From Clostridia bacterium (GTDB lineage: Bacteria; Bacillota; Clostridia; Oscillospirales; CAG-272), in contig JAGDBK010000068.1 in NCBI GenBank assembly GCA_017959065.1, positions 1-62,443 of the forward strand: a stretch of DNA of 62,443 bases, given 5' to 3'. A model generated the notes under the pieces. The model was given only the letters and a program-made list of their open reading frames with translations, had not been told where the DNA came from and searched no databases. Below are positions 1 through 62,443 of the stretch, one piece after another. Numbering within the stretch: the first letter of the stretch is position 1; every line of letters starts with the position of its first letter. The translations under genes and the position numbers were made by a program.

Positions 1-462
1 GTACTGGGAATACACCGGTGCCAGAAAACAGTCTCTTCTACCGTATTTTTCAAACAGTATAAGTGCATCATACAGTTCCGGCTCTATCTCGATCTCCCTG
101 TTTGCGCTGTGATTGACAGCATACAGATTCGATACGTCTTCATATTCCCTGTCCGGAGAAAAGATCCTGAACGCCTTTCTTGCTGCTTCGTTGTAGATAT
201 TGGTGATCCTGCTTTTCTCCGAGCCCGCAAATGACCGGGGGACGACATACTTAAACACGAAGTCTATTGCGGACGAATCATCGTCAGAACCCGAAATCTC
301 GATCTCGTTCCATCCCGCGTCGCCGTTAACGAGCCCCATTATTCCGTAAGTGATCGCGCCGATAGCTATTATTAGGAAGATCGAAGCAAACACTATCCGC
401 AATGCCGGATGACTGATTTCCGCTTCTATATTGTCTTCCTGCTTTTTTTTGAACGGAAACAT
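1..462 (-). CDS. Membrane-anchored ApbE-like FAD:protein FMN transferase, N-terminal part (runs off window edge)
   Basis: ATG at 462 with a GGAGGA SD; frame is open to base 1. MFPFKKK...TM helix...SNLYAVNHSANREIEIEPELYDAL resembles the ApbE 'S.is.iN...v.vspel.ell' segment. Not in the ORF track because it is truncated. Confidence 0.5.
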   Translation of the reverse strand, partial: MFPFKKKQEDNIEAEISHPALRIVFASIFLIIAIGAITYGIMGLVNGDAGWNEIEISGSDDDSSAIDFVFKYVVPRSFAGSEKSRITNIYNEAARKAFRIFSPDREYEDVSNLYAVNHSANREIEIEPELYDALILFEKYGRRDCFLAPVYSQY

Positions 463-484
463 AACCAGTCCTCCAAAAAACGGA

Positions 485-518
485 AGAACGCTGCACATTA
501 TAGAAAGCACAGCGTTCT
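485..518 (-). terminator. Intergenic hairpin downstream of oppF (terminator or processing stem)
   Basis: AGAACGCTG...CAGCGTTCT inverted repeat; a T-run follows a few nt later on the minus strand. Confidence 0.45.
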
Positions 519-528
519 GATTCCCTTA

Positions 529-1857
529 CTAAAGAGTAGCTATAAATAATAAGATCATAAACAGCAACGAAACTGCACCTATGGTGATCAGACTGGCCAA
601 CGCTCCTTTTTTGCAGGCTTTGTAGTTGCGGATATAATTTTTCCCGCGGAAAATAAACGCGGCTATCAGTCCAGGAATCGGAAGCAGGAACGACAGGATA
701 ACGAGCCAGATGCTTCCTGTGTCATATTTCGGCCTGGTGAGAATATAGTTTGCACCGGACAGATCCGCGGCCTTGACTCCCTCGGCCCTTTTCTCCTCTT
801 CCTTCCGCTTCTTTTCTTCCTCTGAAAGAATAGTGATCGGCTTCAGCGGTACATTGGCCTCTCTCTGTTCCTTGTATTTCCTGATCTCCTCCTGGTTTCC
901 GTAGATCCAGTGATCGTGCCCGATATTTACCAGCTCGGGCTTGTCTGTCGAGTAGTCATGGATGGAAGGATCATATGTATACAGATGCTTGTTCTTCTCA
1001 AGGATCGGGTCCGGAATGGGTATCGCCGAAATAAGCGAATGAGTATAAGGATGAAGCGGGAAATTAAACAACTCGTCCGTACCCGCTATCTCCACGATGT
1101 TCCCCTTGTATATTACCGCGATCCTGTCTGAGATATATCTGACTATCGACAGGTCGTGAGCAATAAACAAATACGATACGCCGCGCTCCTCCTGGAACTT
1201 TTTCAGTAGGTTGAGGACCTGCGCTCTGATAGACACATCCAGTGCGGAGATCGGCTCGTCGGCAATCACAAGCTCCGGCTCCATAACCATCGCGCGGGCC
1301 AGGCCTATCCTCTGTCTCTGTCCTCCGGAAAACTCATGCGGGTACCTCGTAAGGTGTTCCTTGAGAAGCCCGACCTCGTCTATCATTTCCTCAACTTTTC
1401 TGACCCGGTCTTTTTCGTTTTCGTAAAGATGGAAGTTATAAAGTCCTTCGGAAATAATATAGTCGACTGTTGCGCGCTCGTTCAGAGAAGCTGCCGGATC
1501 CTGAAAGACCATCTGGATGTTCCTGATGACTTCTCTGTCCAGAGCTCTCGATATTTTGCCGGAAATCCTCTTGCCTTTGTAAAGGATCTCACCTGCCGCG
1601 CAGGGATTGACTCTGATGACCGCCCTGCCGACCGTTGTCTTACCGGAACCCGATTCACCGACCAGCGAGAAGATCTCTCCCCTGTAAATATCGAAGCTGG
1701 CATTTTTCACCGCCCTGACGGCATTGCTGCCTTTCCCGAAGGTAATATCGACATTCTTGACTTCAAGGAGCTTTTCTCTTCCGTTTTCGTCAACCGGTCC
1801 GTGCTCGGGCAGTATGCGTCCTCTGCTGCGGGAGGATTTTTCTGTATTCTTATCCAT
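529..1857 (-). CDS. oppF: Oligopeptide ABC transporter ATPase OppF/AmiF with C-terminal two-TM extension
   Basis: Walker [17 protein letters not shown] signature, IADEP Walker B, HPYT oligo_HPY motif; hydrophobic C-terminal tail. Confidence 0.92.
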
Positions 1858-1871
1858 TATCTTTCTCCTCC

Positions 1872-3620
1872 CTAAATGTTGAACGCTTCAATGAGCTTGC
1901 CGTGTATGTCTTTTATTATTTCGGGCTTTTCAGTCTGGGGAGCCCTTGGATCAAGCAGCCAGGTTTTTGCCCAGTGTGTCTCGCTGACTTTAAAGAGCGG
2001 GGGCTCCGCGAGAGTATCCACTTTCAGGCAGTAGGGGTTACGGGGTGCAAAGGCGTCTCCGACAATTTTGTTGTACAGAGACGGCGGAGTTCCCGTGATC
2101 GAATACAGCTTCATGCCTTTCTGAGCAAGCTGAGGGAGAGAGGAAAGAAGCGCCCATGTGTAGGGATGCTTCGGGTCGTAGAAAACCTCATCTACTTTCC
2201 CCAGTTCAATAAGCTGACCGGCATAGAGCACGGCAACTCTTTCAGCAACGTTAGCCACCACGCCCAGATCATGGGTGATGAACACTATCGTATAATTGTA
2301 TTCCTTCTGAAGAGCTTTAATCAGTTCAAGTATCTGCGCCTGGATGGTAACATCAAGAGCAGTGGTAGGCTCGTCGCAGATAAGTATTTTGGGCTGGCAC
2401 GAAAGAGCTATCGCTATAACTATCCTCTGCCTCATTCCTCCGGAATACTGGAACGGATAGTCATCGAAACGCTGGTCGGCATTCGGTATTCCCACCTGGT
2501 ACATAAGCTTTAGCGCTCTCTGACGCGCCTCAGCCTCGGAACAGTTCTGGTGCTTCAGTATGGTTGAAGTGATCTGTTTCCCGATCGTGATGATGGGGTT
2601 AAGGCTGGTCATGGGATCCTGGAACACGGTCGCTATCTTGTTGCCGCGGATCTTTTCCCAGTCTTTCGGATATTTTATCTTTGCAAGGTCAAGCACACAG
2701 CGTCCGTGAAGGGTGTTTTCATTTTCGTCTGTGTAATTGACTCTAAGCACATTGCCGCTGTAAACATTTTCGCGAACTGTTTCGTCGCCTATGTCCTCGC
2801 CCATTTTCATGGCCTTTTTGAAAGATCTGAGCAATGTGTTGATGCCTTTTATCCTTCTGAAGAAACTGTATCTTCCTACAGAAAGATATAATTCTTTGGC
2901 CACTTCCAGGTTTCTGGCAGTCTTTTCTTCGGTTATTTCTGCGGAAATCTCAGATTTGTATGCTTTTTTGAGTTCCGCCATTTTTTTCGAATATTCCCTG
3001 TTGTATTCAATATTATTTGACAGGTCTTTTTTTCTGGCCGAGATCAGAGCACGTCTTTCCTTTTCGAGATTTTTAATCTCTTCCTCATATTTTTTGATCT
3101 CCGCCTCGGTCTTGTCTATCTGTTCCTTGTCTGCTTTTCTGTCGAGGGTCTGCTTGAAATTTCCGGCCTCAGTAAGTTTGTACTTCAGATCGGAGATGGC
3201 ATCGTTTATCCGGACATCGTCTTCGTCGGAAATGATCTTTTTTGATTTCCGCTCGGATTTAAGCCCGATCATCGCCTTGTACGTCTCGCCGCCGTTCTCA
3301 AAACTGGAATAGCTGTCGAGCTTGTTGGCAATGTGCTTGACCGCGAATTTGCCGAATCTGCCCAAAGTGACTGAGGTGTCGGCAAGTTCGTCATCGTTGA
3401 AGACTACCGATCCGTTGGAAATGAAACCGTTCTGGTCAAGCATTCCGGCAAAAGTCTTGGTGAAAACGGATTTACCGGATCCGCTCTCGCCGACGATAGC
3501 TATGGATTCGTTTTCATATATATCCAGACTGATCCCGCGGATGGCGGTCAGGATTCTTCCCCTGACTTTGAATTTAACTTCGACGTCCTTGGTCGAAAGG
3601 AGCACTTTTCTGTTTTCCAT
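1872..3620 (-). CDS. oppD: Oligopeptide ABC transporter ATPase OppD/AmiE with large coiled-coil insertion
   Basis: [48 protein letters not shown]. Confidence 0.93.
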
Positions 3621-3631
3621 AGCCCTACCCC

Positions 3632-4618
3632 CTACATATGGGTTCTCGGATCCGCGGCATCACCGAGGTTCTGTCCGAAGACGAACAGAACTATGGAAAT
3701 GACTGCCGAGATCGCGACAGGGCTCCAGAATTCAAATTCCCATCCGGGAGTGATCATGGCGCTCTGTGCTTCGGAGATCATCTTGCCCAGACTCATTTCC
3801 GAGATGCCCATTCCGATATAGCTGAGAAAGACCTCCATACCGATATACGCAGGTATCTCAAGCGCGGCATATGTCACAATGACGCTGGTCATGAAAGGAA
3901 GGATGTTTTTGGTTGCGATACGCCAGATCGGAGTGCCGAGACATCTGGACGCCATATTGTATTCGCGGTCGCGGATTATAATAACCTGCGTCCTTATGAA
4001 ATACGCGACTGCGAGCCATCCGGTAATGGTCAATGCAAAAACCATCGTCCAGAATCCTGGTTTGAAAATAAGAACTAGAACCGCTATCAGCAGCTCATAA
4101 GGGACGTTTCCGACAATATTGAAGACTTCCGTCATTACTACATCGACTTTTTTCGAAAAGCCCCAGACCGCCCCCGCAAGAATGCCGACGGTCATATTGA
4201 TGAGCGCCACAAGGAAAGCAAGCGAAACAGAGATGCGCGCTCCTGTCCACATAGCGTCGAAAATAGGCTCACCGGCGGATCCGGATCCAAGAATGTAGTG
4301 GATACTGAATCCGAAATAATCCAGCGCTTTCGCGGCGGTCAGATGCTTTGCGTTCGGATCCAGGATATTGGCGAATCTGTCATAGTTGATAAACAGCGGG
4401 TATACATATGTCAAAAGCAGAAGAAGAACGAGAATGCCGATCATAACTATATTGATCTTCTTCTTGAAAAAGACACGGAACACGCTTCGCCAGTATGAGT
4501 ATCTGGGAGCGGTTATTTTCTCCGACTCAAAAGCGGAGTGATCAACATGCGCAAACAGTTCTTCGTCGCTCAGTCCGAATTCGGAAAGATCTACCTGATT
4601 GTTCTCCATGTCTGTCAC
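3632..4618 (-). CDS. oppC: Oligopeptide ABC permease OppC/AmiD
   Basis: OppC N-terminal YSYWRSVFRVFFK, EAA-loop region REYNMASRCLG, C-terminal LGDAADPRTHM, multiple TM helices. Confidence 0.93.
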   Translation of the reverse strand: MTDMENNQVDLSEFGLSDEELFAHVDHSAFESEKITAPRYSYWRSVFRVFFKKKINIVMIGILVLLLLLTYVYPLFINYDRFANILDPNAKHLTAAKALDYFGFSIHYILGSGSAGEPIFDAMWTGARISVSLAFLVALINMTVGILAGAVWGFSKKVDVVMTEVFNIVGNVPYELLIAVLVLIFKPGFWTMVFALTITGWLAVAYFIRTQVIIIRDREYNMASRCLGTPIWRIATKNILPFMTSVIVTYAALEIPAYIGMEVFLSYIGMGISEMSLGKMISEAQSAMITPGWEFEFWSPVAISAVISIVLFVFGQNLGDAADPRTHM

Positions 4619-6186
4619 CTCGCTTTCGATGTGAAGTTGATCCTCGGATCAACAACACTCATAAGAATATCGCCGATAATCAGAGAAACTATGCTCAGAG
4701 CTGCGTAGAACAGTGTAACGCCCACTATGACTCCGTTATCGTAGAAATTAATTGCCTCGATCATCAATCCGCCGACACCGGGAACCACATATACTCTCTC
4801 GGTTATCAGCGCGCCAACAAGCGAGAACAGGATCGCTCCCGGAATTCCGTGGATGATCGGTATGGCCGCGTTCTTGAGTATGTGCTTCCTGAATATCTGT
4901 CCCTCTGAAATACCCGTGGAACGGGCAAACTTAACATAATCCGCATTCTGCTGGTCGACCATGTAACGTCTGAGCCAGCGCATCATTCCGGCGATCGGTC
5001 TCAGCGAAAGCGAAATGATCGGCAGCAGATACATAAGCCACGTCGGATTGTTCATATCAAATGTCGTAGGTATTCCGGTGGCGTTGCCTATAGCCTTTAC
5101 GATAAATATATATGCGAGAGAAGGCATCGCAGTAATGAAAACAACGTAAACCGAACCAATCTGGTCAACGAGCTTGTCTTTTTTCTGGGCCATCCAGATC
5201 GCGATCGGCACACCGAGCAGATATGTCAGAATAACGGAAATAATGCCGATCGTAAAAGAGTAGCCCATTCGGCTCATTCCGTTCTTTACGGTGTCAACGT
5301 TGGTATAGTCATCGGTATATCTTTCGGCAAGAAGCGCACTGGTGTTGAGTGACCCCGCCTGGTATGTGGCTGTATGAAGATCGTCTCCGCTTACTTCCAC
5401 AAACCCCGAGGGATAGTGTACTTCACTGCCGACCCAGGAGCCCTGCGTTCTCGTCATCGTGTCGGTTATCTCCGCGTTCTGCTTGACAGAATAGGATTTT
5501 CCGAGACTTATCGAAACAAGGTTCTGGTGTATGAACGGAAACTGAGAGTCACAATAAAGAAGATATTTGTGATATGTTCCGTTCCCCATCACCGCCGGAG
5601 AAAAAACTTTCCCTCCGTAAGCCGGATCAAACCAGGTGAAGGTGATGCCCCTTTCACCCTGTACCTCCTCGGCGCGGTGAATATTGTCGACTTTAATTAT
5701 ATTTGTAAAATAGTTCCATACCCTGACATACAGAGGAATATCCTTGTACGCAAAGAGCGTCTGATTGCCTCCGACAGCAATTTTTGTTCCGCCCTGCATA
5801 ACAGCGTCAAGGCGCTTTACCGTATATCCCTGGCTCTCGTAATACTCTTTGAACCGCTGTACATATTCCCTGACTGTTTCCGAATCCTTGTCGGGAGTCC
5901 TGCCGAGCTGAGCGACCTTCGTCCTGTCCTCGGCTGCCAGTTCTCCTTTTTTGATCAGTTCGGAGATCCAGTCTCCGTATGCGACATAATCTAGGTACCC
6001 GAAATCTTTCCACTTACGGTATTCATAGACGGTCTTGTTGTTGTTGAGCTGTTTTGTCCAGTTTGAATCATGCGCGAATATGAGTTTTTTATCCATCAGG
6101 GAATAGATCATCACCATTACTATGGCGACGATGACCACGACAGAGAAAATGCCGTGAAGGATACGTTTCAATAAATACTTAGTCAT
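4615..6186 (-). CDS. oppB: Oligopeptide ABC permease OppB/AmiC (large extracellular loop)
   Basis: MTKYLLKRIL start, DYVKFARSTG EAA loop, ITERVY..PG.G, DPRI C-terminus. Confidence 0.93.
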   Translation of the reverse strand: MTKYLLKRILHGIFSVVVIVAIVMVMIYSLMDKKLIFAHDSNWTKQLNNNKTVYEYRKWKDFGYLDYVAYGDWISELIKKGELAAEDRTKVAQLGRTPDKDSETVREYVQRFKEYYESQGYTVKRLDAVMQGGTKIAVGGNQTLFAYKDIPLYVRVWNYFTNIIKVDNIHRAEEVQGERGITFTWFDPAYGGKVFSPAVMGNGTYHKYLLYCDSQFPFIHQNLVSISLGKSYSVKQNAEITDTMTRTQGSWVGSEVHYPSGFVEVSGDDLHTATYQAGSLNTSALLAERYTDDYTNVDTVKNGMSRMGYSFTIGIISVILTYLLGVPIAIWMAQKKDKLVDQIGSVYVVFITAMPSLAYIFIVKAIGNATGIPTTFDMNNPTWLMYLLPIISLSLRPIAGMMRWLRRYMVDQQNADYVKFARSTGISEGQIFRKHILKNAAIPIIHGIPGAILFSLVGALITERVYVVPGVGGLMIEAINFYDNGVIVGVTLFYAALSIVSLIIGDILMSVVDPRINFTSKAR

Positions 6187-6378
6187 AATTCCAACTCATT
6201 TACGATTTAATGCGCCAAAACTGAAAAATGCGCTTTTTCCGGCTGGCCGCCGCACGATGCGGTATGTACCTAACCGGATGAAATGCCCTCTGACCGGGCC
6301 GCTCATCGCATCCGCCTGTAAAGATGAACAGACGAGGCAAAGAATCTGACGTCAGATATCCGAAAAAATAAAAACAGT

Positions 6379-6422
6379 GTATGGGAGGACGGACGTACAT
6401 AAGTACATACATCCTCCCATAC
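6379..6422 (-). terminator. Stem-loop after oppA (partial terminator or mRNA stabiliser)
   Basis: GTATGGGAGGA...TCCTCCCATAC perfect 11-bp inverted repeat, followed by a T-rich tract on the minus strand. Confidence 0.65.
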
Positions 6423-6459
6423 GAGAAGAGATGCTAATCAGTTACGGGAACTGAAAGAA

Positions 6460-8667
6460 TCAGAATATACCGCAGGCCTTGATCATACCGCCGGTGATAT
6501 CGGGAAGTACAGTAGCAAGATATGTCTGAGGATCGCCGTAGTCGGGACCCCAACCGGACATAGCCTGGAACTGAGCATTCATACCGTAACCGTAGTCGGG
6601 ATAATATGCAGCCCACAGATAGTTAGCACGAGAGGTGCAGTCAACGAGGACGATCTGGATGAGTCCGTCAGAAGCAGCCTCAACAGACTGTTTGACCGCG
6701 TTGGACATCTTGGTGTTGGCGCTTGAATCGGAGTAGTAGGGCCACTCGATCTTTATCGGGTTGTCCTTGGAGACAGCGATGCCGTCTGCCTGTGCGGCAG
6801 CAAGCTCGCTCTTTGCATATTCAGGATCGTAGAATCCGTCATAGCCGTCGCCGGTGTTCTTCTCTTTGTCCCAAACGGTGAACTTGACACCGTCAGCATC
6901 GAGCTGAGCCTGCATGATCTCTCCGTAGTAAGTGCCAGCCTTGAACTCAGTAGCCGTGCCGTTGATTTCAACAGTGACATCTTCCGGAATGGATACAAAG
7001 TTGCCGGGTACATAGCTGTTTCTGAGAGAAGTGAGCTTGAGCTCTTCGCCGACAGACTCTGCGTTGTATGCAGCTCTGTCAACAGAAGCAAGGAGCGCTC
7101 TGCGGATATGAACGTTCTGAAGAGCGGTGTTGGCGAAATCAGCCTCGCCCTTGGTAAGAGTGGATACAGCAACGCTGGGATCGTTCGAGTTAGCATAAGC
7201 CTTACGGTTGATGTTAACGAAACCGATAAAGGAAGTGGCGTTGGTGTCGGTGATGTACTTGTACTCATCGAACCAGCCGTCCTTCTTGGCCGCTTCAATT
7301 GCGGAAGCGTTGAGGCCGGTAGCGTCGATGACGCGGTTCTTCATGTCGTTGTAATTCTTGAGCTCATCGGTGCCATCGTTGAACTTGAAGGTCAGGGTCT
7401 TGATGTTGACTCCGTCCTTGTTCCAGTAGGACTCGTTTGCCGTATAGGTAATGGTGTTCTTGGAAGTGAAGTTCGAGATGAGATACGGACCGCAGTAAGC
7501 GATGTGGTCCGGATCGGAACCGTACAGGTAATCCTCAGCGGAAGAATCGAATTCTGCTCCGAATTTACCGCCCTGGCTGGTGTAGTAATCTCTGCAAAGA
7601 GGTGCGAAGGGGTTGTAACCGAACATTGTCGTGAAGTACATGCAGGGCTCAGCAAGAGTATAAACGAGAGTATACTCGTCAGTTGCCTTAACGCCGACTT
7701 CGCTGAAGTCTACTTCGCCTGCAAGATACTCGGGAGCGCCCTTGATGGTGAACGCATCGCCTGCAACCAGTCCTTCAAGTCCGCCCTTGGCGTCGAGAAG
7801 ATGCTGGAAACCAGCAACCCAGTCGTCCGCCTTGACATCGGCGACCTTACGTCCCTGGCTGTCAACCCAGACTGCACCCTCGCGGATCTTGAACGTATAG
7901 GTGAGACCGTCCTCGGATACTTCATAAGAAACAGCGAGTGCGGGCTGCTGAACGTTCTCTATATCATACTCGAGGAGCTGATCATAGGTGTGAACAAGAT
8001 AATCGGTATCAGCTGCACGGTATGTTGCGAGAGCATCCCATGTCTGAGGATCTGCCGTGAAGGTGGTGCTGTAGGAATCTTTAATGGTGTATCCCTTGCC
8101 GGTGAGATACTCTTTGACCCATGCCTCATAAGTGCCGGTGCCTTTGAGTTCATTCCACTTGTCGATCATTTCCGCTCTCTCTGCGGGAAGGATCGGGAGC
8201 TCGCTGTCGACCACGATGGTCTTGTAAAGACGAGCTTCATCTGAACCCCAAAGGGTAGTGGTGGAAGTTCTGGGAGCAATTCTGCCTATTGCATAGTTCC
8301 CGCCCTGGGTCGTCGTGGGAAGCATCATGCCGGAGCCGATGAGTTTGCCTTCGGAAAGAGCGAACAGGGCAAAACGCTCTGCTACGGTCTCAGCCTCAAG
8401 AGCCTTGGTGTAAAGCTCATAACTGTCCTTGAGATTTGCATTGTAAAGATCCCAGGACTCCTGGTTGTACGCGGCCTGATCGATCTCCTGATTGTAGACC
8501 TCTGCTGCAGGTTTGCCTGCATCGGGATCTTCTACCGGAGTCTCGCCGCCTCCGGTTGTATCATCCGGAGCTGCTGTGGTCTCATCAGGGTTGGTCGTAG
8601 GCTCACCGCAAGCTACGAATCCAAGGACCATGACCGCCACGAGAAGCACTGCAAGTAGCTTCTTCAT
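6460..8667 (-). CDS. oppA: Oligopeptide-binding lipoprotein OppA/AmiA-AliA family, apparently circularly permuted
   Basis: Lipobox FVAC at residue 20; SBP family 5 motifs VSEDGLTYTFKIR, YCGPY, NESYW, GWGPDYGDP; strong AAGGAGG SD. Confidence 0.92.
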   Translation of the reverse strand: MKKLLAVLLVAVMVLGFVACGEPTTNPDETTAAPDDTTGGGETPVEDPDAGKPAAEVYNQEIDQAAYNQESWDLYNANLKDSYELYTKALEAETVAERFALFALSEGKLIGSGMMLPTTTQGGNYAIGRIAPRTSTTTLWGSDEARLYKTIVVDSELPILPAERAEMIDKWNELKGTGTYEAWVKEYLTGKGYTIKDSYSTTFTADPQTWDALATYRAADTDYLVHTYDQLLEYDIENVQQPALAVSYEVSEDGLTYTFKIREGAVWVDSQGRKVADVKADDWVAGFQHLLDAKGGLEGLVAGDAFTIKGAPEYLAGEVDFSEVGVKATDEYTLVYTLAEPCMYFTTMFGYNPFAPLCRDYYTSQGGKFGAEFDSSAEDYLYGSDPDHIAYCGPYLISNFTSKNTITYTANESYWNKDGVNIKTLTFKFNDGTDELKNYNDMKNRVIDATGLNASAIEAAKKDGWFDEYKYITDTNATSFIGFVNINRKAYANSNDPSVAVSTLTKGEADFANTALQNVHIRRALLASVDRAAYNAESVGEELKLTSLRNSYVPGNFVSIPEDVTVEINGTATEFKAGTYYGEIMQAQLDADGVKFTVWDKEKNTGDGYDGFYDPEYAKSELAAAQADGIAVSKDNPIKIEWPYYSDSSANTKMSNAVKQSVEAASDGLIQIVLVDCTSRANYLWAAYYPDYGYGMNAQFQAMSGWGPDYGDPQTYLATVLPDITGGMIKACGIF

Positions 8668-8831
8668 TTGGAAAAATCCTCCTTAAAATAATTTGCATTA
8701 AGCATAATAATGAACCACGTCAATATTCGTTAGTCCACCAGGTTGCCGGCCGGTTAACCCGACTCCACGCTACAGACCCCGCTCCGCGGAGGGGTCGACA
8801 AAAGAGCCAAGAACGAGCCTAGCATCGCGTA

Positions 8832-8860
8832 ATTGTATCACGCTTTGCCCGTTTTGTAAA
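8832..8860 (-). promoter_or_regulatory. Sigma-A promoter of opp operon
   Basis: Minus strand TTTACA-17 nt-TACAAT with extended -10 TG. Confidence 0.7.
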
Positions 8861-8934
8861 TACTTTTATGAAAATATGAAGATTATTTGAACAAAATTAC
8901 CGAAACAGACAGCTTGTCTGAACTATATGTTCCG

Positions 8935-10212
8935 TCATTCTGCTCCGCTGATCCTGAGCGCTTTCAGCTTCGTTACTTCGGGAATCACCATGGTATCATA
9001 CTGAACGGTTTCCCTTGAGAATTCCATCGTTCCTGCAGCATCTGTCATTGACCCGGAGACGGATCCGCCAGTCACTACACTCACCTCGCCGTCCTTGTGA
9101 AGATACCCAAGTCTGATCTCTCCGGCGATCTCTCCGCTGAGGAAATCCACCTGAAAACTCGAAAACTCCACCACTTCAAGAAAATCTCCGGTCCTGACGT
9201 CCGCCTTGTCCTTCTGTCCGCCTTCAAACACTGCGTTATGGACAATGGAACTTCTGTCGAGACCGACATACTGTGAAAACTGCCTTGAGCCCCAGTAATT
9301 CTCGGCCACGCCGTTTCTTATGATGAACCTGTCGAATATTTCAGATCCTTCTTCGTCCACTTCAAAATCCATGGAGGAATTTTCTAGCCTGCTGACCGCC
9401 TTAAGGGTTATCTTATCACCTTCGCCTGTGCAGACCGGTTCTCCTATCTTCCAGTCGCTGATTTTCCTGTAAACGCTTCCAGCGCTCATTTTGTTAAGAA
9501 AATAGCTGTATATCTTCGCCGCGTCTGAAGTCGAAAAAACGACATCTCCGGTTTTTATCCTCGGAGTCGGGATCGCTTTCAGTCTGTCCCTGCCGTACCC
9601 CATCAGTTTCTCGATATCCGACGTCAGTCTTTTCCTGTCGCAGGTCCCTGATTTAAGAAGTCTGTACAGTTCTATCTCTTCAGATCCGTTTCTAGCGTTG
9701 ATTACGAGCTCAATGGTCGACGAGGGGTATCTGCACCGGTATTCCACGCCGTTTGAATTCAGCGTATATCTTTCTATCTCTTTTGCGAAGATTTCAAATG
9801 AATTGATAAGTTCCCCTTCTGTCTCGTTAACGCCCAGAATACCGTTTATGTAGTCCCGGCATATGCTTTCCACGTCAACCTCGTCGAGTTTTCCGGGTCT
9901 GTCGGTCTTTTTGCTCACGAGACTGTACGCGGGATTCTTCACAAGGCTTGCCTGAAACACCAGATCTCTGATCTGCTTTTCGATCTCTTCGTCATTCGCC
10001 GTCGGAGAGATACGGCAGGAAGCGCACCCCAGGTATTTGCCGCCGTCCGTCGATTTGTAAAGTTTAACATCGTAGTTCTTTTCACGGACGACCCTGTGCT
10101 GATCCAGTTTGTGCCTGATGAAATAGAATTCCCAGCAGACGCTCGCCGTTTCCTGGATCTCCCATCCGTCGCAACCGCTTGATTTCAAATGACTCTTAAG
10201 CTTTTCGATCAT
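8935..10212 (-). CDS. PmbA/TldE-family metalloprotease partner
   Basis: Directly follows tldD; C-terminal DEEG...IIRNG and TGGSVSG motifs; lacks HExxxH. Confidence 0.8.
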   Translation of the reverse strand: MIEKLKSHLKSSGCDGWEIQETASVCWEFYFIRHKLDQHRVVREKNYDVKLYKSTDGGKYLGCASCRISPTANDEEIEKQIRDLVFQASLVKNPAYSLVSKKTDRPGKLDEVDVESICRDYINGILGVNETEGELINSFEIFAKEIERYTLNSNGVEYRCRYPSSTIELVINARNGSEEIELYRLLKSGTCDRKRLTSDIEKLMGYGRDRLKAIPTPRIKTGDVVFSTSDAAKIYSYFLNKMSAGSVYRKISDWKIGEPVCTGEGDKITLKAVSRLENSSMDFEVDEEGSEIFDRFIIRNGVAENYWGSRQFSQYVGLDRSSIVHNAVFEGGQKDKADVRTGDFLEVVEFSSFQVDFLSGEIAGEIRLGYLHKDGEVSVVTGGSVSGSMTDAAGTMEFSRETVQYDTMVIPEVTKLKALRISGAE

Positions 10213-10215
10213 TTT

Positions 10216-11652
10216 TTATCCGAGCCTCGCTTTCATTTTCAGATAAGGACCGCCGTCCGCGACTTTTACCCATTCCTTGTGGCCTTTCCCGCACATTCCG
10301 TTGCCGAATACGCCGCGGTCTGCAGAAGCCATCGAGATCGAACCCAGCAGATCCGGAACGTACCCGGTCATAACGATGGGAGATACGACTTTTCCGGTAA
10401 GTTTTCCGTCCTTTATCTCGTATCCCCTTGAAACGATGCACTGAATGCCCCAGTGCTTGGGATCCTCCATCCCGCTCTCCGAACCCCTCAAAAGAAATCC
10501 GTCCTTTATTGAGCTTATCATTTCCTCAAGAGTACTGTCTCCCGAGTCAAACAATGTGTTTGTCATCCTTGTATATGCCTTGTGCGAATAGCTTTCACGT
10601 TTTCCGTTTCCCGTAGCGGAAGTTCCGAGCCTCAGTGCGCTGAGCGCATCGCAGATCCCGGCTCTAAGAATGCCCCTGTCGATCTCAGTGACGTCCCCCG
10701 CCAGAGTCCCTTCGTCATCGAAAGCATAGGCGGTAACGCTCTCCGCGCACTTTGCACCCTCGTGCATGGTCACAAGATCGCTCCCTACCCTTTTGCCTAT
10801 GTATTCCGCACCCAGAGCGCGTTCTTTTACGAACATATCCATTTCTACGCCGTGACCGAATGCCTCATGAGCGATCAGCCCCGCAACACCCGGATCGACA
10901 ACGATTTCGTATTCTCCAGGCACGATTTTTTCAGCAGACAGCAAGTCGTTCATAGTCTTGGGAAGCTGATCTAGAACTCCTGCCAGTCCGTCGAATATCT
11001 CCGGCCCTCCGCAGCCCGAAACGCCGTCGAAAGCGATTTTAATCTCTCCTTTTTCATCAGCTGAATAGGCAAAGCAATTGCTCTCGGTATAAACATAGCT
11101 CTGCTTGAGGCACCTGTTGCCTGATACGAACATTTTTGAAATGTGCGTTGACGATCCGTTCACTCCGCAGTCTATGCAGTGTTCAACGATCTTGCATCCT
11201 TTGTCCGACAGGGCCGAGAACTTTTCCACGATGCTTCCGATGTCCACTTCTTCCGGAAGAGACCCGGTCTCTTTTTCCACGAACAGGACCAGCGGGGCAT
11301 CTTCAAGGAGCGGAGTGATATACGGCTCTGTGCCGCAGGTCTTCAGCAGTTCAAGCTGTCTGTCAAGCTCTTTTGAAATGCTCTCGGCAGTTCTGCCGAT
11401 ATCAGCCGGGTCAAATTCGTTGAACGCATACTCGCTGTACAGTCCGTTTCTGCAGACTCTTACAACGTTTCCCCGTTCAGTCGTGATGTTCGAATTGGAT
11501 ACCATCTTGCTTCTTTGGGAAATGGATATCCTGAATCCGACAGAATCAGTCGATAGAATGCTTACATAATCGTATCTGTCTGAAAGTCTGTTTACGAGGT
11601 CAGTGACCGCCGGACAGATCGACTGAAGATATGAAGAAAAAGGCGCTTTCAT
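10216..11652 (-). CDS. tldD: TldD-family metalloprotease
   Basis: HEAFGH zinc motif, FDDEG, TGNGKRESY, RMTNT, CGK. Start reassigned to ATG 11652 (GGAGG SD upstream). Confidence 0.92.
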   Translation of the reverse strand: MKAPFSSYLQSICPAVTDLVNRLSDRYDYVSILSTDSVGFRISISQRSKMVSNSNITTERGNVVRVCRNGLYSEYAFNEFDPADIGRTAESISKELDRQLELLKTCGTEPYITPLLEDAPLVLFVEKETGSLPEEVDIGSIVEKFSALSDKGCKIVEHCIDCGVNGSSTHISKMFVSGNRCLKQSYVYTESNCFAYSADEKGEIKIAFDGVSGCGGPEIFDGLAGVLDQLPKTMNDLLSAEKIVPGEYEIVVDPGVAGLIAHEAFGHGVEMDMFVKERALGAEYIGKRVGSDLVTMHEGAKCAESVTAYAFDDEGTLAGDVTEIDRGILRAGICDALSALRLGTSATGNGKRESYSHKAYTRMTNTLFDSGDSTLEEMISSIKDGFLLRGSESGMEDPKHWGIQCIVSRGYEIKDGKLTGKVVSPIVMTGYVPDLLGSISMASADRGVFGNGMCGKGHKEWVKVADGGPYLKMKARLG

Positions 11653-11701
11653 ATTTCCTCCTGTCATTCGGGCGATTTTCTGTTGCTGTGCCTTCGATTG
11701 A

Positions 11702-11730
11702 ATTCTACCATTTTTTGCCTGAAAAGGCAA
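11702..11730 (-). promoter_or_regulatory. Sigma-A promoter of tldD
   Basis: Minus strand TTGCCT-17 nt-TAGAAT with extended TG. Confidence 0.6.
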
Positions 11731-11887
11731 CCTTGTTGACTTCCTCTCCCTGTTTTTGTTCGCTCGCGGACCCTGTTCCGCGCCGGTCCCGGCTTCAAAC
11801 ATTGGAGTTGTTTTCACGGCGTGCTTGTGATATACTATAAATTGAAGTAATATACTATCTTTTCGAAAAATAGATTGGAACCGAAAA

Positions 11888-12694
11888 ATGTATCTTATCC
11901 AGAAAAACGGCATCATCGTGGTCAAAGTCGGAACATCCACGATAACCCATCCTTCCGGAGCGCTCAATCTGCGCGTAATTGAAGACCTGTCAAGGGTCCT
12001 ATCCGACATAAAGAACAGCGGCAGAAAAGTCGTTCTCGTTTCATCCGGAGCGGTCTCCGCCGGGATATCCAGGCTGAGCCTCGACCACCGCCCGCGCACG
12101 CTTGAGGAAAAGCAGGCGCTGGCTGCTGTGGGACAGTCCGAGCTCATGAACATATACAGCAAGTTTTTTGCCGCGTACGGCCACTGTGTCGGGCAGGTGC
12201 TTATGACCCGCGATGTGGTGGATTTCGCGATGAGACGCTCATCAGCCGAGAATACTTTCTCTCAGCTCTTGGCGTTCAACTGCATCCCGATAGTCAACGA
12301 AAACGACTCCGTTTCATCAGAGGAGATACGTGAGGAAGCGAACTACGGAGCCAATGATACGCTTTCTGCATATGTAGCCATTCTGGCCGGCGCGGATCTT
12401 CTCGTAAACCTAAGCGATATCGACGGCCTTTATGACAGCGATCCCAAAGAGAACCCGAACGCCCGTCTTATCTCCAGAGTCGACAGGATAGACGACAGAA
12501 TAATGGCTTTGGCCGGAGGAGCGGGTACGGAACGGGGCACCGGCGGTATGCTGACAAAACTCCGGGCGGCGCGTCTCGCGACGAACGCCGGGATCCCGAT
12601 GTGCATAGTAAACGGCAGCAATCCCGCAGTGCTCTACGATATCATTGACGGGAAAGAGCCCGGGACATTTTTCAGCGCAGTCAACCCAGAATAA
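11888..12694 (+). CDS. proB: Glutamate 5-kinase (no PUA domain)
   Basis: VVKVGTS, VSSGAV, PIVNEND, GTGGMLTK. Confidence 0.97.
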   Translation: MYLIQKNGIIVVKVGTSTITHPSGALNLRVIEDLSRVLSDIKNSGRKVVLVSSGAVSAGISRLSLDHRPRTLEEKQALAAVGQSELMNIYSKFFAAYGHCVGQVLMTRDVVDFAMRRSSAENTFSQLLAFNCIPIVNENDSVSSEEIREEANYGANDTLSAYVAILAGADLLVNLSDIDGLYDSDPKENPNARLISRVDRIDDRIMALAGGAGTERGTGGMLTKLRAARLATNAGIPMCIVNGSNPAVLYDIIDGKEPGTFFSAVNPE

Positions 12695-12765
12695 GTACAT
12701 ATTCCGTCACGGGCAAGAGCCGGAGAATCAGCTCCTCCCGCGCGGTCTTCAATACGGAGGGCCAC

Positions 12766-14043
12766 ATGAACCATTCAGAAGAAAAGCTGCCGGAACTGTA
12801 TGAAACAGTTCGGATCATCTGCGAAAATGCGAAGAAGGCGTCTGTTTCGCTGAGAACCCTTACAGGAGAACAGATCAATTCCGTGCTCAAAGACATTGCT
12901 TCATCTCTGAGAGAAAACACAGATAAGATCCTTGAAGAAAACGGAAGAGATATGTCGCTGGCCGAGGAGAACGGGATCCCCGCGCCGATGCTGGACAGGC
13001 TGTCGCTCTCAGAAAAGCGCATCTCCGGCATCGCTTCTTCGATCGAGGAGATCGTCAATCTGCCTTCGCCCCTCGGAGCCGGCGAATGCCAGGTCAGGCC
13101 CAACGGCCTTCTGATCAGGCACACGCGTGTCCCGCTCGGCGTTGTGGCTATGATCTACGAAGCCCGCCCGAACGTCACGGCGGATGCCGCTTCGCTTTGC
13201 CTCAAAACGGGAAATTCCGTTGTGCTCAAATGCGGAAAAGAGGCCCTGTTCTCTTCCAGAGCGATCGTTAAAATCTTCCGGGACGTCATCCGGGATCACG
13301 GATTCGACCCGAATGCGGTATCGCTGATAGAGTCAAGAGAAAGGCAGGCGGCCTCAGCGCTTATGGAAATGCGGGATTATGTCAGTGTTCTCATTCCCCG
13401 CGGCGGTAAAGGCCTCATCAAGAGCGTAAAAGAGAACTCAAAAGTTCCCGTCATTGAGACCGGGGCCGGGAACTGCCATCTGTACGTCGACGCCTCCGCA
13501 GATCTCGATATGGCCCTGAATGTTGCGGTCAACGCCAAGCTGTCGCGTCCCGCGGTATGCAATTCCATAGAGACTCTGCTTGTACACCGGGATGTAGCCG
13601 AGGCATTTCTTCCCGCTTTTGCCGAAAAGACAGCTCCGTCCGGACTTCAAATACTCGGCTGCGAAAAAGTCCTCGGTATTCTTAAAGAAGCATCCCCCGC
13701 GACAGAAGAGGATTTTGCGACCGAATTCGATGATCTCATCATTTCGGTCAAAGTCGTTAACGACCTGGATGAGGCGATCGAGCACATAAGAAAATACTCG
13801 ACAGGGCACAGCGAGGCAATAATCACGAACAGCATTGAATCCGCGGACAGATTCACGTCCTCCATTGACTCCGCCGCGCTTTATGTCAACGCTTCCACCA
13901 GATTCACCGACGGAGGGGAATTCGGTCTGGGCGCTGAAATAGGGATCTCCACCCAGAAACTGCATGTGCGCGGCCCGATGGGGCTGTCCGCTCTGACGAC
14001 GGACAAATACATCATTGAAGGAAAAGGTCAGATCAGATGCTGA
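12766..14043 (+). CDS. proA: Gamma-glutamyl phosphate reductase
   Basis: VPLGVV.MIYEARPNVT, NASTRFTDGGEFGLGAEIGISTQKLH.RGP. Confidence 0.98.
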   Translation: MNHSEEKLPELYETVRIICENAKKASVSLRTLTGEQINSVLKDIASSLRENTDKILEENGRDMSLAEENGIPAPMLDRLSLSEKRISGIASSIEEIVNLPSPLGAGECQVRPNGLLIRHTRVPLGVVAMIYEARPNVTADAASLCLKTGNSVVLKCGKEALFSSRAIVKIFRDVIRDHGFDPNAVSLIESRERQAASALMEMRDYVSVLIPRGGKGLIKSVKENSKVPVIETGAGNCHLYVDASADLDMALNVAVNAKLSRPAVCNSIETLLVHRDVAEAFLPAFAEKTAPSGLQILGCEKVLGILKEASPATEEDFATEFDDLIISVKVVNDLDEAIEHIRKYSTGHSEAIITNSIESADRFTSSIDSAALYVNASTRFTDGGEFGLGAEIGISTQKLHVRGPMGLSALTTDKYIIEGKGQIRC

Positions 14044-15224
14044 TGAACAATAATGAAGTAATTCTGCTGAAATACGGAGAGATCGTCCTTAAAGGCGCAA
14101 ACCGTCATTCTTTTGAAACCGTGATGATCAGGGAACTTCGCAGAAAAGCCGAGAAATGCGGTTCTTTCGACATCAGCTACAATCAAAGCACAGTATTCAT
14201 AAGACCTTTGCCCGGCACGACCGAAGAACAGTTCAACTCGATGTACGAAGCCGCGGGACGAACGTTCGGATTCAACGCTTTCTGCCGCGCAGCCGTTTTT
14301 GAAAAGAGCGTGGAAGGTCTCAGGCACGGGATAAGGGAATACATAGTTCCGAAACTGGCAGGGAAGGGCTCTTTCAAGTGTGAATCCAAAAGGGCCGACA
14401 AATCGTTTCCGCTCGGCTCCCCAGAGATAAGCGCCGAAGCGGGGGGACTGATACTGTCCGAGCTTGACCGGATTCGTGTCGACGTTCATTCCCCCGATGC
14501 AGTCGTAGACATTGAAGTGAGGGGAGACGGGATATATCTCCACATCGGTCAGGAAAAAGGTGCGGGAGGGATCCCCGTCGGGACCGGCGGAAGGGGACTG
14601 TCTCTTCTTTCCGGCGGGATCGACAGCCCCGTAGCAAGTTTTATGATGGCCAAGCGGGGGATGAAGATAGAATACATCCATTTCGACAGTTTCCCGTACA
14701 CGAGCGAACAGGCTCTAGATAAGGTCGTAACGCTTGCGAGGATACTGACCGACTACACAGGTCCGGTATTCCTTCATGCTGTATCTCTTACCGAGATCCA
14801 GGAATCTCTCCGCGCATCGTGCAATGAAGAGTATTTTACGCTCCTTCTGAGACGTTTTATGATGACGATATCAGAGCGGATCGCCAGAAACTTCCACTGC
14901 AGCGCTCTTATAACGGGCGAGAGCCTCGGACAGGTTGCCAGCCAGACGCTCGAGGCGATAAACGTTACCGATTCGGCCGCATCCTTGCCCGTCTTTCGTC
15001 CCTGCATCGGACTGGACAAGGAGGAAATCGTCAGGACTGCGAGAAAGATCGGCACTTTCGATACATCGATACTGCCTTACGAAGACTGCTGCACCGTTTT
15101 CACTCCGCGCCACCCCAAAACCAGACCGAGTCTTGAAAAAGTGCTGGCCGAACAGGCAAAGGTCGATTTTCCAGGCCTGTGTGAAAAAGCCATGGTGACC
15201 GTTCGGGATTTCGGACTGAAATGA
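14037..15224 (+). CDS. thiI: tRNA 4-thiouridine synthase ThiI (short form, no rhodanese domain)
   Basis: KYGEIVLKG.NR, THUMP domain, PP-loop SGGIDS, GESLGQVASQT, PYEDCC. Confidence 0.96.
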   Translation: MLMNNNEVILLKYGEIVLKGANRHSFETVMIRELRRKAEKCGSFDISYNQSTVFIRPLPGTTEEQFNSMYEAAGRTFGFNAFCRAAVFEKSVEGLRHGIREYIVPKLAGKGSFKCESKRADKSFPLGSPEISAEAGGLILSELDRIRVDVHSPDAVVDIEVRGDGIYLHIGQEKGAGGIPVGTGGRGLSLLSGGIDSPVASFMMAKRGMKIEYIHFDSFPYTSEQALDKVVTLARILTDYTGPVFLHAVSLTEIQESLRASCNEEYFTLLLRRFMMTISERIARNFHCSALITGESLGQVASQTLEAINVTDSAASLPVFRPCIGLDKEEIVRTARKIGTFDTSILPYEDCCTVFTPRHPKTRPSLEKVLAEQAKVDFPGLCEKAMVTVRDFGLK

Positions 15225-15239
15225 AAGGCTCCATAAAAC

Positions 15240-15680
15240 ATGGAAGTAAAGATCAAACTTCTCAACAGATTCGCAAAACTCCCGGAATACAAAACTGACG
15301 GTTCCGCTGCTATGGATCTGTCATACGCTTCGGAAACCCCGCTTACTGTCTGTCCCGGAGAAAGGATTCTTGTACCCACCGGAATAGCGATCTCTATCCC
15401 CTCTTCCGGCTATGCGGCGCTTGTCTGCGCCAGAAGCGGCCTCTCGTCAAAATACGGGATCACCCTATCCAACGGCATCGGTGTTATCGATTCCGATTAC
15501 CGAGGCGAGATCAAGGTCGCCGTGATCAATCTGGGAAGCAGCGACTATACCATCGAGCCCGGGGAAAGGATTGCTCAGCTCATGTTTGTTCCTGTCGAAC
15601 GCGCCGCGATATCCGTCACTGATTCCCTTGACGAGACACAAAGGGGAGCGGGTGGCTTCGGTTCGACAGGGAAGGACTGA
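15240..15680 (+). CDS. dut: dUTP diphosphatase
   Basis: ARSGL, GVIDSDYRGE, RIAQ, RGAGGFGSTG. Confidence 0.98.
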   Translation: MEVKIKLLNRFAKLPEYKTDGSAAMDLSYASETPLTVCPGERILVPTGIAISIPSSGYAALVCARSGLSSKYGITLSNGIGVIDSDYRGEIKVAVINLGSSDYTIEPGERIAQLMFVPVERAAISVTDSLDETQRGAGGFGSTGKD

Positions 15681-15710
15681 ACTGTCTGAGTTCTATCAGG
15701 TTGCATTATT

Positions 15711-16331
15711 ATGGAAACACGCTTAATTCTGGCATCAGGCTCGCCGAGAAGGAAAGAGATACTGCGATCCCTCGGCCTGTCATTCGACATAATCACCGCT
15801 GAGGTCGACGAGGAGATCGACGCCGGTCTGAATCCCGGTGAAGCAGTATTGGTCCTGGCTGAAAGAAAATGCCTGGCAGTCGCGAAAAAGCTCGGATTTC
15901 CCGAGAACACGCTTATAATAGCCGCTGACACCCTTGTTTTCAAGGACGGGAAGCCTTTCGGGAAGCCGGGTACCGCAGAAAGAGCCGAGGAGATGCTTCG
16001 CGCGCTTTCCGGTTCCACGCACTCTGTCTTTACTGGTCTGTCCCTTTGTTGCGGCAATGTTTCCTCTTCAGGATTCACCCGGACCGATATCACTTTCAGG
16101 AATCTGTCCGATGACGAGATATCTCACTATATATCGACCGGGGAACCCCTGGATAAGGCCGGCGCTTACGGCATACAGGGCATGGGATCGGTATTCGTCT
16201 CATCCATCAGCGGGGATTATCATGCGACAGTAGGCCTGTCAGTATGTTCTCTGTTCACAATGTCAAAAAGTGTTTTCGGCATCGATCTTTCCCTGATGTC
16301 GTTCTCCGGAAACAAGCATACCAAAAAATGA
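15711..16331 (+). CDS. maf: Maf nucleotide pyrophosphatase
   Basis: LILASGSPRR, ADT, DKAGAYGIQG. Confidence 0.96.
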   Translation: METRLILASGSPRRKEILRSLGLSFDIITAEVDEEIDAGLNPGEAVLVLAERKCLAVAKKLGFPENTLIIAADTLVFKDGKPFGKPGTAERAEEMLRALSGSTHSVFTGLSLCCGNVSSSGFTRTDITFRNLSDDEISHYISTGEPLDKAGAYGIQGMGSVFVSSISGDYHATVGLSVCSLFTMSKSVFGIDLSLMSFSGNKHTKK

Positions 16332-16345
16332 CGGAGGTCTGAAAA

Positions 16346-17353
16346 TTGAGAAACTTCGGAATAGATCTCGGAACTTCAAACACATTGATTTACGAGAAAG
16401 GGCGCGGGATAGTGCTGCGCGAGCCTTCAGTCGTAGCCCGCGAGTCTCAGAGCGGAAAAGTCGTCGCTGTCGGCGGAGAGGCTCGTCTTATGCTGGGAAA
16501 AACGCCCGGGTCGATCACTGCATTCAAGCCGCTCCGAGACGGAGTCATAGCAGAATTCGACGTCACTGCGAAAATGCTTCACCGTTTTTTCAAAAAAGTA
16601 GCCGGCAACAGCTTCTTTTCAAGGCCCCGTGTGGTCGTATGCATACCTTTCGGCGTCACCGAAGTCGAAAAACGTGCCGTTGAAGATGCCACTCTGGAGG
16701 CCGGAGCCCAGTCTGTCGCGCTCATAGAGGAACCGATAGCCTCTGCCATCGGCGCCGGTCTTAACATCGCCTCTGCGAAAGGGAATATGATCGTAGACAT
16801 TGGCGGCGGTACCTCGGAAGTCGCCGTCATCAGTCTCGGCGGCATTGTTCTTTCAAATTCTCTCAGGACCGCCGGCGACAAGCTTGATGACGCCATAACC
16901 AATTTCATCAAGAGAAAATACAACGTGGTGATAGGCGACAACTCATCGGAAAACCTGAAAAAGACTATAGGTACGGTCTTTCCCGGGATCAACCCCGGCA
17001 CGATGGAAGTACGGGGAAGGAATCTGATGACTGGCCTCCCGGCCACGATTACCGTCGCATCCGACGAACTCATGGAAGCCATGGACGAAGAAATAACACA
17101 CATCGTCGAACGCATCTGCGTATCGCTGGAAAACACGCCCCCGGAACTGGCAGCGGATATCTACGATAACGGAATAATGCTTGCCGGAGGCGGTGCTCTT
17201 CTCGCTGGCCTTCCGAATCTGGTCTCTAAAGTCACCGGCGTCAAGACGCATGTCGCCAAAATGCCCCTTGACTGCGTAGCTTTGGGTATCGGCAAAGTCA
17301 TCGAATCTCCGGACAAGACGCTGGGTGACGGCGTATCGTACAGGACCAGGTGA
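16346..17353 (+). CDS. mreB: Rod shape-determining actin MreB
   Basis: GIDLGTSNT, EPSVVA, DIGGGT; TTG start with GGAGG SD. Confidence 0.97.
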   Translation: MRNFGIDLGTSNTLIYEKGRGIVLREPSVVARESQSGKVVAVGGEARLMLGKTPGSITAFKPLRDGVIAEFDVTAKMLHRFFKKVAGNSFFSRPRVVVCIPFGVTEVEKRAVEDATLEAGAQSVALIEEPIASAIGAGLNIASAKGNMIVDIGGGTSEVAVISLGGIVLSNSLRTAGDKLDDAITNFIKRKYNVVIGDNSSENLKKTIGTVFPGINPGTMEVRGRNLMTGLPATITVASDELMEAMDEEITHIVERICVSLENTPPELAADIYDNGIMLAGGGALLAGLPNLVSKVTGVKTHVAKMPLDCVALGIGKVIESPDKTLGDGVSYRTR

Positions 17354-17411
17354 CCTTTTCCGGGTTTGCCGGTGTCCTCCTTTACATTCGCTTTCTTAAC
17401 AGAGGTGAATC

Positions 17412-18251
17412 ATGCTTCGATTTTTTAAAAGCAAGTTTTTCATAATCGTACTGATCGTTTCCCTGATCCTCGTGATCGTTCCGTCCATATTATCGATAAT
17501 GGGTCTCTCCGATTACGTGAGAAACGCTCTCGGCGTTGTCGTCTCTCCGTTCGTGAAAGTATTTGACGCGGTCTCTGATTCCATACACGGATTTACGGAT
17601 TACTTTACGGAATTCGACAGGCTCCGAGAGGAAAACGAAGACCTGAAGTCAAGGATCTCGAAGATGGAAGACGAGATTTACAACGCCCGTCTGCTCAAGG
17701 CGGAAAACGAATGGCTTTACTCGTATCTCGGCCTGAGAAGGACCCATTCCGATTTTGTTCTTGAAGAGGCAAATGTAACCAGCCGCCAGGCCGTAAACTA
17801 CCTTACTTCCTTCACTCTGGACAAAGGCTCGATCAGCGGGATAGAGAAGAATATGCCGGTCATAACTTCCGAAGGCATCGTAGGGTACGTCTGCGAAGTC
17901 GGTGCCACTTGGTGCAAAGTCTCTACCATTATCGAGACATCTGTCTCAGTTGGAGCATATGTCGAGCGCTCGGGTGCCATAGGTGTCGTCGAGGGAGAGT
18001 TCTCTCTCAGAGACAAATGGAGATGCAGACTGAAATACATCGACACGGAAGCCGATATCGAGGAGGGCGACCGTATCCTGTCAAGCGGTCTCGGTGAGAT
18101 CTACCCGCGCGGGCTGCCCATAGGCACGGTCGAAAAGATCGAACTCGATCCCGCCGCACGTACGAAGACCGCGGTAATATGCCCCGCTGCGGATCCCGAT
18201 TCGCTTGACAAGGTAATGATAATCAAAGATCATGTTATGTCAGGCGAATAG
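17412..18251 (+). CDS. mreC: Rod shape-determining protein MreC
   Basis: N-terminal TM, coiled coil, LDKGS..GI, SSGLG.IYPRGLPIG. Confidence 0.95.
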   Translation: MLRFFKSKFFIIVLIVSLILVIVPSILSIMGLSDYVRNALGVVVSPFVKVFDAVSDSIHGFTDYFTEFDRLREENEDLKSRISKMEDEIYNARLLKAENEWLYSYLGLRRTHSDFVLEEANVTSRQAVNYLTSFTLDKGSISGIEKNMPVITSEGIVGYVCEVGATWCKVSTIIETSVSVGAYVERSGAIGVVEGEFSLRDKWRCRLKYIDTEADIEEGDRILSSGLGEIYPRGLPIGTVEKIELDPAARTKTAVICPAADPDSLDKVMIIKDHVMSGE

Positions 18252-18341
18252 AGCCTTCAATTCTTTTGTTTTCAACAGGCTTTCTCAGGCTTCGGCCTTT
18301 TGATTCCGAACCTGCTATTAACTTAGGGACGGTGCAGTTTT

Positions 18342-18884
18342 TTGAAATTCTTCCTGGACAATGACAAGCTCATCAAAGGTCTTTCCTACGGCGGCCTGTC
18401 ATTCTTTTTTGTGCTTCTGCAGATCACATTGATCCCCAGATATCCGATCTTCGGTGTCTGTCCCGACATTGTTCTGTCGTGCGTTCTTTCCATCGCGATG
18501 TATGAAGGCGCCAGATTCGGTGCAGTTTCGGGGATTGTTATCGGATTCGTGATCGACGCTGTCGGCTCTTACGGACTTTCTCTCAGCCCTCTTTTTTACA
18601 TGATCTTCGGCTATATAACAGGGCTCTGTTCCGACTATCTGTTTAAAAGAGGCTGGCTTTCGTTCTCTATGTCATCCGCAGTCGCATACTTTTTCCGGGG
18701 CTTTCTGACTCTGATAAACATTTCCGCTGCCTGGAAACAGTATTCCACGGGATATGTCTTCCTCCATATCCTGGCCCCGGAAGTCCTGTTCTCATTCCTG
18801 TTCTCATTCCCTGTTTTCTTCTTCTTCAGTCTGATCGCGCACAGATTCCACAAAAGTACCGATGTCGACCGTCCTGATATCTGA
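18342..18884 (+). CDS. mreD: Rod shape-determining protein MreD
   Basis: Polytopic membrane protein with LQ...P.FGV.PD motif, located after mreC. Confidence 0.9.
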   Translation: MKFFLDNDKLIKGLSYGGLSFFFVLLQITLIPRYPIFGVCPDIVLSCVLSIAMYEGARFGAVSGIVIGFVIDAVGSYGLSLSPLFYMIFGYITGLCSDYLFKRGWLSFSMSSAVAYFFRGFLTLINISAAWKQYSTGYVFLHILAPEVLFSFLFSFPVFFFFSLIAHRFHKSTDVDRPDI

Positions 18885-18962
18885 ACATGCGGCCGCGCAT
18901 TCACGCTGCATTTCCGGCATCCGCATGCCCGAGAGGACAAACCCGTTTTCGCTTGAGAGAAG

Positions 18963-21122
18963 GTGGTTAAAATCCCGAAAAGTAAAAAACCCCGTGTCAA
19001 CAGTTCACGGAGATATATAGGTATTTTCGTCTTTTTCGTTCTTGCCTGCGTGGTTTATTCGGCAAGGCTCATCAACATACAGATCTCCGGACAGGACTAC
19101 TATTCCTCCGGGAAAGCGGGCACTTATCAGAGAAGGGAGATAATATACGCGGAGCGCGGGGAGATATTTGACAGGAACGGCGTTCCGCTCGTGATCAACG
19201 AATATACGGAAAACATCATCCTTGATTACGGATCGATGCCTTACTACAATTCAGCCAAAAACCTCCTGATCTCCCAAGCTGTCTCGGTGATACGTTCAAA
19301 CGGAGATTCTTCGCTTCTGACCGAACTGAACTATCCGGTATCCGGAAATGCCCCGGATTTCTATTTTGACGAATCGTTCTTCGCCGATCAGACAAAATCG
19401 GCGAGGTTCAAGCGTATTCTGAAGGAACACGGTCTTTCGGAAGAGATAACATGCGAGACCTTTGTTTCCAGCTTTCTCAGATCCTACGGACTCACCGACA
19501 GAAACGGAAAGTTCATATATACCGGAGACGACGTATACGAGATCCTCGCACGCCGTTTTGACATGGAATACATGCGGTTCTCCGAAGAGACCCCGTATAT
19601 TCTTGCCGAAAACGCAGATATCTCGCTCATATCGTCAATAAAGGAATCATTTACCTACGGTGTCCGTACTATGGTTTCGTCTTCCAGAAAATACTGTTTC
19701 CCGGGTTTCGCATCTCATATTCTCGGAAGGATGGGCAAGATACCGGCCGGAAGAGAAAACGAATATCTGGAGAAAGGATACTCTCTTGACTCCTATATCG
19801 GAATCTCCGGGGCCGAAGCCGCATTTGAGAATTATCTCCGGGGACAGAACGGCTTAAAGATCGTTACCGAAGACGAGTACGGTTATATAATTGATGAGAC
19901 CATAGAGAAAGCTCCGGTTTCGGGACAGGATGTTTACCTGACGATCGATATCAACCTCCAGATAGTCGCGGAATACGCTTTGAAAAACAATATAGACTAT
20001 ATAGTTGAAAACGCCGTCCTGTCCGGCGTGCCGCTTTCGGGAGAAGACGCAAAGGCCGGCGCGCTCTCCATTCTGGAGATCGGCACGAACGACGTTCTGG
20101 CGCTCGCTTCATATCCCTCTTTTAATCTGGCAACCTTCAACAGGGACTACAGCCGTCTTATCGCCAATGACACTTCTCCACTCCTGAACAGGGCTCTGAA
20201 CGGAATGTATACCCCGGGTTCTACTTTCAAGATTGCCACGGCTGCGGCAGCTCTCTCTGAAGGAGTAGTCTCCGCCACGCAGCTTATAAATGATACCGGC
20301 AAATACACTTATTATTCAGATTACCAGCCGGCATGCTGGATATACAACAGGTACGGATTCGGACACGGATTCCAGAACATCGTTCAGGCGATCCAGAACT
20401 CATGTAACTATTATTTCTTCGAGGCAGGAAGACTTCTCACGATAGAAAGACTGGTCGATTACTGCAGAAAGTTCGGCCTCGGAGAGAAGACCGGGATAGA
20501 GCTCGGAGAAACATCCGGCGTTCTTGACTGCCCCGAATACAGAGAGAAGAGCGAGAGCGACGCCTGGCAGGTCGGAGACGTGCTTCAGGTCGCCATCGGT
20601 CAGGGCAAGAGCATGTTCTCGCCTCTCCAGCTGGCCAATTATATTGCGACATTCATCACCGGAGAACGAAGAAGCACTCACATCCTCTCTTCCGTCCATC
20701 AGTACGGAACCGATGTCGTTACATTTGAAAAAAGCGCCGGTGAGATCCTGGATACCGTGGAAATCTCATCATACAACCGTTCGATAATCCTCAGCGCTAT
20801 GAAAAACGTCGTTGATATAGGTTCTGCCGCGTCGGTGTTTGCCGACTATGACATCACGGTCGGCGGAAAGACCGGTACTGCTCAGGTAAACGAAAAGAAA
20901 AGTGAAAACGCGATCTTTGTTGGGTTTGCACCGTATGACTCGCCGAAGATCGTTGCCTCCGTCGTCATTGAACAGGGAAGCAGCGGCACAACGGCATCCC
21001 GGGCGATCCGAGATGTTTTCGATTACTACTTCTCTGTCGGCAGTTTCAAAAATGCCCCGGAAGACAGGGCCGAATTCGTTTCAAAAATCATCAGTGAATA
21101 CAGCGGTTCAAGTGTTTCATGA
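18963..21122 (+). CDS. mrdA: Class B penicillin-binding protein 2
   Basis: RGEIFDRNG, STFK (SxxK), SCN (SxN), KTG. Confidence 0.93.
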   Translation: MVKIPKSKKPRVNSSRRYIGIFVFFVLACVVYSARLINIQISGQDYYSSGKAGTYQRREIIYAERGEIFDRNGVPLVINEYTENIILDYGSMPYYNSAKNLLISQAVSVIRSNGDSSLLTELNYPVSGNAPDFYFDESFFADQTKSARFKRILKEHGLSEEITCETFVSSFLRSYGLTDRNGKFIYTGDDVYEILARRFDMEYMRFSEETPYILAENADISLISSIKESFTYGVRTMVSSSRKYCFPGFASHILGRMGKIPAGRENEYLEKGYSLDSYIGISGAEAAFENYLRGQNGLKIVTEDEYGYIIDETIEKAPVSGQDVYLTIDINLQIVAEYALKNNIDYIVENAVLSGVPLSGEDAKAGALSILEIGTNDVLALASYPSFNLATFNRDYSRLIANDTSPLLNRALNGMYTPGSTFKIATAAAALSEGVVSATQLINDTGKYTYYSDYQPACWIYNRYGFGHGFQNIVQAIQNSCNYYFFEAGRLLTIERLVDYCRKFGLGEKTGIELGETSGVLDCPEYREKSESDAWQVGDVLQVAIGQGKSMFSPLQLANYIATFITGERRSTHILSSVHQYGTDVVTFEKSAGEILDTVEISSYNRSIILSAMKNVVDIGSAASVFADYDITVGGKTGTAQVNEKKSENAIFVGFAPYDSPKIVASVVIEQGSSGTTASRAIRDVFDYYFSVGSFKNAPEDRAEFVSKIISEYSGSSVS

Positions 21123-21126
21123 AAAA

Positions 21127-21142
21127 TGTTTCACGTGAAACA
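21127..21142. promoter_or_regulatory. parS site 1
   Basis: Perfect TGTTTCACGTGAAACA. Confidence 0.97.
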
Positions 21143-21165
21143 TTCATCCGCTCCTTCGGTGCAGT

Positions 21166-21891
21166 ATGGACAGTATTTCAAATATTATCGCGGAAGTTCT
21201 GGAAATCAACGGGCTTGGCGCGTTCGCCGGCTGCAAACAGCTGGAACAGTACAGCCGCCTCTATTCCGAAGTCAGATCGGCGAACGAAAAATTCAATCTT
21301 ACCGCAATAACGGACCCAACCGAATTTGCGGTAAGACACATCGCGGACTCGCTTTCTGCAGCTGAGTTTATCCCGCCGCACTCAACTTTGCTGGATGTGG
21401 GATGCGGTGCGGGATTTCCGTCTCTGCCTCTTTCTATAGCCCGTCCCGACATCAATATCACTTCTCTGGACTCCACGGCGAAAAAGACGGCATTCGTCAG
21501 CCGGACCGCCAGCATCCTTTCGATCGACAGGCTTACGGCAATATGCGACCGGGCCGAAAACGCCGCTCACGGACCGCTTCGCGAATCATTTCAGGTCGTG
21601 ATCAGCAGAGCCGTCGCCAGATTCAATATTCTGGCGGAACTCTGTATTCCCTTCGTCTGCCAAAACGGGGTGTTTATCGCCATGAAGGGAGAGCGATCAG
21701 CCGAGGAGGCTTCTTCGGCGTCTGACTGGATCGGGTCGTTAGGCGGATCTTTGCCGGAAGCAAACGGCTTTATACTCAAAGGCGAAGCATCGGACCTTTC
21801 TCGCTGCATCCTTGTATCGAGAAAAGTCAGAAAGTCTCCTGAAGATTATCCGAGAGATTTTTCGAAGATCCGCCGTCGTCCTCTTTCTTAA
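21166..21891 (+). CDS. rsmG: 16S rRNA m7G527 methyltransferase RsmG (GidB)
   Basis: NLTAIT, HIADSL, DVGCGAGFP, SRAVA. Confidence 0.96.
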   Translation: MDSISNIIAEVLEINGLGAFAGCKQLEQYSRLYSEVRSANEKFNLTAITDPTEFAVRHIADSLSAAEFIPPHSTLLDVGCGAGFPSLPLSIARPDINITSLDSTAKKTAFVSRTASILSIDRLTAICDRAENAAHGPLRESFQVVISRAVARFNILAELCIPFVCQNGVFIAMKGERSAEEASSASDWIGSLGGSLPEANGFILKGEASDLSRCILVSRKVRKSPEDYPRDFSKIRRRPLS

Positions 21892-21907
21892 TGTTTCACG
21901 TGAAACA
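21892..21907. promoter_or_regulatory. parS site 2
   Basis: Perfect TGTTTCACGTGAAACA immediately after the rsmG stop codon. Confidence 0.97.
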
Positions 21908-21974
21908 TTGAACAGATCGCGGACAGACTGCCTGTCTTCCTGCTTTTGGCGTCGTCTCCGGTGCGACCGCCGTA

Positions 21975-22004
21975 TTGACTTTTATCTCTTCAAAGGTATA
22001 TAAT
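21975..22004 (+). promoter_or_regulatory. Sigma-A promoter of parAB
   Basis: TTGACT-18 nt-TATAAT. Confidence 0.7.
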
Positions 22005-22149
22005 TATCCTGCATCCTGGTCCGAAAAGGCCGGATGCTTTATCAATGAGGCAACGCCGTCCGGCGGTTTTTCCCGCATCATTTCAGGAAGGCCTGCCCCT
22101 TTCAAATAATCCGAAAGGAACCGTCACCCGACGGCAGAGTAAACCGGAT

Positions 22150-22941
22150 TTGTCCGTTGTAATTGCTTTTGCGAACCAGAAAGGCGGAGTGGGGAAGACC
22201 ACCTCGTGCGTGAATATCGCAGCATGCGTCGGAGCGCTCGGAAAAAAGACTCTTTTAATTGATATGGACCCGCAGGGAAACACGACAAGCGGTGTCGGGA
22301 TCAGCAAAAAAAGCATCCGGTTCTCTTCTTATGACCTGCTTTCCGGAGAGGAAAAGGATGAAGCCAAAATCACCAAAACGCGCTTCGCAAATCTGGACAT
22401 AATACCGACTACGATATCGCTTGCAGGCGCGGAATTCGAACTGGTCAACGAAAAAGACCGTGAATACATCTTCAAGAACGGTATCGCCGGGATCCGCGAC
22501 GAGTACGATTACGTTTTTATCGATTGTCCCCCGTCTCTCGGCATCCTTACGATCAACGTCCTCACTGCCGCAGACAGCGTCATCATACCGATGCAGTGCG
22601 AATACTATTCTCTTGAAGGCCTCTCCCAGCTGATGATTACGATCAAGAAGATCAAGCAGCTGTATAATCCCGGTCTCGACCTGTGCGGCATCCTGATAAC
22701 GATGTTCAACGGAAGGCTGAATCTTTCCGCACAGGTGCTGAAAGAAGTAAAAAAATACTATTCAGACAAGCTGTTTTCCGTCCCGGTCGCCCGAAACGTA
22801 AAGCTCTCGGAAGCCCCGGGGTTCGGTGAACCGGTTATTTATCACGACAAGTACTCCAAGGGCGCGCAAAACTACATGGATGTCGCCCAGGAGCTGATCG
22901 AGCGCACAAGATCGTTTGGCGAAGGATCAGGAAAGGAGTAA
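22150..22941 (+). CDS. parA: Chromosome partition ATPase ParA/Soj
   Basis: NQKGGVGKTT, DMDPQGN, DCPPSLG, QCEYY. Start placed at TTG 22150 by family N-terminus; ORF is open from 22045. Confidence 0.96.
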   Translation: MSVVIAFANQKGGVGKTTSCVNIAACVGALGKKTLLIDMDPQGNTTSGVGISKKSIRFSSYDLLSGEEKDEAKITKTRFANLDIIPTTISLAGAEFELVNEKDREYIFKNGIAGIRDEYDYVFIDCPPSLGILTINVLTAADSVIIPMQCEYYSLEGLSQLMITIKKIKQLYNPGLDLCGILITMFNGRLNLSAQVLKEVKKYYSDKLFSVPVARNVKLSEAPGFGEPVIYHDKYSKGAQNYMDVAQELIERTRSFGEGSGKE

Positions 22942-22943
22942 AA

Positions 22944-23825
22944 ATGGCTAAAAAAAGCGGGCTCGGCCGCGGCCTCGATGTCGTCTTCATGGAGAACTCT
23001 CTGGACGATGAGAAACGGGAAAGTTCAACTCTGCTCAGAATATCGCAGATCGAGCCGAGCCATGATCAGCCCAGAAAAAAATTCGACGCCGAATCACTGT
23101 CCGAGCTGGCGGACTCCATCGCAAGCCACGGCCTTATCCAGCCGATCATCGTCCGGCCGATCGCGGACGGCTTTTATCAGATCATAGCCGGAGAAAGAAG
23201 ATGGCGGGCTTCAAAGCTCGCGGGCCTTTCTGAAGTCCCCGTGATCATACGGGAAGCAGATGACCAGACAGCGGCACAGATTGCTCTGATCGAAAACATT
23301 CAGAGGCAGGATCTGAATCCGGTCGAAGAAGCGGAGGGATTTCGTTCACTGATAGAAGAGCACTCCATGACGCAGGAAGAAGTTGCTGCGGCAGTCGGCA
23401 AAAGCAGAAGTGCCGTAACCAATTCTCTCAGGCTTCTGGATCTTCCGGCACAGATCGTCAGTGATCTTAAAAACGGCGACATCACCGCCGGTCACGCCCG
23501 CGCGATCCTTGGTCTCAGGAACCGCGAGGACATGGTCCGGGTCTCTGAAACGGTAAAAGCCAGACATCTTTCTGTAAGATCCACTGAAGAATACGTCAGG
23601 AAGGCAAACTCCAGGGCATCAGCCTCCGCCGCGCAATCTAAACCGGCCGGCGCTCTTTCCATCGACTATCTGGCCGATATAGAGCACAGACTGATGAAGA
23701 CTTTGGGAAGAAAAGTCAGCATCGCGGCAAAAGGAAAAAAGCATAAAATAACCCTTGAGTTCAGCGACGAGGCCGACTTTGAGGAACTTGTCTCTAGACT
23801 GGATCCGGAAATTCTAAAGTACTGA
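22944..23825 (+). CDS. parB: ParB/Spo0J
   Basis: GLGRGLD, QPRK.F, IIAGERRWRA, ENIQRQDL, HTH. Confidence 0.97.
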   Translation: MAKKSGLGRGLDVVFMENSLDDEKRESSTLLRISQIEPSHDQPRKKFDAESLSELADSIASHGLIQPIIVRPIADGFYQIIAGERRWRASKLAGLSEVPVIIREADDQTAAQIALIENIQRQDLNPVEEAEGFRSLIEEHSMTQEEVAAAVGKSRSAVTNSLRLLDLPAQIVSDLKNGDITAGHARAILGLRNREDMVRVSETVKARHLSVRSTEEYVRKANSRASASAAQSKPAGALSIDYLADIEHRLMKTLGRKVSIAAKGKKHKITLEFSDEADFEELVSRLDPEILKY

Positions 23826-23834
23826 TCTCCTCAA

Positions 23835-23850
23835 TGTTTCACGTGAAACA
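23835..23850. promoter_or_regulatory. parS site 3
   Basis: Perfect TGTTTCACGTGAAACA between parB and serS. Confidence 0.97.
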
Positions 23851-23898
23851 TTTCCGGCCCGCCCCCAAATCATTTATTAAAAATAGCGAGGAAACAAT

Positions 23899-25191
23899 AT
23901 GCTTGACATCAAACTTTTCAGAACAAATCCAGATGTAATCCGCGAGAATCTGAGAAAAAAATTCCAGGAGGAAAAGCTTCCCCTTGTTGATCAGATCATA
24001 AAACTAGATGAGGAATTCCGCGCATCAAAAGCCCGCACTGACGAGCTCCGCGCATTAAAGAACAAAGTCAGCAAAGAGATCGGCGTTCTTATGGGCCAGG
24101 GCAGAAAAGACGAGGCGGAGGCTGCAAAAGCAAAGGTCGCCGAGACGGCTGATGAGCTGCTTGCAAACGAGGAAAAAGCCGGACGCCTTTCCGAAGAGAT
24201 AAGAAAGCTTATGATGGTCATCCCGAACATCATCGACCCGTCGGTTCCTATCGGCAAGGACGACAGTTTCAACGTTGAACTCGAGAAGTTCGGAGATCCC
24301 TTTGTTCCGGACTACGAAATACCTTATCATGTCGAAATAATGGAAAGTCTTGCCGGAATAGATCTTGACAGTGCAAGGAAAACCAGCGGCAACGGTTTCT
24401 ATTATCTTACCGGCGACATCGCGCGGCTTCATTCCGCGATACTTACCTATGCCCGTGATTTTATGATAGACAGGGGATTCACATATGTCATCCCGCCGTT
24501 TATGATCCGTTCGAGCGTTGTTGACGGCGTCATGAGTTTCACTGAGATGGAAAACATGATGTATAAAATCGAAGGGGAGGACCTTTACCTGATCGGTACC
24601 AGCGAACACTCAATGATCGGCAGATATGTAGATACCATAAACGACGAAGCGTCTCTGCCGTTCGCGCTTACAAGCTACTCCCCGTGCTTCAGGAAGGAAG
24701 TCGGCGCCCACGGGATCGAAGAGAGAGGCGTATACCGCATTCACCAGTTTGAAAAGCAGGAAATGATAGTGATATGCTCTCCGGAAGAAAGCAACATCTG
24801 GTATGACAGGATGTGGAACAATACTGTCGATTTCTTCAGGACTCTCGATATACCAGTGAGGACGCTCGAGTGCTGTTCCGGAGACCTTGCAGACCTGAAG
24901 GTAAAGAGTCTCGACGTGGAAGCCTGGTCACCGCGTCAGAAAAAATATTTCGAAGTGGGAAGCTGTTCAAACCTCGGCGATGCCCAGGCCAGAAGGCTGT
25001 CGATCCGCATCAAGCCGAAGAACGGCGGACCTACATATTTCCCGCATACGCTCAACAACACCGTCGTCGCACCGCCGAGAATGCTGATAGCTTTCCTGGA
25101 AAACAATTACTGCGAAGACGGTACGGTAAAGATACCTGCCGTACTGCGTCCTTACATGGGTGGGAAAGAACTGCTCCGCCCCGGCAAGTAA
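23899..25191 (+). CDS. serS: Serine--tRNA ligase
   Basis: MLDIK, coiled-coil arm, LIGTSEH, FRKE, HQFEKQE, EVGSCSN, HTLN. Confidence 0.98.
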   Translation: MLDIKLFRTNPDVIRENLRKKFQEEKLPLVDQIIKLDEEFRASKARTDELRALKNKVSKEIGVLMGQGRKDEAEAAKAKVAETADELLANEEKAGRLSEEIRKLMMVIPNIIDPSVPIGKDDSFNVELEKFGDPFVPDYEIPYHVEIMESLAGIDLDSARKTSGNGFYYLTGDIARLHSAILTYARDFMIDRGFTYVIPPFMIRSSVVDGVMSFTEMENMMYKIEGEDLYLIGTSEHSMIGRYVDTINDEASLPFALTSYSPCFRKEVGAHGIEERGVYRIHQFEKQEMIVICSPEESNIWYDRMWNNTVDFFRTLDIPVRTLECCSGDLADLKVKSLDVEAWSPRQKKYFEVGSCSNLGDAQARRLSIRIKPKNGGPTYFPHTLNNTVVAPPRMLIAFLENNYCEDGTVKIPAVLRPYMGGKELLRPGK

Positions 25192-25254
25192 CCGGACGCA
25201 ATCATATCAGCGGGACGCCCGCTCTGACCGATCAAGAAAGGATGCTGATTAAAA

Positions 25255-25773
25255 ATGATGCGTAACAGCCTGCTGAAAATCACCCTTTCGAACCCGTCCA
25301 TTTCCTTGTCCATAGTCATCTGGTGTATTTACATAGGTGCCGTAATCGGATGGATCATAGCTCTGTTCAACAAGCTTGTCCCGGGGAGGATAGTCAGAAA
25401 GCTGCTGAATCTGGAGATCGTGTCACCTGAAGACGCGGTCACCGCAGCCGATATAAAGGCCAAAAATCCCCTGATGCTTTTCCTGCTTCGGGACGGATCT
25501 TCGTTAAGGCGGATCGTACGGAGCAAAGAAGAGGCGGATATGGTCTCAGACAGCGCAGAAGGAGAAAAAAAGCAGGTCAGGATACCGGCAAAAAGCCAGC
25601 ATTTCTACATACCGGAAGAAAAAGTGGCTGAAGCCGAAAAAAGATACAGCATATCCGCGGCCGATATCATTGGACTTGTGCTCGGTTCTGTTGTTCTTCT
25701 TGCGGTCGCTTTTATACTCTTCAATTTCGGAATACCTGCGATAATGAACATGATCGAAAGCAATTTCGGATAA
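25255..25773 (+). CDS. Hypothetical membrane protein (2 TM)
   Basis: 172-aa ORF with GAAAGGA SD and N- and C-terminal hydrophobic helices. Confidence 0.75.
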   Translation: MMRNSLLKITLSNPSISLSIVIWCIYIGAVIGWIIALFNKLVPGRIVRKLLNLEIVSPEDAVTAADIKAKNPLMLFLLRDGSSLRRIVRSKEEADMVSDSAEGEKKQVRIPAKSQHFYIPEEKVAEAEKRYSISAADIIGLVLGSVVLLAVAFILFNFGIPAIMNMIESNFG

Positions 25774-25939
25774 TATTGCTCCCACCCTTTTTAAACCGGG
25801 CTCAAAGCCTTAAAGTATTAAGGGCCCCTCACAGTTTTTCACTTTTTCAGAAAGGAGAATGCCGCAAGTCTCTATGGATTTACGGCAGGCAATATCTCTC
25901 GGAACTCAAAACATTCTGGGAAATTGCCAGATTTTTTTG

Positions 25940-26773
25940 ATGAATAATCCTGCTGTCAAAAAAAGACCCCGCGCCCGCAGACGCAGAATGAAGTTCTCTC
26001 ACGTCGTCATAATATGCATAGTGATCGCGCTGATAATGCTGCTGATAACGATAGGCCTTCTTTACGCTCTTGGCCTGAGGTATGTTACCGAATCGCTGTC
26101 CGACGGTTCTCAGGTGGCGTTTTTCGGTTGGATGAAAGACGGCGAAATGGTTTCCGGGACATTGTATTATCCGGGCGGAGTCAACGCAAAATATGACAAA
26201 GAGGCAGGCTTGCTCGTATACTCCGACAAAAGCTGGTATGAAGGCAAGATGTCCGGAATACTGAAGGAAGGCAAAGGTACTTTTTATTACTCGAACGGAG
26301 ACAAATACGAAGGTACGTTCTCCAGAGACAAGATGGACGGGAGCGGAACATATACAACAAAAACAGGACAGTATTATGAAGGCGACTTCAAAGACGGCCG
26401 TTTCGAGGGAAACGGTAAATATGTCTGGGAAGACGGAAGCTATTACGACGGGGCATTCCTGAACGGCAAGAAGCACGGTCAGGGGTCCAGTGTATGGGCA
26501 GACGGGGCCATTTATTCCGGCGGGTACGTCAACGGGCTGAAAGAAGGACAGGGCAAGTACGTCCTTTCTTCCGGTGACATTTACGAAGGCGAATTCAAAA
26601 ACGACATGCGGGACGGGACCGGCAAATACATCTGGTCCAACGGAGACGTTTACGAAGGTGAATTCAAAAACAATCTGATGAACGGAAGAGGTACCATCAC
26701 CTTTGCTTCAGGACGCATCTATACGGGAGAATTCGAGAACGGAAGGATCGTCTGGGCAAACGTCGAGGAATGA
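25940..26773 (+). CDS. Membrane-anchored MORN-repeat protein
   Basis: Basic N-terminus, one TM, then about 7.5 repeats of 23 aa (YEG.F.NG...G.G.Y...G). Start uncertain (25859, 25937 or 25940). Confidence 0.88.
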   Translation: MNNPAVKKRPRARRRRMKFSHVVIICIVIALIMLLITIGLLYALGLRYVTESLSDGSQVAFFGWMKDGEMVSGTLYYPGGVNAKYDKEAGLLVYSDKSWYEGKMSGILKEGKGTFYYSNGDKYEGTFSRDKMDGSGTYTTKTGQYYEGDFKDGRFEGNGKYVWEDGSYYDGAFLNGKKHGQGSSVWADGAIYSGGYVNGLKEGQGKYVLSSGDIYEGEFKNDMRDGTGKYIWSNGDVYEGEFKNNLMNGRGTITFASGRIYTGEFENGRIVWANVEE

Positions 26774-26829
26774 TCGCATACTCCGCACATGTTTTATTCG
26801 ATTATTAGTTTCAACAGAAGGATATAAAA

Positions 26830-28071
26830 ATGAGCAATATTAAAGATGTTTCTCTTGCTCCGTCCGGAAGGGACAAGATAGAATGGGTGAAAAGCTATAT
26901 GCCCGTTCTCTCCCTCATTAATCAGGAATTCTCTGAAACGAAACCCTTCAAAGACCTGAAGGTATCTATGTCGATTCACCTTGAGGCAAAAACCGCATAC
27001 CTTGCAATTACGCTGGCTACAGGCGGGGCGGACGTATACGTGACCGGCTGCAATCCGCTTTCAACTCAGGATGATGTCGCCGCAGCGCTTGTTTCGGACG
27101 GGTTTGAAGTCTTTGCCCATCGCGGGACGACAGAAGCAGAGTACAGGGAAGATCTTATCAGTACTCTTTCGGTCTGTCCGGATCTGATGATAGACGACGG
27201 AGGAGATCTTACCGGTCTACTTCACGGGGATTGTATAGGTTCAGGAAAGAATCTCATCGGCGGAGCGGAAGAGACTACAACAGGTATCCACAGGCTTCTG
27301 GCGAGGGAGGCAAAAGGGCAGCTGCTTTATCCGATGGTAGACGTAAACGACGCAGACTGCAAGCATCTTTTCGACAACCGCTACGGGACGGGCCAGTCAA
27401 CGCTGGACGGAATAATGAACAGCACAAATCTGATAATAGCCGGAAAGACCGTAGTAGTAGCAGGGTACGGATGGTGCGGAAGAGGCATTGCCATGCGCGC
27501 AAAGGGTATGGGCGCCAATGTCATAGTCACTGAGATTAATCCGGTCAAGGCGATAGAAGCGAGGATGGACGGATTCTCCGTAATGCCGATGGACGACGCT
27601 GCACCTCTCGGCGACCTGTTCATTACAGCCACAGGATGCAAAAGCGTGATAAGAAAAGAACATCTAGAAAAGATGAAGGACGGGGTGCTGCTTGCGAACT
27701 CCGGACATTTCGATGTAGAGATAGACAAGATAGCTCTCGAGGACATATCCTGCGAGATATGGCAGAGAAAGCCGAATATCGTCGGATACAGAACCGGAGA
27801 CGGAAGGGTTCTGAACCTGCTGGCGGAAGGCAGGCTGGTCAATCTTGCAGCCGGCAACGGCCATCCCGCGGAAATCATGGATATGAGCTTCGCTATTCAG
27901 GCAAAATCACTTGAATATCTGGTCAAAAATAAAGCCCTTCTGGAGAAAAGAGTTTACCGTGTTCCGGAAGAAATAGATAATGAAGTTGCCTCGCTGAAGC
28001 TCAAAGCAATGGGATCCAGAATCGATATACTGACCGAAGACCAGGAAAGATACCTGCGCGATACGCTATGA
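26830..28071 (+). CDS. ahcY: Adenosylhomocysteinase (SAH hydrolase)
   Basis: HLEAKTA, CNPLSTQD, EETTTG, KHLFDNRYGTGQS, GYGWCGRG, GRLVNL...GHP. Confidence 0.97.
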   Translation: MSNIKDVSLAPSGRDKIEWVKSYMPVLSLINQEFSETKPFKDLKVSMSIHLEAKTAYLAITLATGGADVYVTGCNPLSTQDDVAAALVSDGFEVFAHRGTTEAEYREDLISTLSVCPDLMIDDGGDLTGLLHGDCIGSGKNLIGGAEETTTGIHRLLAREAKGQLLYPMVDVNDADCKHLFDNRYGTGQSTLDGIMNSTNLIIAGKTVVVAGYGWCGRGIAMRAKGMGANVIVTEINPVKAIEARMDGFSVMPMDDAAPLGDLFITATGCKSVIRKEHLEKMKDGVLLANSGHFDVEIDKIALEDISCEIWQRKPNIVGYRTGDGRVLNLLAEGRLVNLAAGNGHPAEIMDMSFAIQAKSLEYLVKNKALLEKRVYRVPEEIDNEVASLKLKAMGSRIDILTEDQERYLRDTL

Positions 28072-28072
28072 A

Positions 28073-28104
28073 AAAACGGCCCGATCTAATGATCGGGCCG
28101 TTTT
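28073..28104. terminator. Bidirectional intrinsic terminator between ahcY and cysS
   Basis: AAAACGGCCCGATC-TAAT-GATCGGGCCGTTTT between convergent genes. Confidence 0.92.
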
Positions 28105-28118
28105 GTTCCTTTATAAGA

Positions 28119-29540
28119 TTATTTTTCCACTACGGTATATGTCGTTCCTTCCCTGGTATCCGTCAGCATAACGCCTTTTTCTGAAAGCATCTCCCGTATA
28201 CTGTCCGCGCGGGCAAAATCCTTGTCTATTTTCGCCTGTGCTCTCTCGGATATCATCTTCCCGATCCATTCGGCAAAGTCGCTGTCGATCGAAGTCTCTT
28301 TACTGTTCCGTTTTTCTTCCGCAGCTTTAAGAAGATTCAGCGAAAGAACATCGTCTATCTCCGCTATCGCGCTGAGTTTATCCGCATCGGAAGCTGAAGA
28401 CTTCAATACATCATAGATGGCTGTTATGGCAAGAGACGTATTGAGGTCATTGTCCATCGCTTTGTAAAAAGGCGCCGTCAGAATACTGACCTTCTCTCTG
28501 TCTGCTTCACATGATCCTTTTTCCAGAGAGGCGATCTTTGATATCAGTTTTTCATATGCTGCTTTGGCATTGTCAAGCGCCTCATAGGAAAATGCCAAAG
28601 ATTTCCTGTAATGGGAAAGCAGACAGAAAAACCTGTATACCATCGGGTCATATCCTTTTTCCTTCAGAAGGGAGACCGTCAGGAACTCTCCGCTCGATTT
28701 GGACATCTTGCCTGTCGGAGTGTTCAGATGATGAACATGGAACCAGTAATTGCACCATTTATGGCCCAGATACGCCTCGCTCTGTGCGATCTCGTTTGTA
28801 TGGTGGGGGAAAATGTTGTCAACTCCTCCGCAATGAATGTCCACTCTCTCTCCGAGATTGCTGATGCAGATCGCTGAACACTCTATATGCCATCCGGGAT
28901 ATCCGAGACCCCACGGGGAATTCCATTTCAGCTCCTGATCCTCAAATTTCGACTTTGTAAACCAGAGGACAAAATCCGTCTTGTTCCTCTTGTTGGAATC
29001 CTCGTCCACGCCCTCCCTTACACCGACCTCAAGGTCTTCAGCCTCATTGTTTGAAAGAACATAGTAGTTATCCAGACGTGAAGTATCAAAATAAACATTT
29101 CCGCCGGCCAGATACGCATATCCGCCATCAATCAGGCCGGTGATCATTTTAATAATACTGCCTATGCTTTTTGTCGCCGGGACTACGATATCCGGCTTTT
29201 TTATGTTCAGTTCCCTGCAATCGGAAAAGAACGCATCCGTGTAGAACTTTGCGATCTCCATCACGGATTTTTTTTCGCGCTTTGCTCCCTTGAGCATCTT
29301 GTCTTCGCCTGTGTCCGCATCGCTTGAAAGATGGCCGACGTCCGTAATGTTCATCACCCTTGTGACTTCATAATGCTTTCTGAGATACTTTTCAAGAACA
29401 TCCTCTTCAATATAGCTTCTCAGATTGCCTATGTGCGCAAAATGATAAACTGTGGGGCCGCAGGTATACATTTTTACCCTGCCTGCCTCATTCGGGACAA
29501 ATTCTTCAATCGTTCTGGTCTGTGTGTTGAATATTTTCAT
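28119..29540 (-). CDS. cysS: Cysteine--tRNA ligase
   Basis: CGPTVY, HIGN, GWHIECS, FPHH.NE, KMSKS. Confidence 0.98.
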   Translation of the reverse strand: MKIFNTQTRTIEEFVPNEAGRVKMYTCGPTVYHFAHIGNLRSYIEEDVLEKYLRKHYEVTRVMNITDVGHLSSDADTGEDKMLKGAKREKKSVMEIAKFYTDAFFSDCRELNIKKPDIVVPATKSIGSIIKMITGLIDGGYAYLAGGNVYFDTSRLDNYYVLSNNEAEDLEVGVREGVDEDSNKRNKTDFVLWFTKSKFEDQELKWNSPWGLGYPGWHIECSAICISNLGERVDIHCGGVDNIFPHHTNEIAQSEAYLGHKWCNYWFHVHHLNTPTGKMSKSSGEFLTVSLLKEKGYDPMVYRFFCLLSHYRKSLAFSYEALDNAKAAYEKLISKIASLEKGSCEADREKVSILTAPFYKAMDNDLNTSLAITAIYDVLKSSASDADKLSAIAEIDDVLSLNLLKAAEEKRNSKETSIDSDFAEWIGKMISERAQAKIDKDFARADSIREMLSEKGVMLTDTREGTTYTVVEK

Positions 29541-29541
29541 A

Positions 29542-30297
29542 TTATTCTGCTCTATTTCCTGTTTCTAATTCAGCGAGCCGCTTTTCCAGCATGCTGATTT
29601 CGTCTTTAAGTTTCATTATTTCTTGAGCGACCGGGTCCGGAATATGGATCTGGTCGAGATCGCAGTCCGTAACTTTTTCGCCGTTGCGTCTGGTCACTTT
29701 CGCCGGTATACCGACTGCGGTACTGTTGTCCGGAACTTCATTCAACACAACTGCGTTTGCGGCGATCTTTGAATTATTTCCAACCCTAAACGGGCCGAGC
29801 ACTTTTGCGCCTGCCCCGACCATTACATTATCCCCAAGGGTCGGATGGCGCTTTCCGCTGTCCTTTCCGGTTCCGCCGAGCGTCGCGCCCTGATAGATGG
29901 TACAGTTGTCGCCTATCTCGGCTGTCTCGCCTATGACGACGCCGGACCCGTGGTCTATGAACAGCCCCTTGCCTATTTTTGCTCCGGGATGGATTTCAAT
30001 GCCTGTAAGCAGTCTTGCTGTCTGGCTTACCGTTCTTGCAAGAGAATACATTCTTCTCCTGTATAGTTCGTGAGATATCCTGTAGCACAGAAGCGCGTGA
30101 AGTCCCGAATAGAGAAACAGAACCTCCAGGGAAGACTTTGCTGCGGGGTCTCTTTCTTTTATTATCTCTATTTCTTCCCTTATCTGATTGTAAAGGTTTC
30201 TGAACTCGGATGGACATTTTTTCAGTTTTTTCACATAACACGCCGATTTGTCCGCCATAATCCTTTTAATGTTGGAAAAATCAATGTAACTTCCCAT
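29542..30297 (-). CDS. cysE: Serine O-acetyltransferase
   Basis: RDPAA, TGIEIHPGA, IDHG.GVVIGET, TLGGTGK..GKRHP. Confidence 0.97.
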   Translation of the reverse strand: MGSYIDFSNIKRIMADKSACYVKKLKKCPSEFRNLYNQIREEIEIIKERDPAAKSSLEVLFLYSGLHALLCYRISHELYRRRMYSLARTVSQTARLLTGIEIHPGAKIGKGLFIDHGSGVVIGETAEIGDNCTIYQGATLGGTGKDSGKRHPTLGDNVMVGAGAKVLGPFRVGNNSKIAANAVVLNEVPDNSTAVGIPAKVTRRNGEKVTDCDLDQIHIPDPVAQEIMKLKDEISMLEKRLAELETGNRAE

Positions 30298-30351
30298 CTT
30301 TCATTCCTCCTTCCATGTCAGATAGAGATTTCCGTTTAAAACTTATTCTTC

Positions 30352-30380
30352 ATTATATATCTTATTCACGGTTTTTGCAA
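30352..30380 (-). promoter_or_regulatory. Sigma-A promoter of cysE-cysS
   Basis: Minus strand TTGCAA-17 nt-TATAAT. Confidence 0.7.
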
Positions 30381-30573
30381 CAACCTTGAACCGTAACCAC
30401 ATCACTGCCGAAAAGTTTACAAAAAATTTTCATTTTGGTGTTTTTTCCTATGTTTGTCTTTAAAGATCAAAAAAAAGCGGGTTTTTTCACCCATAATTCT
30501 GATTAATCTCCCTTGACACATACAAACTGCACAAATCATTGAGCAGCTCTCATTTGTGTTTTTAAGAGAAAAG

Positions 30574-30602
30574 TTGTTATTTTTCTTTAATAATGATATA
30601 AT
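30574..30602 (+). promoter_or_regulatory. Sigma-A promoter of dnaA
   Basis: TTGTTA-17 nt-TATAAT with extended TG. Confidence 0.65.
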
Positions 30603-30779
30603 TTCTATAAATATATATAAATATATATAATCATTTATAATGTAATTCAGACCGGTTCAGCAGACTAGACCAAAAACAATTGCGGAATAATACCGCAGAT
30701 AATTTTGACCATAGGAGAATGCAGGAAGACTACGGCCGGTGATTTATCTTCCACCTGGTGCGAAAGCCTGCCAACAGTT

Positions 30780-32198
30780 ATGAATTCAAATACTGATATC
30801 GGGAAAATATTCTCTCTCGTCCTTGACACACTAAAGGGCGAAATGTCACAGAGTTCGATCAATCTCTGGTTCGGTGACGTGGTTCTGTTTCATCTCGACG
30901 ATAAAAGAGCCGTGCTTTTAGGTAAAAGCGAATTCAAAAGCGACATCGCCAGAAAACGCTATAAGAAACTGCTCGAGGACAAGTTCAACGATGTCCTTGG
31001 TTTTCCTGTGACCGTTTATGTGTTCTCTGAAGAAAAAGGAGGCGTTCCCGCAGACTATCTGACTCTGCCGGGGAAAGACGATCCCCCGGAATCTCAGGCT
31101 CAGAAACAGGAAAACAATCCTTCCGATATAAAAGCAGGATATGATTATTTTTCCACCGGCGACGAAAACAGAAAACCGACCACGAACTTCTACAACCGGG
31201 ATTATACCTTCAGCAACTTTATAGTCGGAAGCTCCAACAAATTTGCTCATGCAGCATGTATTGCCGTAGCGGAAAACCCCGCGACCGCATACAATCCGCT
31301 TTTCATTTACGGAAACAGCGGACTCGGTAAAACTCATCTTCTCTATGCGATCACGAACGATATCATCTCCAAGCATCCGGAGATGAATATAGTTTACGTG
31401 AGAAGCGAGGATCTGATCAATCAGCTTATAGAAGCTTTTTCAAAAAAAGAAACCGCCCTGTTCAGAGAAAAATACAGATCTGCCGATGTCCTGCTGGTGG
31501 ATGATATCCAGTTTATCGCAGGAAAAGAAGCTCTTCAGGAAGAATTCTTTCATACTTTCAATACGCTTTACGATGCGAGTAAACAGATAATACTGACATC
31601 AGACAGACCGCCAAGAGATATAAAAACCCTTGAAGACAGACTCCGCGGACGGTTTGAGTGGGGCCTGATAGTCGATATACAGCCGCCGGATTTTGAATTG
31701 AGGATCGCAATCCTGAAAGCAAAATCCGAATCGCTGGGCCTTAAGATTCCGAACGAGGTTCTTACCTATCTCGCAGAGAAACTGCAGGATAACATCAGAC
31801 AAATTGAAGGCATTATCAAGAAGATGGGCGCGAAGAGTTTTCTGTCCGGTGTTCCGATATCTCTGGATACTGCAAGAGAAGCGGTTTCTGAACTTATTAC
31901 AGGAAACGAACCGGTTCACGTCACAATAGAAAAAATACTGTCCACGGTATCGGCAAAATACAATGTATCAATTGAAGACCTCAAAGGCAGACGCCGTACA
32001 AAGGACATTGCGAAAGCAAGACATATTGCAATTTATCTGATAAAACAGATGACCGACATCCCCCTGACGAACATAGCAAGGGTCTTTGAAAGAGATCACA
32101 CAACTATCATGTCTTCGGTTGAAGTAATCGAAAGGGAAATAAGAGAAAATCCGTCTACGGAGCTTGAGATCAGCGAACTGAAAAAAGAAATGAAGTAA
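30780..32198 (+). CDS. dnaA: Chromosomal replication initiator DnaA
   Basis: YTFSNF, YNPLFIYGNSGLGKTHL, DDIQF, QEEFFHTFN, RDHTT. Start placed at ATG 30780. Confidence 0.98.
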   Translation: MNSNTDIGKIFSLVLDTLKGEMSQSSINLWFGDVVLFHLDDKRAVLLGKSEFKSDIARKRYKKLLEDKFNDVLGFPVTVYVFSEEKGGVPADYLTLPGKDDPPESQAQKQENNPSDIKAGYDYFSTGDENRKPTTNFYNRDYTFSNFIVGSSNKFAHAACIAVAENPATAYNPLFIYGNSGLGKTHLLYAITNDIISKHPEMNIVYVRSEDLINQLIEAFSKKETALFREKYRSADVLLVDDIQFIAGKEALQEEFFHTFNTLYDASKQIILTSDRPPRDIKTLEDRLRGRFEWGLIVDIQPPDFELRIAILKAKSESLGLKIPNEVLTYLAEKLQDNIRQIEGIIKKMGAKSFLSGVPISLDTAREAVSELITGNEPVHVTIEKILSTVSAKYNVSIEDLKGRRRTKDIAKARHIAIYLIKQMTDIPLTNIARVFERDHTTIMSSVEVIEREIRENPSTELEISELKKEMK

Positions 32199-32600
32199 CA
32201 TTCAAATCTGGATATCCGCATTGTTATTTCACTTTTCCACACACTGTGGAAAAGTCTGTGGATTATTTGCAGATAAGATATTTGTCGTAATTATTGATTT
32301 TTTCCTTTCATTGATTTTTTTCATTCTGATTTTTCTGACACTGTTCCACACAAAACAAACAAAATGATAACAATTATCAGATAAAGGAATGATTAATGCC
32401 GTTTCTTCATTTCTATCTGGCAAAAAACAAAAAGAAGTGAATCACTTATCCAAAGGTAGCACCCAGACAATCATGATGAGTATGATTAGTTTTTCCTTTG
32501 GATAAAGCCAGATTTTGACTTTTCAACATTTTCCACGCCATTAATAATACTGTTAATATCTTTGATTAATGATATATATTAGTAACCGTACGGCAATATG
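32199..32600. other. oriC: DnaA-box cluster and unwinding element between dnaA and dnaN
   Basis: Boxes TTTTCCACA 32233, TGTGGAAAA 32245, TGTGGATTA 32257, TGTTCCACA 32342, TTATCCAAA 32446, TTTGGATAA 32497; tandem TTTTCAACA/TTTTCCACG at 32520-32537 followed by TAA/TAC trio-like repeats and an AT-rich tract. Confidence 0.88.
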
Positions 32601-32699
32601 AAATTATAAATACGGGCATCGCCCTGTCAACCGAAAGGAGGACCGTCATACATGACGGGCAGCGATCTGAATTCGAACGGATAGCTGCATTATATTACA

Positions 32700-33851
32700 A
32701 TGAAAATCCAATTTGAAAAATCATCACTTCTGAATGCTATATCAAGACTTCAGATAGCAGTATTATCAAAGTCGGATTCTCCGGCGATGGAAGGAATACT
32801 GATTAACGCCGACTCTGAAAAGAATTCCGTGATATTTAACACCTTCGACAATGAAAAGGGTGTAAGGATTGAAATGGAAGCTTCCGTGGCAGAAAGCGGC
32901 AGCTATATTATAAATGCACAGAAGCTTATGAATATCGTGAGATCTCTGCCTGATGAGGAAGTACTGCTGAAAGTCGACAGCGGATGCAATGTGACAATTA
33001 CCAGCAGCCGCAGTGTTTTCAAACTGCATTCACTTCCGGGATCTGATTTTCCCGCACAGCCGTATCTTGCAGGTGAGATAGGATTCAAAATTAAGGAGAA
33101 GGAATTTTTGGATATGCTTTCCAAAGTTCTTTTTGCCGCCGGGATCAATCATCAGACCAAGGCTCTGAACGGAGTATATGTTGAAATAAAAGGAAACAAC
33201 GTTAAGTTTATCGGATGCGACGGATTCAGATTCGCAATGTGTGACAAGGTCTGTGAAGTACATAACGATTCTGATGAAGAACTCGACACGAACTTTATTA
33301 TTCCGGTGAAAACGGCTTCAGAACTAGTAAAGGTTCTTTCTCAAAGTGATGATGAGATTCAGATAGAAGGATCGAGAAAGCATATCATCATCAAAGTCAG
33401 AGATATGGTCCTGTTTTCAAGGACAATCGATCAGAAATACATCAGTTACGAAAGAGCGATTCCGCAGAACAGTTCAATTAGCGTAACTGTTAACTCAGGG
33501 GATATTTACAGCGCGCTGGAGAGAGCTCTCCTAATAACTGAAGAAAAGATCGTTGGAGCAGTCAAGAGCTATGTCAGACTGTCTTTTAAAGAAAATGTTC
33601 TGACCATTTCTTCGGAGTCAATCAACGGCAGTATCAAGGAGGAGATAGGAATCTTCCATACCGGAGAAGACATAGACATCGGATTCAATTGCAGATACCT
33701 GGCTGAAACGATGAGAGCCTGCGACAATGACGATATAGAAATCAAGTTAAATTCTCCATTAATGAGCATGGTATTCACTCCCATCAATCCGAAAGAGGGA
33801 GAAAAATATCTGTTCTTCGTTCTGCCGATAAGAATGAAGGAACAGGCATAA
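32700..33851 (+). CDS. dnaN: DNA polymerase III beta clamp
   Basis: Position after dnaA; DFP, GCDGFR, IGFNCRYL, VLPIR. Confidence 0.96.
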   Translation: MKIQFEKSSLLNAISRLQIAVLSKSDSPAMEGILINADSEKNSVIFNTFDNEKGVRIEMEASVAESGSYIINAQKLMNIVRSLPDEEVLLKVDSGCNVTITSSRSVFKLHSLPGSDFPAQPYLAGEIGFKIKEKEFLDMLSKVLFAAGINHQTKALNGVYVEIKGNNVKFIGCDGFRFAMCDKVCEVHNDSDEELDTNFIIPVKTASELVKVLSQSDDEIQIEGSRKHIIIKVRDMVLFSRTIDQKYISYERAIPQNSSISVTVNSGDIYSALERALLITEEKIVGAVKSYVRLSFKENVLTISSESINGSIKEEIGIFHTGEDIDIGFNCRYLAETMRACDNDDIEIKLNSPLMSMVFTPINPKEGEKYLFFVLPIRMKEQA

Positions 33852-33860
33852 AGGGAAGGC

Positions 33861-35018
33861 ATGATTGTTAGAAGCATTCGGCTGGAGAATTTCAGAAACA
33901 TTGAAAAGGCAAAGCTGGATTTTTCCGAAGGGATAAATGTTCTCATAGGAAAGAATGCGCAGGGCAAATCAAATATTCTTGAAGCGGTTTATATTTTTGC
34001 CCAGGGAAAAAGCTTTCGAGCAAAAAACGACAGGGAACTGATAAGATTCGGAGAAAAAAAGGCAGTCATCTCTTTGACTTCAAAGTCTTCAAAAAAGACT
34101 AAAGACGATGATCTTTCAATGGAATATGAGTCTGGCGGAAACAGAGAAGAAACGAAAAAAACCGTAAAAAGGAACGGGGTAGTTGAAAAGAAGATAGGAA
34201 ATCTTCTGGGAACATTCCGTGCGGTTTTGTTCTGCCCTGAACATCTTTTGCTTGTCAAAGGCGGACCTGCGGAGAGAAGAACTTTCATTGATATGGCCAT
34301 TTGCCAGCTTAGACCTGTATATCTTAAACAGCTGCAGCGATATTATGCCCTTCTATCGGAAAGGAACAAACTTCTGAAAGATTCAAAAGAAGACAGAAGG
34401 GTATATGATCAGACGAATGAGCTGTGGGCCCAGCAGTTGGCTGAATGCGCGGGATATATCACATGTGTGCGGGCAGAGTATCTTTCCTTACTCTCAGGCG
34501 CAGCGGAAGACTGTTTTCTCGATATGACCGGAGGAGAAGAAAAACCGGAGTTTTTGTATAAGACAAGCACGGGTTCTGAAACGGACATATTTGATGAAAA
34601 GGCTGTCACTGACAGATATTACAGTCTTTACTGTTCCGAAGGAGAAAAAGAGCTGCTTGCCGGAATGACTCTGTGGGGCGTACACAGAGATGATATACAG
34701 ATAACGATAAACGGAAAAGAAGCAAGATTTTTCGCCTCACAGGGACAGGACAGGTCGCTTGTCCTTTCTATGAAACTTGCCGAGGGGATAATCTCCGAAA
34801 AAGAGACGGGCGAAGCCCCGGTATATCTGTTCGACGATGTGATGAGCGAACTGGACAGAAACCGAAGGAATTTCCTTCTTGAAAGGTTCAAGGGCAGCAG
34901 TCAGATAATAATCACTTCATGTGAGCCGGAATTCTTCGGAGAAGGCGAATTCAGGACAATAAGCGTCAGCAACGGATGCTACACCTGTCCGGAATGGGAT
35001 GAGGAGCCCGTCAAATGA
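33861..35018 (+). CDS. recF: DNA replication/repair protein RecF
   Basis: NFRN, GKNAQGKSN, GGPAERR, SQGQ, DDVMSELD. Confidence 0.97.
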   Translation: MIVRSIRLENFRNIEKAKLDFSEGINVLIGKNAQGKSNILEAVYIFAQGKSFRAKNDRELIRFGEKKAVISLTSKSSKKTKDDDLSMEYESGGNREETKKTVKRNGVVEKKIGNLLGTFRAVLFCPEHLLLVKGGPAERRTFIDMAICQLRPVYLKQLQRYYALLSERNKLLKDSKEDRRVYDQTNELWAQQLAECAGYITCVRAEYLSLLSGAAEDCFLDMTGGEEKPEFLYKTSTGSETDIFDEKAVTDRYYSLYCSEGEKELLAGMTLWGVHRDDIQITINGKEARFFASQGQDRSLVLSMKLAEGIISEKETGEAPVYLFDDVMSELDRNRRNFLLERFKGSSQIIITSCEPEFFGEGEFRTISVSNGCYTCPEWDEEPVK

Positions 35019-35302
35019 AAAACACTGCTTCAGATATATACTTTCATGCCGGCAATAACCAGATGCTCAGAAAAAGGGATGTAATCGGTATTTTCGATTT
35101 GGACACGTCCACAAAATCCAAAACCACCGTTGACTTTCTTAAGCGAAAAGAAAAGGAAAAAAGGATAAGAAGCGTCAAGAATGAACTGCCGAAGTCGTTT
35201 ATCCTTTACAGAGACAGCGACAAAAAGGGCACACGTTCAAACATAGACACAATTTTTATCGTCCAGCTGTCCTCCAGATCAATTTTCGGCAGGATTAAAT
35301 AA
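35015..35302 (+). CDS. remB: RemB/DUF370-like protein
   Basis: YFHAG....KRDVIGIFDLD, PKSFI, SSRSI; usual position between recF and gyrB. Confidence 0.85.
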   Translation: MKNTASDIYFHAGNNQMLRKRDVIGIFDLDTSTKSKTTVDFLKRKEKEKRIRSVKNELPKSFILYRDSDKKGTRSNIDTIFIVQLSSRSIFGRIK

Positions 35303-35341
35303 TTCAAGCAAAATCATAACTGATGAGGAAAGGACCAATAA

Positions 35342-37255
<1,914 letters not shown>

Positions 37256-37265
37256 CAGGATGGAT

Positions 37266-38213
37266 ATGGCAGAAAGAATAATAACCGTGGCTCTGAACCC
37301 GGCGATAGACAGAAACATGTATTTCGGGCATTTTTCGACGGGGACGTTGAACAGGACCGTACGGAAAACACTGTTGTCCGTCGGGTCAAAGGCGATGAAC
37401 GTGGCCTGTGTAGTCAGGGCATACGGAGGTAATTCGGCGTGCCTGTTCTTCTCGGGAGGTACAGGCGGCGAATTTCTCGAAAAAAAGCTGGAAGAGGCCG
37501 GGGTTTTATCCATAAAGGTCCCTACATCTTGCGGTGTCAGGGAAAACATAAAGATATTTGACGCTGACGGCGTTCAGACGGAAGCAAATGATTCCGGGGG
37601 GCCGTATTCGGAGTCCGAATTTCGCGAGATCGAGGATCATCTCAGATCATTGGCGGACAAAAAGACTGTTTTCGTTTTTTCCGGAAGCCTTCCGGCAGGC
37701 TGTCCACTAGATTATTACGGAAGTCTGATAGAAATAGTCAAAGAAGCCGGGTCTTATGCTGTCCTGGACTGCGACGGTGAACCGCTGAAAAACGGACTCA
37801 GGGCATGCCCCGTTCTAATCAAGCCGAATTTGAGAGAACTTGAGGAACTGCTGTCAGTCAGGCTGGAGAGTATCGAAGACGCAAAGAATGCGGTCAGAAC
37901 AGCGGCAGAAAAATTCCATACAGATGTCGTCGGCACTCTGGGCGAGCACGGATCGGTCTTTTCTTCAAAAGACGGAGATGTATACACGGTCAGATGCCAG
38001 GAACAGATCAAACCTGCCGGGCTGGCTGGCGCGGGAGATACTTATCTAGGGGTGTACTGCACCGAACGGTATATAAGAGGAAGCACAGCGGAGGTTTCGC
38101 TGAAATATGCCGCTTCTGCTGCCGCGGCAAAGATCCAGGTTCCGGGAACCGGTATCCCGGATGGCCCTGAAATGAGAAGATACTATGACCGAATAGAAGT
38201 CCGGCGGGTCTGA
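37266..38213 (+). CDS. 1-phosphofructokinase/tagatose-6-phosphate kinase family (PfkB) sugar kinase
   Basis: ITVALNPAID, SGSLP, IKPNLREL, GAGD. Confidence 0.88.
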   Translation: MAERIITVALNPAIDRNMYFGHFSTGTLNRTVRKTLLSVGSKAMNVACVVRAYGGNSACLFFSGGTGGEFLEKKLEEAGVLSIKVPTSCGVRENIKIFDADGVQTEANDSGGPYSESEFREIEDHLRSLADKKTVFVFSGSLPAGCPLDYYGSLIEIVKEAGSYAVLDCDGEPLKNGLRACPVLIKPNLRELEELLSVRLESIEDAKNAVRTAAEKFHTDVVGTLGEHGSVFSSKDGDVYTVRCQEQIKPAGLAGAGDTYLGVYCTERYIRGSTAEVSLKYAASAAAAKIQVPGTGIPDGPEMRRYYDRIEVRRV

Positions 38214-38260
38214 CAAATCAGAAAAAAGAAGCCGGACTAACTAGGAAAAGGAGATAAAAA

Positions 38261-40825
38261 TTGGCACGCAAGGAAAGCACGGAGAACTTTGAATATCCGG
38301 ATCAGAAAATTATCAACGTAAATATGGAGCATGAGCTGAAACAGTCTTTCATTGAATACTCCATGAGCGTAATCATAAGCAGGGCGCTTCCGGATGTTAG
38401 GGACGGGATGAAGCCTGTTCACAGGCGAATACTGTATGCCATGTACGAGGATCATCTTACCCATGACAAGGATTTTTACAAGTCCGCGACGACGGTAGGA
38501 AATGTTCTCGGGCGCTATCATCCCCACGGAGACAGTTCCGTATACGATGCCATGGTCAGACTGGCTCAGCCTTTTTCGCTGAGATATCCTCTTATCGAGG
38601 GACAGGGAAACTTCGGTAACGTCGACGGAGATCCTCCGGCCGCATACCGTTATACCGAGGCAAGGCTGTCAAGAATAGCCGGAGACATGCTTTCCGACAT
38701 TGACAAAAATGTAGTTGATTTCATGCCCAATTTCGACAATAGGAGAAAAGAACCTGTTGTGCTTCCCTCGCGGTTCCCGAACCTGTTGGTCAACGGATCC
38801 GTTGGAATTGCAGTGGGTATGGCCACAAATATACCGACGCACAATCTCCGCGAGGTCATTGACGGTACCGTTTATCTGATGGATCATCCTGATGCGGAGC
38901 TTTCGGATCTTATGAACTACATCAAAGGCCCGGACTTTCCGACCGGGGCACTGATTTACGGATCGAACGGCATAATCGAAGCGTATAAGACCGGCAGAGG
39001 AAAAGCGCTGGTCAGGTCGAGGGTCGAGATCGACGATGAGGAAAAAAGACTTATCGTCACCGAGATCCCGTATCAGGTCAACAAGAGCATGCTGGTCGAA
39101 GCAATAGCCAACCTCCACAAGGACAAGAGGGTCGACGGCATAACCGGGATCAGAGACGAGTCTTCCGAAGAGGCGGGACTCCGTATCGTTATAGAACACC
39201 GCCGCGATGTCAACGGCCAGATACTTCTGAATCAGCTGTACAAATACTCCCAGCTTCAGGACACCTGCGCCATCAATATGCTGGCGATAGTAAACGGAGA
39301 ACCTAAGATACTGGGTCTGAAGGCGATCCTTCAGCATTATATCGCCCATCAGGAGGAAGTAGAGACAAGAAGAGTCAGATTCGATCTTGAAAAGGCGGAA
39401 CAGGAAGCCCATATTTTCCAGGGGTATAAAATAGCGATAGACAATATCGACAGAGTTATAGAAATAATTCGGGCTTCTCAGTCCGTACAGGATGCAAAGG
39501 AGCAGCTGTGTCAGGAATTCTCTCTCACGGACGTTCAGGCGCAGGCAATCGTTGAAATGACTCTGGGACGTCTTTCAGGTCTTGAAAGAAAGAAGATAGA
39601 GGACAGGCTTGAGAAGCTTCAAGAGATCATTGCAGATCTCAAAGGGATCCTGGCCGATGAGGGAAGACTCAAGGAGATCATCAAGGCTGATCTTATCAAG
39701 ATCAGGGACAAATACGGTGACGACAGAAAGACCGAACTGGTTCCCGCGGAAGAGGAGATCGTATACGAGGATCTGATTGAAAGACACAAGTGCGTGATTA
39801 CGATGACACACACAGGATACATTAAGCGTCAGCCTGCGTCGGCATACTCCGCCCAGCGCCGCGGCGGCAAGGGGATAATCGGAATGACGACGAAGGAAGA
39901 GGACTTCATCGAAAATGTGAGCGTGGTTTCAAGCCACTCGTTTATCCTGTTCTTTACGAATCTGGGGCGCGTATATATGAAGAAGGCGTACCAGATTCCG
40001 GAAGCGGGCAGAGCGGCAAAGGGATCCAACATCGTTAACATCCTCGAACTTTCTGAAAGCGAAAAGATAACTTCGGGAATATCGGTTGACGGATTCTCCG
40101 ACAGTGAATATCTGGTAATGGTCACAAAGCGTGGAGTAGTCAAGAGGGTAACCCTTTCCGAATTTGAATATCAGAGGAAAAACGGAAAGAAGGCGATCGA
40201 GCTGGACGAAGGGGATGAGCTTCAGTTCGTTCTGCATACGGACGGCTCTGCGAATATCATCATCGCCTCCCACAACGGCATGTCAGTTTATTATGATGAA
40301 AACGAAGTCCGCGTAATGGGAAGGACCGCAAGGGGCGTCAGGGCTATCAAACTGTCCGAAAATGATTACGTAGTGGGAGTAGCCCTGGCTGACAAGAACA
40401 GACACCTGCTCACAGTCACCGAGAACGGATTCGGAAAGAGGACGTCGTTCGATGAATTCAGGCTCATGCTTCACAGAGGCGGAAAAGGCGTCACGTGCCA
40501 CAAGATATCCGAGAAGACCGGAAAGCTTTGCGGTATAGCGGCTGTGGATGAAACGGACGACGTGATGATGATAACCAACGGCGGAACTATTATCCGCACG
40601 CCTGTCAGCGGAATACCCGTTTACGGCAGGGGCGCAGGCGGAGTAATAGTAATGAGACTCGGCGAAGGCGCGACTTTGGTCAATTTTGCAATGGTTGAAA
40701 AGGATCCGGACGAGGACGAAATCGGAGATGAAACGAATGAAGGCGTTCTGCCGGAAGGCGAAGAGTTCGTCTCTGATGATTTTGCCGATTCGGAGAAAGC
40801 AGAGGAAGAGAGTGAAGAGATTTAA
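38261..40825 (+). CDS. gyrA: DNA gyrase subunit A
   Basis: [20 protein letters not shown], GyrA-box QRRGGKG, acidic tail; TTG start. Confidence 0.98.
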
Positions 40826-41498
40826 CAGGATTGCCGTGATTGCGGCGGTTGCCGTGTTGTTCGGTTTTGTTGTCGGATGCGCTCCCGCTCCTATCGATAT
40901 TTCGGATGAACGTATCCAGCCTGTTCTTCAGGTCCTGCTTGAAAAGGCGGCGGAGCTGAATGAGATCTACTACGGCACAGGTCTTCCGGTGAACAAAACA
41001 GAGGACGCAAAGTTTTATGAACTGTCGGATGAGGCAAAATACAAGAATTCTGATGAACTGAAAGCAGCCACATACAGGGTCTTTTCGGATGATCTTGCAT
41101 CGCAGATGTTTACAGTAGGAGTCCAGGGCATTTACGATGACGACAGTGATAAGACTGGGATAGATATGGGGCTCAATTCGCGCTACACGAGTATTCTGGG
41201 AGTGTTTTGCATGAGAGCATCCATGTCCGAACCGCTGTTTGAGCTCGGCAGAGAGTACGATATATCCTCGGCAAAGATAACCAGCAGAGGAAGCAAATAC
41301 ATTGAAGTCAGCATAATGAGCGAAAAAGACGGCGAAAAAGCGGAAATAACACTTACACTCGTCCCGGCATACACCCAGAAAGGGGATTCGGGTCCTGCAG
41401 AATTGAGTGAAGATAATGAAAAGACGGAAACAGCAGCCGACGCAGGAGAGCTGCTAGATAAGCCGGAGAACTGGAGACTCGATACTCCGACGTATTAA
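40812..41498 (+). CDS. Hypothetical lipoprotein
   Basis: GTG 40812 overlaps the gyrA end; signal [23 protein letters not shown] (lipobox). Confidence 0.78.
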
Positions 41499-41634
41499 AG
41501 TAAACGGATTATCACCGTTCAATCAATCGGCAGAAAACCATTATTGTTAACGAATAACGATACAGCAACTAGAAAGGAGATAGCAGGAGAAAAGCATTTC
41601 GGAAAGAAAGGCAGAATATCCTGCGGTGCGTTCG

Positions 41635-42750
41635 ATGAAGAAACCAGTTAAGAAGGAAGCGGTTCTCCCTCAGGATCAGACAGATAAGCAAAAGGCCCTC
41701 TCAACAGCCATTTCGCAAATGGAAAAGAATTACGGCAAAGGCATAATAATGAAACTCGGAGACAGCGCGGAAATGAACGTTTCGGCCGTATCCACCGGAT
41801 CGCTGTCGCTTGATATGGCTCTCGGTGTCGGAGGACTTCCGAGAGGAAGGATAGTCGAGATCTATGGTCCGGAGTCTTCGGGAAAAACGACCGTTGCACT
41901 TCACGCGGTCGCCGAAGTTCAGCGTCTTGGCGGACAGGCTGCATTTATCGACGCTGAACATGCGCTTGACCCGGTATATGCAAAAGCGCTTGGCGTAAAC
42001 ATCGACGAACTGCTGGTCTCTCAGCCCGACAGCGGGGAACAGGCGCTCGACGTGACAGAATCGCTTGTCCGTTCAGGAGCTGTGGATATAGTTGTTATTG
42101 ACTCGGTTGCAGCGCTGGTGCCCCAGGCCGAGATAGAGGGCGACATGGGGCAGAGTCACGTAGGTCTGCAGGCAAGGCTCATGAGTCAGGCACTAAGAAA
42201 ACTGTCCGGTTCTATTTCTAAAACGAATTGTATCGTGATTTTCATAAACCAGCTGAGAGACAAAGTCGGAGTTATGTACGGAAGCCCGGAAGTCACCTCG
42301 GGGGGACGTGCTCTGAAGTACTATTCTTCCGTCAGAATTGATGTAAGGAAGACAGAGAGCCTCAAGTCCGGCAACGAGGTCTACGGAAACAGAACAAGGG
42401 CAAAAGTAGTCAAAAACAAGGTTGCCGCACCGTTTAAGATAGCTGAGTTCGATATCCTTTACGGAAAGGGGATCTCCAAATCCGGAGAAGTGCTCGACAT
42501 GGCGATCGAACTTGACATCATTCAGAAGAGCGGCGCATGGTTCTCATATGGCGGAGAAAGAATCGCGCAGGGAAGAGAGAACGCGAGAAAATATCTTGAG
42601 TCCAACCCGGATATTATGAAAGCCATCGAAGAAAAGGTTAAAGAACTGTACCGTAACGCGGATATAGACGAACTTGAAAAGAAGTCTCTGGAAAAAGATG
42701 AGCTTGAAGGAGACGAGTTCGATATCCGTGTTCTCGATATGGAGGACTGA
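41635..42750 (+). CDS. recA: Recombinase RecA
   Basis: [31 protein letters not shown]. Start is ATG 41635 or GTG 41626. Confidence 0.99.
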
Positions 42751-42751
42751 T

Positions 42752-43387
42752 TTGACGGCCCGAATAACGGAGGTCAGCCTTGTTTCCGACGGAAGCGGAG
42801 CAAATGTCTCTCTCGTTTTCCCGGAGGGAGAGAAACGGGTTTACACTGTTTCGGAAAGCTGCTATGAAGATTGGAAGAAGGCGGAGGGAAAAACAATTTC
42901 CGAAGAGGAAGTGGCTTCGCTTGAATCCCTTTCCGAATATCGCAAGGCCTTTATCAAAGCCCTTCAGCTGCTTGAATACGGTGAACTGACAGAAAAAGGA
43001 CTTGCTTTCAAGTTACGGGCAAGGGGTTTTTCCTCAGAATCAATTGAAACCGCTGTCGCGCAGGTCAAGGCAAAAGGACTGATCCGAGAGGAAGACTTCG
43101 CAGACAGAGCGGTCCGCTATTATGTTGAAAAGAAAAACTACGGCCGCGCGAGAATCATGGCAGAGATGTTTAAAAAAGGCTTTTCTAAGGACAGCGTCGA
43201 CTCTGCGCTCGGAAAAGTGGCTGACGAGGAAATAGTCGAAGCGTGCAGGAAACAGATCTGCAGGAACAGAAGCCTTGCGATAAAACTAGCCGGTGATGCC
43301 GCAAACAGAAATAAAGCATATGCCGCCCTTATAAGGCAGGGCTTTACTGTTTCAGAAATCAAAGAAGCCGAAAAGACTGAGAGCTGA
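42752..43387 (+). CDS. recX: Regulatory protein RecX
   Basis: Follows recA; three-helix repeats (KL..RGF, YG..RI..E...KG, L.RQGF); TTG start with GGAGGA SD. Confidence 0.88.
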   Translation: MTARITEVSLVSDGSGANVSLVFPEGEKRVYTVSESCYEDWKKAEGKTISEEEVASLESLSEYRKAFIKALQLLEYGELTEKGLAFKLRARGFSSESIETAVAQVKAKGLIREEDFADRAVRYYVEKKNYGRARIMAEMFKKGFSKDSVDSALGKVADEEIVEACRKQICRNRSLAIKLAGDAANRNKAYAALIRQGFTVSEIKEAEKTES

Positions 43388-43547
43388 TTTTTCCGCTTAT
43401 CGTCTAAAATGACTGAAAAGAACAAACAAATGGCCGTACGGCTTCTGTAACAAACAGAAAGGAGAACGCCGCAGAGTCAGAGGACTTTGCCGGCAAATGA
43501 TTCCTCGGCACCTGAATGGGCAAACAGGGATCTGATTTCACATTCGG

Positions 43548-44873
43548 ATGAAAATAAATGTTATTTCGCTGGGTTGCCCGAAAAATCAGGTTGATCTGGA
43601 GGTAATGGCAGCGGTACTCGAAGAAAAAGGACACGTGCTTGTAAACGAGGATATCGATGCGGACATTGTCATTATTAACACCTGCGCTTTTATTGAGGAA
43701 GCTGTAAAGGAATCGATAGACAACATCCTTGACGAAGCATGGCTCAAGAAAAACCGCGGGCTGAAAGGGATTATTGTCAGCGGATGTCTTGCGGAACGGT
43801 ACGGGGAACAGATATTCAGAGAAATGCCCGAGGTGGATGCGGTAATAGGCGCTGGCAGCATACATGATATTTGCGAAGCGGTGGAAGCGGTCTCTGAAGG
43901 CAGAAAGTTCACATCGCTCAAGCCAATCGATGAGATGGAACTGGGAGGGACGAGGAAACTTACAGGTCCCTGCTATTCCAACTATCTGAAGATCGCGGAA
44001 GGGTGCGATAATCACTGTACATACTGCGTAATTCCCCAGATCCGCGGGCGATACAGATCGAGAAAGATGGAGGATCTGATAGAGGAAGCCCGTTCCCTTC
44101 AGAAGAAAGGCGTCAAAGAGCTTATTCTCGTTGCTCAGGACACTACAAGATACGGTACAGACATATACGGAAAGAAGATGCTGCCACGGCTTTTAAAGGA
44201 ACTTGCCGACAAGACGGAAATACCGTGGATACGCGTTTTATACTGTTATCCGGAAGAGGTGGATGAAGAACTCGCGGAAGCGATCAACTACAGCGATCGC
44301 ATACTCCCGTATATCGATCTTCCCGTCCAGCATATTTCCGATGCCGTGCTGAATCGCATGAACCGCAGAGGAGGAGAAAAAGCAGTAAGGGAAGCAGTGG
44401 CTCTTCTCAGAAAAAAGGTGAAGGACCTTGTTCTCAGAACGACTTTGATAGTAGGATTTCCCGGTGAGACAGAGGAGGATGTCAGACAGCTTTGCGAATT
44501 TGTCGATGAAGTGAAATTCGATCATCTCGGAGTGTTTACCTATTCGAGAGAAGAAGATACACCCGCTTCACTCATGCCCGGCCAGATCGATGAAAAGATC
44601 AAGGAAGAAAGAAAAGAAGCGGTTATGCGCAGACAGCTTGACATCTGCAGCGTCAAAAACGAGGAAAAGGTTGGACAGACGATCGAGGTCATCTGCGAGG
44701 GATACGATGTGGTTGCGGAAACGTATTTCGGAAGAAGCCGCGGAGACGCTCCGGAGATAGACGGAAAGGTCTTTTTCACCGGCAAAAAGGCTATTGCGCC
44801 GGGGACATTCGTGAATGTCAAAATCGAAAAAGCGATAGATTATGATCTGATCGGAAAGACGGTCAATAGTTGA
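43548..44873 (+). CDS. rimO: Ribosomal protein S12 methylthiotransferase RimO
   Basis: SLGCPKNQVD, NTCAFI, CDNHCTYC radical SAM motif, DAPEIDG. Confidence 0.96.
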   Translation: MKINVISLGCPKNQVDLEVMAAVLEEKGHVLVNEDIDADIVIINTCAFIEEAVKESIDNILDEAWLKKNRGLKGIIVSGCLAERYGEQIFREMPEVDAVIGAGSIHDICEAVEAVSEGRKFTSLKPIDEMELGGTRKLTGPCYSNYLKIAEGCDNHCTYCVIPQIRGRYRSRKMEDLIEEARSLQKKGVKELILVAQDTTRYGTDIYGKKMLPRLLKELADKTEIPWIRVLYCYPEEVDEELAEAINYSDRILPYIDLPVQHISDAVLNRMNRRGGEKAVREAVALLRKKVKDLVLRTTLIVGFPGETEEDVRQLCEFVDEVKFDHLGVFTYSREEDTPASLMPGQIDEKIKEERKEAVMRRQLDICSVKNEEKVGQTIEVICEGYDVVAETYFGRSRGDAPEIDGKVFFTGKKAIAPGTFVNVKIEKAIDYDLIGKTVNS

Positions 44874-44890
44874 ATACGGGGGACTGGTCT

Positions 44891-45490
44891 ATGGGAAAAA
44901 TGAATCTGCCAAACAAGCTTACGGTTTTGAGGATAGTCCTTGTTCCTGTTTGCTGGGTGATAATAATGCTGCCGCCGACAGAAGCTATTGAAGGATGCGA
45001 GATGCTTCAAAGGATAATCGGCGCAGTATTGTTCGTTTTGCTTTCATTTACCGATTTCCTGGACGGAATGATCGCGAGAAAATACAATTTCATTACGGAT
45101 TTCGGAAAATTTCTGGATCCGCTCGCGGACAAGTTCCTTGTCATAGGCACATTGGTTGCGATAGCATTTAAGGACAGAGGTGGCGCTCCGGTATATACGG
45201 CGGTGCTTTTTATATCCATAATCGTCGTTGTAATGAGAGAACTGGCGGTCACTTCTCTCAGACTTTTGGTTTCAAAAAAGTCCGGGGAGGTAATAGCGGC
45301 AAAGTGGCTCGGCAAGATAAAGACGGTATCCCAGATGGTTTGCATCATAGTTGTCCTGCTGGAACCGGTGTTATTCGGAGAAAGCCGCATATTGAGCTAC
45401 ATAACGATCTCCTTTATGACACTCATGACTATTCTTTCGGGAATAGATTATTTCAGGTCATACTGGTCATTTATCGATTTCACAAAATAG
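44891..45490 (+). CDS. pgsA: CDP-diacylglycerol--glycerol-3-phosphate phosphatidyltransferase
   Basis: NLPNKLTVLR, TDFLDG.IAR....TDFGKFLDPLADK. Confidence 0.96.
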   Translation: MGKMNLPNKLTVLRIVLVPVCWVIIMLPPTEAIEGCEMLQRIIGAVLFVLLSFTDFLDGMIARKYNFITDFGKFLDPLADKFLVIGTLVAIAFKDRGGAPVYTAVLFISIIVVVMRELAVTSLRLLVSKKSGEVIAAKWLGKIKTVSQMVCIIVVLLEPVLFGESRILSYITISFMTLMTILSGIDYFRSYWSFIDFTK

Positions 45491-45512
45491 AAAGCGAAAG
45501 GCAGAGCAGAAC

Positions 45513-46457
45513 ATGTCAGAGACTGCAACGTATACGATACCGTTGAAAACAATAATGGAAGAACTGTCGCTCGAGGTTCTTTCCGCGCCGGATAAGCTTG
45601 AGGATGTCCTTATCGAAAGAAAGGAAGTCAACCGTCCCGGAATGCCGCTCGCGGGTTTCTACGATCATTATGAGAAAAGCAGGATACAGATTATCGGGAA
45701 AGTCGAATCGCTTTATATAGCTCAGCTGTCCCCCGAAGACAGATTTAAGAGTCTGGATGCTTTTTTTGCCAGCAAACCGGTGGCTGTTGTCATAACGACG
45801 TCCATTGAACCGGCAGAGGGGATGACTGATCTCGCGTCGAAATATTCGGTTCCTCTGCTCAGGACACCGGAGAACACTTCCGAATTCATGGCCAGACTGA
45901 TTGCGTATCTGAATGTTGCGCTTGCGCCGAGACTGACCAGACACGGAGTCCTTGTCGAGGTTTACGGAGAGGGAATTCTCATTCTGGGCGACAGCGGAAT
46001 AGGAAAGAGCGAAACGGCGATCGAACTGGTAAAGCGTGGACACAGGCTGATTGCCGATGACGCGGTGGAAATCAAAAGGGTCTCGGCAAAAACGCTGGTC
46101 GGTTCGGCGCCGGAGATTATCAGACACTATGTGGAACTCCGCGGTATCGGAATCGTTGATGTCAGGAGGATTTTCGGCATGGGATCCGTAAAGGATACCG
46201 AGAAGATCGATCTGATTATCAAACTCGAGCCATGGGAAAGCGGAAAAACGTATAACAGGCTTGGAGACGAGGATGAATACACAGAGATATTAGGAATACA
46301 GATCCCGTCGATTCTGATCCCTGTCAGGCCCGGAAGGAACCTGGCGGTCAGTCTCGAGATTGCTGCTATGAACAACAGACAGAAAAGGATGGGGTACAAT
46401 ACAGCTGTTGAATTCAACAAAAAGCTGATGGGGCAGAGCAGTGAAGACGCAAGGTAG
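45513..46457 (+). CDS. hprK: HPr kinase/phosphorylase
   Basis: HGVLV, GDSGIGKSE, LIADD, ELRGIGI, PVRPGRN. Confidence 0.98.
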   Translation: MSETATYTIPLKTIMEELSLEVLSAPDKLEDVLIERKEVNRPGMPLAGFYDHYEKSRIQIIGKVESLYIAQLSPEDRFKSLDAFFASKPVAVVITTSIEPAEGMTDLASKYSVPLLRTPENTSEFMARLIAYLNVALAPRLTRHGVLVEVYGEGILILGDSGIGKSETAIELVKRGHRLIADDAVEIKRVSAKTLVGSAPEIIRHYVELRGIGIVDVRRIFGMGSVKDTEKIDLIIKLEPWESGKTYNRLGDEDEYTEILGIQIPSILIPVRPGRNLAVSLEIAAMNNRQKRMGYNTAVEFNKKLMGQSSEDAR

Positions 46458-46923
46458 CCGAAAAAAGATCACCGTTTATACAGACGGCGCATGCAGCGGC
46501 AATCCCGGACCGGGCGGATGGGCAGCTATCCTTGAATACCGCGGGACCGAAAAAGAGATTTCCGGCGGCGCCCCGGAAACGACAAACAACCGGATGGAGG
46601 TCACCGCCGTGGTGGAAGCGCTCTCAATACTTAAGGAACCATGCGAAGTTGAACTTCATACGGATTCACAATATATTTGCAACAGTATGAACAACGGATG
46701 GGCAGAGAGCTGGAAAGCAAAGGGTTGGAAAAGAAAAGGCGGAGAACCGGCATTGAACGCCGACCTTTGGGATAAGGTGCTTGATTTGTGCGCCGTCCAC
46801 GATGTGACTTTCATATGGGTTAAGGGCCATGACGGCGATGACAGAAACGAAAGATGCGACAGACTTGCGGTTTCCCAGTCGGTCGCTTTTCAAAATAATC
46901 AAACAGACAGGGCGAAGCTATGA
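46441..46923 (+). CDS. rnhA: Ribonuclease HI
   Basis: YTDGACSGNPGPGG, TTNNRME, TDSQY, WVKGH, NERCD. Confidence 0.97.
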   Translation: MKTQGSRKKITVYTDGACSGNPGPGGWAAILEYRGTEKEISGGAPETTNNRMEVTAVVEALSILKEPCEVELHTDSQYICNSMNNGWAESWKAKGWKRKGGEPALNADLWDKVLDLCAVHDVTFIWVKGHDGDDRNERCDRLAVSQSVAFQNNQTDRAKL

Positions 46924-48059
46924 TTAAAATGCTGCATTTTGCGGATGTACATCTTGACAGCCCGTTTTCTCTTTGCGATGCAAGCCAGAGCGTAAAGAGA
47001 AGAAACGAGCATCGGGCGGTATTCACATCTGTGATGACCTATGTACGGACCAGCGGAATAAAATATGTGCTGATCTCCGGAGACCTGTTCGATATGAGGG
47101 CAGTTTCAAGGGAGACGGTCGATATCGTTCTTCGCGAATTCAGTGTTAATCCGGGGACCAGATTTATCATTTCTCCCGGGAACCATGATCCGTATTCCTC
47201 TGAATCTGTTTATTCCAAAGTCAGATTTCCGGACAACGTGTATATATTCAAGTCCGAGGAGCTTACCAGACTGGAATTTCCGGATGACGGCGTGGATATC
47301 TACGGATACGCGTTCACTTCGTCCTCTCTGGTCAAGTGCCCTATAGTGGGCAGAAGCGTGGAGAACAGTGAAAGGCTGAATATCCTGGTGGCACACGCGG
47401 ATACTTCTTCCGCGATTTCGAGATACTGTCCCGTTACGGAGAAGGATATCATCCGGTTCGGCGCTGATTATACCGCGCTTGGACATCTGCACAATACCGA
47501 CGGGGTCCATAGTCTGTCTAACGGCGGCCTGTACGCATATTCAGGGTGTCTGGAAGGCAGGGGGTTTGACGAATGCGGGTACAAGGGAGCCATCCTTCTG
47601 GACATTAATTATGACAGAGGTGCCGGAACGAAAAAGATCTCAACCCATCCGTACCGTTTTTCTAAAAGGAGATATGCTTCAGAGGAGATCGATGTGACCG
47701 GTCTTTCGGAGACGGACGAGATAGTCGAAAGGGTCAGGAGCAGAATAAATGAAAAGCATTACGGTGAAGAAACTGTTCTTCGGGTCGTGCTTACGGGCTC
47801 TGTTTCGCCGAAGCTTACCTCTGACGTTTCCGCGATTGAATCAGCACTGTCTCCGCTGTATGCTTTTGAATTGCTTGACCGCACGTTTCCGGTCTTTGAC
47901 GATGATTTTCTGAAATCGGATGTAACGATCAGAGGGGAGTTTTACAGATCGATGCTCCCGAAGATGACATCGGGCTCACCGGAAGAGAGGGAGCTTGCAG
48001 CCTGGGCGCTCAGGTACGGCCTTTCTGCGCTTGCCGGAGAAAACATTATTGATTTTTGA
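46920..48059 (+). CDS. Mre11/SbcD-family metallophosphoesterase (YhaO-like)
   Basis: ADVHLD, SGDLFD, GNHD, ALGHLH. Confidence 0.92.
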   Translation: MIKMLHFADVHLDSPFSLCDASQSVKRRNEHRAVFTSVMTYVRTSGIKYVLISGDLFDMRAVSRETVDIVLREFSVNPGTRFIISPGNHDPYSSESVYSKVRFPDNVYIFKSEELTRLEFPDDGVDIYGYAFTSSSLVKCPIVGRSVENSERLNILVAHADTSSAISRYCPVTEKDIIRFGADYTALGHLHNTDGVHSLSNGGLYAYSGCLEGRGFDECGYKGAILLDINYDRGAGTKKISTHPYRFSKRRYASEEIDVTGLSETDEIVERVRSRINEKHYGEETVLRVVLTGSVSPKLTSDVSAIESALSPLYAFELLDRTFPVFDDDFLKSDVTIRGEFYRSMLPKMTSGSPEERELAAWALRYGLSALAGENIIDF

Positions 48060-48085
48060 TGTCTGAGAACGGAGAAGTATGACAG

Positions 48086-50410
48086 ATGTACATAAAACGT
48101 TTGTATATTGACTCATTCGGAGGCTTGAGCAAAAAGGAATACGATTTTTCGGAAGGCGTTAACATTATCCAGGGCAACAACGAATCAGGGAAATCCACGA
48201 TACTTTCCTTTATCAAGTTCATGCTCTACGGCGCACAGAGCAAACCGTCCGGAGGGCTCTCGGTTTCGGAAAGGAAACTTTTCCTTTCATGGAAAGAAGG
48301 TCGCGCGGCGGGAAACATGACCGTTGAGGTCGGCGGAAAAGAATACCGGATAGAGAGGGAGCTCTCGATCGCTTCAAGGGTCGGGGTTTCGGAAAACGGG
48401 AAGGAAGTATTCAGAGAAACCGTAGAAGTGATCAATACCGCGAACGGAGCGATCGAAATGACCGGAAAAAACCCGGGAGAGGTGTTCCTCGGTGTCTCGG
48501 AGGACGTGTTTGCGCTGACTGCCTTGGTCGGGCAGATATCCGGGGTGAGGGTCAATGGGGCCGATATATGTACCTCCATCGAGGACCTTCTGTTTTCCGC
48601 GGACGACTCCGTTAATACTGAGAAGGCGATAGGAAAACTGGATGAGGCCAGAAGAAAGCTGCTTCATAAATCAGGAAAAGGCGGAGATATTTACGATCTT
48701 GAATGTGAAAAATCCGCATTGAGGGCAAAACTGGCCGAAGCAAGAGAAGCTGCAGATGAGATTATTTCTCTTGACGAGACCGCGCAGGAGTGCAGAGATA
48801 CTATAAGTGCAAACAATGACAGGATAAGCCAGCTTGAAAAGCTATCCGAAGCAAGTGAGGCGTTTCAGGTCTCTAAACGTTTCGATACTGTTCATTTGTA
48901 CGAGAAAAAGATAAATGAGATCAAGGAAGGCCTTGAAAAGATCAAGGGCGGGGACAAACACGACGAGGATGTGCTCGTCAATCTCAGGGCAAGGACGAGA
49001 GATTATTCTGTGACCCAGCAGGCGGCGGAAGGCGCGAAGTCCAAGCTCGATGATCTGATGAGGAACGGGGGATCGATAGAAGTAGATCCTTATGTAAAAG
49101 AGATCTACCGCATGGGCGGACGCGATGCCGCGGAGAACGAGTTTGAAAGGCACTGCAAAAAAATGAAAAGACTGCTCGGCAGCGCTGTTGCGTTTCTTGT
49201 ATTCGCGGTCCTGGCGGCAGCAGGCGGAGCGGCAATAATGCTGTTGAATCTGCCTCGCGGATATGCATACGGTCTGTTTGCGCTTGCGGCGGGGCTCCTG
49301 ATCCTCAGCATCAGCGGATTTGCCAACCGGGCACGTCATAAGGAATACGTCAAATATGCTCTTTCGAAGGCGGGGGTCTCAAGGATATATGAGTTTTCGG
49401 ACGGCCTGGACAACCTTTTCGAGATTGAAAAAGAAAAAGAGCAGAAAAGGAAAGAACTGTCCGAGGCAAAACTTTCCCTTGAATATGCCAAAGAAAGGAT
49501 GAATGACGCCGGCAAAGCGGTGGCAAAAGTCCTTGAAGAGGCCGGTATCTCGGCAGAAGACTTCAATCCGGAGAGACTGGAAGAGGTTGAATCGGAACTT
49601 GAAACGAAAATAAACGGGAAAAAGACGCTCCTCGGGGCTATGGAGCGATTCACTCCGGCTCTTGAAAATGCGCTTGAGCAGGTCAAGGGATATGACGAAA
49701 GCGAGATAAAGAACACACTGAAAGACGCTGACAGAGATCTGCTGGAACGAATCAACACATCTGAATTGCGCAGAGAAAGAGAGTTTCTGATATCGTCGAC
49801 GGCCGCTCTCAACGAGAAATTGACCGAAGTCAGCAAAAGAAGGGCGGTTCTTTCTGCTCTCAGCGGCGACCCGGATGAGATGGTCGCAAGGGAAGGAGAG
49901 ATCGAGCGAAGAATTATCGAACTCAAAAAGCGCCACGATGCATATTCTCTGGCGGAAGAGGTACTTATCAGCGCCGGCGAGAGCCTGCGGAACGGTCTTT
50001 CTCCGAAGCTGAATTCCGTTGCCCGCGAGATAATGAGCGGCGTTACAGCCGGAAAATACGACAAGCTTGGAATAGGTCAGGATTTTTCCATGACTGTGGA
50101 ATCCGAAGGAACGACACACGAAGCCGACTATCTCAGCGCAGGTACCAGAGATGTGTCATATATTGCTTTGCGACTGGCTCTGATGAAGACCGTCTTTCCA
50201 GTGGAAATGCCCCCTATGCTTCTTGATGAGAGCATGGCCAGGCTGGACGACACAAGATTATCAAATATGCTGGAGACCATCAACGGGATCTCTTCGCACA
50301 AGAATATCCAGTTTATCATTTTCACCTGTCAGAAGCGCGAGGCGGAAATGGCATCAAAATATTCATTCAGAGTAACGGATCTCTCAGACGGACAGGCTTC
50401 GTTCTATTGA
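48086..50410 (+). CDS. Rad50/SbcC-like SMC ATPase with central TM hairpin (YhaN-like)
   Basis: FGGL, GNNESGKST, coiled coils, LSAGT signature, LLDES Walker B, FTC. Confidence 0.9.
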   Translation: MYIKRLYIDSFGGLSKKEYDFSEGVNIIQGNNESGKSTILSFIKFMLYGAQSKPSGGLSVSERKLFLSWKEGRAAGNMTVEVGGKEYRIERELSIASRVGVSENGKEVFRETVEVINTANGAIEMTGKNPGEVFLGVSEDVFALTALVGQISGVRVNGADICTSIEDLLFSADDSVNTEKAIGKLDEARRKLLHKSGKGGDIYDLECEKSALRAKLAEAREAADEIISLDETAQECRDTISANNDRISQLEKLSEASEAFQVSKRFDTVHLYEKKINEIKEGLEKIKGGDKHDEDVLVNLRARTRDYSVTQQAAEGAKSKLDDLMRNGGSIEVDPYVKEIYRMGGRDAAENEFERHCKKMKRLLGSAVAFLVFAVLAAAGGAAIMLLNLPRGYAYGLFALAAGLLILSISGFANRARHKEYVKYALSKAGVSRIYEFSDGLDNLFEIEKEKEQKRKELSEAKLSLEYAKERMNDAGKAVAKVLEEAGISAEDFNPERLEEVESELETKINGKKTLLGAMERFTPALENALEQVKGYDESEIKNTLKDADRDLLERINTSELRREREFLISSTAALNEKLTEVSKRRAVLSALSGDPDEMVAREGEIERRIIELKKRHDAYSLAEEVLISAGESLRNGLSPKLNSVAREIMSGVTAGKYDKLGIGQDFSMTVESEGTTHEADYLSAGTRDVSYIALRLALMKTVFPVEMPPMLLDESMARLDDTRLSNMLETINGISSHKNIQFIIFTCQKREAEMASKYSFRVTDLSDGQASFY

Positions 50411-50451
50411 AAGATGACCGGGGGATCCGGCTAACGGCTGCCACAGAATGA

Positions 50452-50489
50452 AAAAGCAGCAGAACTGCGATCGCAGTTCTGCTGCTTTT
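50452..50489. terminator. Bidirectional intrinsic terminator between yhaN and thuA
   Basis: Perfect palindrome AAAAGCAGCAGAACTGCGATCGCAGTTCTGCTGCTTTT. Confidence 0.92.
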
Positions 50490-50511
50490 GTCTTGTTCAG
50501 CGAACAAAAGA

Positions 50512-51234
50512 TTATTTATTTACGTTGTGGACCCTTTGAACATTCGGGCAATCAAGCTCCGGGATCCTGAGAACGGGTGCAGCCCAGCGCACTGCGTTGC
50601 GGATAATGGTCTGAACATTCTCGTTATAGAAGATCGGGAAGGTCTCGTGTCCCGGCTGGAAATAGAATATCCTGCCGTTCTCGCGGTGGAAAGTACATCC
50701 TGAACGGAACAGCTCTCCGCCTTCATACCAGCCCATGAATACGACTTCATCAGGCTCCGGGATACCAAAGGGCTCCGCGTAAGTTTCCACGCCGTCAAGT
50801 TCGAAATATCTTCCGATACCTTTTGCGATCGGGTGGGCGGGATTGATGGTCCAGATCCTTTCAAGATCGCCGTCTTCACGCCAGCTGAGGTTGCAGCTCG
50901 TTCCCATGAGCGCTCTGAAGATCTTTGAGTGGTGACCGGAATGAAGGACGATCAGTCCCATTCCTTTCAGGACGGATTTCCTTACTCTGTTTACGACGTT
51001 ATCCGGAACGTCGCCGTGTCTGATGTGACCCCACCAGATCAGAACGTCCGTGTCGTTAAGAACGTCCTCGGTAAGGCCGCATTCCGGATCGTCAAGCGTG
51101 GCGGTCCTTACTTCAATGTCATCGCACCTCAAAAAGTCGGCAATGGCATTGTGAATGCCGCGGGGATAAATACTTGCTACTTTTTCACTTTCCTTTTCAT
51201 GAGCGTATTCGTTCCAAACTGTCACTTTGATCAT
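50512..51234 (-). CDS. thuA: ThuA-family protein
   Basis: [40 protein letters not shown]. Start at ATG 51234. Confidence 0.92.
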
Positions 51235-51259
51235 GTTTCTATACCTCTTGTTCAAAAGA

Positions 51260-52348
51260 TTACAGGATAATTTCGTGGCCGGTCTCGGCGGATTTGTAAA
51301 TAGCTTCAAGGATCTTGATCATATTCAGGCCCTGCTCGGGGACAAATACGGGACTTGCTTTTCCGAGAACGACATCTACGAAGTTGCGTATGTTCTTCTC
51401 GTGAGGCGCCATTCCCTTCCAGTCGATTATGCCCGGGTCGATATCTGTCGTGTTGCCGTTGCTGTCTTCGCCGTAGATAAGTACTTTTCCGTTTGTATGT
51501 GTATTGTTGATTGCTCCCGCCTTGGTGCCGCGCAGTTCAAAGAAGACATCGTCTTCGGGAACGTTAGAAGCCCATGACACTTCGATCTGAAGACAAGCTC
51601 CGTTGTCAAAACGGACAAAGGCCATCGCAAGATCTTCGACATCGAAAGTCGATATCTCGCCTTCTTTGAGTTTGCCCTGGGCGCTGCCGTCATTGCCGAA
51701 AATATTGTAAGTGCATCCTGAGACGGATACCGGGGTCGGATTGCCCATGAGCCACATGGAGAGGTCGATCATATGAACGCCGAGATCTATCAGAGGACCG
51801 CCGCCGGACAGTTTCTTGTCGGAGAACCAGCTTCCGTGGGGAGGACCTCCGCGGCGGCGCTGCCATCCGCATCTGCCTGCATAGACCCAGCCGAGCTTGC
51901 CTTCTTCGATATAGTTTTTGAGGTAAGTCGAGATCGGGCGGAAACGGTTGTTTCTGATGACCATGAGCGTCTTGCCGCTCTTTTCGGCAGCGGCTTTCAT
52001 CTTTTCGGCCTCAATAACGCTTACAGCGTCGGGTTTTTCGCAGAGCACGTTGATCCCGCTGTTCAAAGCGTCAACGGCAATTATGGAATGATAATAGTTC
52101 GGAGTGCAGATATCGATCGCATCCAGCCCGGGAACCGCAAGAAGATCATGATAGTCTTCGAATACTGCCGGCGTGTAACTGAGATTTTTCTCCTTCGCGT
52201 ACTGTTCCGCTTTTTCTTTAGCTCTCTCAATGATGATATCGCAGAAAGCCACGATCTCAACTTCGTCGATGTTCAGGTAAGCGGGAAGGTGAGCCCAAGT
52301 CAGTATGCCGCCGCATCCAACGACACCCAGTTTGATTTTTTCAGACAT
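51260..52348 (-). CDS. Gfo/Idh/MocA NAD(P)-dependent oxidoreductase
   Basis: [27 protein letters not shown]. Confidence 0.95.
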
Positions 52349-52522
52349 GAATTGTTACCTCCGGTAAAAATGTAATTACATGCAACCGCTTTCGGTGAGA
52401 AAGCAAAAGGACTGTTATCCGCCCGGCAGGACCGTGGCTTCATATGCCAGCGCCGCGGTTAATCACGTCAGAACGGATCTTTCTTCAACAAGGTCCTTTA
52501 ATTCTGGTCTTAACCCGTCAGG

Positions 52523-53599
52523 TTAAAGAACTATTTCATGACCGGATTCTGCGGACTTGTAGATTCCCTCGAGTATCTTGACCATGTTAAGTCCCTGTTC
52601 GGGGACGAACATGGGTTTGACTCCGTTGAGCACGACGTCGGCAAAGTGGCGAATGTTCGCTTCATGCTGCGGACACTGGTCGTATATGCAGGGGATCATG
52701 TCTGTTACAGCGCCGTTCTCATATCCGAAGAGTTTGAGTCTGCCTCCCGAGGCTCTGCCGTCGATAGCGCCTTCCTTTGTGCCTCGCAGTTCGACGAACA
52801 GATCGTCATCGATTATGTTGGAAGCCCAAGATACCTCGACCTGAAGGCAAGCCCCGTTTTCAAAGCGGATAAATGCCATGGCAAGATCTTCCACGTCAAA
52901 AATGCTCTTTTCGCCTTCTTTAAGGATACCATCGCAGCTTCCGTCGTTGCCGAATTTGTTGTAGGTGCATCCGCTTACGGTAACAGGTTTCGGATTGCCC
53001 ATCAGCCACATGGTAAGATCTATCATATGGACGCCGAGATCGATAAGAGGACCTCCGCCGGACTCGGCTTTATTTGAGAACCAGCTTCCGTGAGGCGGAC
53101 CGCCGCGGCGGCGCTGCCATCCGCAGCGGGCTGCGTATATCTCGCCCATCTTTCCTTCTTCGATGTGCTTTTTAAGGAACTGGGATGAACCTCTGTAACG
53201 GTTGTTTCTCATGACCATGAGGGTCTTGCCGCTCTTCTCGGCGGCAACTTTCATCTTTTCAGCCTCTATGACGTTAATCGCATCAGGTTTTTCACAGAAA
53301 ACGTGAAGTCCGTGATTAAGGGCTTCAACGGCAATAATTGAGTGGAGGTAGTTGGGAGTGCAGATGTCTACCGCTTCGATCCCAGGCATGTTGATCAGAT
53401 CGATGTATTTTTCGAAAACCTGAGGAGCGGGACAGTTTTTCGCACTCTGATATCTGTTTGCGGCGCTCTGCGCTCTTTCAACGATGATATCGCAGAATGC
53501 GATTACTTCGACATTGTCCATGTGGAGATATCCCGGGAAGTGCGCGCCGTTCATGATGCCGCCGCATCCGATTACGCCGATTCTTAGCTTTCTTGACAT
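52523..53599 (-). CDS. Gfo/Idh/MocA oxidoreductase (paralog of the adjacent gene)
   Basis: Same motifs as the neighbour; shares [12 protein letters not shown]. Confidence 0.95.
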   Translation of the reverse strand: MSRKLRIGVIGCGGIMNGAHFPGYLHMDNVEVIAFCDIIVERAQSAANRYQSAKNCPAPQVFEKYIDLINMPGIEAVDICTPNYLHSIIAVEALNHGLHVFCEKPDAINVIEAEKMKVAAEKSGKTLMVMRNNRYRGSSQFLKKHIEEGKMGEIYAARCGWQRRRGGPPHGSWFSNKAESGGGPLIDLGVHMIDLTMWLMGNPKPVTVSGCTYNKFGNDGSCDGILKEGEKSIFDVEDLAMAFIRFENGACLQVEVSWASNIIDDDLFVELRGTKEGAIDGRASGGRLKLFGYENGAVTDMIPCIYDQCPQHEANIRHFADVVLNGVKPMFVPEQGLNMVKILEGIYKSAESGHEIVL

Positions 53600-53906
53600 A
53601 ACGATCACCTCATATCAGATAAAATAAAGGTATTGGACCCGGACAAATGATCCGGGCGGCGAATGAATCAGCATTTTCCTGAAGAACAGGCATTCCTGAC
53701 ATAATCGGAAAACGCTGTACAGTTACAAAAAGTTTACCACATTAAAGGAACATATGATATAATATATTTGCATATAAATATAAATTTTTTGTTATTCGCG
53801 GAATCTGTGCAATCAGCAATCCGGGGACAGGACCAATCGCAAGCGCTCCGGTCCGAATAACATGTTATCCCAAGCAAATTATTTGACTTTTTGACCGGGA
53901 GGAGCA

Positions 53907-54833
53907 ATGAAATCAGCAGGAAAAAAACCGGATAAAAAGCGGATCTCCCTGTGTGCGGACTGCGGGGAGGTGTTCACGGAATCCGAAGGGGCGGAGTGGC
54001 AGTCCAGACAGGACGACAGGATGATCGAAATCGTCATGGTCATCAGGGGCAGCTGCGATGTCAGGACCAGCGACGGAGACATTGCCCTGGTCAGGGGCAT
54101 GGCTATGGTAACGGAATGCGGATCCGGATACAGCATAAGAAGCCGCAGAAAGATCAAGGATATAAAATATGTAAAAATCGTTCCGGAACTGATTATCGAC
54201 GTTCTGGGCGCCGAAGAGGCCGCCGCGGTGATGGCGGTTTTCAGTAATACTACTACGGTTTCATTTTCCGGAAACGAAGATCTGTTTTTGTCGGTCTGCG
54301 GCGAGTTCAAAGCAATTAAAGCAGAGACAAAAAAGGGTCTGCCGGGATTCCGGACAGCTGTTCTGGCTCATATACTTAATATTTTTACGACCATATTGAG
54401 AATTAAAACAGACGGATCCGACGCAGAGGAAAAAAAGGACAATCCGAGTCCGCTGATAAGAAAATGTCTAAGTTATGTCAGGGACAACTATCCGGAGGCG
54501 ACGCTGTCCTCGGCGGCGGAGATATGCGGGGTCAGCTACTGGTATCTTTCGAGGCAGTTCAAAGAGGCTGTGGGACTGAGTTTCAGCGATTACGTCAATA
54601 CGGTCAGGATCAACAGATCGGTTTCTCAGCTTCTGAACTCGAAAGACAGTATTACTGAGATCGCCCTTTCTGTCGGGTTTTCTTCAACGAGTTATTATAT
54701 ACAGACGTTTAAGAAAATAAAAAAATGTTCACCGAACGCTCTGAGGAAACTATTCCCGCGCAGTACCGATGCGGTCGAAAAAACAGAACCGGCTGACGGA
54801 CTAACGTCGGAAAAGCCTGACGCGAATACATGA
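53907..54833 (+). CDS. AraC-family transcriptional regulator
   Basis: Cupin-like N-domain; YLSRQFK, ITEIALSVGFSS.SYY..FKK. Confidence 0.93.
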   Translation: MKSAGKKPDKKRISLCADCGEVFTESEGAEWQSRQDDRMIEIVMVIRGSCDVRTSDGDIALVRGMAMVTECGSGYSIRSRRKIKDIKYVKIVPELIIDVLGAEEAAAVMAVFSNTTTVSFSGNEDLFLSVCGEFKAIKAETKKGLPGFRTAVLAHILNIFTTILRIKTDGSDAEEKKDNPSPLIRKCLSYVRDNYPEATLSSAAEICGVSYWYLSRQFKEAVGLSFSDYVNTVRINRSVSQLLNSKDSITEIALSVGFSSTSYYIQTFKKIKKCSPNALRKLFPRSTDAVEKTEPADGLTSEKPDANT

Positions 54834-54880
54834 CATTCCCCGTGATTATTTCAGATTGTGCGGAAAAATCATGAATCCTG

Positions 54881-54909
54881 TTGAAAAAAAGAGCCGCAGA
54901 TGGTAATAT
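54881..54909 (+). promoter_or_regulatory. Putative sigma-A promoter
   Basis: TTGAAA-17 nt-TAATAT with TG. Confidence 0.5.
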
Positions 54910-54951
54910 CATTATGTAAAATCTCATTCACTTGAAACGGAGGAAAATATA

Positions 54952-56061
54952 ATGGGATATGGAAAAGGCGAAACAATCCGGGTCGGCATCATAGGATGCG
55001 GGGGTATTGCCAAAGGCAAGCATCTTCCGGGCATCAAGGAAATTGACGGGGTAGAAGTCGTAGCTCTCTGCGATATCATCCCCGAGAGAGCGGAAGCTCT
55101 TAAGGAAAAGTTCGGGCTGACCGACGCAAAGATCTATACCGACTATAAGGAACTTCTCAAGGACGAGACAATCGACGACGTTCAGGTATGCACGCCGAAC
55201 CGTTCACACAGTTTCATCACCGTGGACGCGCTTGAAGCGGGCAAGAATGTTATGGTGGAGAAGCCGATGGCTATAAATGCCGCTGAGGCGAAAAAGATGC
55301 TCGATGCAGCAAAACGCACCGGCAAAGCTCTCACCGTCGCATACCAGAACCGTCAGAATACCGAGATGAGGTATCTGTACAGAGAAGCAAGAAAAGGCAC
55401 GTTCGGCGAAATCTATTATGCCAAGGCAAAGGCGCTCCGCCGTCGCGGCGTTCCTACATGGGGCGTTTTCATGAACGAATACGAGCAGGGCGGAGGTCCT
55501 CTGATAGATATCTGCACTCACTCGCTGGACCTTACTCTGTGGATAATAGACAATTACAAGCCGAAGGTTTGCTTCGGCACGACATTCCACAAACTCGGCA
55601 AACTGCCGCCCGAGTATCAGGGCAACGGCTGGGGCAACTGGGATCCCGAAAAGTTCACTGTTGAGGATTCCGCGTTCGGCATGTGCGTTATGGAGGACGG
55701 TACGGTTGTAAGCCTTGAGTCATCATGGGCTCTCAACAATCTCGACAACGGCGAGGCAACGACAGAGATCTGCGGTACGCTCGCAGGTGCTGAGTTCAAG
55801 AACGGACTGACCATAAACGGAGTTCAGAATGGCCGCAAGTATGAGATGAAAGTGGACTGCAAGAACAGAAAGGGAGCGGATTTCTACGACGGGATAGGGG
55901 ACGAAGGTTCCACATCACGCGAACAGAGAGTCTGGTACAATTATCTCCGGGGCGAAGGAGACCTTTTCGTAAAACCCGAGCAGGCATACGTGGTAACACA
56001 GATACTTGAGGGCATTTACGAATCGGCTAAGACCGGAAAAGCATATTTCTTCAACAACTGA
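54952..56061 (+). CDS. Gfo/Idh/MocA oxidoreductase
   Basis: GIIGCGGIA, VEKP, RRRGVPTWGVF, GGPLIDICTH. Confidence 0.95.
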   Translation: MGYGKGETIRVGIIGCGGIAKGKHLPGIKEIDGVEVVALCDIIPERAEALKEKFGLTDAKIYTDYKELLKDETIDDVQVCTPNRSHSFITVDALEAGKNVMVEKPMAINAAEAKKMLDAAKRTGKALTVAYQNRQNTEMRYLYREARKGTFGEIYYAKAKALRRRGVPTWGVFMNEYEQGGGPLIDICTHSLDLTLWIIDNYKPKVCFGTTFHKLGKLPPEYQGNGWGNWDPEKFTVEDSAFGMCVMEDGTVVSLESSWALNNLDNGEATTEICGTLAGAEFKNGLTINGVQNGRKYEMKVDCKNRKGADFYDGIGDEGSTSREQRVWYNYLRGEGDLFVKPEQAYVVTQILEGIYESAKTGKAYFFNN

Positions 56062-56106
56062 GCCCGGCGCTGTTTACTTTATTGACAGAATACGGAGGAT
56101 TAGAAT

Positions 56107-57219
56107 ATGGGATACGGAAAAGGCGAGACCATTCGGGTCGGTATTATAGGATGCGGAGGAATTGCGAACGGAAAGCACATCCCCGGGATCCTTGCAATAG
56201 AAGGCGTTGAGATAGTTGCTCTCTGCGATATAATTCTCGACAAGGCTGAGAAGACCAAAGAAAGACACGGACTAGTCAATGCCAAGATCTATCAGGATTA
56301 CAAGGAACTTCTCAAGGACGAGAGCATCGATGATGTTCAGATCTGCACTCCCAACCGCTCTCACAGTTTTATAACGATAGATTCGCTGGAGGCCGGCAAG
56401 AACGTTATGGTTGAGAAGCCCATGGCCATTAATGCCGTCGAAGCGAAAAAAATGCTCGACGCGGCAAACCGTACCGGCAAATCACTCACAGTCGCATACC
56501 AGAACCGTCAGAAGCCGGAGATGCGGTATCTTCGCGATGAGGTCAAAGCGGGGACATTCGGCGATATCTATTATGCCCAGGCAACAGCTATCCGCCGCCG
56601 CGGAGTACCTACGTGGGGCGTTTTCATGAACGAGTATGAACAGGGCGGCGGTCCCCTTATAGATATCTGCACGCATTCACTCGACGGAACGCTGTGGGTA
56701 ATCGACAAGTACAAACCGAAGGTCTGCTTCGGCAAGACGTTCCACAAACTAAGCCAGCTTCCGACAGAACTTCAGGGTAACAGTTGGGGTTCCTGGGATC
56801 CTGCGAATTTCACAGTCGAAGATTCGGCTTTCGGTCTCTGCATAATGGATGACGGAACTCTTATAAGGCTTGAGACGTCATGGGCGCTGAATACGACGAC
56901 ACTGGTTCCGGAAGGAAGAACGGCGATATTCGGTACTCTGGCAGGAGCTGACTGCGTTGATTCCGATCTCAGGATCAACGGTGTTCGTGACGGCAGACAG
57001 TATGTCAAGACTATAGGATGCAAACCCAGCAAGGGAGCCGCATATTTTGACGGCGTAGGCGATGAGGATATAAAGATCCGCGAGCAGAGAGTATGGTACA
57101 ATTATCTACGCGGTGAAGGCGAGCTCTTTGTGAAGCCGGAACAGGCATATGTCGTCAGCCAGATTCTTGAAGGGATCTATGAGTCTTCAAGGACGGGAAA
57201 AGAAGTCGTGTTTGACTGA
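56107..57219 (+). CDS. Gfo/Idh/MocA oxidoreductase (tandem paralog)
   Basis: Identical N-terminus MGYGKGETIRVGIIGCGGIA and shared motifs with the preceding gene. Confidence 0.95.
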   Translation: MGYGKGETIRVGIIGCGGIANGKHIPGILAIEGVEIVALCDIILDKAEKTKERHGLVNAKIYQDYKELLKDESIDDVQICTPNRSHSFITIDSLEAGKNVMVEKPMAINAVEAKKMLDAANRTGKSLTVAYQNRQKPEMRYLRDEVKAGTFGDIYYAQATAIRRRGVPTWGVFMNEYEQGGGPLIDICTHSLDGTLWVIDKYKPKVCFGKTFHKLSQLPTELQGNSWGSWDPANFTVEDSAFGLCIMDDGTLIRLETSWALNTTTLVPEGRTAIFGTLAGADCVDSDLRINGVRDGRQYVKTIGCKPSKGAAYFDGVGDEDIKIREQRVWYNYLRGEGELFVKPEQAYVVSQILEGIYESSRTGKEVVFD

Positions 57220-57271
57220 TCTTGTTTTAAACATATAAGACAGACTGAAATTCTTTATTCAAACAAAACAG

Positions 57272-57313
57272 AAGCAGTGTCCTCCCGGAATACGGGTCAG
57301 GACACTGCTTTTT
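57272..57313 (+). terminator. Intrinsic terminator
   Basis: AAGCAGTGTCCT...AGGACACTGCTT followed by TTT. Confidence 0.85.
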
Positions 57314-57339
57314 GATTGGAGCCGAACAGGCGTTAATAA

Positions 57340-58068
57340 ACCCCCAGTTCAACTGGGGGTAAGTAAAAAACACTTTAGTATAAGAAAGAGAAAATCTCCT
57401 GTGATAAACTAAGTGCGGTCTGGCAACCACACAAAGGAACACAGGAGGTTTTGTCATGAAAGATGACGTACAAAGTTTAACACATAGCAAGTGGAGATGC
57501 AAGTACCATATAGTATTTGCACCGAAGTACCGAAGGCAAATCATATATGGAAAAATCAAGGCGGATATAGGGAAAATATTAAGAGAATTGAGTGAGAGGA
57601 AGGGAGTAGAGATATTGGAAGCGGAGTGCTGTCAAGATCATATACATATGCTTGTATCGATACCGCCACATATGAGTGTATCAGAGTATATGGGGTATTT
57701 GAAGAGCAAGAGCAGTCTAATGATATTTGATCGGCACGCCAATCTCAAATACAAGTATGGTAACAGGCATTTTTGGTGCAGAGGATACTATGTCGATACA
57801 GTAGGAAAGTACGAAACGGCGATAAGAGACTATATCAGAAATCAATTGCAGGATGACATAGCCAATGACCAGATTAGCCTAAAAGAGTTCGTAGACCCGT
57901 TTACGGGTGAGCCGGTGAAATAAGGCATAAAACAAGCCCCCGAGAAGGGGGCTCGCCAGAAATAATAGTGTGATTGCTAGACTATTTCGGTGCCCCCTTT
58001 AGGGGGCAACCACAGGAGATAAGCCCTTATAGGGCTTGGTCAAACCACCGGTTCAACCGGTGGTTTTG
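57340..58068 (+). mobile_element. IS200/IS605-family element (tnpA only)
   Basis: Subterminal hairpins ACCCCCAGTT-C-AACTGGGGGT (57340-57360) and AAACCACCGGTT-C-AACCGGTGGTTT (58042-58066); three more hairpins after tnpA. Exact ends are approximate. Confidence 0.9.
57456..57923 (+). CDS. tnpA: IS200-family Y1 HUH transposase
   Basis: YHIVFAPKYRR, DHIH (HUH), FWCRGYY, YIRNQ. Confidence 0.97.
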   Translation: MKDDVQSLTHSKWRCKYHIVFAPKYRRQIIYGKIKADIGKILRELSERKGVEILEAECCQDHIHMLVSIPPHMSVSEYMGYLKSKSSLMIFDRHANLKYKYGNRHFWCRGYYVDTVGKYETAIRDYIRNQLQDDIANDQISLKEFVDPFTGEPVK

Positions 58069-58177
58069 ATTTGTGCCGGACTGCCGCATCGATATGACGG
58101 AGCGAAATTTTCGTTATGAAACCGTGTATTACATTGAGATTCAAATAATATTACTGAAATATTTATCAGTTTAACTA

Positions 58178-58206
58178 TTGATATATTTGCTGATGCCTGA
58201 TATAAT
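58178..58206 (+). promoter_or_regulatory. Sigma-A promoter of TA operon
   Basis: TTGATA-17 nt-TATAAT; imperfect palindrome ACTGAAATATTTATCAGT just upstream is a candidate operator. Confidence 0.75.
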
Positions 58207-58234
58207 GTCAGAGAAAAAGAAGGAGGTACCTATT

Positions 58235-58558
58235 ATGCCTGATATGACGAATGCAATCACCAATACGATCTCTATAGCGCTCTTCAATCGCGGATTGGCG
58301 GGAAAGGTCTTTGAAGACGTGAAAAGAAGCGGTGCAAAGGTGGTTATAAAAAATAACGCTCCCGAATGTGTGCTTCTCTCTCCTGACGAGTATGTAAAAC
58401 TTATGGATGAGGTAAACGACGCGCGTCTTCTCTCTCTCGCCGCCGAACGTATGGCGAACTTTGACGCGTCGGGCGCCATACCTGAAGCGGAAGCGTTGAA
58501 AGAATTGGGGATCACCGCCGACGAACTCGCCGACGCTGACAAGGTGGAGATTGAATGA
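58235..58558 (+). CDS. Phd/YefM-family antitoxin
   Basis: TISIALFNRG.AGKVF, VVIKNNAPECVLLSPDEY, acidic C-terminus; AAGGAGG SD. Confidence 0.88.
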   Translation: MPDMTNAITNTISIALFNRGLAGKVFEDVKRSGAKVVIKNNAPECVLLSPDEYVKLMDEVNDARLLSLAAERMANFDASGAIPEAEALKELGITADELADADKVEIE

Positions 58559-58884
58559 GCTGGAAACTTGTCTTTTTGCCCGAAGCTCTGAAGGATATGA
58601 AAAACCTTGACGGCAATCGGAAGATTTTGGTATTGAAAGCCATCAAGAAGGTACAGACGAATCCTCTGCCGACGTACGAGGGTGGATTAGGAAAGCCGCT
58701 CGGCAACAAAGGAAGCAACAATCTGACCGGCTTTTTGAAGATTAAATTGCGCGACGCCGGGATTCGCGTTGTTTACAAACTTATCAAAGTGGAAACAGAA
58801 ATGCTCGTCATAGTCGTCGGTGCGAGAGCCGATGATGAGGTTTACGAAATCGCAGACAAAAGAATAAAGAGACACGGGCTATGA
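58555..58884 (+). CDS. RelE/ParE-family toxin
   Basis: WKLVFLPEALKD, GKPL, KIKL...GIRVVY, VVG.R...VY; ATGA overlap with the antitoxin. Confidence 0.9.
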   Translation: MSWKLVFLPEALKDMKNLDGNRKILVLKAIKKVQTNPLPTYEGGLGKPLGNKGSNNLTGFLKIKLRDAGIRVVYKLIKVETEMLVIVVGARADDEVYEIADKRIKRHGL

Positions 58885-58902
58885 GTCTCGTACACAATCT
58901 GT

Positions 58903-58935
58903 GAACGTCTGTCGGAAGGCGGGCGTTCTTTTTTT
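58903..58935 (+). terminator. Intrinsic terminator of TA operon
   Basis: GAACGTCTGTC-GGAA-GGCGGGCGTTC followed by T7. Confidence 0.85.
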
Positions 58936-59010
58936 GTGTGTCGGGCACGACACCTACCTAACTGGTGAAAGACCAGTCGCGAGTATTTACCGCCAAGCGT
59001 AGCGACGGTC
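58936..59010 (+). mobile_element. 5' remnant of a group IIC intron
   Basis: Begins GTGTG directly after the terminator U-tract; hairpins GTGTCG-GGCA-CGACAC and CTGG-TGAAAGA-CCAG resemble the IIC domain I 5' end; no RT ORF or domain V seen. Confidence 0.65.
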
Positions 59011-59183
59011 ACTTGTTTGCGAACAACTGATATGAACTGTCATTCACTGCCGCAGTGGCTGGGCAATTCCTGAATCTGCTTAATCTGAAGATCTGGTGGG
59101 GCCGCAATTGGTTGGAAAGCGGATCAATTGTAGCTTGTAACCTACATCTCAAGCGTAACGGGAAGTTATTTTTCCCAGCCGTA

Positions 59184-59211
59184 TTGATATATTATTACAG
59201 GATGATATAAT
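59184..59211 (+). promoter_or_regulatory. Putative sigma-A promoter of RNA ligase
   Basis: TTGATA-16 nt-TATAAT with extended TG. Confidence 0.6.
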
Positions 59212-59277
59212 CCGACATGAAAAGAGAAATTTCGCTGCCGGAACGAAACAAAAATCAATGCAGCTAAGGAGGAGAAT

Positions 59278-60321
59278 ATGAGAAAACTGGCTAGTCTTCA
59301 GAAGATCTGGAAAATTGAGCCGATCGAGGGCGCGGACAGGATTGAGCTTGCGCATGTTCTCGGCTGGCAGTGCGTAGTCAACAAGGGGCAGTTTCAGCCG
59401 ATGGATGTAGGAGTGTATTTTGAAATCGACAGTTTTCTGCCGGTCCGTCCCGAATTTGAATTCATGAGAGCGTCAAGCTACAAGAAAACGGATATAATGG
59501 GAGAGGGCTTCAGACTCCGGACGATGAAGTTCAGAGGACAGATCTCCCAGGGACTCCTGCTTCCTGTCGGAAGTTTCCCGGAGATCCCGGAGGGAACGGA
59601 ACTCGGAAGCGATGTTTCGGATTTGCTTGGCGTCAGGAAATGGGAAATAGAGGAACGTGCCACGACCGGGGGGACCGTGATCGGAAATCTTCCTTACGAT
59701 ATCCCGCACACAGACGAGACCAGAGTCCAGGAGAACCCGGAACTCATCAGTGCTTTCTCGGGCCTTGAGTATTATATCTCCACTAAGATGGACGGTTCTT
59801 CCCATTCGATCGGCATAGACGAGAACGGATTTCATGTTGCCGGTCATAATTTTGAATACAAGGACGACGGCAGCAGTTCTTTTTACGAACTTGTAAAAGC
59901 GAGAGGATATAAGGAAAAGATCGAAGACTTTGCCAGGCAGAATGGGCTGACGACTTTTACCGTTCAGGGCGAATTCTGCGCGCCAGGAATACAGCGGAAC
60001 AGGCTCAGACTGGCTAGACCTGAATGGTATGTCTTTACTGTACGCGAGAACGGTGCCCGGGTCGGACTTGCCAGAATGCTGCAGGTTTGCGATGCTCTTG
60101 GTTTCGAACATGTTCCGATAGAAGAAATCGGAGAAAATCTTCCTTCAAAGTATCCCAGTGTAGACGCGCTTCTAGAGCGTGCCGACGGCGAGTATCCGAA
60201 CGGCGGGAAAAAAGAAGGAATCGTCATCAGGCCGACTGAGCCGGTCTTCTGTCCGCTGATAAGTGCAAGCCTTTCCATGAAGGTCGTGAGCAACAGTTAT
60301 CTGCTAAAAATTGAAACCTAG
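59278..60321 (+). CDS. ATP-dependent RNA ligase, DRB0094/DraRnl-type
   Basis: N-terminal RKLAS...I.PI.GADRIE...V.GW..VV and RGQISQGL; nucleotidyltransferase motifs KMDGSS, QGE, YVF, EGIVI, K.VSN.YL. Confidence 0.92.
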   Translation: MRKLASLQKIWKIEPIEGADRIELAHVLGWQCVVNKGQFQPMDVGVYFEIDSFLPVRPEFEFMRASSYKKTDIMGEGFRLRTMKFRGQISQGLLLPVGSFPEIPEGTELGSDVSDLLGVRKWEIEERATTGGTVIGNLPYDIPHTDETRVQENPELISAFSGLEYYISTKMDGSSHSIGIDENGFHVAGHNFEYKDDGSSSFYELVKARGYKEKIEDFARQNGLTTFTVQGEFCAPGIQRNRLRLARPEWYVFTVRENGARVGLARMLQVCDALGFEHVPIEEIGENLPSKYPSVDALLERADGEYPNGGKKEGIVIRPTEPVFCPLISASLSMKVVSNSYLLKIET

Positions 60322-60446
60322 TCCGGCAGAGATCACAAAACAGGATCTTCTGTTTTCCATTGATAGACATGGTCCGGTCTTAAGCAGATCAAAAAAGCAT
60401 CATCGGGTAAAATGGATGCTGCTTGAGGTCATTCATAATATAATCG

Positions 60447-60493
60447 TGCAAAAAAAGTGTCAGCCGGCGGTTTTTACCGCTGGCTTTTGGTAT
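60447..60493 (+). repeat. Palindromic repeat, copy 1
   Basis: AAAAAGTGTCAGCCGGCGGTTTTTACCGCTGGCTTTTGGTAT; similar to 62267-62312. Confidence 0.7.
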
Positions 60494-60565
60494 AATGACT
60501 ATAATATGAAAATTTGGCTGGACCGGGAAAGAATCTGACGGGTCCGGACGGGAGGGGAACTGATA

Positions 60566-62086
60566 ATGACATCGTTAAAGAAGACGCTCTGCCTGCTGCT
60601 CCCGATCGTTTTCACTGCCGCGGCGCTGTTCGCATGCGGCGGAAGCGGACAGTCCGCAGAGACAGGGAAGCCCGGGGAAGACCCGGGGGACACCACTGCA
60701 TTTTCGAACGAGACGACTTTTCAGAGAGTAGAGGACAGCCTGCCGGAATCGCTGAATTTCGGCGGGGAGAAAGTGACGATCCTCGCTCCCAAGCTCGGCT
60801 TGAATTCGCTGGTCGACATCTATGCGGAAGAGCTCAACAGCGACCCGATCAACGATTCGGTGTTCAACCGCGAAAAATTCGTTGAGGACAGGCTCGGGGT
60901 AGAGATAAGCTATCCGGAGCCCAGCGGCCCGCTCCTCGAGGTCATGCTGAAGCAGGAGACCACCGGCGACGAGATATACAGCATCTACAGCGGAGTCTCC
61001 CACCAGATGTCGGACTACGTGTTCGACGCGTATTATCAGGATCTGACGTATCTGGACTATCTGGATTTCGACGCCCCGTGGTGGAACGACAGCTTCATAG
61101 AGGAGTCCTCTTTCAGGGACAAGGTCTTCATGCTGAGCGGATCGCTTTCGCTCACTCTGCTCAGAGGCATCCAGGCGGTGTACTTCAACAAGGCCATCGC
61201 GGAAAACTACAGCGGCAGCATCCCGGAACTGTCCGACCTGTACGGGATGGTCGAGCGCGGCGAATGGACCGTGGACAGGCTCAGGACGCTCGGAGGATCC
61301 ATATACACCGATCTCAACGGTAACCAGGAGTTCGACTTGGAGGACGCGTACGGCATTCTGTGCGCCGAAAACGCCGCGGCGATGGAGTTCGGCGCGTTCA
61401 ACATCAGCGTATTCGAAAAGGACGAGGAGGACTGGTTCGTCTTCAACGTCAACACGGACAAGCTGTTCGACGCCCTTCAGAAGGTATACGACCTGTTCTA
61501 TGAAAGCACCGGAAGCGCCAACGCCAACGTTGACCGCGGCGATGTCAGCCTCAGCAACGCGATGGACAGCATTTTCACGGGATGCAACGGCCTGTTCCTG
61601 ATAGACAGCCTGCAGTGCGTGGAAAAGCCTGCGTTCCGCAACATGAAGGACGATTACGGCATCCTTCCGGAACCGAAATACAACGAGCAGCAGAAGGAAT
61701 ACTACGCTTATTCGGCGGAGTTTTCCAGCTTCTCGATCTCGGCGGTGAACAGCCGTCCGGAGATCGCCGCCGCCGTTCTTGAGGCCATGGCGTCGTATTC
61801 GTACAACGAGACCGTACCCACTTATCTCGACCTTGCGCTGAAGGGAAGGTACATGTCCGACCCGCAGTCCAGAAAGATGATCGACATAACCATCAGCAAT
61901 GTCGTATTCGACACAGCCTGGATATTTGTCGAGGAGTTCACGGACTGGTACGCTCCCGGCTTAAAGAACCTGATCCTGGCCAGAGACAGCTACTTCGCAT
62001 CCTCTCACGCGGGACATCTCTCGGCCATCAGGAGAGGACTTATCGGATACGATCTGAAATACAGGAAGATGTTCGGCGACAGCTGA
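60566..62086 (+). CDS. Orphan extracellular solute-binding lipoprotein (carbohydrate ABC type)
   Basis: Lipobox LFAC; YLDFDAPWW, VYFNK, GEWT, DLNGN, YGILP.PKY.E.Q, LEAMA, S..MID. Confidence 0.88.
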   Translation: MTSLKKTLCLLLPIVFTAAALFACGGSGQSAETGKPGEDPGDTTAFSNETTFQRVEDSLPESLNFGGEKVTILAPKLGLNSLVDIYAEELNSDPINDSVFNREKFVEDRLGVEISYPEPSGPLLEVMLKQETTGDEIYSIYSGVSHQMSDYVFDAYYQDLTYLDYLDFDAPWWNDSFIEESSFRDKVFMLSGSLSLTLLRGIQAVYFNKAIAENYSGSIPELSDLYGMVERGEWTVDRLRTLGGSIYTDLNGNQEFDLEDAYGILCAENAAAMEFGAFNISVFEKDEEDWFVFNVNTDKLFDALQKVYDLFYESTGSANANVDRGDVSLSNAMDSIFTGCNGLFLIDSLQCVEKPAFRNMKDDYGILPEPKYNEQQKEYYAYSAEFSSFSISAVNSRPEIAAAVLEAMASYSYNETVPTYLDLALKGRYMSDPQSRKMIDITISNVVFDTAWIFVEEFTDWYAPGLKNLILARDSYFASSHAGHLSAIRRGLIGYDLKYRKMFGDS

Positions 62087-62266
62087 CATCCTCTCTTCGC
62101 TGCCTTCACGTTTCACGGAGGTCCCCGTTTTATGTACGCCTTCTCTCCTGACGCGGATCGGCGTTATCGTGAAACGGGGAAGCCGGTAGGCATGTCAAAT
62201 GGCTATACCTATAAATAGACGCTAACTCATCAATCTCAGTATTATTCTTCGGATCTGGAAAAAACC

Positions 62267-62312
62267 TGTAAAAATTGTCTGCCGGCGGTATAAAACCGCC
62301 GGTTTTTTGTAT
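62267..62312 (+). repeat. Palindromic repeat, copy 2
   Basis: AAAAATTGTCTGCCGGCGGTATAAAACCGCCGGTTTTTTGTAT. Confidence 0.7.
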
Positions 62313-62443
62313 CCCAAAACCACGCGTTAGACGCGTGGTTCGGTAACAATTATATAGTTGAGAATGACAAAAAAACTCCTTTGTTGTAAAATTCAAGTGC
62401 GGTCTGCCAGCTGCACAAAAAATACAACAAAGGAGGACGATAA
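62313..62443 (+). mobile_element. Left end and tnpA leader of a second, divergent IS200/IS605-like element (truncated by window)
   Basis: Hairpin AACCACGCGT-TAG-ACGCGTGGTT, shared AAGTGCGGTCTG motif, and the same anti-SD/SD stem layout as 57391-57452. Confidence 0.72.

Follow-up and report, generated by a model that had tools for sequence, protein, structure and literature searches.

A probable natural circular permutant of the Ami/Ali oligopeptide-binding lipoproteins encoded at the head of a clostridial opp operon

The open reading frame at 6460..8667 (minus strand) of the window, a 62,443-nt stretch of clostridial DNA, encodes a 735-aa lipoprotein of solute-binding protein family 5. We conclude, with a probability of about 0.9, that this protein represents a naturally occurring circular permutation of the AmiA/AliA/AliB architecture and serves as the receptor of an Ami/Opp-type oligopeptide ABC importer. 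A canonical chain would pass through domains I, II and I, over a first crossover (c1) into domain III, and back over a second crossover (c2) into domain I and the helix α19. Here, such a chain would have been cut within domain III, some 10 residues past the helix that follows GWGPDYGDPxTYL, and its downstream piece would have been placed first, behind a signal peptide, the lipobox Cys20 and a tether of about 40 residues. The front piece would then consist of the last two domain III helices and a strand, c2, the final strands of domain I and α19, with the old C-terminus joined almost directly (by about 4 residues) to the old N-terminus.

Upstream of the gene, a ribosome-binding site (AAGGAGG, 8678..8684, read directly from the sequence) stands 10 nt before the ATG. 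A consensus scan placed a promoter-like site, TTTACA-17-TACAAT with a TG before the -10 hexamer, at 8832..8860, about 165 nt ahead of this ATG (10 of 12 matches); this site is a consensus match only, the scanned region having yielded 3 such sites against 2.6 expected. When positions 8600-8960 were compared with Rfam, no riboswitch or leader RNA matched at E≤1. These features, like all those given below, are on the minus strand. In the translation, residues 1-20 (8608..8667) form a signal peptide and lipobox ending in GFVAC, with Cys20 as its last residue; the lipoprotein N-terminus model NF050142 matched residues 1-33 weakly, and the A-C-G lipobox pattern was seen again in homologues. A low-complexity tether of variable length and sequence follows (residues 21-61, 8485..8607), as indicated by AF2 pLDDT values below 50 at residues 17-43 and by a mean pairwise identity among homologues of 0.32 in the tether, compared with 0.54 in the block behind it and 0.65 in the body of the protein.

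The block that appears to have been moved was divided into three parts. Part one (residues 62-121, 8305..8484) corresponds, on the basis of profile matches, the AF2 model and the domain limits given in PMC11192437, to the last portion of domain III (lobe 2), AliD residues ~533-582; it consists of two helices and a strand (H64-90, H95-111 and E115-120 in the AF2 model, with pLDDT 83-92). Part two (residues 122-160, 8188..8304), aligned with AliD 583-617, would hold the second hinge crossover at G122-G123 and then the last domain I strands. G122-G123 aligned with the SS/GG boundary between AliD domains III and I, as delimited in PMC11192437, and G122, G123 and R129 were invariant in 31 of 31 aligned sequences. 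Part three, with the joint (residues 161-196, 8080..8187), was assigned from the alignment and the AF2 model as the putative equivalent of α19, with W171 and a kink at the invariant G176-T177-G178; about 4 residues lie between this helix and the canonical first strand.

The body (residues 197-735, 6463..8079), delimited by phmmer and VIA-align, contains the N-terminal part of domain I, domain II, the middle of domain I, the first crossover (~475) and the greater part of domain III. Its GWGPDY motif lies within GWGPDYGDPQTYL (residues 705-717, 6517..6555, from translation and alignment), after which 18 residues remain before the stop codon (6460..6462, from the ORF list); the initial annotation had correctly remarked that the protein ends shortly after this motif. 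In the 273-nt spacer before oppB, the ORF list showed neither an extension of the frame nor an ORF similar to the absent C-terminal segment, and a terminator scan found no terminator-like site between the binding-protein gene and oppB. Pfam PF00496 matched residues 241-720 with 135 bits (cut-off 32.4), spanning positions 3-360 of a 368-position profile; when only the N-terminal part was compared with NCBIfam, 0 families matched at E≤1.

Comparison with solved Ami/Ali proteins revealed two matching stretches in swapped order. In phmmer alignments, YSTTFTADPQTWD, which starts at residue 199, was paired with the first ordered residues of AmiA, AliB, AliC and AliD, and the body (197-719) matched AmiA chain residues 14-496 (E 9.4e-57), remaining colinear until just past GWGPDY. 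The second stretch paired residues 75-178 with AmiA chain residues 520-625; it was weak by itself, and when the N-terminal part alone was searched against the PDB, only AliB 522-610 was matched (E 0.002). Using a family profile made from an alignment of 31 sequences, the block (80-180) was matched to AmiA 516-620 (i-E 3.5e-5) and AliB 515-608 (i-E 4.1e-6), and the body (205-739) to AmiA 15-500. When a block-only profile of 36 sequences was searched against 177,635 PDB sequences, exactly 4 matches were obtained at E≤1, namely AliB (3.4e-8), AliD (6.5e-8), AliC (1.9e-7) and AmiA (4.9e-7), all within chain residues 508-621. On the AmiA chain, the match of the body stops at ~500-506 and that of the block begins at ~508-516; the fold is covered once, without overlap or gap. 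Judged by sequence, the similarity of the N-terminal block to the Ami/Ali C-terminus is far beyond chance, in agreement with the earlier observation that residues ~79-175 resemble this region.

The same exchange was seen against proteins of canonical order. The closest such proteins found, P0252 (698 aa) and P0254 (747 aa) from a metagenome protein library, have lipoprotein signal peptides, score 96-97 bits against the block profile and carry the block at the C-terminus (592-695 and 631-737, respectively); in the body they are 30% identical to the binding protein, and in the block 33-36%. BLASTP aligned residues 192-734 with P0252 31-581 (E 2e-65) and residues 70-175 with 592-695 (E 3e-11); for P0254, residues 199-720 were aligned with 78-612 (E 2e-73) and residues 48-173 with 600-737 (E 8e-14). 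Moreover, among canonical clostridial ORFs of 619-661 aa, the block was at the C-terminus in all 6 examined. The proposal that about 100 C-terminal residues had moved to the N-terminus is thus upheld by the swapped-order matches, with a segment of ~100-130 residues, and the two alignments in swapped order that had been suggested as a check were found by phmmer against AmiA and by BLASTP against P0252 and P0254. In canonical family-5 proteins, the chain passes through domains I-II-I-III-I and thereby begins and ends in domain I; the binding protein departs from this order. A resemblance between PDAGKPA in the tether (residues 48-54) and PDYGDPA of P0254 was considered as a relic of the motif and is treated as chance, because PDAGKPA is not conserved in homologues.

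The AF2 model of the full protein had a mean pLDDT of 85.4 and a pTM of 0.80, with ten-residue means of 82-98 over residues 51-200. VIA-align superposed model residues 195-735 on residues 33-533 (of 627) of AmiA 8a42_A (Z 29.1, rmsd 2.1, 489 residues), and the same stretch on OppA 1ola 1-443 of 517 and DppA 1dpp 1-435 of 507; given these end points, the canonical chains run ~70-100 residues past the C-terminus of the model. Z values of 19-25 for OppA, DppA, MppA and NikA over model residues 195-735 identify the superposed body as the bilobate three-domain OppA/DppA fold. When the block was folded alone (142 residues, pLDDT 78.1, pTM 0.58), VIA-align against 48,161 PDB chains found generic helical hairpins only (best Z 5.9), and Foldseek against the PDB gave no match at E≤0.001, with AliC first at E 2.9 and AliB 28th. 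As the block does not form a domain of its own, these lone-block structure searches were uninformative. Sequence homology, together with the confident full-length model, suggests that the block occupies the same three-dimensional position as in AmiA.

For the α19 equivalent, the first half was aligned (the KW ending at residue 171 with the KW of AmiA, AliB and AliD), and the AF2 model was helical at residues 161-174 and 180-190. The helix is internal and kinked at G176-T177-G178, and its span of 161-191 equals the 31 residues of α19 in PMC11192437; residues 175-196 may represent the second half of α19, a suggestion drawn from length. The AliD domain boundaries were taken from PMC11192437 and mapped onto our alignments, which placed the chain break inside domain III. 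From this sequence mapping, both lobe-to-lobe crossovers appear to be kept, c2 between Q121 and G122 and c1 near ~475, and the altered hinge connectivity expected by the initial annotation is not what the mapping indicates. Lobe 1 would be one contiguous segment (~122-475) nested in a split lobe 2 (62-121 plus ~476-735), and both chain ends with the lipid anchor would be located on lobe 2 and no longer on lobe 1. Behind the lipobox and tether come helices of domain III (62-111), where the Ami/Ali lipoproteins have domain I, and it is reasonable to infer that the geometry of the lipid anchor has changed.

Among solved proteins, Streptococcus pneumoniae AmiA, AliB, AliC and AliD (8A42, 8QLJ, 8QLH and 8QLC) are the closest, with E values of 9e-57 to 5e-54 versus 1e-21 for the next PDB sequence, and they are also the best structural matches (Z 27.6-30.8, 31-33% identity). 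They share with the binding protein the three-domain OppA-fold lipoprotein, the GW-GPD-Y motif with its Trp/Asp, and the start of α19 (...KW...). In the binding protein, the Ami/Ali segment that runs from chain residue ~508 to the C-terminus comes first, and the termini and lipid anchor would lie on domain III (lobe 2) here versus domain I (lobe 1) in Ami/Ali. According to PMC11192437, a C-terminal 30-residue helix (α19) that packs on lobe 1 is a hallmark of the Ali proteins, whereas the putative α19 is internal here and kinked at the invariant GTG. Salmonella/E. coli OppA and DppA (1OLA, 3TCF and 1DPP), the archetypes of cluster C (family 5), have the fold in common (Z 20-24 over ~410-435 residues) as well as PF00496, but they are colinear only to 443/517 and 435/507, their last ~70-75 residues corresponding to the N-terminal block here; they lack α19 and are periplasmic, whereas the binding protein here is lipid-anchored. 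The Mycoplasma (JCVI-syn1) Opp models MMSYN1_0165, 0167, 0168 and 0169 of NCBIfam were the best-scoring models for the four checked operon proteins. The Mycoplasma-type OppA model NF043077 (MMSYN1_0169) scored 116.7 bits, below its cut-off of 650; its 896 positions gave colinear matches to the body only (40-135, 261-511 and 647-733), and ~160 model positions remain after the body. On these grounds Mycoplasma OppA appears canonical in order, and the idea that it is also permuted is probably wrong.

The swapped order is a property of a whole group of proteins. The 120 best homologues, from several sources, are 702-780 aa long with 91-100% query coverage; all 31 homologues that were aligned carry the block in frame after a lipoprotein signal peptide and terminate at the same column. 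In loci from species genomes, the block was upstream of the body in 80/80 and downstream in 0/80; Clostridium sp. CAG:138 is among these 80 genomes, and the homologue of the isolate Roseburia sp. 831b is also permuted. The top 150 contained 53 cluster representatives with a length of 600 aa or more, of which 51 were permuted and 2 canonical, and none of the 53 had the block on both sides or a body-block-body order as in a tandem-duplication intermediate. Long relatives of 968-2085 aa carry unrelated N-terminal domains; Pfam found nothing on the block in P0019, P0049 and P0084, which have extra precomputed domains. On a tree of the body only, 60 permuted rows fell on one side of a branch with an SH-aLRT of 91 (below 95) and one change was needed, in a quick search with only 6 canonical rows and with rows picked by block similarity; P0252 and P0254 adjoined the permuted group. 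From these sequences, the permutation probably arose once, in Clostridia, from an Ami-like ancestor; a single origin is not proven, because canonical rows were few, SH-aLRT was below 95 and the choice of rows was block-based.

Two readings would do away with the permutation itself. A chimeric contig or mis-joined reads could have placed the C-terminal piece before the gene, and the source assembly is indeed fragmented (139 contigs, 82% complete). Nevertheless, the order is identical in the 120 best homologues, in all 80 species-representative genomes and in the Roseburia isolate homologue, and the junctions are bridged by independently assembled contigs: a 2,467-nt DNA contig from another study reaches from 6531 to 8878, and one that is 100% identical extends over the stop codon (6367-7623). 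The interval 7486-8745 is also spanned by metatranscriptome contigs from two studies, although RNA-library contigs alone are no proof of transcription. The survey of homologues and of spanning sequence that had been proposed earlier thus favours a genuine order, and we regard an artefact of assembly or annotation as having next to no chance of being correct. Alternatively, the N-terminal block could be an unrelated helical add-on of chance resemblance, the protein being a C-terminally truncated OppA. The weak single-sequence match (E 0.002, to one PDB sequence) and the lack of a specific structural match for the block folded alone would agree with such an add-on; against it, the block profile matched four of four times in the same Ami/Ali C-terminal region, with E down to 3.4e-8, and pairwise E values of 3e-11 and 8e-14 were obtained against canonical relatives. 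Moreover, by the AliD domain limits, the segment absent from the C-terminus is exactly that present at the N-terminus, hinge Gly-Gly and second crossover included, and without the block domain I would lose its last strands. An add-on is therefore very unlikely.

A third reading accepts the permutation and holds that the protein no longer takes part in peptide transport, acting instead as a sensor, an adhesin or a receptor for a non-peptide ligand. Nickel, haem, opines and sugars are among the ligands known for individual family-5 proteins. In addition, relatives fuse the permuted module to Ser/Thr kinase, SLH, LRR_5, Ig or PKD domains, and these fusions show that the module is used outside transporters. 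The gene analysed here, however, heads an intact oppBCDF operon, and 80 of 80 related loci are alike: a long, full-length OppB homologue lies 77-273 nt downstream in 80/80, with OppC in 80/80 and OppD in 75/80. The OppB-type permease (523 aa, 4615..6186) has an AmiC-like extracytoplasmic insert of ~270 residues, BPD_transp_1 being found at residues 325-516 only, and its best NCBIfam model is MMSYN1_0165; AmiC, with 498 aa and ECD1/ECD2 at residues 31-278 in PMC11192437, likewise has a large extracellular domain. The OppC-type permease (328 aa, 3632..4618) has OppC_N and BPD_transp_1. The OppD-type ATPase (582 aa, 1872..3620) has ABC_tran in two stretches and oligo_HPY, and a large insert of ~240 residues inside the nucleotide-binding domain, shared with the Mycoplasma protein (NF043079, MMSYN1_0167; 708.7 bits, just short of the equivalog cut-off of 740, with positions 1-556 of the 561 matched). 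AmiE, by contrast, is probably of ordinary size. The OppF-type ATPase (442 aa, 529..1857) carries ABC_tran and oligo_HPY and scored 447 bits against NF043078 (cut-off 800).

Further evidence against a role outside transport comes from the binding site. According to PMC11192437, AliB W500 and D503 hold the N-terminus of the bound peptide; W706 and D709 align with these residues, W706 being invariant and D709 at least 90% conserved among 31 homologues. In the source assembly (82% complete), the binding protein is the only family-5 match to P0001, and the solved proteins nearest to it all bind oligopeptides. Loss of the transport function is thus improbable. The two conserved residues and the operon point to peptide specificity, and the permuted receptor would capture peptides with a free N-terminus in the Venus-flytrap manner and deliver them to OppBCDF.

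Substrate-binding proteins are among the most frequently solved and engineered bacterial proteins, as biosensors and as artificial circular permutants. To our knowledge, the chain order of cluster C is generally taken as fixed, and our literature search found no description of this permutation, in line with the earlier remark that no described natural permutant of this family was known. The finding would mean that the fold tolerates opening within lobe 2 with both hinge strands intact. The tether would be moved to the lobe that, according to an AlphaFold model published for the Ami permease, faces AmiD and not AmiC; this bears on how tethered receptors dock. Linear domain models also mis-describe the protein, covering residues 241-720 only (Pfam) and leaving the first 200 residues without annotation; automated annotation and structure-based classification therefore miss its completeness. 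Carriers among the gut and rumen Clostridia include Roseburia, Faecalibacterium, Oscillospiraceae and Lachnospiraceae; with abundant gut commensals and an isolate homologue among them, the proposal is directly testable. More tentatively, and with the balance against it in our judgment, the permutation may be adaptive rather than neutral, having moved the ends to lobe 2, turned lobe 1 into one contiguous insert and freed an N-terminus near the cleft, from which the module could hang in a new orientation. If true, this would explain both the standard Opp receptor role of the module across the gut and rumen Clostridia radiation and its recruitment as the extracellular part of a Ser/Thr kinase and of surface proteins anchored through SLH, LRR or Ig domains.

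The binding-protein gene occupies positions 6460..8667 (minus strand) and encodes 735 residues. A ribosome-binding site, AAGGAGG, lies 10 nt 5′ of the ATG, and the product begins with a lipoprotein signal peptide ending ...GFVAC (Cys20). The sole Pfam match in the protein was PF00496 (SBP_bac_5), at residues 241-720 and profile positions 3-360 of 368, scoring 135 bits (cut-off 32.4). As the initial annotation had stated, the protein ends soon after GWGPDYGDPQTYL (residues 705-717, 18 residues before the terminus), and about 200 residues lie ahead of YSTTFTADPQTWD, the usual family-5 start, which begins only at residue 199. A leader of about 165 nt (8685-8831, minus strand) separates a promoter-like site from the start codon; at 8823-8806 it has a weak hairpin and then a T-run, and an Rfam search of this leader returned no match.

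The identity of the N-terminal block (residues ~62-196) was examined by comparison with solved structures. When the whole protein was searched with phmmer, AmiA, AliC, AliB, and AliD were the top PDB matches (E 9e-57 to 5e-54; the next was 1e-21), and the three printed alignments (AmiA, AliC, and AliB) each contained an additional stretch in swapped order, e.g., residues 75-178 on AmiA chain 520-625, that was weak by itself. Residues 55-200 as a lone query yielded one PDB match, AliB 522-610 (E 0.002). In profile A1, made from 31 full-length homologues, the body (205-739) matched AmiA 15-500 and, separately, the block (80-180) matched AmiA 516-620 (i-E 3.5e-5) and AliB 515-608 (i-E 4.1e-6). 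At the sequence level, the cleanest test of block identity is a block-only profile (A2) built from the window sequence and 35 genome loci. Against 177,635 PDB sequences, A2 gave a total of four matches at E ≤ 1, namely AliB, AliD, AliC, and AmiA, all within chain residues 508-621 (E 3.4e-8 to 4.9e-7), which upholds the earlier proposal that the block resembles the Ami/Ali C-terminus. Because the body match stops at chain residue ~500-506 and the block match starts at ~508-516, the Ami/Ali chain is tiled once, without overlap. As judged by these four increasingly sensitive and concurring searches, the N-terminal block is the Ami/Ali C-terminal segment.

Relatives in the canonical (body-block) order were also sought. 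A search of a representative library of 1.84 billion proteins with A2 retrieved 397 proteins (E ≤ 1e-3); the number falls to 234 with a threshold of 1e-10 and to 84 with one of 1e-30. Among the best 150 of the 397, classification was applied to the 53 of at least 600 aa, the other 97 being shorter fragments; 51 were block-body and two, the metagenome proteins P0252 and P0254, were body-block. BLASTP of the window protein against P0252 aligned 192-734 with 31-581 (E 2e-65) and 70-175 with 592-695 (E 3e-11); against P0254, 199-720 aligned with 78-612 (E 2e-73) and 48-173 with 600-737 (E 8e-14). Two HSPs in swapped order, which had been proposed as a check against AmiA/AliA/AliB, were thus obtained with both canonical proteins, and they read as textbook swapped pairs. 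When 399 genomes were sampled evenly from the same class, 13 contained a block match (E ≤ 1e-5). In six of these 13, the window's own genome among them, the match was strong (E ≤ 1e-30) and its open frame measured 735-781 aa; in the other seven it was weak (E 1e-7 to 2e-12), with frame lengths of 619-661 aa in six cases and a contig-edge position in the seventh. Seven loci, one strong and six weak, were retrieved. The strong one (L088, 781 aa) was a divergent permuted member, and all six weak ones were canonical, the body spanning ~35-533 and the block 513-631.

Conservation of the permuted order bears directly on whether it might be an assembly artefact. In a collection of 5.8 billion proteins, the best 120 homologues were 702-780 aa long, with 52-97% identity and 91-100% query coverage; one was from the isolate Roseburia sp. 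831b. All 31 homologues aligned in A1 finish at one column, ...G(I/L/M/V)(F/Y). Species-representative genomes contained at least 565 relatives, of which the best 80 were retained. In this survey, which the initial annotation had called for, tblastn placed the block 5′ of the body in 80/80 of these best loci and never 3′ (one locus runs off the end of its contig, and one match is in two pieces). The best 80 of at least 565 came from gut and rumen Clostridia, recorded as Oscillospiraceae, Ruminococcaceae, Acutalibacteraceae, Lachnospiraceae, Roseburia, Acetatifactor, Fusicatenibacter, Faecalibacterium, Faecousia, and Clostridium sp. CAG:138. Moreover, a 2,467-nt DNA contig from another public study covers 6531-8878 at ~95% identity, and another DNA contig, 100% identical, covers 6367-7623 and spans the stop codon. 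Contigs from metatranscriptome libraries of two studies cover 7486-8745, a stretch that takes in the start codon and the junction between block and body; their origin in RNA libraries is not proof of transcription. Given the same order in 80/80 loci (best 80 of at least 565) and the bridging of the junctions by contigs from other studies, an artefact was ruled out. Mean pairwise identity was 0.54 for the block, 0.65 for the body, and 0.32 for the tether (residues 21-61); conservation of the block thus almost equals that of the body.

An AlphaFold2 model of the window protein, with A1 as the alignment, had a mean pLDDT of 85.4 and a pTM of 0.80. Averaged per ten residues, pLDDT was 82-98 across residues 51-200, and tether residues 17-43 were the sole disordered part. 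VIA-align superposed model residues 195-735 on 33-533 of the 627 residues of AmiA (8a42_A; Z 29.1, rmsd 2.1, 489 residues aligned), on AliB, AliC, and AliD (Z 27.6-30.8), on OppA 1ola 1-443 of 517, and on DppA 1dpp 1-435 of 507. The canonical structures all run ~70-100 residues past the end of the window protein, and model residues 1-194 were left unaligned, the inevitable outcome when a permutant is aligned sequentially. Folding the block by itself gave no informative result, and the 177,635 PDB sequences searched included none from a permuted member. We infer that the block occupies a position in three dimensions equivalent to that of the Ami/Ali C-terminal segment.

The permutation was mapped onto AliD by combining chain and entry numbering with the domain limits in PMC11192437, according to which domain I comprises 29-63, 191-296, and 583-617, domain II comprises 64-190, domain III comprises 297-582, and the hallmark C-terminal helix α19 (622-652) packs on lobe 1. 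On this mapping, the model C-terminus corresponds to AliD ~526, within domain III, and the chain opens ~10 residues past the helix that follows GWGPDY. The end of domain III, AliD ~533-582, is represented by residues 62-121 (helices 64-90 and 95-111, strand 115-120). Next comes the domain III/I boundary: AliD S582|G583 is Q121|G122 here, and G122 and G123 are invariant in 31/31 A1 sequences. Residues 122-160 correspond to the final domain I segment. Residues 161-191 (helix 161-174, invariant G176-T177-G178, helix 180-190) span 31 residues, as does α19, and match it by sequence in the first half only, through W171. AliD begins to be ordered at residue 29, the counterpart of residue 195, so that the old C-terminus is joined to the old N-terminus with ~4 residues between. 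Both lobe-to-lobe crossovers therefore appear to be retained, and hinge connectivity would be unchanged. The core of the permutation interpretation is supported by the swapped-order matches; its corollary of altered hinge connectivity is not supported. Lobe 1 would be continuous in sequence (~122-475) and lie between the two parts of lobe 2 (62-121 and ~476-735), and both termini, with the lipid tether, would now lie on lobe 2 instead of lobe 1.

In the alignment, W706 and D709 match AliB W500 and D503, described in PMC11192437 as holding the N-terminal part of the bound peptide; in the 31 homologues of A1, W706 is invariant and D709 at least 90% conserved. By an approximate mapping, the conserved tail residues G726, M728, K730, and G733 correspond to the site of AmiA pocket-2 residues E524 and T528. 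The transporter genes lie 3′ of the binding-protein gene, also on the minus strand. BPD_transp_1 covers only residues 325-516 of OppB (4615-6186, 523 aa), and the permease thus carries a ~270-residue ectodomain, a loop after TM1 that is like AmiC ECD1/ECD2 (PMC11192437) in size and position. This long OppB was full-length and 77-273 nt 3′ of the binding-protein gene in 80/80 of the best loci (of at least 565 relatives); in the same 80, OppC was present in all and OppD in 75, the flank ending in the other five. OppC and OppF in the window are 328 and 442 aa long. The OppD-type ATPase (1872-3620) is 582 aa instead of ~330, with Pfam ABC_tran in two stretches (best 305-420), indicating a ~240-residue insert within the nucleotide-binding domain. 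It matched the Mycoplasma JCVI-syn1 OppD model NF043079 over positions 1-556 of 561 (708.7 bits, cut-off 740), and by this end-to-end match the insert is common to gut Clostridia and Mollicutes. The only match to the window protein in its own assembly (82% complete) was this gene. Given the Trp/Asp conservation, the block conservation, and the oppBCDF neighbours, the most likely function predicted is that of an ordinary peptide receptor, capturing oligopeptides by the Venus-flytrap mechanism and passing them to OppBCDF; permutation has probably left function unchanged.

Immediately upstream of the binding-protein gene, at 8935-12162 on the minus strand, is a pair of ORFs of 425 aa and up to 648 aa that resemble TldD/PmbA-family metallopeptidases. 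The Pfam domain of the second lies at residues 415-624, so its listed TTG start is probably placed too far upstream; the first was beside the binding-protein gene in 1/80 loci (L004; best 80 of at least 565). Positions 30001-34000 have a G+C content of 0.39-0.41, compared with 0.47-0.55 in the rest of the window, and may be a foreign island.

A quick-search maximum-likelihood tree of the body region comprised 66 rows (60 permuted and six canonical), which were chosen by block similarity with a small canonical sample; L085c, L090c, P0199, P0237, and P0267 were excluded for short body matches. All 60 permuted rows fell to one side of a single branch (SH-aLRT 91), requiring one change, and P0252 and P0254 adjoined the permuted group when the tree was rooted on four Clostridial canonical proteins. 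The break point and the GTG joint were also identical in all permuted members of A1 and A2. The single branch and the common break point and joint are consistent with a single origin, which fits a permutation that would have arisen once. A tandem-duplication intermediate was found in 0/53 proteins of at least 600 aa among the best 150 of 397 A2 matches.

Permuted modules also occur in larger metagenome proteins outside the window. P0208 (1260 aa) contains a Ser/Thr protein kinase (22-298), a TM-like segment (~345-367), and a permuted module (575-1259), and is a putative receptor kinase whose sensor domain would be of a permuted Opp type. P0214, P0227, P0233, P0198, P0248, and P0224 (967-2085 aa) combine permuted modules with surface-anchoring or adhesin-type domains; these are N-terminal (LRR_5 of BspA type, SLH, Ig, or PKD), except in P0224, which has C-terminal SLH repeats instead.

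Full-text literature searches found no paper on an OppA/DppA/Ami-type binding protein that is naturally circularly permuted, and the main text of the 2026 CIRPIN circular-permutation survey (PMC13552848) contains none of the terms periplasmic, solute, ABC transporter, or OppA. The combined data confirm that this very well studied fold has a genuine, widespread natural permutant, of which the window protein is an example; the case is one of the Ami/Ali subfamily, with the break within domain III, in gut and rumen Clostridia. The finding bears on protein evolution, binding-protein mechanics, and annotation.

What the first reader, a model, noticed from the sequence alone, without database searches (positions are those of the whole stretch)
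22113..43550. Recurrent 'split' ribosome-binding sites: strong SD, then hairpin(s), then a short unpaired stretch, then the start codon, in six core genes
Seen in sequence. rimO: AGAAAGGAG 43456-64, stems 43468-94 and 43495-538, 9 nt, ATG. dnaN: GAAAGGAGG 32633-41, abutting stems 32643-58 and 32659-88, 11 nt, ATG. MORN gene: AGAAAGGAG 25849-57, stems 25861-86 and 25888-928, 8-11 nt, TTG/ATG. recA: AGAAAGGAG 41571-79, stem 41583-624, then GTG after 1 nt or ATG after 10 nt. dnaA: AGGAG 30713-17, structured 30721-71, 8 nt, ATG. parA: GAAAGGA 22113-19, stem 22121-34, 15 nt, TTG. In each, the stem starts 1-3 nt after the SD and there is no good SD next to the start. The stems differ in sequence, so the architecture recurs rather than a repeat. 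Established: hairpins that loop out to bring a distant SD near the start are known as isolated cases (phage T4 genes 38 and 25, Thermus thrS). Inference: this lineage may use this mode systematically, on genes enriched for replication, segregation and repair, which could allow folding-dependent translational control. Alternative: these are STAB-SD-like 30S-binding mRNA stabilisers.
Basis: partly seen in the sequence, partly recalled or inferred. Interest (0 to 1): 0.85.

Follow-up and report, generated by a model that had tools for sequence, protein, structure and literature searches.

The report
Hairpin-interrupted ribosome-binding sites, lineage-wide
In this uncultured gut bacterium about twenty genes, including dnaA, dnaN, recA and parA, have a folded RNA segment wedged between the ribosome-docking signal and the start codon, an arrangement so far known only from a few isolated phage and E. 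coli genes.

Summary

New points:
- In congeners the same genes have an ordinary SD 7-14 nt before the same start. In this genome a 20-113 nt, GC-rich, folding segment therefore sits inside the ancestral spacer. Of 13 genes compared, 10 are split only here. Three (parA, secG-like, lspA) are split in all four genus members, with compensatory stem changes.
- The pattern is genome-wide: 22 strict cases in 1229 called genes, against 3.6±1.7 from shuffles and 6.1±2.1 from a positional control. A congener has 2 of 507 and an order-level relative 0 of 338.
- The affected genes are functionally diverse, not replication-specific.
- The inserts are unique sequences, not a repeat family.

Best reading: split ribosome-binding sites of the phage T4 gene 25/38 type that work by loop-out. 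This is inferred; translation was not tested. An SD relic or 30S-parking stabiliser is the main rival. I rate it a new variant of a known kind.

The parts
22113..22119 (+). parA distal SD (GAAAGGA)
   Evidence: It aligns with the SD of congeners' parA leaders. In the MFE fold with flanks it can pair with CCUUUC 22098-22103.
22121..22134 (+). parA spacer hairpin (5 bp), followed by a 15-nt tail 22135-22149 and start TTG 22150
   Evidence: -7.3 kcal/mol, z -1.48. A hairpin sits at the same place in all 4 genus genomes; 2 of 5 pairs changed on both sides. The 26 loci of other genera show ordinary SDs.
25849..25857 (+). MORN-repeat gene distal SD (AGAAAGGAG)
   Evidence: The congener G002 has an ordinary SD about 10 nt before the equivalent ATG.
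25860..25928 (+). MORN spacer, two abutting hairpins (25860-87, 25888-928); 11-nt U-rich tail; start ATG 25940 (TTG 25937 in frame)
   Evidence: -27.2 kcal/mol, z -4.83. The inner stem 25915-31 plus the U-run is also called terminator-like.
30713..30717 (+). dnaA distal SD (AGGAG)
   Evidence: Congeners G002 and G003 have GAAAGGA 7-8 nt before the equivalent ATG.
30721..30771 (+). dnaA spacer domain closed by GCAGG/CCUGC; 8-nt tail; start ATG 30780
   Evidence: -15.6 kcal/mol, z -0.63: not better than shuffles. The N-terminus MNSNTDIGKIFSLV aligns with congeners' MTSDADIGSIFSLV.
32633..32641 (+). dnaN distal SD (GAAAGGAGG)
   Evidence: Congeners have ordinary SDs.
32643..32688 (+). dnaN spacer, two abutting hairpins (32643-58, 32659-88); 11-nt tail; start ATG 32700
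   Evidence: -22.3 kcal/mol, z -6.44, 0 of 200 shuffles as good.
32652..32684 (+). possible 10-codon upstream ORF in the dnaN leader; its ATG lies 10 nt after the SD and its stop 15 nt before the dnaN ATG
   Evidence: MTGSDLNSNG*. Its AUG lies partly in the 3' strand of hairpin 1.
41571..41579 (+). recA distal SD (AGAAAGGAG)
   Evidence: Congeners have GAAAGGA(G) 10-12 nt before ATG.
41583..41624 (+). recA spacer hairpin closed by GCAGGA/UCCUGC; 10-nt tail; start ATG 41635
   Evidence: -14.8 kcal/mol, z -2.38. [12 protein letters not shown] aligns with [12 protein letters not shown] in G003. An independent DNA contig and an RNA-library contig cover it without indels.
43456..43464 (+). rimO distal SD (AGAAAGGAG)
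   Evidence: Congeners have ordinary SDs.
43468..43532 (+). rimO spacer, two hairpins (43468-94, 43499-532); 15-nt tail; start ATG 43548
   Evidence: -29.1 kcal/mol, z -3.29. An RNA-library contig spans 43346-43588 uninterrupted.

Best explanation
These are split (noncontiguous) ribosome-binding sites.

The gene's original SD is still in place. A lineage-specific, GC-rich segment of 20-113 nt now lies between it and the start codon. The segment folds into one or two hairpins whose base starts 0-4 nt after the SD and ends about 5-16 nt before the start.

Folding loops the insert out, so the unpaired nucleotides left between SD and start (median 11) come close to the ordinary spacing in this genome (median 9). 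A 30S subunit docked on the SD can then place the start codon in the P site, as shown experimentally for phage T4 genes 25 and 38.

Shown here: the anatomy, its excess over controls, the ancestral state in relatives, and conservation of three of the hairpins through compensatory changes.

Inferred: that the distal SD is the one used, that folding is required, and any regulatory use of the fold.
For: 1. Start codons and ancestral state. In 13 genes compared with congeners, 10 have an ordinary SD 7-14 nt before the same start in every congener locus recovered: rimO, dnaN, recA, dnaA, MORN, SpoU methylase, CN hydrolase, ABC ATPase and two ABC permeases. The N-termini align.
2. Three leaders (parA, secG-like, lspA) are split in all 4 genus genomes and ordinary in other genera (26 and 26 loci for parA and secG). 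Pairs changed on both sides: lspA 3 of 14, secG 2 of 8, parA 2 of 5.
3. Genome-wide excess. There are 22 strict cases among 102 genes that lack a proximal SD but have a distal one. Dinucleotide shuffles give 3.6±1.7 (maximum 7 in 30). Random SD placement in the same leaders gives 6.1±2.1.
4. Geometry and composition. Exterior unpaired nucleotides have a median of 11 (range 5-22), against ordinary spacing of median 9 (IQR 7-10). The 3' tails are 36.8% GC, like ordinary spacers (39.6%); the folded part is 57% GC.
5. The distal SDs are strong: 8 nt or more in 11 of 23, against 92 of 402 ordinary SDs of 6 nt or more (p=0.011). A decaying relic would not be expected to look like this.
6. Only 3 of 23 have a start codon 4-13 nt after the SD, so upstream ORFs do not explain the class.
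7. The inserts are real DNA. An independent DNA run carries the recA and rimO leaders without indels, and RNA-library contigs bridge both leaders.
8. Precedent: T4 gene 38 (22 nt reduced to 5) and gene 25 (27 nt reduced to 11), with mutational and probing support (passages in PMC3014915, section 29).
Against: - No translation data of any kind.
- dnaA (z -0.63) and parA (z -1.48) do not fold better than shuffles.
- Intergenic DNA is generally hairpin-rich here and in relatives: 18.5-21% of leader windows have z<-2. Perfect-hairpin density upstream of starts shows no peak at -5 to -15.
- A structure-first scan gave only 6 of 149.
- By my crude calls, 479 of 1229 genes lack a proximal SD of 5 nt or more. 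SD-independent initiation is therefore probably common, and these starts may not need the distal SD.
- About 3-4 of the strict set look like false positives, with G-rich or 4-nt proximal SDs.
- With flanks included, the SD pairs with upstream sequence in the MFE for parA and MORN.
- Inserts of 80-113 nt with two hairpins are much larger than the T4 precedents.
- RNA-library contigs cannot prove transcription.
Confidence: 0.6

Rival explanations
1. The distal SD no longer directs initiation. After the insertion, the start is used SD-independently through its AU-rich unpaired tail. The old SD survives as a 30S parking site that shields the mRNA from 5'-to-3' decay (STAB-SD-like) or raises the local ribosome concentration (standby-like).
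For: - STAB-SD sequences bind 30S without directing initiation and block RNase J1 (passages in PMC4113751, section 13).
- This genome has an RNase J homologue (625.8 bits, cut-off 400).
- Many genes here lack a strong proximal SD (479 of 1229 by my calls).
- The distal SDs are unusually strong, which also fits a parking site.
Against: - A STAB-SD leader keeps its own RBS at the start; none is present here.
- The SD is positionally the orthologue of the working SD in congeners.
- The hairpin base abuts the SD and leaves a spacer-like tail. A parking site does not need this, yet it exceeds the positional control (22 against 6.1).
- Hairpins at parA, secG and lspA are kept by compensatory changes.
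Confidence: 0.22
2. The SD serves a short upstream ORF or an N-terminally extended start, and the main gene is translated by coupling or reinitiation.
For: dnaN: ATG 32652 lies 10 nt after GGAGG and opens a 10-codon ORF ending 15 nt before the dnaN ATG. In the strict set, 3 of 23 have a start codon 4-13 nt after the SD.
Against: - 20 of 23 have no such start codon.
- In MORN and dnaA the only nearby ATG is 1 nt after the SD.
- The 25859 extension has no counterpart in the congener.
- The dnaN upstream AUG is partly inside hairpin 1.
Confidence: 0.06
3. The hairpins are independent regulatory devices (attenuators, protein or ligand binding sites, processing sites) that happen to lie in the leader. 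The SD-hairpin-start geometry is a by-product.
For: - The MORN second hairpin plus U-run is terminator-like.
- The parA leader has a perfect anti-SD and alternative outer helices that differ in sequence between two genus members.
- Regulation and loop-out are not exclusive.
Against: - No Rfam family reaches its gathering score in any leader.
- The inserts share no sequence.
- 1 of 5 leaders in 25700-44000 is terminator-like.
- The affected genes are functionally unrelated.
Confidence: 0.08
4. Chance co-occurrence of SD-like words and hairpins in hairpin-rich intergenic DNA, combined with mis-assigned starts.
For: Background hairpin content is high. A loose criterion gives 39 observed against 28.4 expected. 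Some automated cases are false.
Against: Strict counts are 22 against 3.6 and 6.1. Orthologue comparison of 13 genes supports the starts and the ancestral SDs. The control genome gives 0 of 338 genes.
Confidence: 0.04

Closest known systems
Split translation-initiation regions of phage T4 genes 38 and 25 (Gold 1988; Nivinskas et al. 1999; Malys & Nivinskas 2009), as described in passages of PMC3014915 section 29 and PMC7297116 section 9
   Same: The SD and the start codon are too far apart in sequence. A stable hairpin between them reduces the spacing to a functional one (22 to 5 nt; 27 to 11 nt). There is no second SD. The arrangement arose within a subgroup of relatives and is conserved there. 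It can sit at an intercistronic junction, as in T4 genes 26-25 and here in the three ABC-transporter cistrons.
   Different: - Here it occurs in a bacterial chromosome, in about 20 genes including dnaA, dnaN, recA, infB and lspA.
- The inserts reach 113 nt, often with two abutting hairpins.
- Most arose in one lineage after it split from its congeners.
- Function is untested.
E. coli thrS split ribosomal binding site (Sacerdot et al. 1998; title and description seen in passages of PMC7297116)
   Same: A hairpin interrupts the ribosome-binding region, and the ribosome tolerates a looped-out helix.
   Different: In thrS the SD is normally spaced from the start. The hairpin (the ThrS operator) separates an upstream single-stranded enhancer from the SD. 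Here the hairpin lies between the SD and the start.
STAB-SD 5' mRNA stabiliser of Bacillus thuringiensis cry3A (Agaisse & Lereclus 1996; passages of PMC4113751 section 13)
   Same: A strong SD-like word far upstream of the start in a Gram-positive-type leader. It could bind 30S and block RNase J, and an RNase J homologue is present.
   Different: STAB-SD does not direct initiation, and the gene keeps its own RBS. Here there is no proximal SD, the distal SD is the orthologue of the working SD of relatives, and a hairpin base abuts it.
Ribosome standby sites (de Smit & van Duin model; listed: PMC5934652, PMC7708055, PMC3936740; search listings only)
   Same: The 30S is held on the mRNA at a distance from a structured element.
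   Different: Standby sites are single-stranded regions beside an RBS that is itself sequestered. Here both the SD and the start are unpaired and the structure lies between them.

Membership tests
Split (noncontiguous) RBS, T4 gene 25/38 type | The SD-to-start distance in sequence is beyond the working range | tested here: met
   The six window genes have 30-83 nt. The strict set of 23 has 24-113 nt, against ordinary spacing of median 9 (IQR 7-10).
Split (noncontiguous) RBS, T4 gene 25/38 type | The intervening RNA folds into a stable structure that brings SD and start to a working distance | tested here: met
   In silico only. The 5' tail is 0-4 nt, the 3' tail 5-16 nt, and exterior unpaired nucleotides have a median of 11. 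Four of six window spacers have z of -2.4 or lower. The count is 22 against 3.6 (shuffles) and 6.1 (positional control). No probing data.
Split (noncontiguous) RBS, T4 gene 25/38 type | No other SD at working distance from the start | tested here: met
   By construction for the strict set (no match of 5 nt or more at spacing 4-13). By eye for the six. A few strict cases have G-rich or 4-nt proximal matches.
Split (noncontiguous) RBS, T4 gene 25/38 type | Structure is conserved among relatives that share the split arrangement | tested here: met
   parA, secG-like and lspA: the hairpin is at the same place in 4 of 4 genus genomes. Pairs changed on both sides are 2 of 5, 2 of 8 and 3 of 14. With only 4 sequences each this is weak statistically.
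Split (noncontiguous) RBS, T4 gene 25/38 type | Destabilising the hairpin lowers translation; the distal SD is required | not testable with these tools
   Needs reporters or toeprinting.
STAB-SD 5' stabiliser | The SD-like word does not direct initiation; the gene has its own separate RBS | tested here: not met
   No proximal SD in the six or in the strict set. The distal SD corresponds to the ordinary SD of congeners.
STAB-SD 5' stabiliser | It lies close to the mRNA 5' end and stabilises the transcript against RNase J | not testable with these tools
   5' ends are unknown, since contigs cannot show ends. An RNase J homologue is present.
Upstream ORF / translational coupling | A start codon at working distance after the SD opens a short ORF that ends near the main start | tested here: not met
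   3 of 23 in the strict set. Among the six, only dnaN. In dnaA and MORN the ATG is 1 nt after the SD.
Interspersed repeat / MITE / REP-like element | Copies share sequence | tested here: not met
   blastn-short of 41 spacers against the genome gave self hits only, plus 16-19 nt chance matches.
Known structured RNA families (riboswitches, leaders) | A match to an Rfam covariance model at its gathering score | tested here: not met
   The only hit in the window is STnc490 at 62318-62435, outside all leaders.
Intrinsic terminator / attenuator | A GC-rich hairpin followed by a U-run | tested here: not met
   In 25700-44000, only the MORN leader (25915-31 plus U-run) of 5 leaders is called.

The most novel reading that the evidence does not exclude
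In this rumen lineage a directed process, either a mutational mechanism aimed at the few nucleotides after the SD or positive selection, repeatedly builds GC-rich folding domains exactly inside SD-start spacers. Translation of some 2% of genes, including dnaA, dnaN, recA, infB, lspA and a whole ABC operon, would then depend on RNA folding. That would amount to a dispersed, structure-gated translational regulon with no shared sequence motif. Spacers are only about 5% of noncoding DNA, and overall hairpin density is no higher than in relatives, so random insertion alone fits poorly.
Probability: 0.2. Interest if true: 0.85.

Novelty: new variant of a known kind. Interest (0 to 1): 0.64.

Why it matters
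Split ribosome-binding sites have been treated as curiosities of a few phage and E. coli genes. Here a bacterial lineage shows them in about twenty chromosomal genes, several of them essential.

The ancestral ordinary state is preserved in sister species, which makes this a set of natural before-and-after pairs. They could show:
- how much structure, and what geometry, the 30S platform tolerates between the SD and the P site;
- how such inserts arise;
- whether folding is used for control.

The finding also matters for annotation. Gene callers that look for an SD next to the start will mis-place these starts or add false N-terminal extensions, such as the ORFs from 25859, 30705 and 22045.

Tried and rejected
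- **Exterior-unpaired count alone** did not separate real spacers from shuffled ones.
- **First criterion** (MFE of -5 or lower only) was too loose: 39 observed against 28.4 expected. I added an energy-density threshold.
- **Structure-first scan.** Folding 140 nt upstream of each start and looking for an SD 5' of the last domain gave only 6 of 149, with a small local peak. Global folds absorb the SD into long-range pairs, so I replaced this with the positional control.
- **Perfect-hairpin density** upstream of starts is flat and similar in the three genomes, so it gives no independent support.
- **Cross-genome bias.** The energy threshold favours the more GC-rich G000 (50.6% against 42.5% and 44.4%). 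The excess over each genome's own shuffles is the fairer figure: G000 18.4 of 1229, G002 1.7 of 507, G033 none of 338.
- **False positives** seen by orthologue comparison: the C78 gene and tsaD on C75. Several low-ranked candidates rest on weak SD matches.
- **Repeat or mobile-element origin:** rejected.
- **Splicing of the insert:** no joint or indel at the recA or rimO leaders in the contigs laid. The other leaders had no informative RNA cover.
- **Leaderless transcripts:** not supported for recA and rimO, whose RNA-library contigs run through the SD. Contigs cannot show ends.
- **Taxon not named.** The genome-contig scan with DnaN found one locus at 22% identity in a Ruminococcus sp. MAG. 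The metagenome-contig scan with RecA returned 80 loci, all 74% identical or less, which is further away than the congeners. They were not analysed.
- **Literature.** Searches found no report of lineage-wide or genome-wide natural split RBSs. One search was largely off-target. Supplements were not consulted. Subscription papers (Nivinskas 1999, Malys 2009, Sacerdot 1998, Agaisse 1996) were seen only through citing passages.
- **My gene calls are crude.** They use my own codon-usage caller with no homology support except for the 13 genes compared. 'No proximal SD' includes mis-called starts.

Full report
**What is there**

The window is contig C52 of an 82%-complete, 1.56-Mb, 50.6% GC metagenome-assembled genome. 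Runs that hold the region carry ruminant gut labels. The taxon was not named; gene order and strong SD use suggest a Clostridia-like Firmicute, which is inference.

Most genes use an ordinary SD. The distance from AGGAG/GGAGG to the next in-frame start peaks at 5-11 nt. At my chosen starts the spacing has a median of 9 (IQR 7-10).

**The six sites**

The spacers fold as described. Z-scores against 200 dinucleotide shuffles:

| Gene | z-score |
|---|---|
| dnaN | -6.44 |
| MORN | -4.83 |
| rimO | -3.29 |
| recA | -2.38 |
| parA | -1.48 |
| dnaA | -0.63 |

The last two are not individually significant. None of the six has an SD near its start.

**Where the genes start**

- rimO: MKINVISLGCPKNQ against MKIAFISLGCPKNQ.
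- dnaN, recA and dnaA.
- MORN.
- parA.

The long ORFs from 25859, 30705 and 22045 are therefore false extensions. ATG 32652 opens only a 10-codon ORF.

**The key comparative result**

In congeners the same genes carry an ordinary SD 7-14 nt before that start. The SD of this genome lines up with theirs, and the folded segment lies between it and the start.

I compared 13 genes:
- Ten are split only in this genome: rimO, dnaN, recA, dnaA, MORN, a SpoU methylase, a CN hydrolase, and the ATPase and both permeases of one ABC operon.
- Three are split in all four genus members and ordinary in the other genera: parA, a SecG-like gene and lspA. Their stems differ by compensatory changes. Pairs changed on both sides are 3 of 14, 2 of 8 and 2 of 5. 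With four sequences each, this is suggestive only.

**Genome-wide count**

I used my own crude gene caller, which gave 1229 genes. Of these, 479 have no proximal SD of 5 nt or more, and 102 of those have a distal SD of 6 nt or more, 15-135 nt upstream.

The strict criterion requires all of the following:
- a 5' tail of 4 nt or less;
- a 3' tail of 5-16 nt;
- 5 or fewer unpaired nt between helices;
- MFE of -5 kcal/mol or lower;
- energy density of -0.30 kcal/mol/nt or lower.

| Test | Observed | Expected |
|---|---|---|
| Strict criterion vs dinucleotide shuffles | 22 | 3.6±1.7 (max 7 of 30) |
| Density -0.25 or lower | 29 | 9.0 |
| Density -0.20 or lower | 34 | 16.1 |
| SD placed at random in the same leaders | 22 | 6.1±2.1 (0 of 100000 simulations reach 22) |

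This positional control matters because intergenic DNA is generally hairpin-rich. Among 60-nt windows upstream of ordinary SDs, 18.7% have z<-2 here, 18.5% in the congener G002 and 21% in G033.

The same pipeline on relatives:

| Genome | Sequence scanned | Called genes | Observed | Expected from shuffles |
|---|---|---|---|---|
| G002 (congener) | 634 kb | 507 | 2 | 0.33 |
| G033 (order-level relative) | 400 kb | 338 | 0 | 0.23 |

Fisher's test for 22 of 102 against 2 of 59 gives p=0.0012. The energy threshold favours the more GC-rich genome, so the two- to four-fold difference in excess is the safer statement. About 3-4 of the strict cases look false.

**Properties of the class**

- Spacers are 24-113 nt.
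- Exterior unpaired nucleotides have a median of 11.
- The 3' tails are 36.8% GC, like ordinary spacers (39.6%); the folded parts are 57% GC.
- The SDs are strong: 8 nt or more in 11 of 23, against 92 of 402 (p=0.011).
- Only 3 of 23 could serve an upstream ORF.
- The inserts are unique sequences.
- No Rfam family matches any leader.
- Functions are diverse: signal peptidase II, IF-2, a PpiC-type lipoprotein, MFS and ABC transporters, GNAT, a DinG-like helicase, dihydroorotase, lipase and others.

**Independent DNA and RNA evidence**

- A DNA run from another study carries the recA and rimO leaders with point differences only (41597, 41602, 43466) and no indels.
- RNA-library contigs bridge the recA leader (41556-41785) and the rimO leader (43346-43588) without a joint.
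- The inserts are therefore not assembly artefacts, and no splicing is seen. Contigs cannot show 5' ends, and an RNA library may hold DNA.

**Interpretation**

The anatomy matches the split translation-initiation regions of T4 genes 38 and 25. There a hairpin reduces the SD-start spacing from 22 to 5 nt and from 27 to 11 nt, and destabilising mutations lower initiation (PMC3014915, section 29; PMC7297116, section 9).

I read the class as split RBSs that work by loop-out (confidence 0.6).

The main rival (0.22) is that these starts are now SD-independent and the old SD acts as a 30S parking site. That is plausible because an RNase J homologue is present and STAB-SD works that way (PMC4113751, section 13). 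However, STAB-SD leaders keep their own RBS, and the abutting geometry and compensatory changes are not needed for parking.

Individual leaders may carry extra devices:
- an anti-SD in parA;
- a terminator-like second hairpin in MORN;
- an upstream ORF in dnaN.

**Novelty**

Six literature searches found only isolated cases. None reported a lineage-wide or genome-wide natural occurrence. The library lacks most subscription papers, and supplements were closed.

I rate the finding a new variant of a known kind. What is new is the scale, the presence in essential chromosomal genes, the size of the inserts, and the recent, datable origin by insertion into ordinary spacers. How the inserts arise is unexplained.

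Noticed in passing
window 62318-62435 (+): Rfam STnc490 (Hfq-binding sRNA family) match, 70.8 bits against a gathering score of 56. This is odd for a Firmicute-like genome.
   Followed up: no
window 32199-32699: The AT-rich dnaA-dnaN intergenic region carries repeated TTTTCCACA-type words. The same words occur upstream of dnaN in congeners. These are probably DnaA boxes of the replication origin.
   Followed up: no
window 22098-22118: CCUUUC 22098-22103 is a perfect complement of the parA SD GAAAGG 22113-22118 and pairs with it in the MFE fold with flanks. An alternative outer helix (AAUCCG/CGGAUU here, a different sequence pair in G003) encloses the SD and the hairpin.
   Followed up: partly
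window 25915-25939: The inner stem of the second MORN-leader hairpin, followed by a run of seven U just before the start, is called terminator-like. It may be an attenuator.
   Followed up: no
G000 contig C20, about 5030-8141 (+): Three consecutive ABC-transporter cistrons (ATPase and two permeases) each have a split RBS. Two of these lie at intercistronic junctions. All three have ordinary SDs in congeners.
   Followed up: yes
window 25859 and 30719: In both the MORN and dnaA leaders an ATG follows the SD after a single nucleotide (AGGAGAATG). The dnaA one opens a 7-codon ORF; the MORN one is in frame with the gene. This is too close for normal SD-directed initiation.
   Followed up: partly
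G000 contig C93:20611-22251 (+): RNase J homologue, 625.8 bits against NCBIfam TIGR00649 (cut-off 400).
   Followed up: no
genome-wide: This genome is 50.6% GC, whereas the congener G002 sample is 42.5%. That is a large gap within one genus-level group, and it may bear on why stable GC-rich inserts accumulate here.
   Followed up: no
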